This document shows, one piece after another, positions 1-64,000 of a stretch of 64,000 nucleotides of DNA. This DNA is from Terriglobia bacterium. GTDB lineage: Bacteria > Acidobacteriota > Terriglobia > 2-12-FULL-54-10. The stretch is taken from assembly GCA_963666975.2 (NCBI GenBank), contig CAXVYR010000003.1:928001-992000 (forward strand). The letters are read 5' to 3'. How positions within the stretch are numbered: the first letter of the stretch is position 1; each line of letters opens with the position of its first letter. The notes beneath the pieces were generated by a model. It worked only from the letters and a program-made list of their open reading frames with translations, was not told where the DNA came from and made no database searches. The position numbers and the translations under genes were made by a program.

Positions 1-98
1 CATAGGAAGCAAACGAAACAAAGGAAGCAGGGGAAATCCTCTTCTGCCTCTTATGCATCCCCTGCTTCCTATGCTTCTTAAGAGTGTCTCAGTGGCTG
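1..98. repeat. 9-nt-periodic purine/pyrimidine hairpin repeat (left end cut by window)
   Basis: GAAGCA/GAAACA-type units followed by complementary TGCTTC/TGCCTC units; 1-77 is the reverse complement of 621-697 with 6 mismatches by manual alignment. Confidence 0.85.
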
Positions 99-126
99 AT
101 CCGACATTGAAAGAAAAGGAGCAAAC

Positions 127-588
127 ATGGCAAGGACAGCAAGAGAGGACAACCTGGCCCTGCGCGGAGCATTGATCGTGGAGCTTCCGGCGGGCGCGGC
201 AGTGGCGGCGAATGACGCACTCTACCTGGATTCCAGCGGGAAGGTGCAGAAGCTCACCTCGGCGCAGGAAGACAACCGCATCGGAGTGGCACAGAACGCC
301 GCTGCGCTGGATGAAACGGTGCGCGTCCAGGTAGCGGGCAAATGCACCTGCGTGGCCGACGCAAGCATCTCTATCGGCGACCGCGTCGGCGCGCCGCCCA
401 CAACGGCGGGCCGCGTGGCTACGGCCGCGAATACCCTGACGGTCGCTTCCGGCGGCACAGCGGTGACTTCTTCCTCCGCCAACGGGGCCATTGTGACCGG
501 AGACCCGGTCGTAAGCCGCGTGCTGGGCCTCGCCCTCACGACGGCGGCTTCGGCAGGCGACAACATTACGGTGCTGCTGACACTGTGA
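127..588 (+). CDS. DUF2190-like head decoration/capsid cement protein
   Basis: 153 aa, Ala/Gly/Thr-rich; IGVAQNAAA..E.VRVQVAG and VLGLALTTAASAGDNITVLL motifs; SD AAGGAG at 116-121; lies before neck genes. Confidence 0.65.
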   Translation: MARTAREDNLALRGALIVELPAGAAVAANDALYLDSSGKVQKLTSAQEDNRIGVAQNAAALDETVRVQVAGKCTCVADASISIGDRVGAPPTTAGRVATAANTLTVASGGTAVTSSSANGAIVTGDPVVSRVLGLALTTAASAGDNITVLLTL

Positions 589-603
589 GGGCATTGGCCC
601 CCG

Positions 604-721
604 AGCCACAGAGACACGATGAAGCAGAGGAGGCAGGGGAGGCATAAGAGGCAGAAGAGGATTTCCCCTGCTTCCTTTACTTCGTTTGCTTCTTATGTTT
701 CTTACGCGTGCCTCTGTGGCT
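604..721. repeat. 9-nt-periodic hairpin repeat
   Basis: AGCCACAGAGACACG (604-618) pairs with CGTGCCTCTGTGGCT (707-721), enclosing GAAGCAGAG GAGGCAGGG GAGGCATAA.. and the complementary arm. Confidence 0.9.
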
Positions 722-734
722 AATGAGATAACTT

Positions 735-1409
735 ATGCCAAAAACAATTCCTGATTTCCAAGAACTGGTACGGGGCCACGTTCAGGACGCTGCCGAGAAA
801 CTCTCCGGCACGGACCTGACGGCGGCGATTGAGGAGGCGATCAGCGGCCGTTACTCCAAGGACCGCCCGCGAACGCTGCTCTCGGACTTGCTCGGCGACG
901 GCGTGCAATTCGAGTGGGATCTGGCAACTCTCACGGGATGGCAAACGGGCTTCTCGCAGGTTGTCCAAATCGAATACCCGCAGGGTGAGCGCGCTCCTCA
1001 TTACCTGGAAGATGAGGACTGGCTGATCTACGAGTCACCCGCCGCGCAGTTCCTCCGTTTTTCCTTCACGCTCACCAGCGGCAAGACGGCGCGTGTAAAG
1101 TACACCGCCCCGCACACGGCGGACGCCTCCACCGTTCCGGACGCCGATTTCTACGCTGTCGCGTCGCTGGCTGCATCGCTCGCGGCCAAGCGGCTGTCGG
1201 CGCTTTCCGCCCAGACCGGCGACAGCTCGATCGCAGCCGACACGGTGGACTACAGAAGCAAGTCGCAGGAGTACGCTGCCCTGGCACGGCGGCTGGAGAA
1301 AGACTACGAAAATTTGCTGGGGACAGACCCGGGGCGCACTGCCCCAGCGGCTTCCCGGACGGCGGATTGGAAAGGAAAAACGGCGGGAGGCGACCGCCTC
1401 ACGCACTGA
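735..1409 (+). CDS. putative head-tail adaptor/connector protein
   Basis: 224 aa; position after the head gene; helical N- and C-termini around a beta-rich middle; ..DSSIAADTVDYRSK.. C-terminal pattern typical of connectors. Confidence 0.5.
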   Translation: MPKTIPDFQELVRGHVQDAAEKLSGTDLTAAIEEAISGRYSKDRPRTLLSDLLGDGVQFEWDLATLTGWQTGFSQVVQIEYPQGERAPHYLEDEDWLIYESPAAQFLRFSFTLTSGKTARVKYTAPHTADASTVPDADFYAVASLAASLAAKRLSALSAQTGDSSIAADTVDYRSKSQEYAALARRLEKDYENLLGTDPGRTAPAASRTADWKGKTAGGDRLTH

Positions 1410-1462
1410 AAAGTTGCTGACACGCGCGCAGGAACAAAACGGATCGGGAGAAGTCTTAAAAG

Positions 1463-1981
1463 ATGGAACTGAAAATAGAGGTAAAGGTCGGCAGGTTTAC
1501 TGAACGGATCGAGCGCTTCCCAGCCGCATTGCGACGCGGCATCGAGCGGGGACTGGTGCGCTCGACACAACTGTTGCGGCGCGCAGTAGAGACGAATATT
1601 CGAACTCCGCTCGGAACAAAACCTCCGGCAGTGGCCTTGGGGGTTCTGGCAAGCTCTGTGATCGCGGAGGTGGAGGTCAGCCAGGAAAACGCGCGCGCGG
1701 TCGGTCGTGTATTCGTAAAGGCTCCTATCGACCGCTACGGGGTGTTCGTGGAGTTCGGAACATCGCCTCACTGGCCACCCCTCGATCCTCTAATTTCCTG
1801 GGCGCGGATAAAGTTCCACATGACCGACCCGAAGAAAATTCGGGCGACTGCCTGGGCGGTAGCAGAAACGATTGCAAAGCACGGCACGCAGGGGCACTTC
1901 ATGTTCACGCGGGCACATCAGGAAAACGAAAAGAAAGTGGTTTCGATTATGGAAGAGGAGATTGAGCGGATGCTTCCGTAA
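1463..1981 (+). CDS. HK97 gp10-like / minor capsid-tail completion protein
   Basis: YGVFVEFGT.PHWPP and I...GT..HFMF motifs of the HK97 gp10 family. Confidence 0.75.
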   Translation: MELKIEVKVGRFTERIERFPAALRRGIERGLVRSTQLLRRAVETNIRTPLGTKPPAVALGVLASSVIAEVEVSQENARAVGRVFVKAPIDRYGVFVEFGTSPHWPPLDPLISWARIKFHMTDPKKIRATAWAVAETIAKHGTQGHFMFTRAHQENEKKVVSIMEEEIERMLP

Positions 1982-2008
1982 GGGAGCAAGAACCCGACAC
2001 GACAACCC

Positions 2009-2452
2009 ATGTCCCTGGCAAGCAACATTCTGGCGATCAAAACCATCCTCGAAGGGATCAGCGGCGTGACGAACGTGTACGACACCGTTCGGAACTGGCA
2101 AACCGAGAAGGAGTTCCGCGAGGCGGCCCGCAGTTCTTCCGGGACGATTCAGTTCTGGTTCCTCACGCGCGAGTCCAGCGAAGCCGAAGACCTGGGACCG
2201 CAACTGACCGCGCGCCGCCACACCATCGCGCTGCACGGCTATTACGGAGTGAACGACGCCGCCGCCAGTGAAAAAACATTCCAGGCGCTGGTGGAAAGCG
2301 TGGCCGCAGCGGTCGGGGCCGACCGAAAGCTGAACGCGACGGCGCGCCACTCCGGCCCGCCGCAGGTGCGGACCGTGGACTTTCGTGTTGTCAGCAATGT
2401 TCTCTGCCACCACGTGGAACTCGAACTGGCCGTGGAGGAGAAACCCGCGTAG
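2009..2452 (+). CDS. putative tail terminator protein
   Basis: 147 aa immediately before the tail tube; alpha/beta pattern with D.KLN.TA..SG motif. Confidence 0.5.
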   Translation: MSLASNILAIKTILEGISGVTNVYDTVRNWQTEKEFREAARSSSGTIQFWFLTRESSEAEDLGPQLTARRHTIALHGYYGVNDAAASEKTFQALVESVAAAVGADRKLNATARHSGPPQVRTVDFRVVSNVLCHHVELELAVEEKPA

Positions 2453-2494
2453 CCGGAAGCAGTCAGTGAGCAGATATTAACAAGGAGAGAAACA

Positions 2495-3550
2495 ATGGCC
2501 TTCACGGAACCGAGTCATGATTATGAACTGTTATGGCGCTTCTCCACCAACCGCCAGACCACGCTGGGGACGCCGCTGGCCGACGCGGACTTGCCGCTTT
2601 CGGCGCTGATCTCCGGCTTTGACGCCGGCAAGCTCGCGCACCGGATGATCTCCGACGCAGACCGTTTCGGCAAGGGACATCCTTATGCCACCAGCCACCG
2701 CAAGGTGGCGCAAACGACCGCGCTCACCCGAACGCTGGAGTTGAACGACATCTTCGCCGGATGGGCGGCGGCCTTCGCGATGGGCAGCGTCACCACCACG
2801 CAACCCAACGCGGTCAACAATCCCTCCGTCTACGATCACCTCATTCGCTGGTCGGATCTCGCCGTTTCGAAGGTGATGCCCTTCACCACCATCCATGAGC
2901 AGCCCTGGGCGGGGCTGGCGCGCAAGCTGCCGGACCTGGTCGTGGCGAGCTTTGCGCTCAGCGGTCGCGGGCAGGACCCGGTGCAGCTTTCCATCCAAAT
3001 GCTCGGCTCCGGGCGCTCGAGCGACGTCGCTCTGCCCGCCCCCACCCTCTCGACTCCCGCTTATCTCGACAACGGCGGCGCCCTCATCCGTCTGGGACCA
3101 AGCGGAGCAACCGTGGACATCTCCAACCGCGTGGCGGAGTGGAGCGTCGCCGTGCAGGCCAACCCGGATGAGGCCAACGGACGCTTCCCTTCTTCGGGAC
3201 TTTACGTGGACCGCTGGTGGTACGGGCCCAAGCGCACGGCGATTCCGGAGATGACCCTTTTTGTGAACAGAAGTGACACGGACATTCTCGACCTGTTTCG
3301 CAATGACACCGCCCAGGAGCTGCAGATCAACCTCACCGGAGCGGTCATCACAAACGGCCAGCCCGAAATCTACCGTATGGACATGCTCTGGCCGGAGATT
3401 CACTTCACGGCAGCCGAAGACGTAGTGATCGACAACAAGGTCGCCTTCCGCATGACGGTTGCTGAAGACGGCGTATTCCAGAAAGCCGGCAGCGAATATT
3501 TCCAGGTGACGGTGACCAATACAACCGCCGCATACCTGGTGGCGGCATAG
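2495..3550 (+). CDS. major tail (tube) protein
   Basis: 351 aa, beta-rich; strong SD AAGGAG; ends VTVTNTTAAY like tube proteins; canonical position. Confidence 0.65.
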   Translation: MAFTEPSHDYELLWRFSTNRQTTLGTPLADADLPLSALISGFDAGKLAHRMISDADRFGKGHPYATSHRKVAQTTALTRTLELNDIFAGWAAAFAMGSVTTTQPNAVNNPSVYDHLIRWSDLAVSKVMPFTTIHEQPWAGLARKLPDLVVASFALSGRGQDPVQLSIQMLGSGRSSDVALPAPTLSTPAYLDNGGALIRLGPSGATVDISNRVAEWSVAVQANPDEANGRFPSSGLYVDRWWYGPKRTAIPEMTLFVNRSDTDILDLFRNDTAQELQINLTGAVITNGQPEIYRMDMLWPEIHFTAAEDVVIDNKVAFRMTVAEDGVFQKAGSEYFQVTVTNTTAAYLVAA

Positions 3551-3559
3551 GAGAGCGAA

Positions 3560-4306
3560 TTGGAAACCATCGAAGAGCTGTTTGAGCTGGCCCCGGAAGA
3601 GATCGAAGTTTGCCTGCGCCTGGCGCGCAATGGGGAACGCTTTCAGTTGCTGCACTTCGTGCGTCCGCCTGCCTTCGAGGACTGGCTGGACTATGAGCGG
3701 AACCTGCGCGGCTGCATCGAAAGCGTGGAGAGCGAAGGGGAGGAGGCGCTCCGCTTTGATGCTCGCACGTTGGAGGCGGCGGCCTCTCTCTACGACCGCA
3801 TCATTCGCCGCACGGAAGGCTATCGTGCGGGCGAGAAAACCATTGCCGTCCCGGTTGAAAAAATCCCTCTCGACCACAAGGAGATGGTTGTGCGCGGGCT
3901 CGCCAATGTAGCTCCTGCGGCGGTGCCGCCGTCTTCCCAGGCGGAGCCGGACCTGCCGCCCGCAGCTTTCTCGCTGGATTCGGAGGCGATAGAGGTAACG
4001 CTGGAAGCCGGTCGCAACGGGAACACGCACCGGAACCTTGTGCATGTCTTCCGCCCGCCCACGGCTGCCGAAACTATCGAGTTCAGCCGTGTCAGCTCCC
4101 ATGCCCTGTACGTGCGAGGTTCGAAGACCTTGAAATCGATTCTTCCGTCGCGACTGCCTGGCTTGGTGGCGTTGTACGACAAGCTGATCGAACAGGTGCG
4201 CGGCTACGCGGTGGACGGCGCTCCGGTGACCGACCGCGCCGTGATCGCCAAACAGATGGACCCGCTGCACAAGAAAGTGGCCCTGCAGAATCTTTTTGGA
4301 GCGTGA
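3560..4306 (+). CDS. putative tail assembly chaperone (two internally repeated modules)
   Basis: TTG start with SD AGGAG; between tube and tape measure; duplicated LxHxxRPP...LYD.(L/I)I....GY.......I/M...HK modules. Confidence 0.5.
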   Translation: METIEELFELAPEEIEVCLRLARNGERFQLLHFVRPPAFEDWLDYERNLRGCIESVESEGEEALRFDARTLEAAASLYDRIIRRTEGYRAGEKTIAVPVEKIPLDHKEMVVRGLANVAPAAVPPSSQAEPDLPPAAFSLDSEAIEVTLEAGRNGNTHRNLVHVFRPPTAAETIEFSRVSSHALYVRGSKTLKSILPSRLPGLVALYDKLIEQVRGYAVDGAPVTDRAVIAKQMDPLHKKVALQNLFGA

Positions 4307-4333
4307 CGATCTCTCAACGGAAAGTTCCTGCTT

Positions 4334-4732
4334 ATGTCAGTCCGTATAGTGAACACATCTGGTTCCATAGCGTCACCCGGCAGCCCGTCGCGCTTTCAGG
4401 CGGTGCGGGCCAGCCGGGATCGCGAGCAGTTGAGGGAATCGATCTGGCGACATCTCACCGGCATCCACTCCGGTTCTGGCCGTCCTGGCAGACACCCCGC
4501 CAACAAACGCGTCCCCTACGCCTTTGAGCTGTGGATCGCGCACCTGTTGCTGCTGGAACAAACCCTGGAGGTCGCCCCGATTCCCTGGCGGGAGCTGCGC
4601 GCCGAAGAATTGGATGGACTGCTCCTGTTGCGTGCCGCGCAGGAAAGGTTCCGGAGAGAATACCGCCCCTGCGGGCAATGCAGGGCTCCCATCAAAGGGA
4701 AAATTTGTGACCGATGCGGGGCGGTGAACTAA
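4334..4732 (+). CDS. hypothetical pre-tape-measure protein with C-terminal Zn ribbon (second chaperone-like gene)
   Basis: CxxC-x8-CxxC (CGQC..CDRC) at the C-terminus; same reading frame as 3560..4306. Confidence 0.5.
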   Translation: MSVRIVNTSGSIASPGSPSRFQAVRASRDREQLRESIWRHLTGIHSGSGRPGRHPANKRVPYAFELWIAHLLLLEQTLEVAPIPWRELRAEELDGLLLLRAAQERFRREYRPCGQCRAPIKGKICDRCGAVN

Positions 4733-6037
4733 ATGCCACAGAAATCGGTGTCGATTGTCATTGAAGTTGCGGGGGCCGATGATGCCATCGGCCAAGTCCA
4801 GCGGATGCGCTCGGCGCTCGATGACCTGGCGAGTGGCGGCGCGGAGGACATGAACCGTCTGCGCCGCCAGAGCGGCGAAGTCACGCAGGCAATGCAGGAG
4901 ATGAAAAAGGCTTTTCAGTTGCGCGACCTGCAAAAAGAAATGACCGGCAGCCTGGAATCTTTCTTTGGCCGAATTATCTCCGGAGCCCGGACCACCGGCG
5001 ACGTTTTCCAGAACATCTGGCGACAAATCGCCGATTTCTTCAAGCGGACCGTTCGAGAGATGGCCGCCGCCTGGACTCTGAGCCTCGGCGGATCGCTTGC
5101 GGGCGGGGCCGCTGGCGGCGGTTTCTCGCTTGGAAATATTTTCACTCTTCCCGCCATCGGCTCCGGGACCGGGTTCCCTCCGACGACTCGCCGCAACCCG
5201 ACCTTGGCCGAGACATTGGGTCTGCCGGCAACGACACCGCTCGGAGATATTTTGTCCGGAACATTTTCGCGGGGCATCGGGCCGCTCAGCGGCTCACAAG
5301 TTGCGTTGGGCGGATTGAGCTTGGGTGCATTGACCATCGGCAACAGCAACCGTGCTGTCAGCGCCTTGGGAGGAGCGGCGAGCGGAGGCTTGCTCGGTTT
5401 CAGCGTCGGCGGGCCAATCGGCGCGGGTGTGGGAGCGCTGATCGGAGGATTGGCGGGCCTGTTCAGCGGCGGCGGCGGAAAGCAAAAAGAACAGGACACC
5501 GCGATTGCGAACCAGGGCTTCGCGCGAATGCGGGCAATCCTCAATGACTTCGAGCGCTTTCGGATCGACTTCGCCACCCCCATCGACGCCTCACACTTGA
5601 TATGGAGCCGAATGCAATCGCAGTTTGTCCGCTCCGAATCGGTCCGGACACAGCGGCCTTTTTTTGACGAGATCGTCAGCTCGATCCGCCGGACCGAAGA
5701 TGAGCGCAACCGGCGGCGGCAGTTGATGGCCCTGCAGCCGTTGCCGGAGTTTGCCGAAGGCGGTTTTGTGTCTTCGTCAACCTCGAGCTTGTCGAGGGGT
5801 CTGCTTGCTGTGCTGCATCCCGGCGAGTTTGTGATGAACCGCCAGTCGGCGGAGCGAATCGGACTGTCGGCGCTGGAAGGATTAAACAACGGAACCAATC
5901 TTAGCGGGGCCGCACGCGACGGACAGACCGTGACCTTGGAGATCCCGAGCCAGGAGTTTTTCAATGAGGTAGTGGAACGCTCCATCCCGGTGATCCTGCG
6001 GCGCGGCGGCAAGGCAAGCAAGGTGCTGAGAGGATGA
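4733..6037 (+). CDS. short tail tape measure protein
   Basis: helical N-terminus, Gly/Ala/Leu-rich membrane-like segments (GGPIGAGVGALIGGLAGLF), C-terminal FAEGG..LHPGEFV motif. Confidence 0.8.
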   Translation: MPQKSVSIVIEVAGADDAIGQVQRMRSALDDLASGGAEDMNRLRRQSGEVTQAMQEMKKAFQLRDLQKEMTGSLESFFGRIISGARTTGDVFQNIWRQIADFFKRTVREMAAAWTLSLGGSLAGGAAGGGFSLGNIFTLPAIGSGTGFPPTTRRNPTLAETLGLPATTPLGDILSGTFSRGIGPLSGSQVALGGLSLGALTIGNSNRAVSALGGAASGGLLGFSVGGPIGAGVGALIGGLAGLFSGGGGKQKEQDTAIANQGFARMRAILNDFERFRIDFATPIDASHLIWSRMQSQFVRSESVRTQRPFFDEIVSSIRRTEDERNRRRQLMALQPLPEFAEGGFVSSSTSSLSRGLLAVLHPGEFVMNRQSAERIGLSALEGLNNGTNLSGAARDGQTVTLEIPSQEFFNEVVERSIPVILRRGGKASKVLRG

Positions 6038-6118
6038 AGCAGAGGAGGCAAAGGACGCACAGGAGGCAGGGGATTCTTTCCTATGATTCGTTTGTTTCCT
6101 CTGCTTCCTATGCTTCGT
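6034..6118. repeat. 9-nt-periodic hairpin repeat at the tape measure/Dit junction
   Basis: ATGAAGCAGAGGAGGCAAAGGA pairs with TCCTCTGCTTCCTATGCTTCGT. Confidence 0.85.
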
Positions 6119-6124
6119 GAAATT

Positions 6125-6733
6125 ATGGCAACCACAGACATTTTTCCCGTCGATCCCGATTACACGATCACCCGCACGAAGGAAGCGAACGTCCTCCGCG
6201 GGCGAGTCGAAAGCGCCAGAGAATTTCTTCGCCAGAAGGCGGCGCCGCGGCGGGTGTTTGCGCTGGTCTTCAACCGCCGCGCGAAGGCCGACTGGGACGC
6301 AATCGAAAACTTCCGCCTGCGCATGCTGACCGACTTTTTTACTTTCGATGATAAAAGCGCCGGCGGCAGCCCGAACCGGCAGTATTCGGTCTATTTCGAT
6401 GCCGAGCCGGTCTATGAAGAAGCCGGCAACGAGGCTCACAACATCCGCGTGCAGTTGATTGAAGCGGCAGGCGTTGCCATGAACACCTATCCGAGCTTTG
6501 CCGCCGGAAACCCTTCTGTGAATATCCCCGTAGCGCAGGCAACGGACCTGGGAGCAAGCGGCAAGCAGTTTTTGTATCCGGGCTATGGATACCGCGTGAA
6601 CGGCACGTTCACGAGCATTTATCTCGACGAGGTGCTGACCGGCGGCGAGAACCCAAAGACGGACGTCGTCCTCGGACTGCACAGAATACGCATAGTCGGA
6701 GGAAGTCCAGCGAGCTTGGATTATTTGATTTGA
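6125..6733 (+). CDS. putative distal tail protein (Dit/DUF2460-like position)
   Basis: directly after the tape measure; ESAREFLRQKAAPRRVFALVF..IENF..FFTF resembles Dit/lambda gpM-like N-termini; start moved to MATTD because the upstream codons are repeat-derived. Confidence 0.55.
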   Translation: MATTDIFPVDPDYTITRTKEANVLRGRVESAREFLRQKAAPRRVFALVFNRRAKADWDAIENFRLRMLTDFFTFDDKSAGGSPNRQYSVYFDAEPVYEEAGNEAHNIRVQLIEAAGVAMNTYPSFAAGNPSVNIPVAQATDLGASGKQFLYPGYGYRVNGTFTSIYLDEVLTGGENPKTDVVLGLHRIRIVGGSPASLDYLI

Positions 6734-6738
6734 AATCA

Positions 6739-6818
6739 GGGCCGCCAGAGCCTGCCCCGAGCAAAGTCGAGGGGTGAGGGAGCGGTGCCTAGTCGCTAGC
6801 TTGACGCGCGCGGTTCGG
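6739..6818. repeat. REP-like palindrome pair with a nested short palindromic element
   Basis: GCCGC..GTGAGGGAGCGG arm interrupted by CCTGCCCCGAGCAAAGTCGAGGGG (6751-6774); partner arm CTTGACGCGCGCGGTTCGGA. Confidence 0.6.
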
Positions 6819-6826
6819 AATTAGAT

Positions 6827-7537
6827 ATGTCAAGAACCCTTTCATCTACCATTCAAACTCTCCTCGCGCAGGACACATCCAGCGTGGCGCATCTGTTGTC
6901 GTTCAACGTCGGCGCGACGACTTACCGTTTCACGGAGGGCGACGGAACGTTCCAGGGAATTCAGCACTTGGGAAATCTCTACCTGCCGCACATGATCGCG
7001 AACTTTCCGGTCCGCTACACGCAGAAGCTGCGGAGCGAGCCGTTGACGATTGAGCTGCAGAACATCGACCTCGCGACGGCGGCGGTGCTGAAGGCCGAGA
7101 AAAGCGTCATGCAGGGCGCGGAGGCCGCGTTCGAGCGGTTGTTCCTGAAAGCGAGCGAAGCGGTGACTCTGTTCCGTGGACCCATCAGCGAGGTGGCGGT
7201 TGACGAACGCCGGGCTACTTTAACCCTTATCGGAGATCTCGATCCCACGGCCAGCCAAGTGCCGCAGCGCAAGTATTCCTCGCTGTGCGTGTGGAACTTC
7301 AAGGACGCCAACTGCGGCTACGCCGACGGCGTCGATCCGGACGATCCGCAGACCAGCTTGCCGTTCACCGCCTGCCCGAAGGATTTCCTGTCCTGCACAG
7401 CGCGATCGCGCGAGGAGCGGTTTCCCGGGTTCATCCATGTGACCCGCGATTTGACTGACGCGGTGGAAGGTCAGGTGCGGGACGAGGCGGACGACCGGAT
7501 GCTGGGCGATTACGACATCTATGACGACGATCTGTGA
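6827..7537 (+). CDS. tail hub protein, DUF2163/BR0599- or lambda gpL-like
   Basis: VPQRKYSSLCVWNFKDANCG...CPK.F.SC..R....RFPGF four-Cys motif typical of gpL/BR0599-type Fe-S tail proteins. Confidence 0.75.
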   Translation: MSRTLSSTIQTLLAQDTSSVAHLLSFNVGATTYRFTEGDGTFQGIQHLGNLYLPHMIANFPVRYTQKLRSEPLTIELQNIDLATAAVLKAEKSVMQGAEAAFERLFLKASEAVTLFRGPISEVAVDERRATLTLIGDLDPTASQVPQRKYSSLCVWNFKDANCGYADGVDPDDPQTSLPFTACPKDFLSCTARSREERFPGFIHVTRDLTDAVEGQVRDEADDRMLGDYDIYDDDL

Positions 7538-7541
7538 CGCA

Positions 7542-7593
7542 GGCAGAAGACAGAAGCCAGGCATGCCCCGAGCGAAGCCGAGGGGAGTCAGAA
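7542..7593. repeat. 7-mer CAGAAGN repeat with nested short palindromic element
   Basis: CAGAAGA CAGAAGC CAG, then ATGCCCCGAGCGAAGCCGAGGGG (7563-7585), then AGTCAGAA. Confidence 0.55.
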
Positions 7594-7613
7594 TAAAAAA
7601 CAAGAGGTGAAGG

Positions 7614-7841
7614 ATGGCGAAAGTAACGCTGGAGACAATTGACGAGAAGCTAGATCACCTGATCGGGCAACTGAAGCTGCAGGAGCCGATCCCTGCAACG
7701 AGTCCGATCACGCTGGGGCAGGCAGTCAAAATGACGGAGCAAGACGCGAACCTTAGTTTTTCCGTCAGCGCCGGGAAGATTCATTTCTCCAAGAAATATC
7801 CCTTCGGCGAGCAAAAGTGGAGCCGGCCGCTGGCGAGGTGA
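7614..7841 (+). CDS. small hypothetical protein
   Basis: 75-aa ORF with SD GAGGTG/AAGGA, in operon orientation. Confidence 0.55.
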   Translation: MAKVTLETIDEKLDHLIGQLKLQEPIPATSPITLGQAVKMTEQDANLSFSVSAGKIHFSKKYPFGEQKWSRPLAR

Positions 7842-7846
7842 GAAGA

Positions 7847-7951
7847 GCCACGGAGGCACAGAGAGCACAGAGAAAAAACCAAAGAGAAAGAACTTTTGAA
7901 ATCTCTGTGTCCTCTGTGACTCTGTGGCGGTTGCTTCTGAGGCTCTGTGGC
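7847..7951. repeat. 9-nt-periodic CACAGAG-type hairpin repeat
   Basis: GCCACGGAGGCACAGAGAGCACAGAGA pairs with TCTCTGTGTCCTCTGTGACTCTGTGGC; second CTCTGTGGC copy at 7943-7951. Confidence 0.9.
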
Positions 7952-7960
7952 AAATGAACT

Positions 7961-10189
7961 ATGCCGGTTAGCACAACCAACACGGACATCCTGACCGCCT
8001 CGCTGGGCAAACCGTTAGTCCTGGCCTACGGGCGGCATTTGGTGGGCGGGAACGTGATCCTCAAAGACGAGACCGACGCCGACCACACCATCCTGTTCAT
8101 TGCCCTGGGCGAGGGCGAATGGGACTCGGTGGAGGAGTTGTACCTCAATGAAAAGGCGCTGACCGAGATCGAGGACTTCCATTTCCATCCCGGCATCGAC
8201 GGGCAGATCAGCTCGAACGGCACGCTCGATCCGGAGGGGCTGACCGGCGACCAGAAGGCGGATATGCTCACCCCGCCGGGCGTGCAGGGATTGACGTTCT
8301 CCCGCACGGCCTACATCGCGCTGAACGCGCCGTTCGACGTCTTCGCGCCGGGGCCGGAGATGATCGTGCGGGGAATCTTCAAGACCCGCAAGGTGCGGTT
8401 CTTTGACGCGAACGGTGTTCAAACCGGCTACGGGTACTCGGACAACCCGGCGTGGCAGATCGCGGATCTGCTGACGATGGTGCGCGGGCTTTCTGATTCG
8501 CGGATCGACTGGGCCAGCTTCAAAGCATCCGCAGATTATGCAGATGAATTGATTTCGATCAATGGAGAGAATGTCAAGCGGTTCGTCTCGCACGTCGCCT
8601 TCACCGAAGAGGTGGACTTCGACCAGGCGCTGCAGGCGATCCTGGCCACCTGCCGCGGGCATCTGCTGGACACCGAAGGGACGATCAAGCTCAGGATCGA
8701 CCAGGCGCGCAGCTCCATATTCGATTTCGATATGAACAACATCATCGACGCCACGTTCTCGGCATGGTGGAAGGATACGCGCTCGGTGGCGAACCGGCTG
8801 GAGCTGAGCTTCCGCGACCTGGACAACAATTTCGCCGTCTCAAACAAGCTCTGGAACCACGAGCCGCAGCAGGCGCGGACCGGGCGAGTGATCGCCGCAA
8901 AGCTGCACCTCGGCAACGTCGCGCAGCACCAGGCCGAGCGGATCGGGAACTACCTGCTGACCCGCGCCATCGACAACAACCAGTTCTGCCGCTTTCGCTC
9001 GACGCAGGCGGGCTTCGCCGTGATGCCAGGGGATGTGGTGCGGGTGAAGCACGACGCCGCTCCCTGGGGCACGGCGCCGGGCGATTCGCTGTTTGAGACT
9101 TTCGAGGTCCTGGAAGTGACGGAGTTTCCAGATGAAACGCGCGAGATGGCCTGCCGCCTCTACAACCCGAACACTTATCCGGACACGGCCGGGCCCTCGC
9201 AGAACCTGGTGGGAACGACGGTCCGCAGGCGGCCGCCCGCGCCGGAGAAGCCGCCCATTTGGAACCTCTCGGCGGACCTCGGCGGAAATCTGCGGCTGAG
9301 CTTTGCCATTCCGAACAATGCCGACTATCGCACGGGTGATCTGATCTTGCTGGCCGACGAAGAACTGACGCGCATCACGACGGCGCTCTCTGCCACTTAT
9401 TTTCCAGGCGACACAACGATTGCAGTGAGCAGCTCGGCGGGATTTCGCGTGGGGGACTTCATCAACATCGACGCCGAGGTTTTGAAGCTGGTGGGGCCGG
9501 GAGTGGCAAATGTGGAGCCGACCTCAAACACATGGGAGGTGGCGCGGGCACAGAAGCTGACCCAAGAGGACTCCGCTGGAACGAATGCTCCGGTGTACCG
9601 CCTGACAGAGCGGCGGCTTCAGTTTGCCTTGCCGCCGGGATTTTCTCTCGCCCATCCCACGCTCGATCTGGCCAACGGCCCCTATTACGTCATTCATTTC
9701 CGTCCGGGCCGCCTGCGGATATTGCACGCCGCGCTGGAGCTTACAGGGCTGGGCGGCGTCTCGGAACCTGTCGAGCAAATGTTTGCCATCTTCGGAGCCT
9801 TTGAGCCGTTCGTCTTCGGGACGCTGCCGGGCCTGCGGACCTCCGCTGGCGGGCTGGCCACCATACAGATTCCCGGACCGCTGGCGACCGGCGAGGACCT
9901 GGCGATGCCGCTGGTGCTGCCCGCGGAGGCAAGCATCGGGCTGATCTCCGGACGAGTGGCGCGGACTCCCCTGGGCCAGCAGATTCAATTTCAGGTGAAG
10001 ATTGACGGAGCTGTCTACGGACCCACCGGCGTGATCCCGGTGCAAAATCAGGGTCTCGCTTCCGGCACGAACATCTTTATTTCCGGGTCACAGAAAGGGA
10101 ATGCAGGCGGAAGCGAGGTTTCCGTCAATCTCACGCAGGTGGGAACGACCGATCCTGGAGAGGACTTTACGCTTTCTGTGTGGTTCTGA
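7961..10189 (+). CDS. tail tip / host-specificity protein (lambda gpJ / GTA g15-like)
   Basis: PLVLAYGRHLVGGNVI, ALGEGE, YSDNPAWQIAD.L, IDWASF..SADYAD, ANRLELSFRD, V.PGDVVRV motifs. Confidence 0.8.
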   Translation: MPVSTTNTDILTASLGKPLVLAYGRHLVGGNVILKDETDADHTILFIALGEGEWDSVEELYLNEKALTEIEDFHFHPGIDGQISSNGTLDPEGLTGDQKADMLTPPGVQGLTFSRTAYIALNAPFDVFAPGPEMIVRGIFKTRKVRFFDANGVQTGYGYSDNPAWQIADLLTMVRGLSDSRIDWASFKASADYADELISINGENVKRFVSHVAFTEEVDFDQALQAILATCRGHLLDTEGTIKLRIDQARSSIFDFDMNNIIDATFSAWWKDTRSVANRLELSFRDLDNNFAVSNKLWNHEPQQARTGRVIAAKLHLGNVAQHQAERIGNYLLTRAIDNNQFCRFRSTQAGFAVMPGDVVRVKHDAAPWGTAPGDSLFETFEVLEVTEFPDETREMACRLYNPNTYPDTAGPSQNLVGTTVRRRPPAPEKPPIWNLSADLGGNLRLSFAIPNNADYRTGDLILLADEELTRITTALSATYFPGDTTIAVSSSAGFRVGDFINIDAEVLKLVGPGVANVEPTSNTWEVARAQKLTQEDSAGTNAPVYRLTERRLQFALPPGFSLAHPTLDLANGPYYVIHFRPGRLRILHAALELTGLGGVSEPVEQMFAIFGAFEPFVFGTLPGLRTSAGGLATIQIPGPLATGEDLAMPLVLPAEASIGLISGRVARTPLGQQIQFQVKIDGAVYGPTGVIPVQNQGLASGTNIFISGSQKGNAGGSEVSVNLTQVGTTDPGEDFTLSVWF

Positions 10190-12825
10190 TGGCCAAGACA
10201 ACTTTCCTCAATAACCATAGCGATTTGATCTTCGGGTACGAAGTCGATACTACTGTCACCTCGGCGTCGGCGCTCATGACGGCGGGTGATCCGCTGGCGG
10301 ATCCTCCGGTCCCGCCGGTGCGGATTGGCACCAAGGTTTACCCGGCTTCGATTGGAGGCATTGCCTTCAGCATGCTGCTCGAGATCGGCGGAGTTGGACA
10401 GGTGGTGGTAACTGATGTGGATTCCGATGGAGGGGGGAACTTCTTCACCTATTCGGAGGAGATCACTCCGGGCGCAGGGGCCACCGTCCGCACGCCGTGG
10501 AATCTCTCCGGAACGCTGCTGTTCACGCGGGAGAACAACTCCGTCTCTCTGACCTATTTCATTCCGATAGAGCATGACCTCTATTTCCGCACGCAGAAAA
10601 CAATCGATTCCGGATCGATCAGCGTGACGGTGGATGGGATTTCCGCAGGCACTTTTGATCTTTCCAATCCATCTACTATTTTAGCCTCGGTGCTGCTGAA
10701 GGCGGATGTGCCGAACGGAATCCATACCGTGAAAGTGACGGCGCAAATCTCAGGGGGCGCCGTATTCGTTTACTTCAACGGCTTCGAGCTGCTGGAGCAC
10801 AACGTGGAGACCGGCGGGGAGTTTCTCTACCAGGGGCCACAGGGGTTGCTGGATGATTCCTCGAACAACTTCGTCGGCGATTGGGCCACCGTCACGGGTT
10901 TTGCCTGGACGGCCACCTCCGGCGCCGGCGTCTTTTTCTACTCGCAGCTTGACACCGGCGGCAAGGTGAACGCGCGGTTGCAAAAGACGCCCGACTCCGG
11001 GATCGTCGATGTGTATGTCAACGGCGTCTTGGACCAGACCATTGACCTCTATGCGGACCCGGCGGTAAATCCGTTAGAGATCACGTTGCTCGATAACAAT
11101 GCTCCATCGAACGATCCGGCAGGCCTTTACGAGATCGAGATGCGGCATACGGGAACGAAGAACGCCTCCTCGTCCGGTTTCTTCTTCTACTTCAAATCGG
11201 CTGTGGTGGTTTTCACGCGCACGGATACTCAGGCTCTGCAATTGGCGGCGGACTACCTGAAGCAAGTGGCGGCGATCCGAGGCGACGGTGCCTTCCTGGA
11301 CGCGCGGGACTCCGACATCGTCAATTTCGACGCCAATGCGCTGTATGCCTGCATGGGGCTCTTGGCCGCTTACCAAGCGCTGAACATACAAGGGTATCTG
11401 GACGCGGTGCGCGACTTCCTGACATGGTTCGCGGGACTACAGGTAAATGCGCCCGGCAATTCCTTCGACGATGGCGCATGGAACATCGGCTACCGGGTGA
11501 ACCCCTCGCCGCCTCCGGCGTATCTCCCCGCGCTGGGACCCTACGCGCAACAAGGAGTCAGCGAAATCAAGTGGGTGGATGCGGTGCAGTGCCTTCCGGC
11601 GTTTGTGCTGTGGTGGTATTGGAAGCTCTCCGGGGACACTGCCACAAAGGACGCCCTGCTGCCCAAGTTTCGCAAAGCCGTTGACGGGTTCATCGCCAAC
11701 AACCACGACCCGCAGACGGGCTTTTACTTCTCTTCCTGGCAGAACAAGTCTGGGCCCACGATCTTCCTCTACCACGATGCCGTCCGGCGGTACAGCTCCG
11801 GCGGAACCTTGCTGGAGCAGCACAACGACGGCGAGGAGAGCTTCTTCACCTATTCCGGAGCTTGGTCCTCTTACGCGCCGCAGGGAGCGATTGCGAGCGA
11901 CGAACACTTCACGCTAACCAACCAGGACTACCTGGAGTTCTCGCTCGCCTTGAACAGCGGCGACGAGGTCCGCTGGGTGACGCAAACGGCCTGGGACGTC
12001 GGCATCGCCGAAATCCTGGTCTCCACCGACGGCTCCAACTTCAGCGCGGCGGGAACGGTCGACGGTTACACGAGCACTTTGCTGCTCCAGCAGGAATTCC
12101 TGATCTACACGGCGCCTTCCACGGCAACCTATTGGTTCCGCATCCGGCACAGCGGGACGATCAACGCGGCGGGCAACCTTGCGCCGGGCTGGCAGCGGCT
12201 CGCGAATCGGTTCACCGCCGGACAGACCGACGTGGCGCTCGGCTTGACGGGGCTCTGGATGCTGACACGCTCCGCCAAGTATGCGCATCTGGCCGCCCGG
12301 ATCATCCGGCGATTCGCGGGCCGATATTGGAGCGTTGCCGATGGCCGCTGGCTCATCTCGCTCGACGGCGCTGCGCCGGGAACAGCCAACAATTTCTGGT
12401 ACCCGATGGCGCACGGCTACACGGCCTTTGGACAAAAACAATCCCGCCTGTTTCAGCCGGCCAGCCGTTTGAGCGAGGGATTGCAGGCTCTGGAATCGTT
12501 CCAGGACAGCGAAGGCGGCTTTCAGCCTCCGGGCTACATCGAGGCGGAGCACATCTTCTCGGCGTTTTATGCGCTGGGAGAGAATCAGCTTGCAACGAAG
12601 ACGAATCAGGCTGCGTTTGACCTGGCAAAGGAGCACATCAAAGCCGGGCAATACCTTTTGGACATAGGCGGCGTGCAGGCGGGCGGCGTGGTGTTCAGCA
12701 AGAGGTTTCAGTTTTTGTATACCAACATTTCCGGCTTCGCTTGCATGGCGCTGGCTGGAACGACAAACCCTCTCACGGAGCAGTTGCGTTTCAGCGTCCC
12801 GCGCGTGGCATTGCCGGCGGCATGA
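10189..12825 (+). CDS. tail-associated protein with CBM-like jelly-roll modules and an (alpha/alpha) glycoside-hydrolase-like domain
   Basis: TGATG coupling; three DxG.(V/A).V.(V)DG...GT.D.Y modules; aromatic helical repeats (ALYACMGLLAAY, WWYWKLSGD, LTGLWMLT). Confidence 0.55.
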   Translation: MAKTTFLNNHSDLIFGYEVDTTVTSASALMTAGDPLADPPVPPVRIGTKVYPASIGGIAFSMLLEIGGVGQVVVTDVDSDGGGNFFTYSEEITPGAGATVRTPWNLSGTLLFTRENNSVSLTYFIPIEHDLYFRTQKTIDSGSISVTVDGISAGTFDLSNPSTILASVLLKADVPNGIHTVKVTAQISGGAVFVYFNGFELLEHNVETGGEFLYQGPQGLLDDSSNNFVGDWATVTGFAWTATSGAGVFFYSQLDTGGKVNARLQKTPDSGIVDVYVNGVLDQTIDLYADPAVNPLEITLLDNNAPSNDPAGLYEIEMRHTGTKNASSSGFFFYFKSAVVVFTRTDTQALQLAADYLKQVAAIRGDGAFLDARDSDIVNFDANALYACMGLLAAYQALNIQGYLDAVRDFLTWFAGLQVNAPGNSFDDGAWNIGYRVNPSPPPAYLPALGPYAQQGVSEIKWVDAVQCLPAFVLWWYWKLSGDTATKDALLPKFRKAVDGFIANNHDPQTGFYFSSWQNKSGPTIFLYHDAVRRYSSGGTLLEQHNDGEESFFTYSGAWSSYAPQGAIASDEHFTLTNQDYLEFSLALNSGDEVRWVTQTAWDVGIAEILVSTDGSNFSAAGTVDGYTSTLLLQQEFLIYTAPSTATYWFRIRHSGTINAAGNLAPGWQRLANRFTAGQTDVALGLTGLWMLTRSAKYAHLAARIIRRFAGRYWSVADGRWLISLDGAAPGTANNFWYPMAHGYTAFGQKQSRLFQPASRLSEGLQALESFQDSEGGFQPPGYIEAEHIFSAFYALGENQLATKTNQAAFDLAKEHIKAGQYLLDIGGVQAGGVVFSKRFQFLYTNISGFACMALAGTTNPLTEQLRFSVPRVALPAA

Positions 12826-12836
12826 GGAGGAGAAAA

Positions 12837-14639
12837 ATGGAGAATAAAGGAAATAGTGGAAGCAGAGGAAACAGAGGAGGCAGAGGAAACAAAGGATTGT
12901 TCATATGCTTCCTCTGCTTCTTTTGCTTCCTTTGCTTCGCACGCTTCGCGCGCGCTCAAGCTCCGGCGACCACCACGGTCCAGGACACGGTTTATAAGCC
13001 GGATGGTACGCTGGCGTCCGGTTCCGTGGTGATCTCCTGGTCCCCTTTCCTGACGGCTGACAGCAAGCCGGTCTTCGGAGGGACCAAGACCGTGACGCTG
13101 ACGAACGGGTCTCTGGCGGTGGCGCTGACGCCGAACTCCGGTGGAACACCCTCGGGTACTTCCTACGGGGTAAAGTTCCTCCAGTCCGGTGGCGTCTTTT
13201 TTGAGGAGACATGGGTGGTGCCGGCCAGCTCGCCGCTGGCGAATCCCGCGCAGCCGGTTTCGGTGACGCAGGCGGGAACGCCGGGCAGCACTACGTATTA
13301 CTACTGGTGCACGGCGACGAACGCCAGCGGCGAGACCTTGCTGTCGCCTTCGCGGATCACCACGACCTCGCACGCTACGCTGGATGGGACCAACTACAAC
13401 ATCATCACCTGCGCCACCGTCTCCGGAGCCACGGGCTATAAAGCGTATCGGACGACGACCTCGACCGCGCCGAGCGGCACTGGGCTTTACCTGGCGGGCA
13501 GCTCGGCTACCACAACGATCAACGACCAGTCGAACACACTGACTTCGGAGACGATCCCGACGCTGAACACCACGGACCCGAAGACGCTGGCGCAGGTCCG
13601 GGTGACGGCAGCGCCAACACCGACAGTGATCTTCAACGCAACGCAGGTGACCGGGACGGCGATTGTATCCACTCCTTCGGCCACGCAGACGATCACAGCG
13701 CCTGCCACCGCGGGATTGATCCCGCTGCAACTCAAGGGAAACACAACGGCCAACGCGAACGTGCTGGAGATATTCGACTCGCAGGCTACCCCGGTTCGCC
13801 AGAGCTACTTCGACTCCGGAGGGAAGCTAAACACGGCGCAGCTGATCACCTCCACGCTGGCCACCGGGACGGCGCCGTTTTCGGTAGCGTCAACCACCCT
13901 CGTAACGAACCTGAATGCGGACACACTGGACGGAATTCAAGGGTCGTCGCTAGTTCAGACGACGCGGCTGATCAGCACCACCTCGCCCATAACCGGAGGG
14001 GGCGACCTGAGCGCGGACCGGACGATTGCCTGCGCCACCTGCACGACCAATGCGGCCGCATTGACGGCGAACGAGCTGATGATCGGCGGCGGCGGCCAGG
14101 CCGCCCAGGCGCTGGGATCGCCGGGTACGACGACAACCGTACTGCACGGCAACGCCGCAGGCGCACCAACATATTCTGCGGTGAGTCTGACGGCGGACGT
14201 TACCGGAATTCTGCCACTTGCAAACGGCGGCACGGGAAGCGCTACGCAGAACTTTGTGGACCTGACAACGAACCAGTCAGTCGGCGGGGTGAAGACGTTC
14301 TCTCAAGAAGTAGTGTCGAGCCAGTTCCTCTCCGGGGCGCTGGTCTCGGTGACGTTTTCCACCACTCCAGACTTCGACGCCGGTTTGGGGAATTTATTGA
14401 AGCTGACCTTAACAGGCAATGTCACCAGCTCGACGATCTCGAACCCGACCAGCGGCGAACAGATATTACTGCTGCTGTGCCAGGACGCGACCGGGTCGCG
14501 CACGATGGCCTGGCCGAGCAACCTGAAGCTGGCCGGAGGGTCATACACTTTAACCACGACCGCCAGCAAGTGCGACACGCTGACGGCAGCCTACGATGGG
14601 AGTAACTGGTATGAAATGGCAAGAGCGACGAATGAGTAA
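12837..14639 (+). CDS. fibre-like protein 1 with predicted signal peptide
   Basis: SD GAGGAGG 12824-12830; N-terminus ..KGLFICFLCFFCFLCFARFARA|QAP; fibre motifs VASTTLVTNLNADTLDG, GILPLANGGTG, QSVGGVKTFS; C-terminal QDATGSRT..WP phage fibre/adhesin domain. Confidence 0.75.
   Translation: MENKGNSGSRGNRGGRGNKGLFICFLCFFCFLCFARFARAQAPATTTVQDTVYKPDGTLASGSVVISWSPFLTADSKPVFGGTKTVTLTNGSLAVALTPNSGGTPSGTSYGVKFLQSGGVFFEETWVVPASSPLANPAQPVSVTQAGTPGSTTYYYWCTATNASGETLLSPSRITTTSHATLDGTNYNIITCATVSGATGYKAYRTTTSTAPSGTGLYLAGSSATTTINDQSNTLTSETIPTLNTTDPKTLAQVRVTAAPTPTVIFNATQVTGTAIVSTPSATQTITAPATAGLIPLQLKGNTTANANVLEIFDSQATPVRQSYFDSGGKLNTAQLITSTLATGTAPFSVASTTLVTNLNADTLDGIQGSSLVQTTRLISTTSPITGGGDLSADRTIACATCTTNAAALTANELMIGGGGQAAQALGSPGTTTTVLHGNAAGAPTYSAVSLTADVTGILPLANGGTGSATQNFVDLTTNQSVGGVKTFSQEVVSSQFLSGALVSVTFSTTPDFDAGLGNLLKLTLTGNVTSSTISNPTSGEQILLLLCQDATGSRTMAWPSNLKLAGGSYTLTTTASKCDTLTAAYDGSNWYEMARATNE
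12856..12942. repeat. 9-nt-periodic hairpin repeat inside the signal-peptide coding sequence
   Basis: GGAAGCAGA GGAAACAGA GGAGGCAGA GGAAACAAA arm and TGCTTCCTC TGCTTCTTT TGCTTCCTT TGCTTCGCA arm. Confidence 0.9.
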
Positions 14640-15000
14640 TTGTATTGTAGCCCTACTGCTGATCTGGGCGGCTGCGGCTTTCGGGCAGGAGCCGCAACCG
14701 GAGACCGAAGCGCCAGCGCAGACGGAGTTGACCGAGGTCGAGGCGCTGAAGGGGGAGAACCTGCAACTGAAGTACGACTCCATCGACAAGCAGATGCGCC
14801 TCATGCAAACGCAGTACCAGCAGCTTCAAGCGCAGCAGGCCGGGATTGTCCGGCAGCTCCAGCAGCTCGAGGGGGAAATCCTTGAGGGGCGCTCGTTAAA
14901 GCCAGGTGAAGGGATCGTGAACTGGCAGGAGAAGACAGTGCAGGAAATTAGCCGCAGAGGTACGGAGAACGCAGAGAACGTTTTGGAGAAAAATCAATGA
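14632..15000 (+). CDS. secreted coiled-coil protein
   Basis: MSNCIVALLLIWAAAAFG|QEP signal-like N-terminus; Gln/Leu heptads; overlaps the upstream stop. Confidence 0.65.
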   Translation: MSNCIVALLLIWAAAAFGQEPQPETEAPAQTELTEVEALKGENLQLKYDSIDKQMRLMQTQYQQLQAQQAGIVRQLQQLEGEILEGRSLKPGEGIVNWQEKTVQEISRRGTENAENVLEKNQ

Positions 15001-15065
15001 ACAGAAGATTTTTGGTGAAAGTAATTTATGCTTCGTTGCTTTGTGTCCTCGGTGTCTCCGCGGCT
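14950..15065. repeat. 9-nt-periodic hairpin spanning a gene junction
   Basis: AGCCGCAGAGGTACGGAGAACGCAGAG (14950-14976) pairs with CTTTGTGTCCTCGGTGTCTCCGCGGCT (15039-15065). Confidence 0.8.
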
Positions 15066-17276
15066 CAATCCCAGACGCTGGTGACGATCACCGACACCCT
15101 CAAGAACGCCGACGGAACGAACGCAGCCGGCCGTGTGGTGATCTCCTGGGACCCGTTCACCGCCGCAAGCGGCGAGACGGTTGACGGTGGCACGATCCCC
15201 TACACGATCACAAACGGTGTCGTCAACCTTTCCCTGGCTCCGAACATTGGGGCCACGCCTGCCGGGACGAGCTACCGGGCTCAATACTATTTGACCAACC
15301 GGGCGAGCTACCGGGAAACGTGGGTGGTCCCGGCAACAGGGCCGGTGACGATCGCGGCCATTCGTGTGACCACGGTCCCTTCGCCAACCGTGACATTCAA
15401 TGCCGCCTTGCAGCTCACCAACTTCGATATGAGCACGCAGACGTTCACCCGGCCGGTGAAGCTGGGGACGACCCTACCGGCGACTTGCACCCTGGGAGAT
15501 CTGTTCGTGGACACCGATCTCACTCCGGCCGGGCAGCAGCTTTACCTTTGCACAGCGACCGATACATGGACACTGGTGGGCGACGGCGGCGGCGCCGGGT
15601 CAGGCATCACCAGCCTGAACGGATTGACGGCGGCGACGCAGACCTTCGCAGTTCCCGGAACCACAGGCACGGTGCCGACCTGGTCCTCGGCTACCTCGAT
15701 CCACACGCTGAATATCCCGTTGGCGGCGACGGCCAGCGTCACGGCCGGGCTGCTGAGCAAAACCGATTACGACACATTCAACGCCAAAGAAAGCACGCTG
15801 ACGTTCAGCTCGCCGCTATCGCGCTCGGTCAACACGATCTCTTGCGCGACCTGTTCGGTTTCAGGCCATACGCACACGGAAGCGAACATCACGGACTTGG
15901 CCCACCGAACCGCCGGGGTCGGCATCGGACTTTCGGTAAACGACCTGAGCCTGGACCTCGCAGAGCTAGTCGTAAACCAGACGATCTTCAATTCAGCCAA
16001 CGCCAGCCGCACGATTACATTCGGGCTATCCGGAGCTACGGACCCGGTCCTGACTTTGGCAGACGGGGTGTTCAATGTCTCAACTGGAACCCTTCAACAG
16101 GCAGGGACGGCGGTATCGCTGAGCGGGCACACGCACGTCGAGGCGAATATCACCGATCTGAGCCACGCCGATGCCTCGAAGCTCCCGCTGGCCGGCGGAA
16201 CGATGACCGGCGAGCTGGTCCTTCGGGCGGCAGGTGCAGCGATCTCAGGCGGGGGCCTGGTGGACTGCGATAACCCCACCACCTCGAAGCTGCTCTGGGA
16301 TATCACGACTGCGCGACTCTCTTGCGGAACCGACCAGGGCGGCGGAGGCGGGATCACAAACCTGGAAGGACAAACCGGCGCGACCCAAACTTTCACCGAT
16401 GACACCAACGTAACCATCGTGAGCGCCGCCGATGCCCATGTGATCACCTGGGCCGGGACGCTTGCGGTTGCTCGTGGCGGCCTGGGCGTCGGCACCATCA
16501 CCGGGTTGATGCAGGGGAATGGCACCAGCGCAGTCACCGGGATAACCAATTCCTCAACTGTGGGACAAGTCTTGCGCGTCACAGGAGCAAGCGCCTACGG
16601 ATTCGGCGCGCTTGATCTGGCGGATGGGGATGCGGTGACGGGCTTGCTGCCGGATGGAAATGTCGCGGCCTCTCTCATGCGGGATTCGGAGTTGGCGGCG
16701 TTCACGGTCACAAAGACGAATATGACCTACGACGCCGAGGGGACGGGGAACGTAATCACGCTTCCATTTCTCATCAACTACAAGGCTGCCGTCTGTCAGA
16801 ACGCCACGGCAACGGGAGGGTTCAGTGAGCCGACGAGCAACGCCCCGGCGGCGACCTGCGTTACGGGAACCAACACGCAATTCGGGACGGCGGCCTTTGA
16901 CGCAGCCACGGATGAGTCCGTGCAGGACAGGTTCACGCTTCCCTCCGACTGGACAGGGAATATCGACCTTGCCTTGATCTGGAGGGCGGCGGCGACGACC
17001 GGGAACGCAGCGTGGGACCTGCAAACAGTGTGCGTGGACGACGCCGAGACGGGCGACCCGGCTTTTAACGTCGCACAGGAAGTGGTGGACGCGGCCAAGG
17101 GGACGGCGAACCAGTTCAACGACGCCTCCATATCGACCGTGACCGTTACCGGCTGCACGGCAGGGGATACGTTCTTCTTCAAGTTCTTCCGCGACGCCAA
17201 TGATGCCACCAATGACACCATGACAGGAGACGCGGAGCTAATCTCGCTGACATTCACCATCAGGAGGGCTATGTAA
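14997..17276 (+). CDS. fibre-like protein 2 with predicted signal peptide
   Basis: MNRRFLVKVIYASLLCVLGVSAAQS|Q; N-terminal domain paralogous to 12837..14639; two SGHTHxEANITDL motifs; GITSLNG, GTLAVARGG, KLPLAGGTMTG fibre motifs. Confidence 0.75.
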   Translation: MNRRFLVKVIYASLLCVLGVSAAQSQTLVTITDTLKNADGTNAAGRVVISWDPFTAASGETVDGGTIPYTITNGVVNLSLAPNIGATPAGTSYRAQYYLTNRASYRETWVVPATGPVTIAAIRVTTVPSPTVTFNAALQLTNFDMSTQTFTRPVKLGTTLPATCTLGDLFVDTDLTPAGQQLYLCTATDTWTLVGDGGGAGSGITSLNGLTAATQTFAVPGTTGTVPTWSSATSIHTLNIPLAATASVTAGLLSKTDYDTFNAKESTLTFSSPLSRSVNTISCATCSVSGHTHTEANITDLAHRTAGVGIGLSVNDLSLDLAELVVNQTIFNSANASRTITFGLSGATDPVLTLADGVFNVSTGTLQQAGTAVSLSGHTHVEANITDLSHADASKLPLAGGTMTGELVLRAAGAAISGGGLVDCDNPTTSKLLWDITTARLSCGTDQGGGGGITNLEGQTGATQTFTDDTNVTIVSAADAHVITWAGTLAVARGGLGVGTITGLMQGNGTSAVTGITNSSTVGQVLRVTGASAYGFGALDLADGDAVTGLLPDGNVAASLMRDSELAAFTVTKTNMTYDAEGTGNVITLPFLINYKAAVCQNATATGGFSEPTSNAPAATCVTGTNTQFGTAAFDAATDESVQDRFTLPSDWTGNIDLALIWRAAATTGNAAWDLQTVCVDDAETGDPAFNVAQEVVDAAKGTANQFNDASISTVTVTGCTAGDTFFFKFFRDANDATNDTMTGDAELISLTFTIRRAM

Positions 17277-17572
17277 TGTCTCTATACACCAGACTCACTG
17301 GAATTGACCGGGCAGAAAATGAGCCGAAGCTGGCTATCCATTCGCTGTTTGCCTTGCTGTCGGAGCGGAAGCGCGGGCGGCTGACCAATCAACAAGTCCT
17401 CGATTCTTTGGGTCTGTCGGCATTGGAAAAGACCGAGCTAATTGTGCTGGTTGGAAAAATCATAGACAGCACCCTCGATGCAGGCGAGGTGGAAGATGTC
17501 TTACTTTTAGCCGAGCAGGGGGTGCCGCCCTACGACACGGAGGCGGCGGTCAAGTCTCGCCTGGGGGTTTAA
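17276..17572 (+). CDS. small helical protein, possible fibre chaperone
   Basis: 98 aa, translationally coupled on both sides (TAATG overlaps). Confidence 0.55.
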   Translation: MSLYTRLTGIDRAENEPKLAIHSLFALLSERKRGRLTNQQVLDSLGLSALEKTELIVLVGKIIDSTLDAGEVEDVLLLAEQGVPPYDTEAAVKSRLGV

Positions 17573-18876
17573 TGTTGATTAGAAATATACTTTTTCTCAT
17601 CCTGCTGTTTGCGAGCACCGCCCTTGCCGATCTCGGCGCAAAAGTCGGGTCCTTCGCTATATCAACGGGCGCGGCGACAACCACGCAGACCATTTCCGGC
17701 GTCGGATTTCAACCTAAACTCATCATCTTTTGGTGGTCTGGCCGGGTCACTGCTGTTGACGCTGTGGGCCGGGCGACTCATGTTCTTGGACGAGGGGCTA
17801 CTGACGGGACGAATCGATGGGCGAATGCCGGCAGGTCAGCAGATGCCCTTGGAACTTCTGAAACCTCCAGAAGGACTACAAATCTCGCCCTTATTATGGA
17901 CATCGATTCTTCCGGCAACGAAGCCGCAGCAGCCGATATCGACGCGATGCTTACCGATGGATTTCGTATCATCATCGACAACCAATTCGCGTCGGCTTTC
18001 AGGATTCACTATCTCGCCCTGGGTGGAAGCGACATCACGGGAGCGTTTGTCGGAACCTATGATGTGACGGCCGGGACCGGAAACTTCTCCGTGACGGGAG
18101 TAGGCTTTCAGCCAGAGTTTGTGTTCTTTAGCTCGCCTATGGCATCGGATACCGCAGAGGTTGCCGGTACGGATGGTCAAACCGGGGACAATATGGGGGC
18201 CGCTGTATCTTCGACCGCGCGGGCAACCTTGGCCGGATCCAGCTTTGACGCTCTGGGGACTTCAGACACCGCCTCGTATATTTATTCGGGCGAGGCGCTC
18301 TCCGGGATGAGCAGCACATCCTCCATGTCCCGCCGCTACGATTTCGTTTCGATGGACGCAGACGGCTTTACGATTAACAGGGTAGAAAACAATCCCGTTG
18401 TCCAATTCTATGCGGCCTTGGCCGGGCCGAGCTTTACCGTTGGAACGCTCACCACGCAGACGGACACGACGACCGACATCGCAGAGAGCGGCCTCGGCTT
18501 CCAGCCTTCCGCCATCATGTTCTTTTCGGCGGGCAGGGCGGAATCTACGGCGGACACTCCGACCGCCGACGAAATGATAACTATTGGAGCGGGGACGGGC
18601 ACAACGGAGCGCGGGGTCCAGGCAATACGAGATGAGGATAACGTAGCCACCACGGAAGTCACAACGGCAATCGAATTTGATGCGGTGTACGCCAATTTAT
18701 CGTCTGGGGCCATCGCGGGCTTGATGGACATCAAATCCATAGACTCGGACGGATTCACGGCAATCATGGATGACGCCGATCCGAGCGGGATGCTCGTCTG
18801 GTATTGGGCCATTGGAAATCCTCCGGCCATAGGCTTAACCCCGGCGGGGATCATCAACAACCCGCTGGGGTTCTAG
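17572..18876 (+). CDS. secreted protein with three GVGFQP repeats (fibre tip/adhesin-like)
   Basis: MLIRNILFLILLFASTALA|D signal; three repeats of (G.F/Y)...T.....SG(V/L)GFQP...(F)..., each ending D(A/S)DGF. Confidence 0.7.
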   Translation: MLIRNILFLILLFASTALADLGAKVGSFAISTGAATTTQTISGVGFQPKLIIFWWSGRVTAVDAVGRATHVLGRGATDGTNRWANAGRSADALGTSETSRRTTNLALIMDIDSSGNEAAAADIDAMLTDGFRIIIDNQFASAFRIHYLALGGSDITGAFVGTYDVTAGTGNFSVTGVGFQPEFVFFSSPMASDTAEVAGTDGQTGDNMGAAVSSTARATLAGSSFDALGTSDTASYIYSGEALSGMSSTSSMSRRYDFVSMDADGFTINRVENNPVVQFYAALAGPSFTVGTLTTQTDTTTDIAESGLGFQPSAIMFFSAGRAESTADTPTADEMITIGAGTGTTERGVQAIRDEDNVATTEVTTAIEFDAVYANLSSGAIAGLMDIKSIDSDGFTAIMDDADPSGMLVWYWAIGNPPAIGLTPAGIINNPLGF

Positions 18877-19231
18877 CAAGGAGTGCCGAGTTGAGCAGCA
18901 ATAGAAACAATGGAACCTTCACTGGAGTGTATCAGCCGGTTCACGTCGAATTGCCATTGCCGGAGATCATGCCCCATGCTGGCCTTCTGTTCACCGGCAT
19001 ATCAATTTTTTAATGATGATACGGCGCAATCGATTGCCGGCGGAAATGTTCCCGACTGCTTGCCTGTTGGGAGTTCCGGCGAGATGCCTGCCCGCCGAGG
19101 CCGGCAGGACGGATCATCGGCCCCGTGCGCTGTAATCTGCAAAAAGAGGGTGGTCCGGCTGGACGGCCTGCCGCAATCAACGATTCACAAGCTGTCGATC
19201 GGCAAGCCGTCCCCGGAATCAATGGTGGGTC

Positions 19232-20722
19232 TTACTTTTTCTTGCCGGGCCTCTCGACCACGAATCCCCATTTCTCTTCTGACCGCCGCCGCCACTCCGG
19301 TGAGGGCATGTTGACGACGGGAAATTCGTTGCGCCACTCCCAGGGACGGGTGGCGTCGATGATGGCGCGGGAGTTCATCAGCTTGCCGGCCTTCTTGTCA
19401 GCCGGGCTGATGCGCGGATCGAGCAAAGTGCTCCAGGCCCGCTTGATGATGTCAATCGAGCTTTCCGGATCAGACCGTGTGGACACGGCCCACATCAGTT
19501 CTTCCAGATTGGTCACGTCAATGTCATCGTCCACCACGATCACATACCGGCCTGCGTAAGCTCCCACGTGGCACATGGCGGCAACGTGTCCCGCCTGGCG
19601 CGCGTGGCCTGGATACTTCTGCTCGATCGAAACCGCCACCAGCATCCGCGCGCCTCCCGCTTCGTGGCACCAGACTCCCGTGATGCCGGGAACGCTGGCT
19701 TTCTCCATTTCCTGATGCAGCAGCGCGGACCGCTGAATGGCGCGGAACCGTTGCTGCTCATCCGGAGGCCGCTGTGGCGGGAAGCCCGTCACGATCGGAT
19801 CGTTCCGGTAATACACCGCTTTGATGTCCATCACGGGCTCTTTCCGTTCGCCGCTGGCGTAGTATCCGGTCCACTCGCCGAAGGGCCCCTCGTCCCGCTT
19901 GTTGTCCTCTGCCACGTAGCCTTCAAATACGATCTCGGCATCTGCCGGGATGGGCAAACCGGTTACTCTGCCCTTGATCACAGGGTATGCCTCCCCGCGC
20001 AAGCCGCCCACCCAATCGTACTCGCTGACGCCAAACGGCAACTCCGTGCAGGCAGCCACCAGCAGCAGCGGATCTCCCCCTACCACAATGAGGGCGGGTA
20101 GAGCTGCGCCTCTTTTCCACCATTTTTCCCGATGGATGCGGCCGTGCTTGCCGGGAGAGATGTAGAAGCCGACGGTCTTTTTGTCCATCGACATCACCCG
20201 GTAGGTTCCCAAATTGATCGAACCGGTGTCCGGATCGCTCGTAATGTCGTAACTGCCGGTGCCGATGTAGGCCCCCCCGTCTTTTTCGTGCCATCTGGGG
20301 GAGGGGAAGATATCCACATTCACATCGTCGCCCTTCTGCACGTTCTCGAGCACCGGACCGTCGTCCACGTACTCGGTCGCGATCGGGTGGCTATTTTCAA
20401 TCATCTCCAGAATCCGGCGGCTGAGGTCCTTCTTGTTCAGGTCGGTGGGAAGGCCATAAGTCAATGCCATGCGCGCCGGAGTTCCGTAGGAATTTGCCAG
20501 GACGCGGAAGCCCTTCTTGTGGCCGGGGATCGAATCGAATATCACAGCGGGCGCATCGTCATGGTGCTGAAGTAACTCGGTAGCCATCCCGATGTCGGTT
20601 TTGCAATCAGCGCCCTCGACAATACGGAGGTCACCCATTTCAGCCAACTTGTCCATCCATCCGCGCAGTCCGTCGTAAGGGAGCATTCCCCCTTTCACTG
20701 GGACAGTTTTCAGTGTGGCCAT
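19232..20722 (-). CDS. UbiD-family prFMN-dependent decarboxylase
   Basis: DGGAYIGT, NLGTYR, EGPFGEWTGYY, YVIVVDDDID, WAVSTRSDP, IIDATRP; SD GAAGGAG before ATG 20722. Confidence 0.92.
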   Translation of the reverse strand: MATLKTVPVKGGMLPYDGLRGWMDKLAEMGDLRIVEGADCKTDIGMATELLQHHDDAPAVIFDSIPGHKKGFRVLANSYGTPARMALTYGLPTDLNKKDLSRRILEMIENSHPIATEYVDDGPVLENVQKGDDVNVDIFPSPRWHEKDGGAYIGTGSYDITSDPDTGSINLGTYRVMSMDKKTVGFYISPGKHGRIHREKWWKRGAALPALIVVGGDPLLLVAACTELPFGVSEYDWVGGLRGEAYPVIKGRVTGLPIPADAEIVFEGYVAEDNKRDEGPFGEWTGYYASGERKEPVMDIKAVYYRNDPIVTGFPPQRPPDEQQRFRAIQRSALLHQEMEKASVPGITGVWCHEAGGARMLVAVSIEQKYPGHARQAGHVAAMCHVGAYAGRYVIVVDDDIDVTNLEELMWAVSTRSDPESSIDIIKRAWSTLLDPRISPADKKAGKLMNSRAIIDATRPWEWRNEFPVVNMPSPEWRRRSEEKWGFVVERPGKKK

Positions 20723-20958
20723 TGGTGTATCTCCTTCGGATATAAAGTAGCGGATATCGTGACTAATATCCCACGGGAAACCTTTGACGGTCAAGAGGGC
20801 CCTGGCCTCGTGAATGCGCCCCTGCAAAGAACACGCGGATAGGTTATTGCTCTTTGCACTTGCTTGGTGTAAAAAGAGTTCAGCTTGTTCGGGCACGCAA
20901 CAGCGGCATATCCACGGACCTGGCGGATCCAAAACAGCTTGGGGAAAGAGAGGAACCG

Positions 20959-22335
20959 ATGAAGAAGTGGCACTACACACTCGTGCTGGCGGCTGTTTTT
21001 TTGCTTGCCTCGTGCCAGTCTGCGCAGCAAACCAACACGGCCCCAGAGATCACGGTCATCGAAGGAGCAACCGTAATCGACGGCGTTTCTGACACGCCAA
21101 TCGAAGATGCGGTGATCGTGATTGCAGGGGATACGATCCAAAGTATTGGAAAGCGCGGCAGCGTGGAACCTCCAGCCGGCGCGCGGACAATCAACGCAGC
21201 CGGAAAAACCATCCTGCCCGGCATGTTCCACCTCCACGGGCATGTGGCGATGAGCGAAGGCTTCGATCGGCGTATGGAAAACTACACGCGGGAGCGCGTC
21301 CAGCGTGACGCCAATTCCTACCTCTATTATGGAATCACGCACTCGATCTCGCTCGGACTCGATCAGGAACCGATGCTGGGTTTTCTAGCCGATCAACGCG
21401 CGGGACGGACGGGTGGAGCGCGCCTCTACTCGGCCGGGCTCGGCTTCGCCGCAAAAGATGGTTGGCAGCCGGCGGGCGTCGAGGAGATCAACCGGCCGAC
21501 GACACCGGAGGAGGCGCGGGCTATGGTGCGGAAAGAATTAGAGAAGCGTCCCGACGTCCTGAAGATATGGGTGGATGACCGGCTCGGCGAGCTTCCCAAA
21601 ATCACGCCGGAGCTGTATGGCGCGATCATCGAAGAAGCACACAGAAACAACGTAAAAGTGCTTGCGCACATGTTCTACCTGGAAGACGCCAAGGAGCTGA
21701 TGCGCCGCGGATTGGACGCTCTGGCTCACAGCGTTCGGGACAAGGAAGTGGATGAGGAATTTCTGGCGCTGGCCAAAGAACACGGTGTCACGCAGGTGGC
21801 GACACTGGTGGGCCATTACGGCAACCTGACCTTCCCACAAGACACGTCGTACCTCGACGATCCCGGAGTGCCGCTGATGGTCCCGGCCGACGTGCTCGAA
21901 ACATTGCGCAGCGAGGTGTATCAAAACGAACAGGCAGCCAGCCCGACCATAGAACAGAGGCGGCGTCAATACGAAACCGCGCTCAAAAACACGGCGGCGA
22001 TTGCGGCAGCCGGCATCCCGATCGCGGTCGGGACCGACTCCAGCGGGGCCAGCCGGATCCAGGGACTGTGGGAGCATCGCGAGATGGAGCATCTGGTGAA
22101 GGCGGGCCTGACACCGATGCAAGCCATTCAGGCAGCTACGATGAATGGCGCGAAGCTGCTCGGTGTCGAGGACAAATATGGGTCGCTGGAACCGGGCAAG
22201 GTGGCTGACCTGGTCGTGCTGAACGCAAACCCTCTTTCCGATATTACTAATTCGCTGCAAATCGACGCAGTCTGGATGAGTGGAAAACAGGTTAACCGCG
22301 CCGCACTAGGGCACTACGGCTCCGGCACGTATTAA
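20959..22335 (+). CDS. lipoprotein amidohydrolase (metal-dependent hydrolase superfamily)
   Basis: lipobox LASC; ILPGMFHLHGH, GTDS, GLTPMQAIQAAT, GSLEPGKVADLVVL. Confidence 0.88.
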   Translation: MKKWHYTLVLAAVFLLASCQSAQQTNTAPEITVIEGATVIDGVSDTPIEDAVIVIAGDTIQSIGKRGSVEPPAGARTINAAGKTILPGMFHLHGHVAMSEGFDRRMENYTRERVQRDANSYLYYGITHSISLGLDQEPMLGFLADQRAGRTGGARLYSAGLGFAAKDGWQPAGVEEINRPTTPEEARAMVRKELEKRPDVLKIWVDDRLGELPKITPELYGAIIEEAHRNNVKVLAHMFYLEDAKELMRRGLDALAHSVRDKEVDEEFLALAKEHGVTQVATLVGHYGNLTFPQDTSYLDDPGVPLMVPADVLETLRSEVYQNEQAASPTIEQRRRQYETALKNTAAIAAAGIPIAVGTDSSGASRIQGLWEHREMEHLVKAGLTPMQAIQAATMNGAKLLGVEDKYGSLEPGKVADLVVLNANPLSDITNSLQIDAVWMSGKQVNRAALGHYGSGTY

Positions 22336-22350
22336 CCGCGTTCGATAGTA

Positions 22351-22381
22351 TTGACAGACGACGCCCGCCGGAAGGTATAAT
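22351..22381 (+). promoter_or_regulatory. sigma70-like promoter with 19-bp spacer
   Basis: perfect TTGACA (22351-22356) and TATAAT (22376-22381). Confidence 0.55.
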
Positions 22382-22701
22382 TTATCTCTACGCTGTTCAG
22401 GCGCTGGGAATAGTATGTAGGAATTTTTCTAGCGGGCAAGTTGGGAGGATAGAAGGCCGGCTTCCACATCGTGTATGCGCAACCGGAGGTGCCGGTGTAA
22501 AGCTGTGCCATTTACGTTGGCCTAAATCCAAAATATCCTGCTCTCGGCCCGCCTGGCAGCAAAGAAATCCCCACGCCCCCTTACAAGCCACGGCATCAGA
22601 AGAGCGCGCCGAAACCGGCGGCTCGCCGAAACGGCTCGTCATAGCATCTTGAGTCATCGAAGGTATAGAAATTAACCCATTGGTGTTTTCCGGAAGGTTC
22701 G

Positions 22702-25700
22702 ATGCAACCCGAGCAAAAAATGCCGCTCACCAGTAACGATTCGGTGAAGGCTTTTCTTTCTCTTCCCTGGCCTCTGCTCATCACCACGCTCGCCGAGGGG
22801 CGCTTTGTGGAAGTGAACGAAAGTTTCCTGAAGATGACCAGGTTGCAGCGGACGGAGGTCATCGGACGGACGACTTTGGAGTTGAATCTTTGGCCGGAGA
22901 AAAGCGCCCGCGAGAAATTTGCCAAAAGATTACAAGACCAGGGCAGAATCACCGGCCTGGAAATGACGTTTCGCATGCCCTCCGGCGAGCTGCGCAGCGA
23001 ACTGACCTCTGCAGAGATCAGGGAACTCTCCGGCGAGCCTTGCGTCATCATGCAATGGCACGACATCGCCGGCCGCAAGCGGACCGAGGGAAACTTTCCG
23101 AACTGGCATCCATCGCGGAGTTCTCCGATGACGCCATCATTGGCGGGACGCCGCAGGGCGTCATCACCAGTTGGAACCGGGGAGCGGAGAAGATTTACGG
23201 CTATTCCGCCGGGGAAGTCCAAGGCCGTCATGTATCGCTGCTGACTCCGCTGGACCGTTCGGAGGAGTGTTCGCGAATTCTTGAGAAAATCCAGAAGGGA
23301 GAAACCACCCGGCATTTTGAAACCCTGCGCCTGCGGAAGGATGGCGGGCAAATTGACGTCTCCCTGACCGCATCTCCGGTAAAAAATGCCGCGGGTGAAA
23401 TTACGGGCTTCGTAGCCATCGCGCGCGACATCACCGGCCTCAAGCGGACTGCGGATAATCTTGTCCAGATGGCTGCGATTGTGGAGTCTGCCGATGACGC
23501 CATCGTCAGCACCACAGCGGACGGCCTCATCCTCAGTTGGAACCAGGCCGCAGAGAAATTGTTCGGATACTCCGCTGAAGAGGTGCAGGGCCGTCCGGTG
23601 TCGATTTTCTACCCGGTCGATAGTTCCCAGGAGTTGTCGCAAATCATCACACGACTCAACCAAGGGGAGCGCATCGCTCATTTTGAAACGGTGCGTGTCC
23701 GGAAAGACGGTTCGCTCCTCAACGTCTCTTTAACCTTGTCTCCGACGAAAAATGAAACGGGCAACGTTACGGGCGTCTCCTCCATTGCGCGCGATATCTC
23801 CGACCGCAAGCGAGCCGCGGAGGAACTGGCACAGCAGAAAGAAATGCTGCAAACGATTTTCGATCAAATTCCAGTGATCGTGATGTTTTTTGGCCCGGAT
23901 GGCAAAATGTAAACCGGGGTTTGGAGCGCACGCTAGGCTGGTCCCAGGAGAATTGGGGAAAGCAGGACGCTCAATCTTCTCCCCAAATCTTCTTTTTCCC
24001 GACCCAGTCGAATGCCAGCAATTCCGAGAATACATGCGGACGAAACCGCCCGGCTGGCGGGATTTCAAAACGCAGACCCGGAACGGGAAGGTGCTGGACA
24101 TCGCTTGGGCGACCGTGCCGCTTTCCAACGGAAGGAGCCTCGGCATCGGCCAGGATGTCACCGAGCGCAAGCGGGTCGCGGAGAAACTGGCGCAAAGCGA
24201 AAATACGGCCCGCGACATCCTGGAAAACTCCGGCGACCTGATTCAGAGCGTCAATGCCGAAGGCCGGTTTGAGTACGTCAACCACACTTGGCTGGAGATC
24301 CTGGGATACACAGCGCAAGAAATGCGCCAAATGACATTTCTGGACATCCTCCGCCCGGACCAAGTGGAACATTGCAAAAAGATTTTTGCCGCCCTGCATC
24401 GAGGAGAAGCATTCCCGCACATTGAAACGGTGTTTCGGAGCAAGGATGGGCGGGATATTTTCGTGGAAGGCTCTACGTCCTCTAATTATCGCGACGGGCG
24501 GTTTATTTCCTCCAGAGGCTTTTTCCGGGATGTGACCGAGCGCAAGCGGGCTGGGGAAGCGCTCCGGGAGAACGAAGAGCGGACCCGGCTGATTGTGGAA
24601 AGAGCGTACGACGCCTTCATCGCCATCAACGCCGACGGCCGGATCACGGATTGGAACCCCCAAGCCGAGCTTACCTTTGGCTGGTCCCGCGCGGAAGCCT
24701 TGCAGCAGCCCCTCGCCAGCCTCATCATCCCGGAGCGCTACCGGAAAGCCCACAAGAAGGGGATAAAACATTTCCTGGCCACCGGGGAAGGGCCGGTGCT
24801 GAACAAGCGAATCGAGATGTCGGCGCTGCACCGCGATGGACACGAGTTCCCGGCGGAACTTTCGATCTCCGCTATCCGGCGCGGAGAGACATATATCTTT
24901 ACTGCATTCGTCCACGACATCACCGAGCGCAAACGGGCGGAAGCGGCGGTTCAAAAATTCAGCCAGGAGCTCGAACAGCGCGTCCAGGACCGCACCGCAC
25001 AGTTGCAGCAGAGCGAGGGAAAGTTTCGGGGCCTGCTCGAATCCGCCCCGGATGCTATCGTAGGGAGCACCGCCAAGGGACAAATCATTCTCGTCAATGC
25101 TCAGACGGAAAAGCTGTTCGGTTATACCCGCGAGGAATTGCTCGGCAAGCCCGTTGAAATGCTGCTGCCCGACCGTTTACAGAAAAAACATGTCAAGCAT
25201 CGCAAGAGCTACAATTCCAATCCACCCACACGGATTATGGGAGGCGGCCTGGAACTGATCGGACGCCGCAAGGATGGCAGCGAGGTCCCGGTCGAGGTCA
25301 CCTTAAGCCCCTTGCAAACGAACGAGGGCGTCGGCGTCACGCGCATCATCCGCGATGTCACCAACCGCAAGCGCACTCAGAAAGCGCTGCAAGAAAGCGA
25401 AGACCGCTTCCGCGCCCAATATAAAGGGTTTCCGGTCTCCACACTCACCTGGCAGAGAGTCGGGGAAGATTTTCTGTTGATCGACCACAACGATGTTGCC
25501 CTCGATATCTCGCGGGGCCGGATTCGGAATTTTATCGGGAAGACCGCCAGTGATTTCTACAACGACAGGCTGGACTTGCTGGATAGTATGCGGCGATGCT
25601 TCAGGAAAAAAGGGTCCGTTAAGCGGGAGACCCCCTTTCGGCTGCGGACTACAGCGGAAGATAAGCATATCGCTTTTACCTATACTTTTATTCCGCCCGA

Positions 25701-27198
25701 CTTGGTGATGACTCATGCGGAGGACATCACCGAGCGGGAGCGAATGGCAGAGGCCCTGCGGCAGAGGGAGGAACAACTCCGCCATGCGCAGAAGATGGAG
25801 GCCATCGGGCAGTTGGCGGGCGGGGTGGCGCACGACTTCAACAACCTGCTCACGGGCATCATCGGATACAGCGATCTCCTCATGAAAAAGCTGGGCCCCG
25901 ACCATCCCTTCCTGAAACAGGCAGGGCAAATCAAAAAGGCGGGAGACCAGGCGGCTGTCCTCACCGGCCAGTTGCTGGCCTTCAGCCGGAAACAGGTTCT
26001 GCAACCCCAGGTGGTCGATCTGAATCATATCGTCACCGAGATGGACGAGATGCTGCGCCGCCTGCTCGGCGAAGACATCACTCTGGTGACCGCGCTCAGC
26101 CCGGCGCTGGGAAAAACGAAGGCGGACCCCAGCCAGATCGAGCAGGTTATTCTGAATTTGGTGAGCAACGCCCGCGATGCCATGCCCGAAGGAGGCACGC
26201 TCACGATCGCCACGAAAAACATCGAGCGAAAACAAACCAACGGACACCCCGGCCCGAAAACCAAGGCCAGACGGCACGTGATGCTCACCGTAAGCGACAC
26301 CGGCCGCGGAATGGACGGAGAAACTCTGGAACACATCTTTGAACCTTTCTTTACTACGAAGGAGAAGGGAAAAGGAACGGGGCTGGGGCTGGCCAGCGTC
26401 TACGGGGTCGTCCAGCAAAGCGGCGGCCACATCCAGGTATCGAGCACGCCCGGCCAGGGCACGAAGTTCCAGATTTACCTGTCGCAGGTTGATATAGCCG
26501 CTTCCACGCCTAAGCCGGACGCTGTCCAGCCTGTGCCATCCGGCGGCCGGGAAACCATCTTGCTGGTGGAAGACTCCGATCAGGTTCGGGAACTGGTCTG
26601 TCAATGCCTCCAAGACGAGGGCTACACGGTGCTGGCAGCGAGCATAAGCGCTGAGGCTGTCCAGATCACCAAGGAGGGGAAGCAGAAGATCGACATGCTT
26701 CTGACCGATGTAATCATGCCGGGCATGAGCGGACCCGACCTTGCCCAACTCCTTACGAAAAATCGCAAAGACCTCAAGGTGCTCTTTCTCTCCGGCTTTT
26801 CGGACCACCCCTTGGTCCAGCAAGGCATTTCCAAGCCGAACATTTCCTTCCTGGCAAAACCCTTCACTCTGGAGGCGCTGCTGCACAAAGTGCGCGAGGT
26901 TTTCGACGCCTCAAAAAGCAGGCCCGCGCAGAAAACCTCCCCGGCAAAAACCAAGTCCACACGGTTGCCAAAACCCGCAAAGGCTGCCAAGCCACCAAAA
27001 CTTTCCAAGGCTAACCGGACGACCAAACCCGCAAAGAAAAAGCCAGACCGCCCGAATTCAAAATCCCGAACTACCCTCAGGGAACATGGCCCGGATTCCC
27101 AGCACGCTGATGCTTTTCCTCACAACAGCCTGCATTCCGCTGCTTGCCGCCTGCAACCGCTCGCAGACCGCCGAACTGCCCGCCCATCCCTTCACTGA
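22702..27198 (+). pseudogene. multi-PAS (about 8) hybrid sensor histidine kinase with REC domain, broken by about three frameshifts
   Basis: PAS/PAC repeats continue across ORFs 22702, 22890, 23921 and 23890; HDFNNLL, EPFFTTK..GKGTGLGL, LLTDVIMPG; frame switches near 23089, 23909 and 23950; the 3' part from about 24.0 kb is an intact frame. Confidence 0.8.
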
Positions 27199-27249
27199 AT
27201 GAACCGGCGAAAGCACTACAGATTCCCGGGGATCGGTACGATAGTTCTA

Positions 27250-27970
27250 GGGGCTGTCCTAGCTAAGCAGATTGCTTAGGGATAGGATGGCGATATGTAC
27301 GAACGGCGTAGTCGGCTGAGCAAGGCGAAGCGGGATCGGTTGGTGGAGCACTTCGTTGCCGGGACGACGGCACGGGCGGCGGCTGAGCTTGTCGGGGTTC
27401 ATCGGAACACGGCCGCTTCGTTCTATACACGGATTCGCACGGTGATTGCCGAGGAGACCCAGAAAGCCTCTTCGGTTTGCGGCGAAATCGAAGTGGACGA
27501 GAGTTACTTCGGTGGTCGCCGCAAGGGCAAACGCGGTCGTGGTGCTGGCGGGAAAGTCCCGGTTTTCGGGCTTTTGAAGCGTGGAGGAAGGGTCTACACG
27601 GTGATGATCCCCAATGCCCGTACGGACACGTTGATGCCGATCATGGAGCGCCTGATCCAGCCCGACAGCATCGTCTACACGGATGGCTTTTCGAGCTACG
27701 ATGCTCTGGATGTGTCGGACTTCCACCATGTTCGGATCAACCACTCGGAACGGTTCGTCGACGAACGGAACCACATCAATGGGATCGAGAACTTCTGGAA
27801 CCAGGCAAAGCGGCATCTTCGGCGCTTCAACGGGGTGCCCAAACAGAGTTTTCACCTCTTCCTGAAGGAGTGCGAATGGCGCTTCAATGGCGGTAACCAC
27901 CGGACACTGCTTAACCAATTGAAGACATGGATCAAATCGAGACAGAATCACCCTTAGCTAGGACAGCCCC
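27250..27970 (+). mobile_element. IS1595-family (IS1016-group) insertion sequence, 721 bp
   Basis: 18-bp perfect terminal IRs GGGGCTGTCCTAGCTAAG; 8-bp target duplication TAGTTCTA at 27242-27249 and 27971-27978. Confidence 0.95.
27295..27957 (+). CDS. IS1595/IS1016-type DDE transposase
   Basis: GEIEVDESYFGG..KGKRGRG, IVYTD, NHINGIENFW..AKR, LKECEWRFN. Confidence 0.95.
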   Translation: MYERRSRLSKAKRDRLVEHFVAGTTARAAAELVGVHRNTAASFYTRIRTVIAEETQKASSVCGEIEVDESYFGGRRKGKRGRGAGGKVPVFGLLKRGGRVYTVMIPNARTDTLMPIMERLIQPDSIVYTDGFSSYDALDVSDFHHVRINHSERFVDERNHINGIENFWNQAKRHLRRFNGVPKQSFHLFLKECEWRFNGGNHRTLLNQLKTWIKSRQNHP

Positions 27971-27978
27971 TAGTTCTA

Positions 27979-28006
27979 TTGACGGCAAAGCGATTTGCGG
28001 TAATCT
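27979..28006 (+). promoter_or_regulatory. possible sigma70 promoter next to the IS right end
   Basis: TTGACG-16 bp-TAATCT upstream of the 28094 gene. Confidence 0.35.
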
Positions 28007-28093
28007 TATATTGAATGCTGTATCTGGCACTTCTGCTTGGAACAATCCACCGGGAAACCGGATAATAATGATGATGAAGTGGAGGAGGGGCGT

Positions 28094-29143
28094 ATGAAAA
28101 GAAGCATCATCTACTACTCAGCCATGCTTTTGGTCCTCACGATGATTGCAAACCCTGCCTGGACGCAAGGCAGGGGCAAAGGGAAACCGAAACGGAAGCC
28201 TGCGACAGCCAGCCAGGCGGTTGCGGAAGTCTCTGTCGTGTTCACCACCCAGGAACGGGACATCATCAGCGGCTGGTTCGTAACAAATCGCAGCGGTCTG
28301 CCGCCGGGCCTGGCCAAACGGGAGACTTTGCCTCCCGGACTGGAGCGCCAATTGCGCCGGAACGGGACCCTCCCGCCCGGCCTGCAGAAAAAATTGCACC
28401 CCTTCCCGTACGCCCTGGAGCGGCGGTTGCCCAGGTTGCCGGCAGACTATAGCCGAGTGATCATTGGCGGCAGCATCATCCTCATGAACGGGAGAACCGG
28501 CGTCATCTTTGACATCATTCGCGACGTCATCCCAGAGGATGACTCCGAAGTCCTCACGCAACGCGCCGCCACCTCGGCTGCAAGCCAGCCCGCGCCGTCC
28601 ACAGCATCCAATCGCGAACGCACTGCCCCCTCGCAAAGCCTTGCTGGAATTCCGGCAGAAGGAGCGCTACTGAGGGTCCGCACTACGACGACCCTCTCCA
28701 CAAAGTCGCACCAGGCCGGGGACACATTCCTGGCCACTTTGGAGGAGCCATTGGTTGAAGGGAACCGGGTGATTGCTCCCAGAGGCGCACAAGTTGAAGG
28801 GCGCATCGTCGAAACAGATGATGGCGGCCGGGTAAAAGGCGTTGCTTGGATTGCTGTTCAACTTATTCGGTTGCACACGGTCTCTGGCCACGTTGCCGAG
28901 ATCGCTACCAACACCCTGGTTATGGAAGCCAACAGCACGAAGGCCGAGGACGCCGCGAAAATCGGCATCACCAGCGGGATTGGCGCTGCTGTCGGCGCCC
29001 TCATCGGCGGCGGGAAAGGCGCCGGCATTGGCGCAGCAACCGGAGCGGCTGCAGGCACGGGCGTTGTCCTGGCGACTCGCGGCGATCCAGCCGTTATCGG
29101 CAGCGAGACCGTGCTGGACTTCACACTGCAGCCTTCTCGGTAG
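28094..29143 (+). CDS. secreted protein: PPGLAKR (RcnB-like) domain plus TrbI-like beta domain with glycine zipper
   Basis: signal peptide; three LPPGL repeats; GD.F.ATLEEPL..G..VI.P.GA.V.G.I; GIGAAVGALIGGGKGAGIGA. Confidence 0.7.
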   Translation: MKRSIIYYSAMLLVLTMIANPAWTQGRGKGKPKRKPATASQAVAEVSVVFTTQERDIISGWFVTNRSGLPPGLAKRETLPPGLERQLRRNGTLPPGLQKKLHPFPYALERRLPRLPADYSRVIIGGSIILMNGRTGVIFDIIRDVIPEDDSEVLTQRAATSAASQPAPSTASNRERTAPSQSLAGIPAEGALLRVRTTTTLSTKSHQAGDTFLATLEEPLVEGNRVIAPRGAQVEGRIVETDDGGRVKGVAWIAVQLIRLHTVSGHVAEIATNTLVMEANSTKAEDAAKIGITSGIGAAVGALIGGGKGAGIGAATGAAAGTGVVLATRGDPAVIGSETVLDFTLQPSR

Positions 29144-29228
29144 GGCAACCGCTAAGGAGAAGTAACCAGCGGCAAGTTTCCGTAAGGCGGGGCTGAAAGA
29201 AGTTTCGAGGTTGAAAGGAGCATGTAAG

Positions 29229-29933
29229 ATGCGTTATTTGCTATCTGCGGTCGCTGCTTTTCTGTTGGCGGGGCAACTGACTGCCGTTTGGGCCGCGAAC
29301 AAACAAGAGAAGAGGCTTACTCGCGCCACCGAGGTGTTCGAGGAAATCATGAACACTCCGGACAAGGGAATCCCGGTGGATTTGCTGGCACGGGCCGCCT
29401 GCATCGGCATTCTCCCCAGCGTCAAGAAGTTCGCCTTCGGCTTCGGAGGCCGTCACGGAGCCGGTTACGTCCTGTGCCGCAAGAACCGCGGCAAGGGCCC
29501 TTGGGGACCGCCCTCCGGTTTCTCCATGTCGGGAGGCAGCTTCGGCCTGCAACTGGGCTTTTCAGCCACCGACTACGTGCTGTTGTTCATGAACCCGGAC
29601 GGCGTGGATAAGCTCCTGTCGAATAAATTCACGCTCGGTGCCGCCTCCTCGGTAGCGGGCGGGCCGGTAGGCCGCACGGCCGAGGCGGCGACCGACGTGC
29701 AAATGAGCGCCAAAATCCTGAGCTATTCCCGCGCCAAGGGCTTGTTTGCCGGTTTGGCTCTGGAGGGCGCTGTGCTGAAACCCTCCGGCGGCGACAATAA
29801 GGCACTTTACGGCAGGAAGGTTGACCCCAGGAACTTGTTGCTCACGGGCAATGTGGCTCCGCCGCCGAGCGCTGGCCCGCTAATCCAAATACTTTCCCGC
29901 TATTCTGGAAGAAAAACCAAGAAGGCCCCTTAG
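29229..29933 (+). CDS. lipid-binding SYLF (Ysc84-like) domain protein
   Basis: GGSFGLQLG...TD.VLLFMN, AGGPVGR, ILSYSRAKGLFAG..LEG. Confidence 0.9.
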   Translation: MRYLLSAVAAFLLAGQLTAVWAANKQEKRLTRATEVFEEIMNTPDKGIPVDLLARAACIGILPSVKKFAFGFGGRHGAGYVLCRKNRGKGPWGPPSGFSMSGGSFGLQLGFSATDYVLLFMNPDGVDKLLSNKFTLGAASSVAGGPVGRTAEAATDVQMSAKILSYSRAKGLFAGLALEGAVLKPSGGDNKALYGRKVDPRNLLLTGNVAPPPSAGPLIQILSRYSGRKTKKAP

Positions 29934-30077
29934 CAAACCCTCTCTCACTAGAGCCCTGTTTCGGACAACCGTGCAGGGCTTGCCTTACACAGAGCTGCCT
30001 CCAGCGTTACTTTCAAAACAGCTTGTATCTTCTTGAATAAGTTTACATTTGTTTATTTTACAGTTTGTGTATAGTCA

Positions 30078-30187
30078 GAGCCGTGCGCGCCCGTCCCGCG
30101 CGAAGCCGAGGAATCAGCAAGCGGTCCCCAAACGCCAAGTGGGCAACCAAGGCTGGATTGTCCGCTCCCTTGCGGTCGCGGCTCGGA
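30078..30187. repeat. REP-like palindrome pair with nested short element
   Basis: GAGCCGTGCGCG..TCAGCAAGCGG arm interrupted by CCCGCGCGAAGCCGAGG; partner CCGCTCCCTTGCGGTCGCGGCTC. Confidence 0.7.
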
Positions 30188-30406
30188 TGGATTTACAAAC
30201 AATGCACGCTACACCAACGCTGATGCTCCAGCTTTGCAGCCTACCCTGCAAGGCAGCAGATCGCGTTCCGTATTGAAAGAAACGGAAGATTGCTAAATCC
30301 TGGAAGGATTGTTCTGACAACTCTCCGTTTAAGGGGCGCTGATCGGACCTGTTCCACAAGACAACTATTACAGGTTGGTTTGCACTCCTGCAAGGATGGG
30401 AGGGTG

Positions 30407-31366
30407 TTATCTTTCTTCTGCAGACCGTGAACTGATGACCCGACGCGACTCGCCGCTTCCCGGAAGAAAAGGTCCCCAGTCGCCGCCTCTGAGGCCGGGC
30501 ACCTTGGGCGACGTTTCGATCTGAAGAGTCTTTCGTCCCGAAGAGAACGTCGCCATCTGCCGAAGCCGGTAGTGCGTTCGCTCGGCGTCCATATTGCTGC
30601 TTGCTTCCTCCAGAGCTTGGTCGATGGACTGGATTCCGTCAAACTCATGGATTCCGATGCTCAGGCTTAGCCTAAAACCCGGCAAAGGAGAATTCTCGAC
30701 AGAGGCGATGACCTCGTTCCATTCTGTTACTCGTTGTTGAATGCGCTGCTTCACCAACTCTCCGCCGGGCTCTTTGGTATTTTGCAAAGCCACCAGAAAC
30801 TCATCCCCGCCCAGGCGGACTACATAGTCCGAGCAGCGGATCCATTCCTTGACGAGCCCCCCGACTTCAGCCAAAACCAAATCACCATAGAGGTGGCCAA
30901 AATGCGTATTGAGTTGTTTGAAGTTATTCACATCGATATACAAAAAAACCAGGGTGCCGCTCCCGCGTTGCACGCTCTGGATTGCCTCGCTAAGGGCCCC
31001 GTCCAAGGCGGAACGATTGAAGACTTGAGTGAGAGGATCGGTAAATAACCGTATGCCGGCAACCTCGCATCTCCATGCCTCCATGATGGAGTTAAAACTG
31101 AGAGACAGAATCTGATTACATTTATGGATGAGGTAAATGCCGAACAGCAGAATAAGCGTCAGCAGGCCCAGAAGAAGCTGCGGCGTCGCCGGCGTATAAC
31201 CCGCGCGGAGACTCGTGAATGCGCCTGGAAAGGTGATGGCGAAAAACCCTGCAAACAAGATTCCAACCGTCGCAAAGAAAAAAATCCCCAGCTCCCGCTC
31301 CCGCCTCTCAACCGGCGATAACTGCCGTCTGAGTTGATTTGAAAATCGTTGCAACTCTACCCGCAT
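30407..31366 (-). CDS. membrane-anchored diguanylate cyclase (GGDEF)
   Basis: two TM helices; DPLT.VFNR, D.NNFKQLN..FGH.YGD, RLGGDEF, SLSIG. Confidence 0.88.
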   Translation of the reverse strand: MRVELQRFSNQLRRQLSPVERRERELGIFFFATVGILFAGFFAITFPGAFTSLRAGYTPATPQLLLGLLTLILLFGIYLIHKCNQILSLSFNSIMEAWRCEVAGIRLFTDPLTQVFNRSALDGALSEAIQSVQRGSGTLVFLYIDVNNFKQLNTHFGHLYGDLVLAEVGGLVKEWIRCSDYVVRLGGDEFLVALQNTKEPGGELVKQRIQQRVTEWNEVIASVENSPLPGFRLSLSIGIHEFDGIQSIDQALEEASSNMDAERTHYRLRQMATFSSGRKTLQIETSPKVPGLRGGDWGPFLPGSGESRRVISSRSAEER

Positions 31367-31692
31367 GTATACCTTCCTTCTTGACTTGGCCGAACCTCCA
31401 CTTCTCCAGGGTATGGCAGCGGAGCGATGGAGAAAATAGCTCAAAGGTAACTTTATTTCAGCACTTTTGTACTGCGGTTATGCTGCCGTCCGATCCCGGT
31501 AAAACTCAAAAAAGCACGGGAGCAGGAAACGAGCCGCCTCTGGAACCTGGGGACCGGCCTTTCCCAGCGGAACGGCCGAGCAGGCGAAAATTCTCTATTA
31601 GGATTTCCGGTAGCAGGTCAACCTGGGTTTTGTTGGAGGAAAAAGAAAGCCGTCCGCGCACCTGGCCACTGTCGAGTCTGTTCGGTGGTTTA

Positions 31693-33255
31693 TTATTTTC
31701 CGAAGAGGCCGGTGAGACCCTTGATGAGGTCCGCTGGGCTCTGCGGCTTGGTCTGGCCCTCTTGATCCAAGCCCTGTTGCCCGGTCGCCCCGCCCAGAAG
31801 GTTTTGCAATCCGCTCTGCTGCCCCGAACCTCCAGCGGATTTTATTTTGAAGTTCGGGTTTTCGAGCGTTCCGCTCAAGGTAAAAGGGAGCGTCATTTTT
31901 CCGTCGGCAAAGGAGGCGCCGGCAAGAGTGGCCACCAGGCTGGTCACCAGGTTGTCTCCAGCGGCCACAGTGGCCACGCCCTCATAGTCCAGCCTGCCCT
32001 CCCCCGCCAGGGCTACGCTTCCTGAGCCCTCCACATCGACGCCGTTGCCCACGATAGTCAGCTGCTGGGTGGCAATCGTCTGATTGGCGATGTTTAAATC
32101 CGCCGAGATGGATGAAAACGATGAAGGGTCGCCCGACGCCGAGCCGAGGTTTGAAAAGCGGGCAAGTGTCATCATGTTCTTATTCAGTTGCAGGCTGGGC
32201 AGCTCGCCGTCGCGGATGCTCATTTGGCCCTCGCCGATCATGCCCGCCAGAGGTTTCGCTGGGTTGGTAATCGCACCCGAAAGATCAATGTGCCCCTCCA
32301 TTGTTCCCGTCATCTTCCCGCGCGCGTCAGGAAACGTTTCGAGCAGGCGGGCCACGTCTACACCGCTCATTTGCGCCTCGACGTCGTAGCTCGGGTTCCT
32401 GCCCGCGAAGTGGAAAGCAAGGTTTCCGGAAGCTTGGCCTTCATACAGGTCAAAGTTCAGATCATCGAAGTACACTTGCTTGGGGAAGAGCCGCAGTTGG
32501 GTCCTCACCGAAGTCACCTCAAACTCTCCGAAGAGGAGCGATTCCGCCCGGAACGTTCCATGGGCCGCTGGTTCCGGCTCATTGGTTTGAGCGTAGGCAA
32601 GCGGCGCTCCCAGAAAGCTGTGGGAAGGTCTCGAGGACGGGCTCACATCCGGCGGCAAGGATGCCGACGTGGCCCCCGTGAAAGCATTCAGGTCCACATG
32701 CTCCAGCTCGCTTTCCACTGCGTGGGCTTCAAAGTAGTTGGGGCCTGGCTCGCCGGAGCGGAGCAGCCGCGCCGCCGTCAGTTCCCCGCCCGTGATCGTT
32801 ACTCTCGAAATCGTACCCAGCACAAACGCCGGCGGTTCACTGGCCGGGGCCTGGGGTTTCGGCGGATTCTCAAAATTCCACTTCCCGCGAGCGCCCGAAT
32901 ACAGACGGATGACCGGCTCGCTGACTTCCAGCGATTGGATGATTACCTGACGGTTCCACAGCGCCCGAGCGTCCACTTCCGCATATATCCGTCTGGCCTG
33001 GATCATGTGCCCCTCGGGAAAGCCGGAGGGATTTCCCAGCATAAAGTCGTCTACGCGGATCGAGAGTGTGGGAAACAGCGTTAGGGTCAGGCGTCCGATC
33101 TCTGCCGGCTTGCCGGTTTGCTCCTGGATGATGGCCACAACCTGGGGGCGGTAACGGTCCACATCCACCAGTATGGGGACGGCAATGATAAGCGCCACCA
33201 GAAGAACCACCAAAAAAACAACACCGCCGAGCGCGATCTTTTTGCCTCTGGACAT
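31693..33255 (-). CDS. AsmA-family protein
   Basis: N-terminal TM then D.DRYRP.V...I...TG; G.WNF; C-terminal LPF.LSGTLENP. Confidence 0.88.
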   Translation of the reverse strand: MSRGKKIALGGVVFLVVLLVALIIAVPILVDVDRYRPQVVAIIQEQTGKPAEIGRLTLTLFPTLSIRVDDFMLGNPSGFPEGHMIQARRIYAEVDARALWNRQVIIQSLEVSEPVIRLYSGARGKWNFENPPKPQAPASEPPAFVLGTISRVTITGGELTAARLLRSGEPGPNYFEAHAVESELEHVDLNAFTGATSASLPPDVSPSSRPSHSFLGAPLAYAQTNEPEPAAHGTFRAESLLFGEFEVTSVRTQLRLFPKQVYFDDLNFDLYEGQASGNLAFHFAGRNPSYDVEAQMSGVDVARLLETFPDARGKMTGTMEGHIDLSGAITNPAKPLAGMIGEGQMSIRDGELPSLQLNKNMMTLARFSNLGSASGDPSSFSSISADLNIANQTIATQQLTIVGNGVDVEGSGSVALAGEGRLDYEGVATVAAGDNLVTSLVATLAGASFADGKMTLPFTLSGTLENPNFKIKSAGGSGQQSGLQNLLGGATGQQGLDQEGQTKPQSPADLIKGLTGLFGK

Positions 33256-33929
33256 GGCTGCCTCCTCCCGAGTCCGGGCGCGGCTGATTTCCACCGTCGC
33301 GACTTTATTTCCACCTGCTTGGGGCTCTCCCCGCCCGGCTATTTATTGAACATTTCATAATATAGTGACATTTCCACAGGCTTCAAAAGCCCTATAGAAG
33401 GCCGCCCAGCGAATCGAATGTTAAGGCATTCTATGGCACCAGCCAAAACGCAGTGGATCGCCGTTTCGATCTATGTACTCGTGGCCACTAGCCTTTACCA
33501 AATTATTCTCAATGTTACTCTTTTCGAGAAAGTACCCATTTTACAGGCCCTCAGACGATTTAGTCAGAAATATCGAGTTTTAACCGGACAGCAATGATAT
33601 TATGTAAACCTCAATAATATCAATATGGTGTACTCCGAACCGTACGCGAACACGCCGCCAAGCCGGATTCTATCCCGGATTCTATCATAGATATCTGCCA
33701 TGCCGCGGCGTTGAGTCTTGGCAAGCTACCCTACAGTTACCTGTTCAAATTCGAGCATTTCTCCCGATAGTGTATAGGTGGAATGTAGCGCCGCCATCCC
33801 TCGGCTGACTCGGGGCAGGCTCTGGCGGCCCAATGAGTCAGCGAAGACGCTGGCGCTACGTGACTGCCGGAACTCTATACCTACGGGAGAAATGCTGTAG
33901 GCAGGGTTAATACATCGAAGGAAAAAGCC

Positions 33930-34015
33930 GGGGATATTGATGGAATGCGATGTGCTCCGCAGCCAGTGACCGGTGCCACGAAACGGAGCACAAGCATGCC
34001 GCTCAAGTATTCCCC
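33930..34015. other. long imperfect intergenic hairpin (candidate structured RNA)
   Basis: GGGGATATTGA..TGTGCTCCG pairs with CGGAGCACA..TCAAGTATTCCCC. Confidence 0.45.
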
Positions 34016-34024
34016 CTTTATGAA

Positions 34025-34069
34025 AACTGAGGACACGGGGACGGCGCGCTACCCGTCCCCACTGTGCCC
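34025..34069 (-). terminator. probable terminator hairpin after the beta-propeller gene
   Basis: GGGGACGG/CCGTCCCC stem, short T-run a few nt downstream on the minus strand. Confidence 0.45.
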
Positions 34070-34089
34070 AAGTCACACGCAATTCCCCC

Positions 34090-36337
34090 TCAGAAAAGCT
34101 CTGGGAAGTAGAAGGTCATTACGGCATTCAATCGCTTGTCGCTGACAATCAGACTTTTGTTCTTGGGGTCCAGCGTGACCCCCGCGAGGCATTTGCAAGA
34201 CCCCATTCGGGCCTCCGATCTTCCACCGGGGTGGTCGAGGAGCCGCAACCGCAACATCGCCGTTGTCATGGATGCTCCAGACACCGACATAGGCGATGTC
34301 AGAGACCAAGCCTCCCTGCCCTCGGTCACTGGCAATGATCCATCCTTTCGGCGGATAAACGGTAAAAGGACCACCCAGCCTGCGGAACCCGCTCTTGGGT
34401 CCCCCAATGATGGCCTTCGGCTTTACATTGCCTTGGTCCGTGCGGTTGAAAATGAGGAAACGGGCGCCGCCCCTGCCTCCTCCGCCGACGACGACGACGT
34501 TGTTCACCGGGTCCACCGCGACAGCGCCCGCTCCCAACTGGGTGTCAGGACCTTCAATCGTGCGGATCGGCGCTACGTTGCCGTTCCCTTCCTTCGGATA
34601 GACGAGCAATACATTGCCTTCTGGGACATAGATTTCATTGTTTACGGGGTCAACCGCCAATCTGTCGGGAGCCACCAGTCGCGTATTCGAGCCCTGGATC
34701 ACCCGAACCGGCGCTTCCTCGCCATTCGCGTCGCCTCGAAAAGTGAGAATAGCCTGTCCAAACTGCTGCGGCACTATGAATTCGTCATGAACCTCGTCGT
34801 AGGCGATAGCGTGCATCGTCCGCCCCAGCATGGTCTTCTGCCCTTCCAGTTTCCGGATCGGCTGCGCTGATCCATCCGCCATCCTGGCGAAGGTCGCAAT
34901 CTGCGGATGTGCCACTCAGTTGGGCACCAGAATCTCTTCCCGCTTGCTGTCATACGCTACCGGATGCGGATTCCCAATCCCCAGCGCCTGCTCCCCCAGC
35001 GGTCCGCTGCGAATCACCCGCAACGGGGCGGTGTCGCCGGAAGCGTCCCGCTTGTAGACCGTCGCCGCGTGGTTGCCGAAGTTCGCTACCCACAATTCAT
35101 CGTTCTTCAGATCCACGAAGACTCCGGTCGGGTTCTTAATCATGGTGCTCGAACCTTGTAAAATCCGCTTCGGGGCCACGTCTCCGCTGGCCAAAGAGTC
35201 GAACACGATGATGGAGTTCTCCATGTCGTTGGCGACGTACAACTCCTCGCGCTCCTGGTCCAGGTAAATATGCGCCGGCCAGTTCATTTGCGTCTTGGGG
35301 CCTTGAATGACCCGCAACGGAGGAGTATCTCCGCTGGCCTTCAACGGGTAGACGCTGATGGAGGGCGGCAAATGCTGCCCGGAGCCGGGCACTGCGCTGG
35401 ATCTCTCCAGCGGCCAAATCCGCTTTTCTTCTCTGCTTCCGAGTTCCTCATTCTGCTGCTGGGGATCGCGCCGGGAGACTGCGCCATAGTTGCTGACGAA
35501 CATCAGTTGGTTTTTGGTGTCCACGGCGATGCCGTGCGGATCGGCGAGCATCGTCCGGTCGCCCTGCAGCAGCCGGATCGGCTCTTCTTCCTCCTCCGCG
35601 TACTTCGGATAGACGACTACCGCGCTGTCATGCTGGATCGTCAGGAACATTTCCTGCGCCTCTTCATCCACGGCGATTCCAAACGTTCCGTGCGGCGTGT
35701 GCAGCGCCCGGTCCGGAGGAACGTTTCCCTTCACCTGCCGGGAGAAGATCACCAGCATGTCCACGGTGTCGTTGTTCACCGCATAGATGTCGCCCGACAT
35801 CGGGTCGATGTACAGGCCGCACTGTAATTCGATCTCCGTCTTCAACCCCGCGATCATCCGCTTCGGTTCCGTCAGCCTGGCTGTCGGAGGGGTGTTGTCC
35901 AGCCGGTCGTACACCAGAATCTGAAATAAATTCTCATCCGTTAACACGACCTCATTGTTGATTGGGTCCACTGCCACCGAGCTGTAGGCCGCATAGTCAT
36001 CCCGAATCATCCGCACGGGCGCCCGCTTCTCCACCTCCGCCTGGTTGGCCTCGTCTGGCATCCCCGGTCGCGAATCTTGCCGCTGGACCGCGGCCATGAG
36101 GGTGCTGGAGGCGCTGGCAGGCACCCACTGGCACATTTCTCCATCCATTTCCGGATAGGCCATTTCCGGATAGGGCTGAATCGACACGAGCTGAGCCCGG
36201 CCTGTAGGCTTTCGCCCGAACACAGTCTCTGCCGTGTCAATCTCCTGGCTGGAAACTACAAACGCCGCCGCGATGCCTATCATTATTAAAACCGCAACAA
36301 GCCCCGCCTTCCCCCGAACAGGCTCTGCTCGCTTCAT
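34090..36337 (-). CDS. exported NHL/YncE-like beta-propeller protein, probably one gene with an in-frame TGA (candidate selenocysteine) and a 3' +1 frameshift
   Basis: ORFs 34916..36337 and 34073..34915 abut in the same frame; blade repeat P.R.I.G..T....P.GIAVD....E..V.N runs through both; true C-terminus (VTLDPKNK..FYFPELF) is in another frame after a G5 run at 34179-34183. Confidence 0.75.
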
Positions 36338-36628
36338 TGTGCACCAACCCTCTCTTGTGAATTTTCCCGTTCGAAGACCGCAAATACTGCCTGAAAATAA
36401 GCTAGCATGACGACACATTGCTTTGCGAATGAATTATCCTTCTGAAGCCCGTTCTTGGCCTGTTTATAGACTACCCGTGAATTCCCGGCTTGTCCTTGGC
36501 TTTGCGAATTGTGCTAGAATCCTGCCCATCGTGAAACATCTTATTGTTTTTCTTGTTCCTCTTTTGAAGAATCCGAAGGGCCGGACTTTTCGGAAATCTT
36601 CGTCCATCTCCGGGAAGGCGGCCGCGGC

Positions 36629-36975
36629 ATGGAGGAAGTAACCGCTGACATACGCGCACGGCTCGCCAAATATCCCGGCTTTCAGTTCAACGTGAAGCAG
36701 CATATCTCCGAGCATATTGAGGATGTCCTTTCGGGCTCGCTGGCCACGATCTCGGTCCGTGTCTACGGCGAGGATACGGCGTTTTTTGGGAAGGCTGTCT
36801 CCACGGTGCTCGAAGGCCAGCGTCAGCACGACCTGTTCGTCCGTTACAGTCCGGAGGCCGCAAGGCGACCCGGAAGCCATCCGCCGCACGCTGATCGACA
36901 CCCCGGCCGGGGAAAAGGTGCCTCTGGGAACGCTGGCTGAGGTTGCCGTGGTGAACGGCACCGGGGTCATCTAGC
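36629..36975 (+). pseudogene. internal fragment of a CusA/CzcA (AcrB-type) RND permease
   Basis: QHISEHIEDVLSG...ISVRVYGED, TVLEGQRQHDLFVR, LIDTPAGEKVPLGTLAEV in two frames; no N- or C-terminus. Confidence 0.75.
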
Positions 36976-37421
36976 ATGAAAGCGCCCTCCGGGAAGTCTG
37001 GCGTATACTTTGGCGAAGGCATAGCTTGTAACGACACGCATCGGCGGAATAAGGAAAGGCGCGAAGATGTGCTGGGAATTACCATCAATCCGGCGGGCGA
37101 TATGGCTGGGAATCAGCTATTGGAAATGGAGGTGCGGGAATACGTTGGACAGAACACATCCTCTCCCCACCACCGTCACCTTTGGGAAACCGTTTACTAT
37201 GCCCTAAAGGAGACGACTACGCCTTGCTGCAACGCAAAGGGGAATCCGAACGGAGACTGAATTGGAGCGCGGGGGATCTGTTTGTCGTCGAAGCCAACGA
37301 ATATCACATTCATCGCCCGCGCGAGGGCTCTGAGGCGCGCATTTTTCAAGTGAAATCCTCCGGGTACTTCCGGCGCGTGGGAATTGATGACTATTTAATG
37401 CAAGACAAACCAGCCAATTAG
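36976..37421 (+). pseudogene. frameshifted cupin-domain protein
   Basis: HHRHLWETVYYALK in one frame and RLNWSAGDLFVVEANEYHIH in another. Confidence 0.65.
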
Positions 37422-37502
37422 CTCTTCAAAATAAGACACGAAAGCGGATCATCGGTGAACTTTTTCCCTTTCTTGATCTTTCAGCCAATCGAAGGGAGAC
37501 TT

Positions 37503-39230
37503 ATGAGGAGATTGACGCATAATCTAGTTCTCTTTATTGCAACCGCGTTGCTGTGCTTTATCCCTGTGCGCGTTGTGGCGCAGGGAGGGCAGTCCACTCC
37601 TCTAGTGATTGAGGGGGGAACCCTCATTGACGGCAATGGAGGACAAACCGTTCGGGACGTCCTGATCGTCATCCGGGGAAACCGCATTGCGACTGTATCC
37701 CGCAAGGGACAAGCAACCTACCCGGTGGGGGCCCGGGTGCTGCGTGCCGATGGGAAATTCATTATTCCAGGCCTCATAGACTCCCACGTCCACTATCGCG
37801 AATACATGGGCGAAATGTTTCTCGCCTACGGTGTCACAGCCGTCTACGATCTGGGGAACCCCTTCCACTGGCAAACAGCCGTTCGGAAAGGGTTGAACGA
37901 AGGTAATATCCGGGGCCCCCGCTTCTACTTTTGCGGCATAGTGACCCTCCTGCGCGATGGAGAAGACGAAAGCAGAGGCGGCCCTACGATTCGTACGCGG
38001 GACATTGCTTTTATGCGGGGTCCGGAGGATGCCCGGCAGGCCGTCGCCATACTCCGGGAGAAAGCGGACTGCGTGAAGTTGAACGAGTTCATGCAGGAAG
38101 ACATCTTCGCCCCCATCGCGCGGGAGGCGCGCGCAGCCGGCATGGGAGTGATCTCTCACTCGCTGGATACGATGGACTCGGTCAATTGGGGGATCACCGG
38201 CATTGAACACATGACCGGGATTGCGATCTCCACCATTCGTACCCAAGAGGGACGCGCCGCCCTGAAGGAGATGGACATCTCCGCAGGACACAAGAACAGC
38301 TTCCTGTACCAATGGATGGAGCCAGCGTACTTTGACGAACTCATCCAATCCCTGGTCCAGCGAAATGTGTTCATCAATCCGACACTGCACTTTGAGTGGA
38401 AAGCCCTGACAGAACACGCGCGAGAGCACGAGTTGGAAGACGCGCGGCTGCTGAACCATCCCGACCTCCAGTACGTTCCACTCAGCGAGCGGCTGGTCTT
38501 CTTAGGTCAGTACCACTGGGCAGACAACAGATCCCCGGCGGAAAAGGAGCAGTTCCGCCAGGGCCATCGCAAAGTGCAGGAGTTCCTCCGCCGCTTTGTC
38601 CAGGCCGGAGGCAAAATCTATTCCGGCACCGACGCAGCGGCCGCGCTCACACCGGGACTCAGCCTGCACCACGAAATGGAGCTTCTGGTGGATGCGGGCC
38701 TGACTCCCATGCAATCGATCCAAAGCTCCACTCTTTGGGCAGCAGAGATCATTGGATTGCAAGACAAACTGGGCACCATCGAGCCTGGCAAATTCGCGGA
38801 CTTGGTGATTCTCAGCAATAATCCGCTGGAAGATATTCGCAATACAAAGGCTGTTGATCAGGTAATTCGCGGCGGCGAGATCATGGACACGAGCTTCCAC
38901 AGCGACTATCAGTTTCCCTTCCACCTCTACGGGCCGGAGTCCAAGCACCTATATAATCCCCTTCCCGTGCTCGCAGATATCAATCCTCCCCTGTCGCCGC
39001 AGGGAAGCGAAGTCAGGCTGCGCGTGCTCGGCAGCGGGTTCGTGCCCAGCTCCGTGGTAAAGGCCGGCGAGTTGACGATCCCCACGCGCTGGGTCAGCGC
39101 CACGGAACTGGAAGCCACTCTCACCAAAGCTCACACCATGCGCGTGGGGACTTTCCTGATCACAGTCAAGACCCCGCTGCCAGGCGGCGGGGCCACAGAT
39201 CCGCTGGAGTTTTACATCACGTACCCGTGA
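37503..39230 (+). CDS. secreted amidohydrolase with C-terminal IPT/TIG-like domain
   Basis: signal peptide; IIPGLIDSHVH, GTD, GTIEPGKFADLVIL; P.L..I.P..LRVLGSGF..T.WVSATEL.A. Confidence 0.88.
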   Translation: MRRLTHNLVLFIATALLCFIPVRVVAQGGQSTPLVIEGGTLIDGNGGQTVRDVLIVIRGNRIATVSRKGQATYPVGARVLRADGKFIIPGLIDSHVHYREYMGEMFLAYGVTAVYDLGNPFHWQTAVRKGLNEGNIRGPRFYFCGIVTLLRDGEDESRGGPTIRTRDIAFMRGPEDARQAVAILREKADCVKLNEFMQEDIFAPIAREARAAGMGVISHSLDTMDSVNWGITGIEHMTGIAISTIRTQEGRAALKEMDISAGHKNSFLYQWMEPAYFDELIQSLVQRNVFINPTLHFEWKALTEHAREHELEDARLLNHPDLQYVPLSERLVFLGQYHWADNRSPAEKEQFRQGHRKVQEFLRRFVQAGGKIYSGTDAAAALTPGLSLHHEMELLVDAGLTPMQSIQSSTLWAAEIIGLQDKLGTIEPGKFADLVILSNNPLEDIRNTKAVDQVIRGGEIMDTSFHSDYQFPFHLYGPESKHLYNPLPVLADINPPLSPQGSEVRLRVLGSGFVPSSVVKAGELTIPTRWVSATELEATLTKAHTMRVGTFLITVKTPLPGGGATDPLEFYITYP

Positions 39231-39348
39231 CGGACCCAACCATGATTACGATGAGGTGGAATTAAATTAGACAGCTGTCGGAAGCTGCCGCGGCAACGGC
39301 AGCCATAGTGGTCCCAATTGTACGACCCCTGACAAGAGGAGGACAGAC

Positions 39349-39688
39349 ATGATCAGGATTTTATTCTTCATCACGTCCCTTGTGTTCGCAGTGATCACGC
39401 CCTCGGCATTTATGCAGCGGGTCCCGGCGTCGCCCGGCAGTCTGATCTCCATCTTCGGAGTGGAGATAGCCGACGCGACCGGCGCATCGCCCGCGCTTCC
39501 GCTGTCCACGCAGTTGGCGGGCACGGCAGTGGTGCTAGGGAGGGAACTCTCTTCCGTTGTTGTTTGCCAGCGAGGGCCGCCAGATCAACGCGATGGTTCC
39601 CAATGGCGTCCAAGCCGGCAACAACGTGCCGGTGGTGCTTAACGTGGCGGGGCAGAGCAGCCCCCCAGTCACCATGGCAGTGCAATAG
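39349..39688 (+). pseudogene. remnant of a Solibacter-type C-terminal domain (TIGR03437-like) protein
   Basis: PASPGSLISIFG..LPLSTQLAGT.V, then in another frame QINAMVP..VPVVLNVAGQSSPPVTMAVQ*. Confidence 0.6.
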
Positions 39689-39783
39689 CGGTCAACGAGC
39701 CGATTGCCGTTTTATGGTTGCCAATTGACTTCGCACTTTCCGCTGCGTATGTTGTCTGAGCGCCTGCTCAGGCAGCTTGCCTT

Positions 39784-40107
39784 ATGGAGACCATTGCCGC
39801 TGCCGCCATTCTGATCTATGCCGCCGTTCTGGTCATTGGTGGCGTCGTGGGCTGGCGTCTCTCCGGCAGCCGGATGTCTTTCACTGCCAGTCTGATCAGC
39901 GCCGCCCTGCTCACCACCACCTGCCGCCTGTCGCACAACTCCTCTTTTGGCGGCTACCTAATGGCCACCATCGTGTCGCTGGCCCTTGGCATTTTGTTTG
40001 CTGTGCGGTTTCGCAAAGCAGGAAAGTTTCTTCCCTCTGGAATGATGCTGATCCTCAGCCTTGTTGTTGTCATTCTTTTAGGGTGGACCATCGTCCTCTC
40101 TTGGTAA
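39784..40107 (+). CDS. TMEM14-family membrane protein
   Basis: YAAVLVIGGVVG...GS.MSF.A, RFRKAGKFLPSG. Confidence 0.8.
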   Translation: METIAAAAILIYAAVLVIGGVVGWRLSGSRMSFTASLISAALLTTTCRLSHNSSFGGYLMATIVSLALGILFAVRFRKAGKFLPSGMMLILSLVVVILLGWTIVLSW

Positions 40108-40262
40108 AAGTTGCCGCAGACATTGCGGGATGGGAATAACGAACAAGAGAGCCGGCATATCGCCTGGAACAGGAATATCTGGCATCTTCCTTTAGCTTTG
40201 GTTTTGGGTTCGGCTCTGGCGGGTGGCGATTTTTCCCGTCTCTTCTCCATGCTCGATTTCCC

Positions 40263-41291
40263 TTACAAGGAAGGTATTTGATCCGAGGTATTACGCTGAG
40301 CCTGTTCGATCTTCTGAATGGTATTTTGAACTTCCTCAGCCTGGGGTGCGTCAGGATGGTATTCCAAAAATGCTTCCAGCTCTCTGAGGGCTTTCTTGTA
40401 TTCTGAACGCCGCAGGTGTATTTCCGCCAGCGATATCCGCGGATTGGAAAAATGACCGGGGTCGAGTTCCTTCGCCAATTCCAGATAGGTCAAGGCACGG
40501 TCATAATCACCCAGCATGAAATAGCTGAAGCCGAGCTGCGCATTGGCCAGGGGATCGCGGGGACGCTCGTTCTGCGTGTGCAGATTGATCTCCAATGCCT
40601 CGCGGGAACGCCCCTGAGCCAGCAATGCCCCGCCCAAGTTGATCATCGGCTGATAGGCCCCGGGCTCCTGATCCAGCGCCTCGCGAAAATAACGCTCCGC
40701 TCTGGCGAAATCCTTTTTTTGGAAGTAGATTGTTCCCAGGTTATTGAGCGCCTGCACAAACTGGGGAGCCTGCTCCACCGCCTTCTCCAGATGCTCGATC
40801 GCGCCGTCAGCATCGCGCCGCTCCAGCCGCTTCCGCGCCTTCCTGTATTCACCGCGGGCTTTTCGGGAGATGCTCAACTCGCGTACGGAGACCGTATCCT
40901 CAAAAACAGGAATGGCCCGAACCTGCAAGGCCTCCTCATCAAAAACAAATTCTTTTTTCACCCTTCCTTTCGGATCGGAAAAACTTCGGGTGATCTCGAC
41001 GGTTTGACGAATCTCCCCGTAATTCGGAACCAAGATCGCCAGGCTATAGGTGCCGGGCTGCAGCTTGCTAAACTTAAAGCGGCCCCGGGAATCTGCCCAC
41101 TTCTGCGAAGTGAACGGCGATTCCATGCCCACCAAAGCAACGGACATTCGGGCTTGCCGGGCCAAGGTTCCCGGCGGCAGCGTAATTTGTCCGCGGAACT
41201 CCAGCAGCGGAGTAGTCGCTGCCTCTGCCAGCACCGGAAGAACCAGCAAGGAAAGACCTAAAACCAGCCCCCAAGATCGCGCCGAGCGCAT
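40263..41291 (-). CDS. secreted TPR protein with carboxypeptidase-regulatory-like domain
   Basis: signal peptide; DSRGRFKFSKL.PGTYSL; multiple TPRs (ALNNLGTIY, NLGGALL). Confidence 0.8.
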   Translation of the reverse strand: MRSARSWGLVLGLSLLVLPVLAEAATTPLLEFRGQITLPPGTLARQARMSVALVGMESPFTSQKWADSRGRFKFSKLQPGTYSLAILVPNYGEIRQTVEITRSFSDPKGRVKKEFVFDEEALQVRAIPVFEDTVSVRELSISRKARGEYRKARKRLERRDADGAIEHLEKAVEQAPQFVQALNNLGTIYFQKKDFARAERYFREALDQEPGAYQPMINLGGALLAQGRSREALEINLHTQNERPRDPLANAQLGFSYFMLGDYDRALTYLELAKELDPGHFSNPRISLAEIHLRRSEYKKALRELEAFLEYHPDAPQAEEVQNTIQKIEQAQRNTSDQIPSL

Positions 41292-41619
41292 CCGTAGCGC
41301 CCCTTGAAATAAACAGACTGTCCGGATAATGGCCAGTTGCGCCATGTCCCTATCGCCAGCGTGCGGAAGCATTTCCATCTGATTCCTAATTATATTCCGG
41401 CTTCCCTTCTCTCCACAATTGCGCGCCTGCAATGGAATTGTATCACTGGAGGCTTCCTTCCGGTTACCGCCTGCGATACACCTCTGCAACTGGAAGTTGC
41501 ATCGCAGGTCAATTGCCCTTAAAATAACCCGTTCCGAAGCCTTAGGCTAGCGGATTTGCTTGAGGCTGGCGGCGCTATTTGCAATATAGCGGTGATTGTA
41601 TTTCCTTAGGAGTAAAAGA

Positions 41620-43227
41620 ATGGACCATCAGGGATGGAACCCCAGCACATATGGGATTGAAGAGCACGGCATTACGAATGCGAACATTGTTTATTGGAAC
41701 CTTCCTGCCGGAGCGTTGTACGAGCATGCTCTTCAGCGCAGCGAGGGAAAAACCGCCCACCTCGGACCTCTGGTAGTCAGCACGGGACATTATACCGGCC
41801 GCTCGCCGAATGACAAGTTTATCGTGCAAGAACCCGGCAGCCAGAGCAACATCTGGTGGGGAGCCGTCAACCGGCCCTTTGAGCAAGATCGGTTCGACCG
41901 CCTTTATCAGCGCGTGATGGGATTTCTGCAAGGCAAGGACCTGTTTGTGCAGGACTGCTTCGCGGGCGCGGACCCCAGCTACCGGAAGCCTATCCGCGTG
42001 ATCAGCGAGTATGCATGGCACAGCCTGTTTGCCCGCAACATGTTCATTCGTCCGGACTGGTCCAAGGTCCGGGAGCATGTGCCGGAGTACACCATCATCG
42101 CCGCCCCCAACTTTCAAGCCACGCCTGCAGTGGACGGAACCAAGTCGGAAGCATTCATTCTGGTTCACTTTGGCCGGAAACTGGTGCTCATCGGCGGCAC
42201 CGAGTATGCGGGCGAAATTAAAAAATCCGTCTTTACGATCATGAACTATTGCCTGCCGCTGGAAAACATCTTCTCCATGCACTGCTCGGCGAACATCGGT
42301 CAAGAGGGAGATGTAGCTCTTTTCTTCGGCCTCTCCGGCACAGGCAAGACCACGCTCTCCACCGACGCCAGTCGCAAACTGATCGGCGATGATGAGCATG
42401 GCTGGAGCGACCGGGGTGTCTTCAACTTCGAGGGCGGGTGCTACGCCAAAGTGATCCGCCTCTCTCCCGAGGCTGAGCCGGAAATCTACCAGACCACTCG
42501 CCAGTTCGGCACAGTGCTGGAAAATGTCGTCATGGACCCGGTGACCCGGCGTCTGAACCTGGATGATGACTCGCTCACGGAAAATACCCGAGGTTGCTAC
42601 CCCATCAACCAAATTGACAACTGCGAGCTTTCCGGCATGGGAGGGCACCCACGGAACCTCATCATGCTGACCGCCGACGCCTTCGGGGTCATGCCTCCGG
42701 TGAGCAAGTTGACGCCTGAGCAGGCCATGTACCATTTCCTTTCAGGCTACACCGCGAAGGTGGCGGGCACGGAAAGGGGGATGGGCAGCGAACCGCAGGC
42801 TACTTTCAGCACCTGTTTCGGCGCTCCCTTTATGGCCCTTCACCCGTCGGTCTATGCCAATCTGCTGCGCGATAAGATTGCAAAGCACAAAACGCACTGC
42901 TGGCTGGTGAACACAGGATGGAGCGGGGGGCCGTTCGGAGTCGGCAAGCGCATCAAGATCGCGTACACCCGGGCGATGGTCCGCGCCATACTGAGCGGCA
43001 AGCTCGCCTCGGTGCCCACCAAAAAAGACCCTATCTTCGGTCTCCAAATTCCTCAAACCTGCGAAGGCGTTCCGGCAGAAATTCTCTGGCCCAGCACTAC
43101 CTGGAAAAATGCCGCCGACTATGATGCCAAGGCGAAGGATTTAGCCCAAAGATTTGAGAAGAACTTCGAGGCATTCGCTCCCAGTGTTTCTCCGGAAGTT
43201 TGCACCAGCGGCCCTAAAGTAAAATGA
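41620..43227 (+). CDS. pckA: phosphoenolpyruvate carboxykinase (ATP)
   Basis: TGRSP.DK, YAGEIKK, FGLSGTGKTTLS, LIGDDEHGW, NFEGGCYAK, NTGW. Confidence 0.97.
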   Translation: MDHQGWNPSTYGIEEHGITNANIVYWNLPAGALYEHALQRSEGKTAHLGPLVVSTGHYTGRSPNDKFIVQEPGSQSNIWWGAVNRPFEQDRFDRLYQRVMGFLQGKDLFVQDCFAGADPSYRKPIRVISEYAWHSLFARNMFIRPDWSKVREHVPEYTIIAAPNFQATPAVDGTKSEAFILVHFGRKLVLIGGTEYAGEIKKSVFTIMNYCLPLENIFSMHCSANIGQEGDVALFFGLSGTGKTTLSTDASRKLIGDDEHGWSDRGVFNFEGGCYAKVIRLSPEAEPEIYQTTRQFGTVLENVVMDPVTRRLNLDDDSLTENTRGCYPINQIDNCELSGMGGHPRNLIMLTADAFGVMPPVSKLTPEQAMYHFLSGYTAKVAGTERGMGSEPQATFSTCFGAPFMALHPSVYANLLRDKIAKHKTHCWLVNTGWSGGPFGVGKRIKIAYTRAMVRAILSGKLASVPTKKDPIFGLQIPQTCEGVPAEILWPSTTWKNAADYDAKAKDLAQRFEKNFEAFAPSVSPEVCTSGPKVK

Positions 43228-43263
43228 GCCGGTTCTTGTTCTGAGAGTGGCCCTTCTTGGTTT

Positions 43264-43305
43264 GGTGGTTTAGCAACGGTGGTTTAGCAGCGGTGCCTTA
43301 GCAGC
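43264..43305. repeat. 14-bp tandem repeat x3
   Basis: GGTGGTTTAGCAAC GGTGGTTTAGCAGC GGTGCCTTAGCAGC between convergent genes. Confidence 0.8.
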
Positions 43306-43308
43306 AAA

Positions 43309-44268
43309 TCAGCGATTACCGTCGAACAGCGCCTTCATGTTCGCCCGGTACCATTCGACCGTTTTCTCAAGCCCTTCTTCAAACAGAACCGTAGGTTCAT
43401 AGCCGAGATGCTGCCGGGCCTGGCTGATGTCTGCCTGGGAGTGCAATATGTCGCCGGGGCGCGGGGCGGCGTAGATGGGCTCCACATCGGCCCCGATGAT
43501 CCGTCGCAGCGTGGCAAACGTCTTGTTGAGTGTCTGCCGCTCGCCGGTAGCCACGTTCAGCACCTTCCCGGCTACCTGAGAAGCCGTGCATGCAAGCAAG
43601 TTGGCCTGCACTGCATTGTCAACATAAGTAAAGTCGCGGGAGTGCTCGCCATCGCCAAAGATCGTCGGCCGCTTGCCTTGCAGCAGAGAAGTAATAAATA
43701 GCGATAAAACACCCGAGTAGGGCGAAGTGGGGTCCTGGCGCGGGCCGAAGATGTTGAAATACCTTAAGCTCACCGTTTCCAGTCCATAGGTTTGCGTAAA
43801 AACCATGGCGTACATTTCCCCCACCAGCTTGGTAATGGCATAGGGAGAAATGGGGTTGGACGGCATGGACTCGACTTTGGGCAGGGTTGGAGTATCCCCA
43901 TAGGCGGAAGAGGACGCCGCATAGACTACGCGTTTCACACCGGCGTCCCGCGCAGCCACCAGCAGGCTGAGCGTCGCGTCGATGTTCATCTGGTTGCTGG
44001 TAACGGGATCAGTGACCGACCGGGGCACAGAAGGCAATGCGGCCTGGTGCAGAACATAATCGACACCCGCCAGCGCGGGACGGAGACGCTCCAGGTCGTT
44101 GAGATCCACCTCCTGGAACTCAATCCGGTCCAGCACTTCGGTAAGGTTCTGCGGCTTGCCGGTCAGGAAGTTGTCTACCACCCGAACCTGCTCGCCGCGC
44201 CGCAGCAATTCACGCACCAGAGCGGAACCGATAAACCCCGCTCCGCCAGTTACCAGGTAAAGAGCCAT
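43309..44268 (-). CDS. NDP-sugar 4-epimerase (extended SDR, WbpP-like)
   Basis: GGAGFIG, HQAALPSVPRS, AASSSAYG, YAITK, LRYFNIFGPRQDP. Confidence 0.92.
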   Translation of the reverse strand: MALYLVTGGAGFIGSALVRELLRRGEQVRVVDNFLTGKPQNLTEVLDRIEFQEVDLNDLERLRPALAGVDYVLHQAALPSVPRSVTDPVTSNQMNIDATLSLLVAARDAGVKRVVYAASSSAYGDTPTLPKVESMPSNPISPYAITKLVGEMYAMVFTQTYGLETVSLRYFNIFGPRQDPTSPYSGVLSLFITSLLQGKRPTIFGDGEHSRDFTYVDNAVQANLLACTASQVAGKVLNVATGERQTLNKTFATLRRIIGADVEPIYAAPRPGDILHSQADISQARQHLGYEPTVLFEEGLEKTVEWYRANMKALFDGNR

Positions 44269-44407
44269 AGTACCTCCGAAGGGTAACTGTAATCGGCTGC
44301 CGAAGTGCTGTCAATCTTCACCCTGCCGGGAGTGCCGGTCCAGTTACCAAAACCGTCCGGCAGCCTCAACTTTGCTCCCACAAAACCTTTCTGTTATTAT
44401 CCTTACC

Positions 44408-47400
44408 ATGCAGCCGAAAGAGTTCGTGCACCTGCATCTGCACACCGATTACAGCTTGCTGGATGGCGCCTGCCAGATTTCCGGGTTGGTGGACCGGGCC
44501 CTTCGTCAGAAAATGCCGGCTGTTGCGGTAACCGACCACGGCAACCTGTTCGGGGCGATTTCTTTTCACAAATCCGCCACCGCGCGCGGACTGAAGCCGA
44601 TTGTGGGATGCGAAGTGTATGTTTCCCAGCAGGGGCGATTCACCCGCCATGAGTCCGACCGCTACAATCATCTCGTTCTGCTTTGCGCCAATCAACAGGG
44701 TTACCGAAATCTTGTCAAACTGGTTTCCGCCGGATATCTGGAAGGTTTCTACTACAAGCCCCGCATTGACAAAGACCTTCTGGCCAGCCACTCCGAGGGT
44801 TTGATTGCTCTTTCGGCTTGCCTACGGGGAGAAGTGGCCGAGGCTCTTCTGGCGGAGAAGATGGACGAAGCCCGCCGCGTGGCGTATCAGTTCCAAGATA
44901 TCTTCGGGAAGGAGAATTTTTTCCTGGAGATCCAGGATCAGGGGCTCGATGCGGAGAAGCGAATTAATCCCCTCCTTGTGGAACTGTCCCAGCAAACCGA
45001 CATCCCGCTGGTGGCAACCAACGACTGCCACTATCTCAGCCAGGAGGACTCCCGCGCCCACGACGTGCTGCTCTGTATCCAGACGGGCCGAACCGTTGGC
45101 GATACGAAGCGGATGAAGTTTGCCACGGACCAGTTTTACATGAAGTCTTACGAGGAGATGATGCAGGTTTTCCGGGAACTGCCCGATGCAGTAGGACGGA
45201 CGGCGGAGATCGCTGCCCGATGTGACTTGCAACTGGAAAAGGTGGCACATCCCTTCCCTCACTTCGATGTCCCTCCCGACGAAACGCTGGACAGCTACTT
45301 TGCGCGAGTCGCCCGCGAAGGTTTCCAGGCACGGCGGGAAAAGCTCGAGGAAAAAGCGAGCCGGGGCGAGTTGCGGCAGACTCTGAATGCTTACGAAGAG
45401 CGCCTGGAAAAAGAAATTCTGACCATCCAGCAGATGCAGTTTCCCGGGTATTTTTTGATCGTCTGGGACTTTGTTCGTTTTGCCAAACAGAAAAACATTC
45501 CTGTGGGGCCGGGGCGAGGCTCGGCGGCAGGCAGCTTGGTTTCCTATTCGCTCGGAATCACCGGCATCGACCCGCTCCAGCACAACCTGCTGTTTGAACG
45601 CTTCCTCAACCCGGAACGGGTTTCCCTTCCCGATATCGATATCGACTTCTGCATGAACCGCCGTGGCGAGGTCATTGATTACGTGACGAATAAGTACGGC
45701 CGCAAGAATGTGGCGCAGATCATCACCTTTGGGACGATGGCCGCCAAGGCAGCTATCAAGGATGCCGCGCGCGCAATGGAATTTTCCTACGGGGAAGCGG
45801 ATCGAATCGCCAAGCTGGTACCGAGTGTCCTGAACATCACGCTCGAACAGGCCTTGCGCCAGTCCCCTGCCCTGGCCAGCCTGGTGGAGCAAGACCCGCG
45901 CGTGGCGGATCTGATGGGGATCGCCCGGCGGCTGGAAGGCATGGTCCGGCACGCCTCCACCCACGCCGCAGGAGTGGTTATTTCTCCGCAGCCCCTCACC
46001 GAGATGATCCCTCTCTACCGGAGCAATAAGGAAGAGATCGTCACCGAATATGACATGAACGGCCTGGAGACCGTCGGCTTGCTCAAGATGGATTTCCTGG
46101 GCCTGACTACCCTGACCGTGGTGGATGACACGCTCCAGTTGATCGAGTCCACGCGGGGCGAAAAGATCGATCTGGACCTGCTGCCGCTCGACGACCAAGC
46201 CACCTACGAGCTTTTTTCCAAGGGTCTGACAAGCGGTATCTTCCAGTTTGAATCCAGCGGGATGCGGGATATTCTCCGCCGTTACCGCCCTTCCCGCCTG
46301 GAGGATCTGACGGCGCTGAACGCCCTGTACCGGCCAGGGCCGCTGCAGGGCGGGATGATCGATGACTTCATCCAGCGGAAACATGGAAAAAAACCCATCA
46401 CCTACGACTTACCCGAGTTGCAGGAGATCCTTTCGGAGACTTACGGCGTCATCGTCTATCAGGAACAGGTCATGCAGATCGCCAACCGCTTGGCGGGATT
46501 CAGCCTGGGACAAGCGGACCTGCTGCGCCGCGCCATGGGCAAGAAAAAACATAAGGAAATGGCAGCCCAGCGCGAGCGCTTTGTCAAAGGGGCCGTCGAC
46601 AACGGTTTTCCGAAAAAGAAGGTGGTTCGCATCTTCGATCTGATGGAGCAGTTCGCCGGCTACGGATTTAATAAATCCCACTCGGCCGCCTATGCCTTCC
46701 TGGCCTATATCACCGCCTACCTGAAGACTCATTACCCGGTGGAGTTCATGGCGGCGGTGCTGACCAGTGAAACCGGCAATACGGATAAGCTGGTTCAATA
46801 TATCAACGAGTGCCGGGAACTGAACATCCCGCTCTTACCCCCGGATATTCAGACCAGTTCGTGGAGCTTCACTCCCGCAGGCGATTCCATCCTCTTCGGG
46901 CTGGGAGCCATCAAAAATGTGGGCTACAGCGCCATCGATTCCATTTTGGCCGCGCGGAAAAGCATCGGGAACTTCGAATCTCTCTACCAGTTCTGTGAGA
47001 TTGTCGATCTGCGCTTGCTCAACAAACGCGTGCTGGAAAGCCTGATCAAGGCCGGGGCGATGGACTGCCTGAAGGCGCGCCGCTCCCAATTGTTTGCCAG
47101 CGTGGACCGGGCCATGGAATCCGGCCAAAAGCTGCAGCGGGCCCGCGAATCCGGGCAGCATGATCTGTTTGGAGGCTCCTGGAAGCCTGCCACGGATCAA
47201 GCGCTGCTGCCGGATGTTGAGGACTGGCCCGAATCACAGACACTTGCCGGTGAGAAGGAAGTGCTAGGGTTCTACATCACCGGCCATCCCTTGCAAAAGT
47301 ATGAGGCCCAGCTGCGAAGTCTTGGCGCTGCCGAAACCTCCTCTCTCACGGATCATTCCCCGCAAGAGGAAGTGACCGTAGCCGGAATTATCGCCTCGGT

Positions 47401-47857
47401 GCGTGCAGCACGCAGCAAGAAAGGGGATCTGTGGGCTACTGTGGCATTGGAAGATCTGACGGGCAAAATAGAGTTGTTGATCTTTCCGGAAGCCTACCGC
47501 CGCCTGCATGAGCGTTTGCAGCTGGAAGCAATTGTTTTTGTTAAGGGGCGACTGCAAATGGAGGAAAACGCCCCTGTCCGAATCGTGGTTGCGGAGTTGA
47601 CTCCGATCGATACCGGAGTTTCGGGCCGATCCACTGTGCTCATCCGCGTCCGGCTGCAAGGGGAGAACGGAAGCGCTGCCCAGCGGTTATTCGATCTTTT
47701 TCGAGCAAAGCCCGGCAACGCATCCATACGTCTCGAACTGGAGCGGGGGCAGGACTTTCAAGCCCTTCTGGAGCCAGATATACAGGTACAGCCTGATGCC
47801 GAGTTTGTCTCCACCGTGGAACAGATCTGTGGAAAAGATTCCGTGCGCCTCGTCTAA
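44408..47857 (+). CDS. dnaE: DNA polymerase III alpha subunit
   Basis: HLHLHTDYSLLDG PHP domain, GPGRGSAAGS, PDIDIDF, KMDFLGL, YGFNKSH. Confidence 0.98.
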   Translation: MQPKEFVHLHLHTDYSLLDGACQISGLVDRALRQKMPAVAVTDHGNLFGAISFHKSATARGLKPIVGCEVYVSQQGRFTRHESDRYNHLVLLCANQQGYRNLVKLVSAGYLEGFYYKPRIDKDLLASHSEGLIALSACLRGEVAEALLAEKMDEARRVAYQFQDIFGKENFFLEIQDQGLDAEKRINPLLVELSQQTDIPLVATNDCHYLSQEDSRAHDVLLCIQTGRTVGDTKRMKFATDQFYMKSYEEMMQVFRELPDAVGRTAEIAARCDLQLEKVAHPFPHFDVPPDETLDSYFARVAREGFQARREKLEEKASRGELRQTLNAYEERLEKEILTIQQMQFPGYFLIVWDFVRFAKQKNIPVGPGRGSAAGSLVSYSLGITGIDPLQHNLLFERFLNPERVSLPDIDIDFCMNRRGEVIDYVTNKYGRKNVAQIITFGTMAAKAAIKDAARAMEFSYGEADRIAKLVPSVLNITLEQALRQSPALASLVEQDPRVADLMGIARRLEGMVRHASTHAAGVVISPQPLTEMIPLYRSNKEEIVTEYDMNGLETVGLLKMDFLGLTTLTVVDDTLQLIESTRGEKIDLDLLPLDDQATYELFSKGLTSGIFQFESSGMRDILRRYRPSRLEDLTALNALYRPGPLQGGMIDDFIQRKHGKKPITYDLPELQEILSETYGVIVYQEQVMQIANRLAGFSLGQADLLRRAMGKKKHKEMAAQRERFVKGAVDNGFPKKKVVRIFDLMEQFAGYGFNKSHSAAYAFLAYITAYLKTHYPVEFMAAVLTSETGNTDKLVQYINECRELNIPLLPPDIQTSSWSFTPAGDSILFGLGAIKNVGYSAIDSILAARKSIGNFESLYQFCEIVDLRLLNKRVLESLIKAGAMDCLKARRSQLFASVDRAMESGQKLQRARESGQHDLFGGSWKPATDQALLPDVEDWPESQTLAGEKEVLGFYITGHPLQKYEAQLRSLGAAETSSLTDHSPQEEVTVAGIIASVRAARSKKGDLWATVALEDLTGKIELLIFPEAYRRLHERLQLEAIVFVKGRLQMEENAPVRIVVAELTPIDTGVSGRSTVLIRVRLQGENGSAAQRLFDLFRAKPGNASIRLELERGQDFQALLEPDIQVQPDAEFVSTVEQICGKDSVRLV

Positions 47858-47901
47858 GGCGCAAGCCTAGCATCGAAATCGCCGCTAAGGAAGAATAACG
47901 A

Positions 47902-48882
47902 ATGGTCGATCCGGAAAAAGCCAGACTGGAGTTGGAAGGCATCGAGCAGGAAATCGAGGCCTTGGCAAAGAATTCACCCGGCGCAGAGGCTCAGCCCGAT
48001 GTGGATACCGCCAATCGGATCGAGCAGCTCACCGGACAACTGAACCAACTCAGAGCGGAACTCGCCGCCCACCCGTCTCCCTGGAACCGCGTGCAGATGG
48101 CGCGCCATCCCCAGCGGCCTTACACCCTGGAATACGCGAAGTACCTCTTCCAGGATTTTGCAGAGCTGCACGGCGACAGGGCTTTTGGAGACGATCCCGC
48201 CCTGGTTGCCGGACTGGCGCAGTTTCACGGCCGCCCCGTCGCCGTGGTTGGCCACCAAAAAGGGCGCGACACGACGCAAAAGCTTCGCCGGAACTTTGGA
48301 ATGCCGAAGCCGGAGGGTTACCGCAAGGCTCTGCGAATTATGCGCATGGCAGCCAAGTTCAACCGGCCCATTTTCACCTTTGTGGACACGCCGGGAGCCT
48401 ATCCGGGCATTGGCTCCGAAGAACGGGGCCAAGCGGAAGCCATTGCCAGAAATCTCCTCGAGATGGCACGTCTCCCGGTCCCGATCCTTGTCACCATCAC
48501 AGGAGAAGGCGGCAGCGGGGGAGCTTTGGCGATTGCGATCGGCGATCGCATTCTGATGCTGGAAAACTCCGTCTACAGCGTGATCTCCCCAGAGGGTTGT
48601 GCTTCGATCACTTGGAGAGATGGGAAGAAGGCAGAACAGGCAGCCGACGCGCTGAAGATCACGGCCCAGGACCTGGACTCTCTCGGCATCGTGGACCAAA
48701 TTGTCCCGGAGCCGCCCGGAGGAGCACAGACCGACCAGGAAAAGATGGCACAGATCTTGGACCCATTGCTCGAACAGGCACTACAGGAAGTCCAGCGCTT
48801 GCCGGTTCCGGAGTTGCTGGAAAAGCGTTATCAGAAGTTCCGGCATATCGGCCAATTCTTCCGCGATACGAGCGCAAGCTGA
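47902..48882 (+). CDS. accA: acetyl-CoA carboxylase carboxyltransferase alpha subunit
   Basis: ARHPQRP, ELHGDR, NFGMPKPEGYRKA, GEGGSGGALA, YSVISPEGCA. Confidence 0.97.
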   Translation: MVDPEKARLELEGIEQEIEALAKNSPGAEAQPDVDTANRIEQLTGQLNQLRAELAAHPSPWNRVQMARHPQRPYTLEYAKYLFQDFAELHGDRAFGDDPALVAGLAQFHGRPVAVVGHQKGRDTTQKLRRNFGMPKPEGYRKALRIMRMAAKFNRPIFTFVDTPGAYPGIGSEERGQAEAIARNLLEMARLPVPILVTITGEGGSGGALAIAIGDRILMLENSVYSVISPEGCASITWRDGKKAEQAADALKITAQDLDSLGIVDQIVPEPPGGAQTDQEKMAQILDPLLEQALQEVQRLPVPELLEKRYQKFRHIGQFFRDTSAS

Positions 48883-49105
48883 CGGTTGTTCCTCTGCTCC
48901 CCAGACAGCAGCTCTTTTTTATGGACCTCTTCTTGCTGCAAACCATTCTGGCTGACTCGGAAATTCGGACCCGGCAAATCGCCGGGGCATCTCCGGCAAA
49001 AATTAATTTGCGACGGAAAGCCTGTTTCGTCATCTAAAAATAGGGTGATTGGAGCAGGATCAGTTTTGGAATTGGGCGCTGAAGGCGAAACCCGGCAATA
49101 ACAAG

Positions 49106-49834
49106 TTGATTACCGTTATCATTCCCACTCTAAACGAAGAAGACTCTCTGGCTCAGACGCTGGAATCGCTGAGTGCGGCCAGGGGCCAGTTTGAAATGAT
49201 TGTCGTCGACGGACAGAGCACCGATTCGACACGTGACATCGCTGCCCGTTATTGCCGGACCCTCGCCTGTCCACCCCACCGGGCGATGCAAATGAATCAC
49301 GGGGCAGAAGAGGCTCAGGGCGAGGTGCTTTTGTTTCTGCACGCGGACGTGGTCTTTCCCGCAACTGGAATTCTTTCCGTGGAAGCGGCGCTGGCCGACC
49401 CGCAGATCGTCGGGGGCAATTTTGACATTCTGTACGAAGGTCCCGGCATGGCCAGCAGCCTCTTTACGGCCATCAACCGGTGGCGCAGGCCCTTCGGCAT
49501 CTTTTATGGCGACTCGGGAATCTTCGTGCGGCGCGAAGTGTTCCAGGCTATGGGCGGATTCCGGACCCTGCCGCTCATGGAAGATTTCGATTTCGCGCGG
49601 CGTCTCGTGAAGTCCAGCAAAACGGTTTGTCTGAAGGATTCTCTGCTCGTCTCTGCCCGGCGATGGGAGGAGCACGGAGTGTTCCACACGATGGCTGCCT
49701 GGTTCTTCCTGCAAACTTTTTTCTTGCTGGGCGTCCCGGCACACCTCCTGGCCCGATACTACCTCCCGATTCGCCGCCAGTCGCTCGCCTCCGAGACGGT
49801 TCTCGAATCCGCCAAAGTGGAATCGAAACTGTAA
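49106..49834 (+). CDS. GT2 glycosyltransferase, TIGR04283-like
   Basis: VIIPTLNEE, VVDGQSTD, RA.QMN.GA, LLFLHAD, YGDSGIF, LMED, SARRW; start uncertain. Confidence 0.85.
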   Translation: MITVIIPTLNEEDSLAQTLESLSAARGQFEMIVVDGQSTDSTRDIAARYCRTLACPPHRAMQMNHGAEEAQGEVLLFLHADVVFPATGILSVEAALADPQIVGGNFDILYEGPGMASSLFTAINRWRRPFGIFYGDSGIFVRREVFQAMGGFRTLPLMEDFDFARRLVKSSKTVCLKDSLLVSARRWEEHGVFHTMAAWFFLQTFFLLGVPAHLLARYYLPIRRQSLASETVLESAKVESKL

Positions 49835-49882
49835 TTTCTTTCCAGAAAGCTAGCCGAGAAAAACCTGTCGATGTGCCGCAGT

Positions 49883-50347
49883 TCACTTTTCCGCAGAAGT
49901 GGTTTGGGAAATCTCGGCTCCCGTCAACCCCGCGCCCGGCAAATAGATACGGGGCCAGATCGCGAGGGTGAAGGCCAGTATTCCTCCCACTTGCAAGAAC
50001 GCCGAAGCGGCTAACACAAGATTTCCAAGCAAGGCTGGAAACAGCAAAGCGGCGCTTCTCACCGCCAGTCCCACGCTCAGCAGTAGGTACGCCGCCCAGG
50101 CCAGCGGGTCACGAGCGGCCTTCTGGCGGCTCTCGCCACTCCTGCGCGGGAACATCCACAAGGCCACCCCGCAAACCATGTTCAGGAAGAAGCCGATTCC
50201 CAGCCAATGGATGTGCACCGTAAAGAGCTTTTCGTGTGGCGACGACACTACCCCCGCTTGTCCCAGCAACATCCACCCTCCTGCCGTTGCCCCCAGTAGC
50301 AACCAGATCAAAGCAGTCTTGATGAACAAGCGGTGAATCAGCAGCAT
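49883..50347 (-). CDS. four-helix membrane protein (heme-copper oxidase subunit I-like fragment family)
   Basis: FIKTAL.W, H.HW...GF...M..GVALWMFPR. Confidence 0.65.
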   Translation of the reverse strand: MLLIHRLFIKTALIWLLLGATAGGWMLLGQAGVVSSPHEKLFTVHIHWLGIGFFLNMVCGVALWMFPRRSGESRQKAARDPLAWAAYLLLSVGLAVRSAALLFPALLGNLVLAASAFLQVGGILAFTLAIWPRIYLPGAGLTGAEISQTTSAEK

Positions 50348-50489
50348 TCGGCCAACTCCAACAAAGATTTTTTGCGCCAGGACTCCCTAATCGTGAAGCA
50401 TTGCCACACAGCGGAGCAGAAAAAACGCTGCGCCTCATATTGCTCGCTCCGTGGAGATGCCTGCCACTTAGTTTTAATTCCTGCAGTGG

Positions 50490-51884
50490 TTATTCCGAAG
50501 ATTTTTTCCGATCCGGAGTTTCGATGCTGGAAGCGGCGGCTGCCCGGTAGCCGATTACGGCGTAGTCCATGCCGCCGAAGTAAGTTTCGTTGAATTGCAT
50601 CACAGCGGCATTCCAGGCCTGCAACGAGTCCGCTTCAATCACATGGGATTCGAGCTGGGGAATCACTGCCAGTCCGCCTGCCGCAGGGGAAAGAAAATGT
50701 GTCGTGATCTTCCTCAGGCCAGCCTCAGCAAACAGGAACCGCAATTGAGCGGGCGGAACAGGCCGGACATGGGTCGGATCAAGAAAAAACGTCTTGCTGA
50801 AAATTGCCAGGCACTCGGGATTTTGCGTCTCCACTGCAAATATTCCCGCAGGAGCCAGTTTTGCCGCGCACCGGGACACCAAGCGGATGTATGCCTGCGG
50901 CTCCAGATGCTCCACAAACTGCGCGCAAAAAATTCCGTCTAACGAGCCGTCGGGCACGGTCTCCAGATAGCTGAAAACATCTGCTTCGACCGCATCGAGA
51001 CCTTTTTCCAAACAACAGCCCACCATGTCCGGGCTCAAGTCAATTCCCCGGCATCCTGCCCCTGCCTCGCGCATCAGTTCCAGAAATTCGCCCCGGCCGC
51101 AGGCGATATCCAGCACGTTCTTCCGGTCTTGAAACAATGGCAGGTAGAAACGCTGGCGGGCACGCACCTCGTCCTCCGTCCCGCGAAAATGCCGCTCCAA
51201 TTGAAAGTAGTCGATTCCCGAAGGGAGCGTCGCCTTTCCGCTGCTTCCTGAACCCGAATCGGCAACCACCGCGCGAGCGTCATCCGTTCTGGCTTGAGCC
51301 ACTCTCGCCTGGGCGGTTATACGCTGGCGCAGGATACGAAGCTCTTCGTGAATTTGCTCCTGCAGGGATTCCAGAAGCTCAAAGGTGCGATCCTGCAATG
51401 CAGTAGATTGCCGCGCCATGACGCCGTCATAAGTCCATCGATGCAGCTTCATTTGCTCTTCAAAATGTGCGCGCAACTCGTCCATTTCCTGTCCTAAAAC
51501 ACGATTGGAATGTTTCAGGGAATCAGTCAGAACTGTGAGATTTCTGTTGTGGTCCTGAAGAACCTCTGTAACTCCCGCCAGCGACTCTACCACTGCGTGA
51601 TTAAAATCTCTCTGGGGACGGACCAGCCAACCTAGAAGCCGTGCGAGTGTATTTTTGCATACCTGGACCAGGTCATTTGCGAAGCTCGAAGGCCGCGGGT
51701 TCACAGTCCCAATCGCGGATGCAAGTCGGCCGGCCTCCGCCTGCGACTTCTTGAGGGGCCCGGTGGACGGCAGGTTCAACTCGGGGTCCTCGGGGACCAC
51801 CCTCGCCAGCTTCCTGGCAAGTCGTTCCCGGATTTCGTGGAGCAACCCGGCCAGTTCCGTGTTTTGCTGATTGTTGGCAGACAT
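50490..51884 (-). CDS. coiled-coil SAM methyltransferase (glycan chain-terminator-like)
   Basis: long coiled coil; FRG....V..RQ..Y, VLDIACGRGEFL, QFVEHL, FFLDPTH. Confidence 0.85.
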   Translation of the reverse strand: MSANNQQNTELAGLLHEIRERLARKLARVVPEDPELNLPSTGPLKKSQAEAGRLASAIGTVNPRPSSFANDLVQVCKNTLARLLGWLVRPQRDFNHAVVESLAGVTEVLQDHNRNLTVLTDSLKHSNRVLGQEMDELRAHFEEQMKLHRWTYDGVMARQSTALQDRTFELLESLQEQIHEELRILRQRITAQARVAQARTDDARAVVADSGSGSSGKATLPSGIDYFQLERHFRGTEDEVRARQRFYLPLFQDRKNVLDIACGRGEFLELMREAGAGCRGIDLSPDMVGCCLEKGLDAVEADVFSYLETVPDGSLDGIFCAQFVEHLEPQAYIRLVSRCAAKLAPAGIFAVETQNPECLAIFSKTFFLDPTHVRPVPPAQLRFLFAEAGLRKITTHFLSPAAGGLAVIPQLESHVIEADSLQAWNAAVMQFNETYFGGMDYAVIGYRAAAASSIETPDRKKSSE

Positions 51885-51917
51885 GGAGAAAACCTCCCCT
51901 TCGGGATGAGCGCCTCC

Positions 51918-53183
51918 TCAAGCGGGCATCGGAGACCGCGAAGGCAGCTTGCGGGTTGTCACGCGCGCGTGCAGATTGGCAACCCCGGCTGTGCGTCGCG
52001 AGTCGATCACGTGAAACGATAATACTCCGTCCAGCCAGTCATGGCTGGTTCCGTCGGGCGATTGGGTGGCAACCGTCAATGTGTACTCCTGCGGCGTCAG
52101 CCAGCAGGGAAACGCAAAACTCACCTCGCAAAATTCACCCGGCTGCCCCGGCCCCGGGGAAGCATCTTCCAGCTCTGTGTTGGTGCCGAAAACATCCATT
52201 CCGATTCGGGTGCGGATCATCATTCCTACCACCGGGCGAGGGTGATGGTCCCGGAAGTAAACCAGCACGCGAACCCGCATACTCTCTCCGGAATGAAACA
52301 CCTGGGTCGGCCGGTTGGTTTCATTTGAAAGCTCCACCTTCACTACGACCACCTGACGGTCCCCATGACGATAGGAATACTGCAAATTTTCCAGGGACTC
52401 CGCTGCCGGATCGGAGAGCATCGGCGGCGGAGTTGCCTGCGCGAAAGCCCTCTGCCGCTCCAGCACAAGACCATTGTAGCGATTCACGACATCGTCCGGG
52501 TCGCCTTCGGCCAGGATGTGCCCGTCCATAAGAAGGACCGCCCGGTCACAAAGCAGTTTCACCAGCCCTACGTCGTGGGTGACCAACAGCACGGTGACAC
52601 CCCGGCGTTTTAACTGCTCGAATGTCTGAATGCAACGGTTGACAAAGATGGCATCTCCTACCGCCAGCACTTCATCCACCACCAGAATCTCCGGATCCAC
52701 ATGAATGGCGGCGGCAAAGGCCAGACGCACGTACATCCCTGTAGAGTAGGTTTTCACGGGCCGGTTCATGAAGTCGCCGATCTCGGCGAAGCTCTCAATC
52801 CGGGAGAAATTCTGCTGGATCTCCTGCCGGGAGAGCCCCATAATTTCGCCGTTGAGAAAAACGTTCTCTCGCCCCGTAAATTCCGGGTTGAAGCCGGCCC
52901 CGAGCGAAAGCAGGGCCGCAATCCGGCCCCGTGTCAGCACGCGCCCCCGCGTCGGTTCCAGCATGCCGGTGACAATCTCCAGCAGCGTGCTCTTGCCGGA
53001 GCCGTTCGGCCCGATGATGCCCAGAACCCCGCCCCGTTCCACATTGAAGCTGATCCCTTCCAGTGCCCAGAACTCCTCGTGATAGGAGCGCCGTCCGAAG
53101 GTAAGAATTTCTTTCAGACGAGCAGCAGGAGCGGGATAGAGCCGGTACATCTTGGCAACATTACGCGCTTGAATGGCAAACAT
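51918..53183 (-). CDS. wzt: ABC polysaccharide exporter ATPase with C-terminal carbohydrate-binding domain
   Basis: GPNGSGKST, GFNPEFTGREN, YSTGM..RLAF, DEVLAVGD; Wzt_C-like beta domain. Confidence 0.93.
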   Translation of the reverse strand: MFAIQARNVAKMYRLYPAPAARLKEILTFGRRSYHEEFWALEGISFNVERGGVLGIIGPNGSGKSTLLEIVTGMLEPTRGRVLTRGRIAALLSLGAGFNPEFTGRENVFLNGEIMGLSRQEIQQNFSRIESFAEIGDFMNRPVKTYSTGMYVRLAFAAAIHVDPEILVVDEVLAVGDAIFVNRCIQTFEQLKRRGVTVLLVTHDVGLVKLLCDRAVLLMDGHILAEGDPDDVVNRYNGLVLERQRAFAQATPPPMLSDPAAESLENLQYSYRHGDRQVVVVKVELSNETNRPTQVFHSGESMRVRVLVYFRDHHPRPVVGMMIRTRIGMDVFGTNTELEDASPGPGQPGEFCEVSFAFPCWLTPQEYTLTVATQSPDGTSHDWLDGVLSFHVIDSRRTAGVANLHARVTTRKLPSRSPMPA

Positions 53184-54508
53184 CAGATCAAATCCGCAAA
53201 AGACTTCTTCACTTTGTAGAACCATGCATGCCCGCCAAAAAACGCCGCTACAGAAACAACCCACAGGGTGGCGAGAGGACCCCAGTCCGGCGGCGAGTTT
53301 TCGAGCATGATGGCGCGATAGGCTCCCACGATGGCGTACATCGGGTTCTTTTCAAACAGCCAGAGATAGGATTCCGGCAGTGCCGTCGCCGGATAACAGA
53401 TCGGCGTTATAAAAAACCACACCGTTAGCAAGAATCCCAGGATATGACCCGTATCCCTCAAAAAAACTCCCAGCGCCGCCAGAAACCAGCAGAGTCCCAC
53501 AGTCAGCAAAAACTGCGGAACGAGAACCAGCGGGAAGTAGGCCGCGGTCGCGGGGATTCCAGCTCCCAGCGCCACCAAGGCCACCAGAAAAAGTAACAGC
53601 CCGAAAAACTCCGTTACCAGACCCGCGAGCGTCAAGTTCAGAGGAAGAATCTCCAGAGGAAAGAGCACACGCTTGACAAAATTACCGTGATCCATCACGG
53701 TGGTGGCGGATCGCCCCACCGCCTCGCTGAAAGCCATCCACGGCAGCATGCCACAAAGAAAATAGAGAACAAATCCAGCAGAGCCCTGCTCGGCGCGAAA
53801 ACGGACCCGCAAAACGACAGAAAACACAAAGTAGTAGGCCAGCATCAGCAGCAGCGGATGGAGAATGGTCCAAAGAGCGCCGCCGAACGAACCCCGGTAG
53901 CGACCCAGAACGTCTCGCCGCACCATTGAAAAAATGAGAGAGCGGCGATGCGTCAGGGTGCGCAAGGGATACCAAAACGCCCGCAACAGCGACCGCAGGA
54001 TACGGCGCGCCCGCATGCGGGCGCGAGTAGTGCGCTGAACACGCTGCACGGTGACATTCTCCGGGCTGGAGGCGACTTCCAAAAACACAAACTCCGAACC
54101 GCACTCGTAAAACCAGCCGACCTGCTCCTCTACTGGAGAGATCACAACATGGTACCGGCCTTCCTCGGGAGGCAACTGAATCTCCGCCGTTGCCTCGCAT
54201 TTTTCTCCCGGCTTACAGTCGCCTCCCAGGCTGGCTCGGGCGCCGTCTATCAGCAGCAGCCCGGTCTGGGCATCGAAGACGTGATAGCCGAGATGAACCG
54301 GGCCCGCCTCGACTGCTCTCCCATCATCCGAGCCGTTTTCCCGCGACACCGCCCGCTCTGTCCAAACCATTCTGCTGGAGTTTTCAATCGTGCAATGCAC
54401 ATAGATCCGGCAAGGCCCATCGGTCCGGACCTGAGTTCGGAGAAACCGAGCGCGGTATGAACGGGTAGATTTTGCCGACGGCATTGTGTTGATTACTCTC
54501 TCCAGCAC
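53183..54508 (-). CDS. wzm: ABC polysaccharide exporter permease with an extra N-terminal Ig-like domain
   Basis: RYRGSFGG.LW...PL, GMLPW.AF, VKRVLFP, W.F.TPI.Y, NPM, FADLI; start uncertain (54508 or 54484). Confidence 0.9.
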   Translation of the reverse strand: MLERVINTMPSAKSTRSYRARFLRTQVRTDGPCRIYVHCTIENSSRMVWTERAVSRENGSDDGRAVEAGPVHLGYHVFDAQTGLLLIDGARASLGGDCKPGEKCEATAEIQLPPEEGRYHVVISPVEEQVGWFYECGSEFVFLEVASSPENVTVQRVQRTTRARMRARRILRSLLRAFWYPLRTLTHRRSLIFSMVRRDVLGRYRGSFGGALWTILHPLLLMLAYYFVFSVVLRVRFRAEQGSAGFVLYFLCGMLPWMAFSEAVGRSATTVMDHGNFVKRVLFPLEILPLNLTLAGLVTEFFGLLLFLVALVALGAGIPATAAYFPLVLVPQFLLTVGLCWFLAALGVFLRDTGHILGFLLTVWFFITPICYPATALPESYLWLFEKNPMYAIVGAYRAIMLENSPPDWGPLATLWVVSVAAFFGGHAWFYKVKKSFADLI

Positions 54509-54598
54509 TCTATCGGGACGCGTGTCGTATTGTGCAAAGCGAGCATCGCTCCGCTTCTTGCATGCTTCCTCGCACGTTGCGAATTATTCCATAAGCAG

Positions 54599-56668
54599 CT
54601 ACGGAGAATAGTATAGCTCTCTGGGCCACCGTTCCCGGACCTGGCCGACCTTCCGTCCCACGCAGTAAATGATCTCTCCCCGCAGCGCCGGCGAGAATTG
54701 ATCTGCCTCCAGCAATTTTCCGGCGCATTCGGAAATGGGTTCCTCATTGCCGTAGTCGCCGGTTTCCAACAAAGTTACTTTGAAACCGGCTGCATCCATA
54801 AGCAAAGCGACTTCGCGTGGCGCATATTCTCTGCTGTGCCGGGGGTCCGCCCTGCCTTCTTCGTCCGGCTTGATGTACGCGTGGAACAGCCCCGGGTGGT
54901 AACCGTGCAGGACGGCGCGAACACTGCGCAAACTGGTTACGTTCGGCGTGCTGAGCACCAGATGCCCTCCGGGCGCGAGAATGCGGTTGATTTCCCCCAT
55001 CATGTGCATGGGGTCGGCTGCCAGGTGTTCGAGCAACTCGCAGCACAAGACAGTATGGAAATAGCCGTCCGCATACGGAAACCGATCCCGCTCCACATCA
55101 AACAGGTCAACGGGACAAGTAAACACCTCTCCGCCCGGGGCTGTTGCAGCCCGGTAATCAGTTCTTCCCGCCGGGCCATAATATGCGCCCCTGACTTCCC
55201 CGTACTTCAAATACTTTCGGAGTGCCGGAGTCAAATGCAAATAGCAGCCCAATTCCAACACCCGGCCTTCGGCATGGCCGGCAGGAGTAATCTCAACTGT
55301 ATGCGCCAAGCGATTGCGGTGCAGGAGCACATATTCTTCCATCATCGGAGATGCATGAGAAAACCCGACAATGTATTCCTCCAGTTCTTCCTTGGAAACA
55401 TCAGTGCGGCAAGGCTCCTCTCCAGTAACTCCGGAGACTTGCTGTGGCTCCGAGTTCCTCCTGGCGGGTTCACTGGCGGCACACTGCTTGAGAAATTCAA
55501 CATACTCTGCCGCCACTTTCGGCCATGCACATTCTTGCGCCGCGTACGCTGAGGCACGCTCTCCAATCGCTCGGGCCAGGACGGGTTCCCCCAAAAGAAG
55601 CCGCATGTACTCAAAAAGCCAGTCGATTTCCCTTTCTCCCACCGGAATCTTCACGGCGACATCGTCGGGAAGCTCAACGAACGTCCCAATCTCGGAAACT
55701 AATGCAGGCTTGCCCAGCGCCATCACCCGCAAAAAACTGCCGGAAGTTTCGCCGGCAGTCGGTCCGCGCAGGTTGACGCAGATATCACAGGCCGCCATGC
55801 AGTCCACAAAAGTTTCCAGCGCAACATAGCCCAGGATATGGACGGCGTCCTCAATCTCCAATTCCGCAATCAAGGGCCGCAGTGGATATTGCGGGTGCTC
55901 TTCACCCACCAGCACCAGCTTGGCTTTGGGGTACAACTTGTGGAGACGCGCAAATGCCCGCAGCACTTGGTGGATTCTCTTGTAGGGCTTCAAAAAACCG
56001 AAGACGCCCAGGACCGGCGTGCCATTGTCCAAGGGAAGCCCGGCGAGTTGCGCCAGGCGGCGGCGCGCTTTTCCTGTATCCACAGCGGATATTTCGACCC
56101 CGTGCTGGATTTTACGGAGAGGGAGAGGGAACCCATTTCCCTGTACCTGGCGCACCACATAATCACTGTGGACAATTGCTCCCCGGCTTTGTTCCAGCAA
56201 CCGGCGGTTCATGGCGATATTGTCATAGTCGGGTTCTTGCAAGCCTTCCCTGACACTTTGCGCCCGTTCCAGGGCAGCAAGGCCGGCATTGTATTCGACT
56301 TCCCGGAAGTATCCCTCCCAATCCTGACGGGCGATCGTGACATTAGCCAGCAGGTGGTGCAGATTGAATTCATGGAGCACCAGCACGCCAGGTATCCGCA
56401 ACGCCAAATTGTAGATATAGACGTGGTAGGGGTTGTTTCCGATGTGATAGAGCACTACGTCATAGCGCCCGGCGCGATACTCCGGCTCAAATTCCCGGTA
56501 ATGCCGAACCCGCAGCCGGTCGCAGAGCAGCGGGTTGGAAGGCTCGTAATCCTCGATGAAAACGTCCACCCGGTCCACTTGCGCTGCTAAGTGCGGCAAA
56601 AGGGCTTCACAGTAATCTGAGATGCCGGACGGTTTCGGATTCAGGGACGAGAAAAACGCAATGCGCAT
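54599..56668 (-). CDS. GT4 glycosyltransferase fused to a SAM methyltransferase
   Basis: SGISDY, YHIGNNPYH, FGFLKPYKR, GETSG; C-terminal VLELGC, CELLEHL, LSTPN, HSREY. Confidence 0.88.
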   Translation of the reverse strand: MRIAFFSSLNPKPSGISDYCEALLPHLAAQVDRVDVFIEDYEPSNPLLCDRLRVRHYREFEPEYRAGRYDVVLYHIGNNPYHVYIYNLALRIPGVLVLHEFNLHHLLANVTIARQDWEGYFREVEYNAGLAALERAQSVREGLQEPDYDNIAMNRRLLEQSRGAIVHSDYVVRQVQGNGFPLPLRKIQHGVEISAVDTGKARRRLAQLAGLPLDNGTPVLGVFGFLKPYKRIHQVLRAFARLHKLYPKAKLVLVGEEHPQYPLRPLIAELEIEDAVHILGYVALETFVDCMAACDICVNLRGPTAGETSGSFLRVMALGKPALVSEIGTFVELPDDVAVKIPVGEREIDWLFEYMRLLLGEPVLARAIGERASAYAAQECAWPKVAAEYVEFLKQCAASEPARRNSEPQQVSGVTGEEPCRTDVSKEELEEYIVGFSHASPMMEEYVLLHRNRLAHTVEITPAGHAEGRVLELGCYLHLTPALRKYLKYGEVRGAYYGPAGRTDYRAATAPGGEVFTCPVDLFDVERDRFPYADGYFHTVLCCELLEHLAADPMHMMGEINRILAPGGHLVLSTPNVTSLRSVRAVLHGYHPGLFHAYIKPDEEGRADPRHSREYAPREVALLMDAAGFKVTLLETGDYGNEEPISECAGKLLEADQFSPALRGEIIYCVGRKVGQVRERWPRELYYSP

Positions 56669-56766
56669 GGTCGAAGAGAAGGTTCGGATGGAGAATTCCA
56701 GGCGGTTGTCCGGTTTCCGTTATTGTTTGTAGCACACAGGTCGCAGGAATCAGGGATTTGCGTTGC

Positions 56767-57495
56767 TCACTCCATCTCGGCGGAAAATACCGCCAGAGGA
56801 AACGCGACCCGGACCCGCACAGGTTTGGGAGTCGCATCGGTCGAAATCCACAGTTCAACGGTTCGCTCCGAATTGGGCCCCCTGTATGTCACCATATACT
56901 TTTCCGCAGGCCACTGCCGCCCGCCCGCCTTCACTGTTTCGGGCCCCGCCGCTTCAATCTGCAAGCTGAAGTTAGCCCCCAAATGGAATGTTCCCGAGTC
57001 TAAGGTCTTGCCCAAAGCGAGCTGGTTGCGAAAATAATAAAGAACCGCCAACGGGTCTCGGGCGCACTCCGGGATGGACGCTGAGGTTGTTTGATCTCCC
57101 CTCGTTCGCCGCGCCAGGTGCGCCGTCTGGTCAAATTCTATCGACTCGTCTAACGTCTTCGATCCCCTGCGGGTATTTCCCCGAAATTGGAGGGAACAGA
57201 GGCCATCCTTCGTGGCGACGGAGGAGGAAGAGCGGCTGATGTTGTACTGAGGCAAGCCAGCTTCTACCGTAAGCTGAAAATGCAGCTCCTCTCCCGAGAA
57301 AGAGCCGTGCAAGACAGCTTCGCCCAGTGTCGCCCCGCTCGGCCAAAGAAGCCTGTACGTCAAGCTCTCTTCCTCGTCAAACAGCGAAAAAGGCGCTTCG
57401 CCTTCTTCCGCTGCAGCAGCAGCGCCGGACATTCCTGCGACCGCGCAGCCCAACAACAAGACGGCTCCCCATAAATATTTATTAAGCCAAATCAA
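56767..57495 (-). CDS. secreted DUF3108-like protein
   Basis: signal peptide; E.LTY...W, DPLA..YY.R, LWISTD...PVR. Confidence 0.7.
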   Translation of the reverse strand: MIWLNKYLWGAVLLLGCAVAGMSGAAAAAEEGEAPFSLFDEEESLTYRLLWPSGATLGEAVLHGSFSGEELHFQLTVEAGLPQYNISRSSSSVATKDGLCSLQFRGNTRRGSKTLDESIEFDQTAHLARRTRGDQTTSASIPECARDPLAVLYYFRNQLALGKTLDSGTFHLGANFSLQIEAAGPETVKAGGRQWPAEKYMVTYRGPNSERTVELWISTDATPKPVRVRVAFPLAVFSAEME

Positions 57496-59486
57496 TACCG
57501 ATTCTCCGAATTTACAAGCTGGCGCTCAGGCTCCCTGACAGCGCTTGCCGCCGGGTGCGCAGCGGTGACGCTTTGATTGCAAACCGTGTGCAAACCCTGC
57601 GCCGCCAGCCGCTGGCAGAAATCCCAATCCGCCCACTGCCCCGCCGCATCCGGATATTCCCTGAAAAATCCCACCTGCTGAAAGACACTGCGCCGGAGGA
57701 GCACACAGACCCAGGGAAGCGCATCGACTTCCAGCCATTCCGGCTGGGAGTGCCAGCAGACACCGTTGTCGGAGTTCCATTGCGCGGTGCCTTCTTTCCC
57801 AATCAGCAGACCCCGGATCAAAGCACCCCCATCGGGGCTGACAACCTGCGGTCCTACCTGGGCCGTACCCTCATCAAAGGTCTCCAGCAGCCGGTCAAGC
57901 CAATCAGGAAGGAGCATTCTGCATTCGCTGTCCATCAAACAAATAAAATCCGCCTGGCTGCTTCGAATCGCTGTATTGATCCGCTCCAGTTGACCGGGAC
58001 CTTTCGGAATCGGAACCATGCGTATCCGGCCAGTCCGCCCAATGAAATTCGATTGCTGGAAAAAAAACCGGGTAGATTGTTCCGAACCAAGATACAAGAG
58101 GTCCACGTGCTGTTTTGTCTTCGGGAAGCGAGTGGCGCGACCTATCTGTTTCGAAAGATAAGCTCGCAATCGCGTGCGCAACAAAAGTTCAGCCCCTGAC
58201 AGCAGCCGAAGCGAAAAGAATCCAAGATGCAAGAGCCGAAGAGGCATCCATCTTCCCGCCGTCCCAGCGACAATTTGGAACGATAAACGATCCCGCAGCC
58301 GCCACAGGAAGTGCTGGTAAAGCGTCCGCACGTCGCGAGCAGGAAACCCATCCGCTTGCTCATTGTATATCTGCCGCCGCGAAAGCGGCAGCAGCCATGC
58401 CAGCAGCTTCATCCGGCGATACGGCTCATTCGTACAGGGAATAATCCAACACTGGAAATCTCCGTACGCTCTGCCGAGTTTCCAGGTTTGGAGAAAAGCA
58501 GAAAGGACACCCGGCCTAAGGATTGTGAACGAATCGAACAGGCTACTTGCAGGTTCCAGTAAAGCAGGGGGCAAAAGACCATGCAGTTTCGCCTCCGGAA
58601 AGCGGTTGCGCAGTACGGGAACGATCTGCTTCAAATAGAAAGCCGAGGCGGAGCCCACCACGCCCACCGGTAATATCCGTCGGAGCAATTCCTGATTGTT
58701 GCGCTTCCTCCAGCGCCAGTGGCGAATTAGCAACCGCAGATTGCGCCCATGAAAAGCGTCGATCTGTTCGTTATAGATTTCCACGTTCCAAAGCGGAAGC
58801 CACCATGCCAGCCACTTCAGGCCGGTAAATTTTTCATTCGTGGCGGCCAGGACTACTCTCTGAAAGCGTCCCTTGCCGACACATTGCGGCAACAACCGGA
58901 GGTAAGCAAATGGCACGGGCTGGTTCAGCAGTACGAACGAATCAAATAATTCAGCCAATTCAGCCGGAGCGATGCTGGTCACAGGCGGAAGCACTCCGTG
59001 AACACGGGCTTCCGGAAAACGGCGGCGCACGCTGGCAACAATCGAGCGCAGGCGTGACGGAGACGCCGATCCCATGACGCAGACAGGCCCCTTTGCAGCC
59101 AGAAGCCGCTTGATCCAAACCCACAGCAATCTGCCCGGACCGCACGAGACGCGAGTGCCGTTTTCCGCAGAAAAAGTCACCTTGCCCCGCAGCGTCAGCG
59201 CCAAGAATTTCAAAAATCGAAAACGCTGCCGGGAAGTCAAGCAAATGATTTCCGCATGGGGGGAAAGCCCCAGGAACTTCAGCAGACGCAACCACAAAAC
59301 CGGGGCGGAACGCGCCTGATAAAAGAGCGTCTGTTCGGGCCGTAGCGAAGCAAACTCACCCAGTTGCCCGGCGAAGCCGGCACCCAAAACCACTCGCAGC
59401 GAAGCGCCGTTCTTGTTGAGGCCTAATCGCTTCAGGTCAGCGGAGACCTCAGCCAGCGTGCCTGTGGCAAAGTAGACAACTTTCAT
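57492..59486 (-). CDS. protein with three tandem unknown modules and a degenerate GT2 domain
   Basis: repeated GSAS..RFPEA..HG.LPP..LFDSF..TNE..LAW.LPL...IYNEQ.D; C-terminal INTAI..ADFICLMDSE..VGP..DWDFC.RL. Confidence 0.65.
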   Translation of the reverse strand: MKVVYFATGTLAEVSADLKRLGLNKNGASLRVVLGAGFAGQLGEFASLRPEQTLFYQARSAPVLWLRLLKFLGLSPHAEIICLTSRQRFRFLKFLALTLRGKVTFSAENGTRVSCGPGRLLWVWIKRLLAAKGPVCVMGSASPSRLRSIVASVRRRFPEARVHGVLPPVTSIAPAELAELFDSFVLLNQPVPFAYLRLLPQCVGKGRFQRVVLAATNEKFTGLKWLAWWLPLWNVEIYNEQIDAFHGRNLRLLIRHWRWRKRNNQELLRRILPVGVVGSASAFYLKQIVPVLRNRFPEAKLHGLLPPALLEPASSLFDSFTILRPGVLSAFLQTWKLGRAYGDFQCWIIPCTNEPYRRMKLLAWLLPLSRRQIYNEQADGFPARDVRTLYQHFLWRLRDRLSFQIVAGTAGRWMPLRLLHLGFFSLRLLSGAELLLRTRLRAYLSKQIGRATRFPKTKQHVDLLYLGSEQSTRFFFQQSNFIGRTGRIRMVPIPKGPGQLERINTAIRSSQADFICLMDSECRMLLPDWLDRLLETFDEGTAQVGPQVVSPDGGALIRGLLIGKEGTAQWNSDNGVCWHSQPEWLEVDALPWVCVLLRRSVFQQVGFFREYPDAAGQWADWDFCQRLAAQGLHTVCNQSVTAAHPAASAVREPERQLVNSENRY

Positions 59487-59528
59487 ATTGCTTGCCCCGG
59501 AAATTGAGAACCTCTACTTTATAACACT

Positions 59529-60722
59529 CTAGGAGGGTTGGCGGCAGCCCTCTAAAAATTGAAGATACCGCGACTGGATTCGCGGGCCTATTCTTTGCAA
59601 GCTAAAGGCGTTTTCCACTACAATCCGCGCCGACTCCCGTATGCGGCCCCAATATCCATCGTCGCGAAGCAGGCGGACAACGGCCGCCGCCGATTCGGCA
59701 GGAGTGTCGCGAATTACTACGTGGTGGTCCGGAAGCAGCCCAAGCCCCAGCGGAGCAAACGAATTGCAAACCACCGGCACGCCAGCCGCCATCGCTTCAA
59801 TGATCTTGGTGCGAATCCCTCCTCCGCTGTTTATGGGAGCGACATAGACACGGCTTTGCTGATAGACATCCCGCAGGTCCTCCACATAACCGCGATAATC
59901 CACGTCATGGTCATGCAACAGACCCTTGATGAAATTTGAAGCTCCTTCTCCAACGACCACCAACCTGACTTCCGGCTCCTGGTTGCGGATCAGGGGCAAC
60001 TCCTCGCGCACGAAATAAGAAAGCGCTTCCTCGTTGGGTGTATGCGGCAGAAACCCTACAAAGAGTATCTGCGGCTGCTGAGGAGGAGCGACAGCCGGAC
60101 GGAACTGCTCGCAATCCATCAACATAAAAGGCAGCGCTTCGGCCCTCGCTCTCGGCGCCAGCTCCAGCGCGCGGCGGCGCTCCTCCTCGGAAGTAACCAA
60201 GACCCAGTCGAAGCTTTCGAGCGTCCGCCGATTGTGCCGCACGGAGTCCAGGGACCAGAACAGGTGCCCCAGACGCGTGCGCCATCCTTGCGTGCGCTGC
60301 CAGTTCAGATAGTAGTGCCACCACTCCTGGACGTGGGCGCGAACGATCCGGGGACAGCGGGCCTTGGCGGCATAATCCGCCATTCCCAGGTACTCCGCCT
60401 GCACCAAGTCCGGGCGCTCCTCTTCCAGGATACGGTCTACCTCCCGGTGCATGTCATCACTTTCGAGATTTGAAAATAAAAACGGGGTCCCGGAAAATGC
60501 ATCCAACCGGCGCGCGGGAGGCGTCTTAAAGAGCACTGCTTTCCGGCACAGTGCGTTGAGGCCGGTTTGCGCCTGGCGCAGGAACCGTTCCGGGCAAAAA
60601 CCGACATAGAAAATGTCAAAAACCTCGCGCAAAGCTCGTATATAGCCATAGATAGTGCTCCCCGCCCCGTGATGCACGGGGTAAGGCGTTACGGGCGAGA
60701 TGATGAGGATGCGAGGTTTCAT
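59529..60722 (-). CDS. GT4 glycosyltransferase
   Basis: PYP...G, FVG....PN, GYVEDL, VAPI.SGGG.RTKIIEAMAAGVPVV. Confidence 0.9.
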   Translation of the reverse strand: MKPRILIISPVTPYPVHHGAGSTIYGYIRALREVFDIFYVGFCPERFLRQAQTGLNALCRKAVLFKTPPARRLDAFSGTPFLFSNLESDDMHREVDRILEEERPDLVQAEYLGMADYAAKARCPRIVRAHVQEWWHYYLNWQRTQGWRTRLGHLFWSLDSVRHNRRTLESFDWVLVTSEEERRRALELAPRARAEALPFMLMDCEQFRPAVAPPQQPQILFVGFLPHTPNEEALSYFVREELPLIRNQEPEVRLVVVGEGASNFIKGLLHDHDVDYRGYVEDLRDVYQQSRVYVAPINSGGGIRTKIIEAMAAGVPVVCNSFAPLGLGLLPDHHVVIRDTPAESAAAVVRLLRDDGYWGRIRESARIVVENAFSLQRIGPRIQSRYLQFLEGCRQPS

Positions 60723-60734
60723 TCTGTTACTTGA

Positions 60735-60956
60735 TTAGCTCAATTCAATAAATTCATTCACGCTCAGAGCAGCCTGTTTAATGATGGCTCGCAAGGTTCC
60801 CCTGTCCAATTCTTTATGGTCCGGGACGACCACTTGAGCAAAGGGATTGTCGCGACGCAGAACCATATGGCTGCCTTCCTGCCGCTTGAGGTAAAAGCCT
60901 GCTTTTCGTAACGCTGTAGCACACTCGCGGCCAGAAATCCTCGGCAGTTTGCTCAT
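60735..60956 (-). CDS. hicA: HicA toxin
   Basis: LPRISGRE...AL.KAGF...RQEGSH, VVVPDH.EL..GTLRAIIKQA. Confidence 0.92.
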   Translation of the reverse strand: MSKLPRISGRECATALRKAGFYLKRQEGSHMVLRRDNPFAQVVVPDHKELDRGTLRAIIKQAALSVNEFIELS

Positions 60957-61159
60957 ACAGCCACTATCAACGTTTCGAAACGCTCTTCTGGAACAGGAAG
61001 GTTGTCTTCTTCTAATGCCGCAATGTATCCTCGAAGCGCCTCTTTGATGTTGGCAATGGCCTCTTCCTTGGTCTTTCCTTGACTGATACAACCCGGCAGG
61101 CTGGGACACTCAACCACCCAGTATCCATCCTCTCCAGGGTAAAGAACTACTTGTCTCAT
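60953..61159 (-). CDS. hicB: short HicB antitoxin
   Basis: EDGYWVVECPSLPGCISQGKTKEEAIANIKEA; ATGA-type overlap with hicA. Confidence 0.92.
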   Translation of the reverse strand: MRQVVLYPGEDGYWVVECPSLPGCISQGKTKEEAIANIKEALRGYIAALEEDNLPVPEERFETLIVAV

Positions 61160-61173
61160 CTTGCCACCTTTAT

Positions 61174-62043
61174 TCAGGCCACCGGCATCGTCTGGCGAAG
61201 TTGAAAATATTCTTCGAGCGCCTCTTTCCAGTGCGGCAGCGGGGCGAGCCCCATCTGCTCCAACCGCTGGCTGCCAAGAACAGAATTAGTCGGACGTTTC
61301 GCGGCTCGGCCTGCCGTCACCGAATCAATGGGTATAACCTCAACGTCATTTGGAAGCTTTCCTACAATCGAGCGCGCAAACTCATGCCAACTGCACCGCC
61401 CGCTTCCTGCGACATTCAGGATGCCGGTTGCAGAAGTCCCGGCCAGCTCGGCAATCTTCTGTGCCAAGTGCGCCGTCCATGTGGGACATCCAACTTGATC
61501 GGCCACCACTTCGAGCTTCGGGCGGGACCCTGCGGCGGCTACGATCTTCTCTACAAAGTTAGCGCCGTTGATCCCGTAAAGCCACGAGGTGCGAATGGAA
61601 AGGTGCTTTGGGGTTCTCGTTCCCCTGCCCTGTTCCAGAGTTCTCTGTTCTCCCTCCAGCTTGCTGCGGCCATATATGTTGACCGGGTTCGTCGGGTCCT
61701 GTTCGTTATAGGGACTTTTTTTTGTGCCGTCAAACACGTAATCCGTGCTGATGTAAAAGACGCGAGCGCCCACCTGATCAGCGGCGCGTATGACATTCGC
61801 TGCGCCTTGCGCGTTCACCGCAAAGGCCAGCTTGGAATCCCGCTCACATCCGTCCACATCCGTGTAGGCAGCGCAATGGACCACCCATTCCGGCTGCCAA
61901 TCTCGAAACAAGCGGCTGACCTCTTCCTCGGCTGTGACATCGCAGGCCGAACGGTCTAGCGGCAAAACTTCGTGGTCCAGATGTAAGGCGGGCACCAAGT
62001 CCTTGCCCAACATTCCGCCCGCTCCTGTGATCAAGACGCGCAT
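61174..62043 (-). CDS. rfbD: dTDP-4-dehydrorhamnose reductase
   Basis: GAGGMLG, HCAAYTDVD, YISTDYVFDG, YGRSKLEGE, DQ.GCPT. Confidence 0.95.
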   Translation of the reverse strand: MRVLITGAGGMLGKDLVPALHLDHEVLPLDRSACDVTAEEEVSRLFRDWQPEWVVHCAAYTDVDGCERDSKLAFAVNAQGAANVIRAADQVGARVFYISTDYVFDGTKKSPYNEQDPTNPVNIYGRSKLEGEQRTLEQGRGTRTPKHLSIRTSWLYGINGANFVEKIVAAAGSRPKLEVVADQVGCPTWTAHLAQKIAELAGTSATGILNVAGSGRCSWHEFARSIVGKLPNDVEVIPIDSVTAGRAAKRPTNSVLGSQRLEQMGLAPLPHWKEALEEYFQLRQTMPVA

Positions 62044-62284
62044 GAGGCTATCGCTAACAGTTGCCGCTGCTTGCCGACGAAAACCCGTGAACACGCAACT
62101 TGAAAGCGCAAAAAATTAAAGTCACAACGGCCGAGAGCAGCACGGCCCTCGATACACTGACCTCTCTGATTTGCCAAGGCTCTCAGTATAGCGGGAATAT
62201 GCCATTGGTGGAAGGAGACTTAGGAGAGTGGAGCGTTGTGGATTCCGCCCAGGCGGTCAAAAACCGAGCCTTCCCGCGAATCGT

Positions 62285-63298
62285 TCAACTGTCTTCTGAG
62301 GAACGAAATGCCGCCAGGTAGGATTCCTTCTCATCCGGCATCAGAAAGGCTGCCCGGAAGGAAGCCTCCGCCAGGCGTGTGAGTTCTTCTCTGCTGAAAC
62401 CGAAGACTTCATGGGCCAGCAGATACTCCCGGTTCAGGTGGGTTTCAAACAAAGCCGGGTCGTCCGTATTGAGCGATAGCAGCAGGCCCTGGTTAAAATA
62501 GTGCCGTAGCGGGTGCGTGGAAAGCTCCGGGAGACACCCTGTGCGAACATTGCTGGTCATGCAGATATCGACCGGAATTTGGCGTGCGGCGAGATGCTCC
62601 ACCAGGCGGGGATCGCGCGCTGCCGTGAAGCCGTGACTGATGCGTTCCGCGCCGAGAGCATCGAGGGCGCCCCACACGGATACCGGCCCTGCTGTCTCGC
62701 CGGCATGGGCCGTCAGGCGCAGGCCCTGCTTCCGGGCGTTGTCGAAGACGCCGCGGAAAAGTTCCGGAGCGCCCCTTTGTTCATCGCCCCCAATGCCGAT
62801 CCCGACGACGCCACGGTCCTGCAACCGAACCGCTTCCCGCAAGACGGCTTCCGCCGATTCCAGACCGAATTGCCGCACCGTGTCAAAAATCCATTTCACT
62901 CGGATGCCGAAATCTTCCTGAGCCCGCCGGGCGCCCGCCTCCATCCCCTCAAAACTGCCGAGCAGGTTCTCACCCTTCCACAGGACCACCCCGGCCGAAA
63001 GCGTGACCTCCGCGTACCGCACGTTCTGTTGCGCAAGCCGGCTGAGGGCTTTGTGGGTGATGAACTCGTAGTCCTCCGGCGTCTGCAGCAGTTCGCAAAC
63101 CGCCCGGAAAGCCTGCAAGAAGGCACCGAAATCGCGAGTGGCGTACAGCTCGCGCACCTGTTCCCCGCCCCCGTCAGCCAGAGGGGAGCGATGCCGGCGC
63201 GCCAACTCGAGTAGCGTCTCCGGCTCCACAGACCCCTCCAAATGCACATGCAGCTCTGCTTTGGGAAGCCTGGCAATAAATTCTTCTATAGAGGACAC
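62285..63298 (-). CDS. add: adenosine deaminase
   Basis: PKAELHVHLEGS, HAGE, AERISHG, SLNTDDP. Confidence 0.92.
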   Translation of the reverse strand: MSSIEEFIARLPKAELHVHLEGSVEPETLLELARRHRSPLADGGGEQVRELYATRDFGAFLQAFRAVCELLQTPEDYEFITHKALSRLAQQNVRYAEVTLSAGVVLWKGENLLGSFEGMEAGARRAQEDFGIRVKWIFDTVRQFGLESAEAVLREAVRLQDRGVVGIGIGGDEQRGAPELFRGVFDNARKQGLRLTAHAGETAGPVSVWGALDALGAERISHGFTAARDPRLVEHLAARQIPVDICMTSNVRTGCLPELSTHPLRHYFNQGLLLSLNTDDPALFETHLNREYLLAHEVFGFSREELTRLAEASFRAAFLMPDEKESYLAAFRSSEDS

Positions 63299-63336
63299 GA
63301 TGCTGAATTTTTCTCCTGCAGAAATAGTCGGAGAGA

Positions 63337-63887
63337 CTACGAGGTGGCGAACTCGCTATGACGGCGGCTGTAGACCCAATATATGACCATCCTCACGCCG
63401 AGCCATACAAAGAAACGCGACCCAGTCAGCACGACAAACTGGCCATCAAGGTGAGGTCGGCGCAAGGCAGCACGGGTCCCAGGGCACGTGGCTGTAGGCG
63501 TATGTGCAGGCGCTGCCTGCAACGGGAATCCGGGAAGCCCGTTCCGCATAGCAAAGCGCTGCCAGCCCGCAAGCGATGGCGGTGAGAAGGAAGGAAAGGG
63601 CAATGGCAGGACCCGCGCCGGGCCGCCCGGACCTCCCTGCCGCCTCGCTCCCGTGGAGGATCACGCTCAGGAGAGGAGCGTGGAGAAGGGATACCACTTG
63701 CAGCGTCTCGCCGACGGCAGCCCTACCGCTGAGAACGAAGATGCCCGCCCCAATGACAGCACCGAGGGCGGTTAAGCTCCACGGACCCAGAGATCTTCCG
63801 AGGCGATATAGCGGACCCGCAGACTCGGCAATGAGTTTGTCAATTCTCTTGGTCCGCGCTCTTGGTCCGCAGCAGATGGCTGCCCAT
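63337..63887 (-). pseudogene. decayed APC-family amino-acid permease
   Basis: LGPWSLTALG..IGAGIFV, AGPAIALSF..CGLAALCYAE..IPVAGS..TYAY in several frames; local GCGGACCAAGAG duplication; truncated. Confidence 0.8.
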
Positions 63888-64000
63888 TGCAGTCCTTCAC
63901 CAGAGATTGAATCACTGTGCGGATGCCCAGCAAAGTTCTTCCTTATGGCGTGCGGGAGCTATAGCTGCTTGCGGCAACCGTTAGCGCCGCGACTGGCCCC

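Follow-up and report, generated by a model that had tools for sequence, protein, structure and literature searches.

A phage-derived morphogenesis-plus-lysis cluster of 27.6 kb is likely kept by a bacterial lineage as its own and, in the proposal set out below, operates in the manner of a gene transfer agent (GTA). The cluster lies at G000:C3:919262-946876 in the genome of a Terriglobia bacterium (G000). It starts 8.7 kb upstream of the window, i.e. the whole stretch of 64,000 nucleotides that was analysed, and positions 1–18876 of the window form its tail two-thirds. The cluster co-diverges with its host under purifying selection, and its codon use is fully host-like. Judged from its genes, it is predicted to encode everything needed for a siphovirus-type particle, namely TerS and TerL, portal, protease–capsid fusion, neck, tube, tape measure, and tail tip, and it is a strong candidate for a new host-owned GTA-like particle. 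The original prediction, a host-maintained particle rather than a recent prophage, is supported by the upstream gene content, synteny, trees, and dN/dS.

All genes of the cluster are co-directional. A cell-wall hydrolase, a membrane/coiled-coil protein, a PadR-like protein, TerS, TerL, the portal, and the protease–capsid fusion come first, followed within the window by the tube, tape measure, four-Cys hub, gpJ-like, and fibre genes. In running from lysis through small proteins, TerS, TerL, portal, and protease/scaffold to capsid, the gene order matches that of the Mu late region. As anticipated, the head and packaging genes are located outside the window, just upstream of it. Inside the window, 18 ORFs on the + strand extend from 127 to 18876 with gaps of 0–146 nt or small overlaps, the sole larger gap being one of 423 nt between 7537 and 7961, in agreement with the tightly coupled run of about 19 kb first described. 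The cluster is flanked by rplU-rpmA-obg on one side and by ubiD on the other. Inspection of the upstream DNA revealed terminase, portal, and capsid genes and then the host rplU-rpmA-obg operon, and no integrase, repressor, or replication module was found in it. At the right end, where a metabolic gene had been noted, the gene for a UbiD-family decarboxylase (19232–20980, − strand; PF01977, PF20696, PF20695) forms the host flank outside the element, and it adjoins the cluster in G001 and G003 too.

The head of the cluster carries the cell-wall hydrolase (PF07486), a two-TM/coiled-coil protein, and a small PadR-fold protein, p105, for which a PDB search with the p105 profile returned chance-level matches only. 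The first two are the first cluster genes in six of six syntenic genomes. Unlike in RcGTA, whose lysis genes are encoded elsewhere, a lysis-type cassette heads the same cluster. TerL is defined by the families Terminase_6N/6C. TerS weakly matches Mu gp27 (PF11985; E 4e-4, below the cut-off), and its N-terminal end contains an HTH-like helix pair (H14-25 and H30-41); the DNA-binding end may be retained. A fold search with TerS gave no match at E ≤0.001, with homeodomain-like proteins and the G20c small terminase among the weak matches. For the G000 portal, the sole match is SPP1_portal (E 0.011), leaving it without a significant family and with no Mu family. The capsid gene is a protease–capsid fusion (NF045541, PF25209) that ends at window position −2. 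Neither the portal profile nor the capsid fusion matched any PDB sequence at E ≤0.8.

The first gene of the window encodes a head decoration/cement-like protein of 153 aa (127–588, + strand; PF09956, E 9e-8; phrog_673). It is a lineage-specific insertion with one hairpin on each side: a long imperfect hairpin at the junction with the protease–capsid fusion (1–98, reaching about −29; −64.5 kcal/mol) and a second long hairpin of the same family (604–721; −68.7 kcal/mol). No tblastn match to the decoration gene was obtained in G003, G005, and G008, where the capsid gene abuts p224, and the gene forms a separate 645-bp contig in the assemblies of four out of four runs. The next gene, p224 (735–1409, + strand), is by its position a head–tail joining candidate; it has no family match and shows 68–71% identity in G003 and G005 and 44% in G008. 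It precedes a Neck1/tail-completion-like protein of 172 aa (1463–1981, + strand; phrog_5, E 7e-10) and p147 (2009–2452, + strand), a neck/tail terminator candidate by position, which is likewise without family match and is 69–76% identical in G003 and G005.

The tail genes begin with the tail tube protein (351 aa; 2495–3550, + strand; PF18906, E 4.6e-7), whose identity in G003 and G005 is 76–81%. Between the tube and the tape measure, p248 and p132 (3560–4732, + strand) occupy the position of tail-assembly chaperones and are conserved, with no family match. The short tape measure of 434 aa noticed originally is confirmed by matches of its ORF (4733–6037, + strand) to phrog_3547, phrog_167, and other tape-measure families. 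Since both a tube and a tape measure are present, the tail is predicted to be of the siphovirus type; Pfam and PHROG scans of all cluster ORFs detected no sheath family. A hairpin of the same family as that at 1–98 marks the junction between the tape measure and distal-tail genes (6036–6107; −41.9 kcal/mol). There, dit216 (6083–6733, + strand), with a true start probably near 6125, is a distal-tail-protein candidate with 72–76% identity in G001, G003, G005, and G008. Its designation as Dit-like stands on position and gains no family support, with neither a Pfam nor a PHROG match. The baseplate hub N-domain protein (6827–7537, + strand) matches PF09931 (formerly DUF2163; E 5.6e-7), and Cys C154, C163, C183, and C190 in its C-terminal half are invariant in five of five aligned orthologues, which substantiates the reading as a four-Cys hub. 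The gpJ-like assignment of the following gene is likewise correct: the central tail tip protein of 742 aa (7961–10189, + strand) matches PF13550 (E 1.4e-8) and phrog_31 'central tail fiber J' (E 1e-30). The large conserved distal tail protein p881 (10180–12825, + strand), 69–79% identical in G001, G003, and G005 and without family match, is the last gene common to all syntenic relatives.

Beyond p881, a hairpin (12846–12938; −57.5 kcal/mol) precedes a variable distal block composed of p632, p134, p759, p98, and p434 (12939–18876, + strand). p632 has a weak tail-fibre C-terminal end, p134 is a coiled coil, and the N-terminal ends of p759 and p434 are hydrophobic. The block is absent in G001 and G003 and partly different in G005 and G008. 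The palindromes noted earlier at gene junctions are present at four sites (−42 to −69 kcal/mol); the copy claimed at 30.1 kb proved to be a 15-mer that matches by chance and forms no hairpin, and one true extra copy is found at C4:2055k. The spacer between the dit and hub genes contains a dispersed host repeat of 45 nt (6741–6785) with five further genome copies of 42–51 nt. Extra short contigs pile up at this repeat. A tRNA-Ser called by ARAGORN at 6710–6805 was rejected, as no Rfam tRNA is found there and its core is the dispersed repeat. A scan of 1–19500 for promoter and terminator consensus sequences gave counts not above those of shuffles, and the conserved TTGC that precedes the first cluster gene was discarded as a sigma-54 element because its spacing does not fit.

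The gene content also bears on an alternative in which the cluster is domesticated but makes a PBSX-type killer or lysis particle, which would be of use against competitors, or to the population through lysis as a public good, and would not deliver DNA productively. We consider this unlikely. The cluster does hold its own hydrolase, a membrane/coiled-coil cassette, and a small predicted DNA-binding protein, and the PBSX cluster of Bacillus likewise includes genes for lysis and regulation, in contrast to RcGTA, whose lysis genes lie outside its cluster. Variability of the fibre block is what pressure on target range would produce, and in both cases the element is chromosomally fixed and non-propagating and has kept a small regulator and its own lysis genes along with terminase, head, and tail. 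However, PBSX has a contractile tail and Xre/late sigma-like control, whereas the tail here combines a tube and a tape measure without a sheath gene, and a PadR-fold protein is seen in place of Xre- or sigma-type regulators. Killing and DNA delivery, for their part, are not distinguished by anything in the sequence.

Synteny across relatives, one of the checks proposed for a host-maintained particle, places the cluster at one locus common to six genomes of four genera (G000, G001, G002, G003, G005, and G006). The order there is obg-L27-L21-(TPR)-hydrolase-p161-p105-TerS-TerL, and it is also found in metagenome contigs L169, L173, and L181. Mu-like phages insert at random, so that, if the ancestor was Mu-like, the shared site in four genera points to descent. 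TerL is present in 10 of the 13 other genomes of the source family. The p105 marker occurs in 9 of 13 genomes of family f1, in 41 of 47 genomes of a second Terriglobia family, f5 (38 of 44 without three unpublished genomes), and in none of 232 genomes from nine other families of the class; in the two families combined, this makes about 50 out of 60 sampled species genomes. The sister cluster of f5 is found at a conserved locus distinct from that described here and carries Portal_Mu (PF06074) and Mu-like_Pro (PF10123). Contigs of four runs from four studies span 649–20000 into ubiD at ≥99.9% identity, the evidence for stability being assembled contigs only, whose depth is uninformative on induction. 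Of the sequencing runs listed, none is recorded as RNA or marked as a virus-particle preparation.

Several relatives depart from this arrangement. The tube profile was matched in 6 of 14 genomes, four of the misses being MAGs that are 69–88% complete. G001 (95% complete, 10 contigs) has a deletion of eight genes, portal through p248, at the locus, and its tube gene was not found anywhere in the genome with the tube profile used. In G008 the cluster and obg are on different contigs, and the 9.3 kb upstream of L21 in G007 contain no cluster gene. The mosaic make-up of G008 and of contigs L188 and L192 shows that modules have been exchanged. Genus g8 (three genomes, 82–100% complete) has no TerL, tube, gpJ, or p105; because the placement of g8 shifts between two host trees, its absence may reflect either loss or late gain. 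Comparison with an empty site in g8 was abandoned, the region upstream of L21 being rearranged in G009 and G012.

The clades (G000,G001,G002), (G005,(G003,G010)), and (G007,G011) are recovered in both the host and the TerL trees, so the proposed check of congruence gave supported clades common to both. A deep host tree from a quick search (23 genomes, four proteins) leaves the family relations unresolved, and f1 and f5 are not sisters in it. Ratios of dN/dS, calculated by NG86 and quoted as ranges for unsaturated pairs, are 0.20–0.36 against G002 and 0.14–0.33 against G001, so that the selection check returned 0.14–0.36 in such pairs; values for most cluster genes are 0.08–0.36, and those of the f5 cluster are 0.13–0.43. 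Synonymous divergence of the cluster is 0.23–0.40 against G002 and 0.48–1.19 against G001, compared with 0.17–0.24 and 0.43–0.65 for flanking host genes; in genus g1, the cluster dS is about 1.3–1.8 fold above that of the flank. About 25 genes keep intact open frames even between genomes whose synonymous sites are saturated (dS >1). Codon use scores fall at the 43rd to 94th host percentile, and GC3 is 0.756 for the cluster versus 0.690 for the host.

These data make it highly unlikely that the cluster is a decaying, functionless prophage remnant whose conservation stems from linkage to essential ribosomal genes and short time. The eight-gene deletion in G001, the lack of the cluster in genus g8, the 21 places with recent SNPs (14 nonsynonymous and 7 synonymous), and a 1-nt deletion within p881 in one run's contig would fit decay. 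Against this stand the intact frames at dS >1, the low dN/dS of most genes, a codon use better than the host median, and the repetition of the pattern in a second family across at least seven genera.

No integrase, transposase, repressor, or replication gene was found at the cluster, and transposase A/B, a repressor, and Mor/C-type activators are absent from the locus. The nearest PF00589 integrase match is 56 kb away; the nearest rve match, a weak one 25 kb to the left, and a resolvase-like frame of 154 aa, 16 kb to the left, are both separated from the cluster by the host murLigase-obg block. The two cluster borders share no direct repeat of ≥11 nt, and the cluster has no Rfam tRNA, so the right end indeed lacks the integrase, att site, and tRNA reported missing from it. 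The marks by which a temperate prophage would be recognised as intact (an integrase or a transposase, a repressor, replication genes, att sites, patchy presence) were not found, and the distribution is lineage-wide. With Mu-like siphoviruses, the cluster and its relatives share the weak match of TerS to Mu gp27, Portal_Mu and Mu-like_Pro in f5, and an AAA_22 ATPase upstream in the distant relative L209 (portal 38% identical), which also has a Dam methylase there; of 10 upstream ORFs on five metagenome contigs that were scanned with Pfam, 3 could be assigned to families. In contrast to such phages, transposition and activator genes are absent, no rve match lies within 25 kb at the G000 locus, and the G000 portal matches no Mu family. 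Among the 2.9 million viral contigs of IMG/VR, no close copy was detected except fragments of 4–7 kb at 77–78% identity, and the best cultured phage match reaches ≤33% identity over about a third of the capsid gene.

A still-infectious temperate phage, with integration and replication functions unrecognised in the cluster or supplied by a helper and with repeated targeting close to rplU, is very improbable: p224, p147, p248, p132, p881, p98, and p434 have no family, mosaic relatives imply access to a shared gene pool, and the ATPase and methylase upstream in distant relatives such as L209 resemble a transposable-phage early region, but the family-less genes all occupy structural positions, host genes abut both borders, identities follow the host tree, cluster dS is close to host dS, and only short close fragments occur among the viral contigs.

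For the host-maintained, GTA-like particle that we favour, we propose the following course. The ancestor would have been a siphovirus of temperate lifestyle, its head module partly of Mu type, and its early region would then have been lost. Host signals would switch the operon on in few cells, perhaps via the PadR-like protein and an upstream phased TCGG array. Particles would assemble, and the terminase would fill heads from chromosomal DNA because, in this proposal, no replicating phage genome exists. The producer cell would lyse through the cluster's own hydrolase cassette, and the released particles would deliver host DNA to kin, in the manner of a GTA, or act on competitors.

The cluster resembles the RcGTA-type agents of Rhodobacter capsulatus and Caulobacter in having head–tail genes without replication or integration genes, vertical inheritance, and purifying selection. 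Furthermore, codon use and GC above the host mean and a short tape measure are shared with RcGTA. Published parallels for RcGTA include PMC10883770, PMC9765227, and PMC5721377. The likeness to RcGTA originally drawn from the tail genes is accurate for the tail tip, which matches PF09931 and, as in a g15-type tip, PF13550; DUF2460 and Phage_BR0599 were not found. No match in G000 at E ≤1 was found to PF09343 (DUF2460, RcGTA g12-type), which control genomes match, one over the cut-off, or to PF09356 (Phage_BR0599, the C-domain of the g13-type hub), which control genomes also match. In-cluster sequence matches in the RcGTA comparison are limited to the hub N-domain and Phage-tail_3. The phylum differs, as do the families of the head (Terminase_6N/6C, the NF045541/PF25209 fusion) and of the tube (PF18906); the HK97-type portal, protease, and capsid homology of RcGTA g3–g5 is not seen here, and no NlpC/P60 gene lies between hub and tip. 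The RcGTA cluster is about 15 kb long, and the cluster described here is nearly twice that size. By its gene families, it is not an RcGTA homologue, its head module being different and partly Mu-type. The lysis-type cassette inside the cluster and the HTH that may be present in TerS are further differences. According to PMC11841831, the TerS proteins of GTAs known so far are without a DNA-binding domain.

The genes themselves present particle functions without replication, integration, or immunity, a conserved locus (except in G007 and G008, with another locus, G001, with its deletion, and genus g8, with none), and purifying selection, as expected of a GTA. Experimentally known GTAs, as enumerated in a section of PMC11841831, are RcGTA-like, BaGTA, VSH-1, Dd1, and VTA, from a handful of lineages. 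BaGTA, VSH-1, Dd1, and VTA are independent domestications of tailed phages in separate lineages, to which the present cluster would add a further one; for these there are particle and DNA-content data, whereas the present cluster is known from genes alone. Bobay, Touchon, and Rocha are said to have described, in 2014, domesticated prophage remnants of enterobacteria that are vertically inherited and under purifying selection. Those remnants are scattered within a species or genus, whereas here the complete particle-forming set has been retained in a single operon, and this in several genera and both families.

In its most far-reaching form, which we advance tentatively as no more than possible, the cluster would be the first Acidobacteriota GTA: an ancient, independent domestication of a siphovirus with a Mu-type head, maintained in two Terriglobia families at a fixed locus in each, and self-contained in having a lysis cassette of its own, a PadR-like switch, and in-situ chromosomal headful packaging. 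If so, the particles would carry host DNA genome-wide, or would export cluster-adjacent DNA directionally, as in lateral transduction, and the mosaic relatives would have arisen as the particles themselves moved between lineages. Full-text literature searches turned up no description of an element of this kind: the term 'gene transfer agent' was not found together with Terriglobia, and its occurrences together with Acidobacteria/Acidobacteriota were co-mentions only. The supplementary prophage tables of PMC5900883 could list related elements in cultured Acidobacteria. Whether more GTAs exist, and what marks them, is a question raised in a passage of PMC11841831. If a particle locus is maintained by selection throughout a lineage of abundant, uncultured Acidobacteria, GTAs would gain one more independent origin, and with it a different architecture. 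To our knowledge, there is no cultured member of this lineage. Such a locus would test which GTA traits converge, among them early-gene loss, host-like codon use, raised GC, and changes in TerS, and it would indicate how genes may be exchanged in a phylum that is not readily accessible to genetics.

Reading 60 kb upstream of the window (G000:C3:928001-992000) for the remainder of the element showed that it spans 27.6 kb (G000:C3:919262-946876) in the 4.23-Mb, four-contig genome of the source Terriglobia bacterium. The first gene starts at window position -8738 (negative numbers lie upstream) and encodes, on the plus strand, a 481-aa protein with a SleB-type cell-wall hydrolase domain (PF07486). 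It is followed by p161 (proteins are named by length in aa), which has two hydrophobic helices and a coiled-coil tail and may be holin- or spanin-like, and by p105, the best-conserved protein of the cluster. The model of p105 (pLDDT 74) matches small PadR-family winged-helix regulators (TM 0.55-0.59, best E 3e-4). The head and packaging genes, which the original prediction had placed outside the window, come next: a helical 214-aa TerS candidate, TerL (Terminase_6N/6C), a 548-aa portal candidate assigned by position, with SPP1_portal as its sole family match (E 0.011), and a 791-aa prohead protease/capsid fusion (PF25209, NF045541). The TerS candidate has an HTH-like helix pair at its N-terminus and a weak, below-cut-off match to Mu gp27 (PF11985); a fold search gave no significant match. 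On the left, the cluster is bordered by an opposite-strand gene for an exported TPR protein and then by the host rplU-rpmA-obg operon.

Window positions 1-18876 contain 18 ORFs, all on the plus strand and with small gaps or overlaps, in keeping with the co-directional, tightly coupled ORFs described from the sequence. Family scans identify a decoration/cement-like protein (127-588), a Neck1/tail-completion protein (1463-1981), the tail tube (2495-3550; PF18906), a 434-aa tape measure (4733-6037), a hub N-domain protein (6827-7537; PF09931) and a gpJ-like tip protein (7961-10189; PF13550, phrog_31). Family matches thus bear out the predicted tape measure, hub and tip, while the "Dit-like" gene is a candidate assigned by position and conservation only, as are p224, p147, p248, p132, p881, p98 and p434. 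The four cysteines noted in the hub are invariant in 5/5 orthologues, a feature like that of the Fe-S-binding lambda gpL family. Beyond the cluster, ubiD (19232-20980) is encoded on the opposite strand and is followed by an amidohydrolase gene. A 134-aa plus-strand ORF (18910-19314) that runs into the 3' end of ubiD has only a 51-residue match, in the relative G001, and is unlikely to be a gene.

Neither the element nor its immediate surroundings contain an integrase, transposase, resolvase, repressor or replication gene; there is no tRNA at the cluster, and no direct repeat of at least 11 nt is common to both borders. The predicted absence of integrase, att, tRNA and replication genes extends to the whole 27.6 kb, including the upstream part. 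The closest PF00589 match is 56 kb distant; on the left, the closest rve match, a weak one, is at 25 kb and a short resolvase-like frame at 16 kb, past host genes. Terminase_6N occurs in one gene of the whole genome, that of the cluster. An rve-family IS element (369-aa frame) is present in more than 30 identical copies on all contigs (for example C3:865864 and C4:736656), none of them inside the cluster.

Relatives found by a tube profile are recorded as Acidobacteriota/Terriglobia MAGs. The order of the source genome comprises a single family (f1), represented by 14 species genomes. Of the 13 others, 10 have TerL (identity 61-85%, highest within the genus). The tube profile matches 6/14, without a match in G001, in genus g8 and in four MAGs of 69-88% completeness. 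In tblastn maps, the order h218-obg-L27-L21-(TPR)-hydrolase-p161-p105-TerS-TerL-...-p881 is found at one locus in six genomes of four genera (G000, G001, G002, G003, G005 and G006), and ubiD directly follows p881 in G001 and G003. Of 61 metagenome loci found, 24 contigs of at least 8 kb were mapped, and L169, L173 and L181 show the same arrangement. Short contigs with tube relatives (L037, L047, L109, L112) come from MAGs assigned to Gemmatimonadales, Nitrospinae, Methylomirabilota and Pseudomonadota; L037 at least (71% identity) probably reflects mis-binning rather than transfer. Bryobacterales/Solibacter MAGs hold several distant tube copies per genome (24-30% identity), some close on one chromosome (L050 and L101, about 25 kb apart; further sets are L049/L051 and L063/L087/L107).

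All orthologous cluster frames are open. In NG86 estimates for unsaturated pairs, cluster dN/dS is 0.20-0.36 between G000 and G002 (cluster dS 0.23-0.40, flanking host dS 0.17-0.24; host-gene dN/dS 0.06-0.31) and 0.14-0.33 between G000 and G001 (0.48-1.19 and 0.43-0.65). These low ratios, with cluster dS near that of the flanks, indicate that in these three genomes the cluster is under constraint and about as old as its surroundings. The TerL tree and the host tree (Obg+L27+L21) share the clades (G000,G001,G002), (G005,(G003,G010)) and (G007,G011), the remaining nodes lacking resolution in one or both. In their use of host-preferred codons, six long cluster genes fall between the 43rd and 94th percentiles of host ORFs; cluster genes have a GC3 of 0.756 versus 0.690 in the host, and GC 0.609 versus 0.577. 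Similar codon and GC biases are reported for alphaproteobacterial GTAs in the accessible part of one study (PMC9765227).

Losses and mosaics at the locus, like the HTH-like helix pair of TerS, speak against a simple picture. G001 has lost the genes from portal through p248, and its TerL-p132 deletion junction (L017:10100-10560) carries four tandem palindromic units of about 57 nt. Genus g8 has none of the four cluster markers, and its rplU region is rearranged and without the cluster. This absence is readable as loss or late gain, since one tree makes g8 the sister of g6 (support 94/95) and another places it at the base (78). In G008, obg and the cluster with its TPR gene are on separate contigs; identity is only 36-50% for the head and tube genes, against 55-78% for dit, hub, gpJ, p881, p161 and p105. 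Similar mosaicism is seen in contigs L188 and L192. Contigs from four runs of four studies join the cluster to ubiD at an identity of at least 99.9%, with 21 variant places (14 nonsynonymous, 7 synonymous) and a 1-nt deletion in p881 in one run. The spacer after p434 differs from the window in 4/4 runs (26 nt absent at 18927, a 46-nt replacement at 18999-19005).

Four long imperfect hairpins of GGAAGCA-like heptads lie 3' of the capsid, decoration, tape measure and p881 genes (four cluster loci observed versus 0.2 expected). The palindromic junction repeats of the original prediction are real, and their sole other palindromic copy in the genome is at C4:2055k. The decoration gene, sited between two hairpins, is absent from G003, G005 and G008; in relatives, hairpins of this kind stand at other junctions and, in G005, between host genes as well. 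The 423-nt hub-gpJ gap contains another palindrome (7850-7925), whose CACAGAG-type arms resemble the outer ones of the decoration-flanking hairpins; two runs have small indels there (7864, 7918). A tRNA call was rejected as false, its 45-nt core being a dispersed host repeat.

The divergent spacer 5' of the first cluster gene contains a 9-nt periodic (N5)TCGG array (G000:C3 ~919140-919225), with 29 units in G001, 9 in G005 and 7 in G003, and degenerate in G000; its copies in relatives are at L017:15459-15723, L031:9244-9319 and L019:14596-14662. After the array comes a conserved TTTCTTGC...AAACTCGGCTTGT-ATG, and the whole G000 genome has only one other run of at least four units. The PadR-like p105 may bind to this array.

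Across 301 Terriglobia genomes, a p105 profile matches 9/13 in f1, 41/47 in f5 (38/44 without three unpublished genomes), 1/1 in f10 and 1/7 in f11, and 0/232 in nine other families. In 9/9 f5 genomes examined, from at least seven genera (L026-L029, L022-L023, L146-L157), the marker lies in a collinear cluster of p161-like, p105-like, TerL, Mu-type portal (PF06074), Mu-like protease fusion (PF10123) and tube genes. Its host flanks, including ornithine cyclodeaminase and creatininase, are conserved on both sides; its dN/dS is 0.13-0.43, and its identities equal or exceed those of the flanks. The f1 and f5 clusters occupy different loci, and a 4-protein host tree does not resolve f1-f5 sisterhood.

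No close free-phage relative was found in IMG/VR or among 50,697 phage records. The IMG/VR matches are only four fragments of 4.4-5.0 kb (77-78% identity), a contig of 7.4 kb (41%) and a long, unrelated one (29%); in the phage records, identity is at most 33% for the capsid fusion, across no more than 36% of the protein, and at most 27% for gpJ. Among more distant metagenome relatives, whose portals are 32-49% identical, some contigs have phage-like early regions; in L209, upstream genes encode an AAA_22 ATPase and a Dam methylase. These regions and the Mu-type head genes of f5 suggest that the cluster ancestor was a transposable phage. If so, the site common to four genera could not result from site-specific re-integration. 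Ordinary prophages occur in cultured Acidobacteria strains, according to the accessible part of one report (PMC5900883).

As far as its genes tell, the element would work like RcGTA, the gene transfer agent of Rhodobacter capsulatus, without being a member of that family. The predicted likeness is confined to the hub N-domain and the Phage-tail_3 tip. DUF2460 and Phage_BR0599 were not found in G000, whereas control genomes matched; the head genes belong to other families, and the lysis-type cassette lies within the cluster. A full-text search on gene transfer agents in Terriglobia and Acidobacteriota returned no description of such an element in the text accessible to it. The main functional alternative is a PBSX-like killer particle. 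On the criteria that sequence can address, the element of these Terriglobia qualifies as a domesticated, GTA-like element.

Follow-up and report, generated by a model that had tools for sequence, protein, structure and literature searches.

The question raised by this locus is whether an in-frame TGA on the minus strand of the window, the whole stretch of 64,000 nucleotides that was analysed, separates two genes or encodes selenocysteine (Sec) inside a single one. The strand reads GTG CCC AAC TGA GTG GCA CAT CCG, with the TGA at window positions 34918-34916, and two open reading frames abut there in the same frame, one of 500 aa (34916..36418, minus strand) and one of 280 aa (34073..34915, minus strand). 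A preliminary description of this DNA had proposed that the TGA joins these two frames, falls in mid-blade of a beta-propeller, and is followed by a GTG lacking a Shine-Dalgarno sequence, and all three observations are borne out by the sequence and the list of reading frames. The uninterrupted translation across the TGA is ...EEILVPN*VAHPQIATFARMADGSAQP..., in which EILVPN* aligns with the previous blade, ELWVANFGNHAATVYKRDASGDTAP, and direct reading of the sequence before the GTG finds no purine-rich stretch of the Shine-Dalgarno type. Alignments with homologues start at about residue 28-36 of the longer frame from the ATG at 36418. The gene and the codon in question are as follows.

34073..36337, minus strand: whole gene in its present reading, starting with the ATG at 36337-36335 (MKRAEPV...), crossing the in-frame TGA and ending at a shifted-frame stop at 34075-34073; 754 codons
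34916..34918, minus strand: candidate Sec codon, in-frame TGA, motif ILVPN-U-VAHPQ

The TGA column among homologues

From the comparison of sequences, the TGA at 34916-34918 on the minus strand is very probably a Sec codon and the two reading frames very probably one gene. Across 46 homologous genes of 13 genomes (the window's and those of 12 relatives), all sharing the motif YD[ST]KRxxILVPN-x-VAHPQ around the column, the codon is TGA in 44 and TGC in two, and this recurrence at one column indicates that the position of the TGA is non-random. Among the best 150 of 254 matches, 142 contain one TGA and no other stop, six a TGA together with another stop, and two, both of them the TGC forms, no TGA. 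The same column holds TGA in 67 more distinct genes from named MAGs, which brings the number of distinct genes with TGA there to 111 (44 + 67). The check put forward at the outset, namely that homologues should carry Cys or TGA at this column and not TAA or TAG, gave that result, both in the DNA (TGA or TGC, with TAA or TAG in none of the homologues compared) and in the public protein homologues P0002-P0121, where the 39 short sequences all stop at ...PN, the position of the TGA, and the 81 of at least 600 aa have Cys in 79, Trp in one and a gap in one. The coding sequence 3' of the TGA is under purifying selection, with a dN/dS of 0.12-0.20 after the TGA against 0.18-0.22 before it in four comparisons. 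Just two Cys/Sec columns are conserved in the alignment, a Cys in the N-terminal arm (113/116) and the Sec/Cys column itself (116/116).

The family yields 8 to 33 matches per genome in 11 genomes of one acidobacterial (Terriglobia) family, and in a sample of the phylum at least 2 of 301 genomes were matched at E <= 1e-50, a count that is a lower bound on the range of the family since at most three candidates per genome were scored. By word share alone, 14-31% of sampled sequence words were present in three runs labelled sponge metagenome, and 6% in two metatranscriptome runs.

The hairpin and the selenocysteine machinery

A hairpin TTCGCCA-GGA-TGGCGGA spans the stretch 25-41 nt 3' of the TGA, with G as the first base of its loop, at the place and in the form given by the preliminary description (34891-34875), and a second, smaller hairpin lies before it.

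34875..34891, minus strand: SECIS-like hairpin UUCGCCA-GGA-UGGCGGA, 7-bp stem; the apical GGN (34884-34882) begins 31 nt 3' of the UGA
34895..34905, minus strand: second, short and invariant hairpin CGC-AGAUU-GCG, 3' of the UGA and 5' of the main one; pairs kept in 35-36 of 36 sequences

All seven pairs of the main stem are formed in 35 of the 44 Sec forms and six pairs in the remaining nine; in the 67 extra genes the figures are 52 with seven pairs and 15 with six. The alternative stem CATCCGC/GCGGATG, proposed at the same time, is present in this copy, but reaches 7/7 pairs in only 10 of the 44 homologues, whereas the main stem does so in 35. The hairpin is missing in both TGC forms, which use a CGC codon and retain just 4/7 main-stem pairs each, and this control on Cys-form DNA remains at n=2 genes, since a search of genome contigs for further Cys forms returned TGA forms at all of the best 79 loci. 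A tree of the family leads one to expect at least nine changes from TGA to TGY. Codon choice within the two hairpins is strongly biased: in the main one an AGG codon is used in 43/44 Sec forms and 61/67 extra genes (background 8% of Arg codons in the same genes), in the small one GCG is fixed in 44/44 (background 37%) and CCG in 43/44 (background 53%), and this fixation of synonymous sites is confined to the TGA forms. Two compensatory changes (C-G to U-A and G-C to C-G) are tabulated among the 44 sequences and a third was read in the printed sequence L122; in a formal pair count over 36 sequences, in which the hairpin columns are nearly invariant, 97.5% of the cells were paired, double-sided changes numbered 0, and 500/500 shuffles reached the observed values, so that the hairpin is backed by conservation and codon choice and not by covariation. 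A constraint on the peptide FARLA could account for some of the conservation.

The published bSECIS model comprises an apical loop of 3-9 nt on a stem of 4-16 bp, a G in the first two loop positions, a distance of 16-37 nt from the UGA and an MFE <= -7.5 kcal/mol (PMC13188914, Fig. 2 legend). Compared with these published constraints (PMC13188914), the hairpin agrees in 4/4, with a loop GGA (or AGGAU), a 7-bp stem, a spacing of 31 nt and an MFE of -9.7 to -10.8 kcal/mol. The spacing is towards the long end of the permitted 16-37 nt; selD of the same genome, which has a similar hairpin, GUCCAAA-GGU-UUUGGAC, shows 20 nt. No Rfam family matched 34700-35000 at E <= 10, a result of little weight because Rfam is not known to contain a bacterial SECIS family.

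The genome check for selA, selB, selC and selD, also suggested beforehand, recovered the complete set: selA (466 bits), selB (372 bits, over its cut-off), a selD carrying its own in-frame TGA (...KAAG-U-ASK) and one tRNA-Sec predicted by ARAGORN, the sole tRNA with a UCA anticodon in the genome, whose tRNA-Trp has the normal CCA anticodon. This gene and its orthologues also end at TGA, and UGA is thus still a stop in this organism. A genome-wide scan for in-frame TGA followed by this type of hairpin produced 11 hits in 4.23 Mb, seven of them paralogues of this gene; the non-family hits C4:1382286 and C4:1043243 were rejected as further selenoproteins, since both sit within other genes, in frames that do not code. 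The window's genome yielded no Sec-type formate dehydrogenase, so the propeller family and SelD may sustain the Sec trait there. The TGA/Cys column, the hairpin and the machinery together support the candidate Sec codon as originally proposed. In the corresponding mechanism, with the ribosome positioned at the UGA, SelB carrying Sec-tRNA(Sec) would bind UUCGCCA-GGN-UGGCGRA and insert Sec.

State of this copy and other readings of the UGA

The caveat that the gene carries a 3' frameshift proved real, the window having G5 where the orthologue has G4, and the contigs of four runs agreeing with the window.

34179..34183, minus strand: G5 run, +1 frameshift relative to the orthologues (G4 in L016, from the same genus), 30 codons ahead of the ancestral stop
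34090..34092, minus strand: ancestral-frame stop TGA, after ...FYFPELF
34235..34252, minus strand: 18-nt in-frame insertion (AVAAPR) in the window, lacking in the contigs of 4/4 runs and in the orthologues L015 and L016

The conserved C-terminus ...VTLDPKNKSLIVSDKRLNAVMTFYFPELF* carries on in the +1 frame. As the frameshift is real and present in the contigs of the four runs, the copy may be recently disabled, and a working protein may be absent from it, the last blade being removed; judged from the sequence, the window's copy, with this blade replaced, is a member of the family that has probably been disabled or altered not long ago. A stronger version of this reading, which overlaps with the Sec reading and concerns this copy alone, holds that the TGA is an inherited Sec codon and that the G5 frameshift killed the last blade, making the copy a young pseudogene among at least seven intact paralogues, and its chances appear evenly balanced. 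It agrees with the G5 run against the G4 of the orthologue, which leaves the conserved 29-residue C-terminus in another frame, with the occurrence of the same G5 in the contigs of 4/4 runs from four studies, with the assignment of those 29 residues in the models to strands of blade 12, and with the existence in the genome of a paralogue that has clearly decayed and has lost an internal segment (C4:2003482-2004973). On the other hand, the rest of the reading frame, 718 codons, is undamaged, and a protein shortened in this way could still fold. Over the 87 nt that follow the shift, the copy departs from the G002 orthologue at three sites, each of them silent when read in the ancestral frame, which makes any inactivation very recent; moreover, the four runs are near-identical to the window, with no other letter changed in 2.5 kb, and so represent a single clone, which is no sign that the frameshift has persisted for long. 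Slippage during transcription, or programmed frameshifting, at the G5 run was considered and set aside, five G being short for slippage and the orthologues being in frame with G4.

Turning from the fate of this copy to the codon itself, a UGA decoded as Cys or Trp instead of Sec, by a suppressor tRNA, near-cognate read-through or a changed code, is very improbable. Trp is entered at the column in one public homologue, P0019, which would most simply be a table-4 reading by the gene caller. Precedents for such decoding are on record, PMC5389517 describing tRNA(Sec)-like Cys-tRNAs, possible opal suppressors, in other phyla and irregular allo-tRNAs in Acidobacteria. In this genome, however, the lone UCA-anticodon tRNA is tRNA-Sec by ARAGORN and tRNA-Trp has its normal CCA anticodon, selA, selB and a Sec-type selD are present, UGA terminates these very genes, and the one internal TGA of each gene invariably occupies the Cys column, with the hairpin behind it. 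The reading of the TGA as a true stop, leaving two genes or a family of nonsense-mutated pseudogenes with the hairpin as a by-product of the peptide, would account for the public annotation of the halves as separate proteins of ~470 and ~280 aa and for a pair count without covariation, but its probability is negligible given a break inside a blade, a GTG without a ribosome-binding site, 79 of 81 full-length homologues that continue through with Cys, the same 'nonsense' codon in 111 distinct genes, a dN/dS as low downstream as upstream, and synonymous sites fixed in TGA forms only.

Fold, possible function and comparison with known systems

With the TGA read as Sec, the product had been pictured as one exported protein of about 750 aa with Sec in a blade loop; the single gene and the location of Sec in a blade turn stand, and export is a prediction that has the N-terminal helix as its sole basis.

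36254..36307, minus strand: predicted N-terminal hydrophobic helix (signal anchor or signal peptide) after the basic stretch MKRAEPVRGK; mapped from helix residues 15-32 of an AF2 orthologue model
36131..36133, minus strand: codon for the conserved arm Cys (GEMCQW; flexible N-terminal arm); of 116 aligned homologues, 113 have Cys here and three a gap
35003..36013, minus strand: blades 1-6, predicted first propeller, with a long insert in blade 4; six four-stranded repeats by DSSP of model mb8ac260dd056
34090..35002, minus strand: blades 7-12, predicted second NHL-type six-bladed propeller, the last blade past the frameshift in the ancestral frame

The arm between helix and blades, of ~70 residues, is flexible (pLDDT <50). 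The domain model of blades 7-12 (m8cbd66ed8670; pLDDT 91.2, pTM 0.90) has 23 strands in six repeats, and this C-terminal half is matched best in structure by the NHL domain of TRIM2 (Z 26.6, rmsd 2.5 A over 253 aligned residues), a match that, together with a single PF01436 (NHL) repeat at 23.7 bits against a cut-off of 20, supports the NHL-type fold first suggested. By analogy with this second half, blades 1-6 would also form a closed six-bladed propeller, and the models thus point to twelve blades that are probably arranged as two six-bladed NHL-type propellers. Other searches gave no functional lead: the whole model, compared with the PDB by Foldseek, retrieved generic tandem WD40/YWTD propellers alone (TM ~0.3), a profile search among PDB sequences brought up nothing beyond weak repeats of the NHL, YWTD and lactonase types (E >= 5e-6), and a search of the ESM Atlas nothing but split pieces of the same propeller family.

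In the model, the turn that links strands B and C of blade 7 begins with Sec, and in propellers such turns are on the face that usually binds ligands. A tentative proposal, somewhat less likely to be right than wrong, is that the protein is an extracytoplasmic redox enzyme in which Sec acts as reactive nucleophile and is resolved, via a selenenylsulfide, by the Cys of the arm. A metal site of the type Sec-x-x-His was also considered; the replacement by Gln, in several Cys forms, of the His three residues after Sec weakens this idea and argues against a fixed site. The genomic context suggests no pathway, the neighbours of the window's gene being AsmA-like, GGDEF, amidohydrolase and TPR genes, and clustering of the flanking reading frames at 46 loci revealed no partner gene common to most, amidohydrolase-3 genes flanking nine of the 46 loci and a gene of ~240 aa following one orthologue group in seven. 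More speculatively still, Terriglobia might keep the whole Sec machinery mainly for one expanded family of extracytoplasmic double-propeller enzymes, in which a Sec on the propeller face resolved by an arm Cys would be a new catalytic device and the paralogues would act on different substrates outside the cytoplasm; if this were true, the more than 20 Sec-encoding paralogues of some genomes would exceed every other expansion of a single selenoprotein family known in bacteria. With the TGA read as Sec, these uncultured soil and groundwater Acidobacteriota would stand among the most selenoprotein-rich bacteria. In annotation, gene callers split these genes at the TGA, so that the gene models come in two pieces; many hundreds of public models of this kind, 'hypothetical proteins' of ~470 and ~280 aa, would have to be merged and marked as selenoproteins.

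Among known propellers, the seven-bladed lactonase/YncE proteins (PF10282, NF052280) resemble the family through a PF10282 match of 25.4 bits over residues 373-460 only, whereas the NCBIfam models for YncE and 6-phosphogluconolactonase score 24.7 bits against a cut-off of 400 and 22.7 bits against a cut-off of 370, respectively, and the models obtained here consist of six-bladed and not seven-bladed units; with scores so far below the cut-offs and six-bladed models, the automatic names 'YncE' and 'lactonase' are unsupported. The likeness to NHL propellers (TRIM2, TRIM71 and Brat; peptidyl-alpha-hydroxyglycine alpha-amidating lyase; SOQ1 and NHLRC2; the PknD sensor) is closer, the C-terminal half aligning over 240-263 residues with Z 23-27 and rmsd 2.5-3.1 A, but identity is just 11-20%, the propellers are here in tandem behind a membrane helix, and none of those proteins has Sec or, to our knowledge, a Cys at the equivalent turn. 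The fold shared with them tells nothing about activity.

That no NHL-type propeller selenoprotein had been described, as was thought initially, agrees with the 2026 table of 119 prokaryotic selenoprotein families and subfamilies, which has no propeller, NHL or lactonase entry (PMC13188914 Table 1, whole table), and an NCBIfam scan gave no match to the NF/TIGR models listed there. Relative to PMC13188914 Table 1, the evidence supports an uncatalogued selenoprotein family, one that selenoprotein catalogues, and the predictors trained on them, appear to overlook. A membrane-anchored tandem NHL propeller of 740 residues with an invariant Sec/Cys would broaden known Sec chemistry; the bacterial selenoproteins described so far are nearly all small thioredoxin-like redox proteins or metal enzymes. 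With the genes that have a SECIS within the reading frame, of which E. coli fdhF is the prototype (PMC13188914), the family shares the in-frame UGA, a nearby stem-loop with G-G first in a small apical loop, the existence of Cys homologues and the dependence on selA, selB, selC and selD, all four present in this genome; it differs from them in having no UxxC or CxxU motif, in being a beta-propeller instead of the usual thioredoxin-like fold or molybdopterin enzyme, and in reaching 8 to 33 matches per genome in 11 relatives.

Reading frame and the TGA column

The minus strand of the window reads GTG CCC AAC TGA GTG GCA CAT CCG, with the TGA at 34918-34916, and the two ORFs flanking this codon abut in the same frame:

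34916..36418, minus strand, upstream ORF
34073..34915, minus strand, downstream ORF

Translation across both gives ...YDSKREEILVPN*VAHPQIATFARMADGSAQP..., and the TGA interrupts a blade according to the joined translation and the structural model. The gene start is likely the ATG at 36337 (protein MKRAEPVRGKAGLVAVLIMIGIAAAFVV...), since homologue alignments begin near that point. The preliminary description of this sequence (TGA, abutting ORFs, hairpin) was correct in every detail, including its statement that no SD precedes the GTG, where no ribosome-binding site was found. Comparison of the window copy with four homologues yields dN/dS of 0.12-0.20 downstream of the TGA and 0.18-0.22 upstream; the segment 3' of the TGA is, on sequence evidence, translated.

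The protein was matched in 14 of 41 related genomes searched, including 12 of the 13 of the window's own family (f1), mostly with 8 to 33 matches per f1 genome; one of these 12 genomes and the single match outside f1 are marginal (E = 4.3e-4). Among the best 150 of the 254 matches, 142 contain one TGA alone, six a TGA plus a further stop, and two no stop. In the 46 genes spanning the column of the TGA (nine in the window's genome, 37 spread over 12 relatives), the codon is TGA in 44 and TGC in two, and all 46 share the motif YD[ST]KRxxILVPN-x-V[AGS]HPQ around it. Named genomes, when scanned, contributed another 67 distinct genes with TGA at the column, two further alignments being dropped as spurious matches to other blades; the TGA is not unique to the window's genome. 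Among the best 120 public proteins, the 39 predictions shorter than 600 aa all end in ...PN, exactly at the TGA, and among the other 81 the column holds Cys in 79, a gap in P0022 and Trp in P0019. The latter is a full-length homologue, and its Trp most likely reflects a gene caller reading TGA as Trp under another table. Cys in some homologues and TGA in others is the pattern that had been proposed as a mark of Sec.

Sec (41 rows) and Cys (75 rows) are interspersed on a 116-row FastTree phylogeny, which needs at least 10 changes between them, nine being required by branches with good support. The Cys set carries a bias, since public data predict only Cys forms full-length. The tree leaves out five genes with matches below 600 residues, database proteins below 700 aa, and the predictions P0001, P0122, P0019 and P0022. 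The titles of homologue records, which are depositors' labels and may include contaminated bins, point mostly to MAGs of Acidobacteria, Terriglobia, Bryobacteraceae, Solibacteraceae and Candidatus Sulfopaludibacter, with a few from Binatia, Verrucomicrobiia, Planctomycetota, Luteitalea and Deltaproteobacteria. An even phylum sample gave matches in two of 301 genomes at E <= 1e-50.

The window's copy, its paralogues and neighbours

The window carries GGGGG at 34183-34179 (minus strand) versus GGGG in the orthologue of a relative (G002), and the conserved end ...VTLDPKNKSLIVSDKRLNAVMTFYFPELF-TGA follows the G run in the +1 frame. In four runs, each from a different study, the contigs have the window's letters throughout 33950-36450, the sole difference being the absence of 18 nt at 34235-34252; the frameshift, already raised as a caveat, therefore belongs to the DNA and does not stem from an error of the window's assembly. 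The 18 nt, an in-frame insertion (AVAAPR) also absent from both close orthologues, represent strain variation or else an artefact of assembly. The frameshift takes away the strands of blade 12. The three nucleotides past it that differ from G002 are all synonymous in the old frame, which makes the event a recent one. The window gene is a recently frameshifted paralogue, and the chances that this copy is non-functional are about equal either way. Of the other paralogues in the genome, seven are apparently intact and one is a remnant; the decayed or partial members noted are two:

G000:C4:2003482-2004973, window's genome, internal deletion, TGA and hairpin kept
G000:C1:7741-8129, window's genome, C-terminal fragment near a contig end

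Paralogues are often tandem or clustered on one contig, as at G000:C3:768243-772811 and in the five matches on contig C34 of the relative G008. In all four runs, summed contig depth at 34874-34957 is 72-212 versus about 8-14, owing to many 31-43-nt contigs common to paralogues, where assemblies break; the spike illustrates how the UGA-SECIS block is conserved at the nucleotide level.

Amidohydrolase genes (Amidohydro_1/3, about 600 aa) adjoin the window gene and nine of the 46 family loci, which may reflect a loose functional association or two co-expanded families. The PAS kinase, GGDEF and AsmA neighbours at the window locus show no obvious connection with the selenoprotein.

37455-39230, plus strand, amidohydrolase
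L020, L021, L023, L024, L031, L036 and L037, loci with an amidohydrolase neighbour
G000:C4:2005230-2007212, amidohydrolase elsewhere in the window's genome
23890-27198, plus strand, hybrid PAS histidine kinase with receiver domain
30407-31444, minus strand, GGDEF diguanylate cyclase
31693-33294, minus strand, AsmA-family protein

Protein architecture and predicted role

An AF2 model of P0122, the intact same-genus orthologue (737 aa, Sec at 469; pLDDT 86.3, pTM 0.83), has residues 15-32 in a helix, followed by a disordered arm as far as about residue 100 and by twelve four-stranded blades, blade 12 apparently being completed by the first strand. The C-terminal half modelled alone (pLDDT 91.2, pTM 0.90) superposes best on six-bladed NHL domains, and we infer that the N-terminal half is likewise a closed six-bladed propeller. 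Pfam matches are limited to a single NHL repeat and part of a lactonase model, and scores for the NCBIfam models of YncE and 6PGL fall far short of the cut-offs.

Superpositions on the C-terminal half (structure; Z; rmsd; residues aligned)
TRIM2 NHL; 26.6; 2.5 A; 253
TRIM71 NHL; 26.4; 2.6 A; 250
Brat NHL; 25.6; 2.8 A; 253
PAL; 25.4; 3.0 A; 261
SOQ1 NHL; 25.4; 2.7 A; 263
NHLRC2 NHL; 23.5; 3.1 A; 263

In this model U469 directly follows strand B of blade 7 (463-468), the next strand being 474-479. B-C turns of propellers lie on the ligand-binding face, and this general topology would place Sec there. Only two Cys/Sec columns are conserved across the 116 homologues, the Sec/Cys column (filled in 116/116) and a Cys of the flexible arm (113/116, with three gaps), and for this reason the two residues are proposed as a possible selenenylsulfide redox couple. 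In the Cys form P0054 a twin-arginine-like N-terminus (RREFFGG...) takes the place of the usual membrane helix, which fits a location outside the cytoplasm and hints at export while folded, perhaps with a cofactor.

Sec decoding and standing of the family

The Sec genes sought in the genome are all present: selA (466 bits), selB (372 bits, over its cut-off), selD (350 bits) and a single tRNA-Sec of 98 nt, the sole tRNA with a UCA anticodon. The selD gene (G000:C4:1360322-1361257, locus L010, outside the window) is itself a selenoprotein gene, with an in-frame TGA in KAAG-U-ASK. UGA still terminates in this organism, because family genes themselves end in TGA. Formate dehydrogenase is the most widespread bacterial selenoprotein; a genome-wide search for the Sec type with the alpha-subunit model gave nothing above cut-off and nothing with an in-frame stop.

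Two hairpins follow the UGA:

34905-34895, minus strand, invariant mini-hairpin CGC-AGAUU-GCG, between the UGA and the main stem
34891-34875, minus strand, main hairpin TTCGCCA-GGA-TGGCGGA

The main hairpin, UUCGCC-A-GGN-U-GGCGRA, can form 28-44 nt from the U of the UGA in all 44 TGA forms, with seven pairs in 35 and six in the other nine; the 67 further genes have seven (52) or six (15), and the two TGC forms at most four of seven. The alternative stem of the preliminary description is complete in only 10 of 44. Codon choice is the strongest argument for the hairpin. The Arg codon within it is AGG in 43/44 and 61/67 genes, a triplet making up just 8% of their Arg codons. The Ala codons of the block are GCG in 44/44 and 42/44 (background 37%) and the Pro codon CCG in 43/44 (background 53%); both Cys forms have CGC for Arg and other letters at these synonymous sites. 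A formal count over 36 sequences gave 97.5% pairing versus 32-55% with partners slid; none of the 36 showed changes on both sides of a pair, shuffles were uninformative because the columns barely vary, and compensatory changes number only three in 111 genes. A genome-wide scan for TGA with open frame on either side and an A-GGN-U hairpin returned 11 matches, seven of them paralogues of the window gene; two non-family matches were rejected as selenoproteins, lying in non-coding frames.

The window hairpin conforms to the consensus bSECIS model (Fig. 2 legend, PMC13188914) in all four constraints, with a 3-nt loop, or a 5-nt AGGNU fitting the model's pattern N1-G-[G|U]-N-N2, a 7-bp stem, 31-nt spacing and MFE of -9.7 to -10.8 kcal/mol. 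Table 1 of that paper, a 2026 review of the prokaryotic selenoproteome, covers 119 families and subfamilies and includes no propeller, NHL or lactonase entry, in line with the earlier remark that no described NHL-type propeller selenoprotein was known. Neither BSepDB (PMC13326102) nor deep-Sep (PMC12013277) uses the words propeller, NHL, lactonase or YncE in its main text, and the full-text literature, as far as searches reached, yielded no description of the family. Judged by its sequences, the selenoprotein family is genuine and decoded by the ordinary bacterial mechanism, and it is apparently uncatalogued. The hairpin of selD in the same genome (GUCCAAA-GGU-UUUGGAC, 20 nt past its UGA) is very similar to those of the propeller genes, the A-GGN-U apex being common to both.
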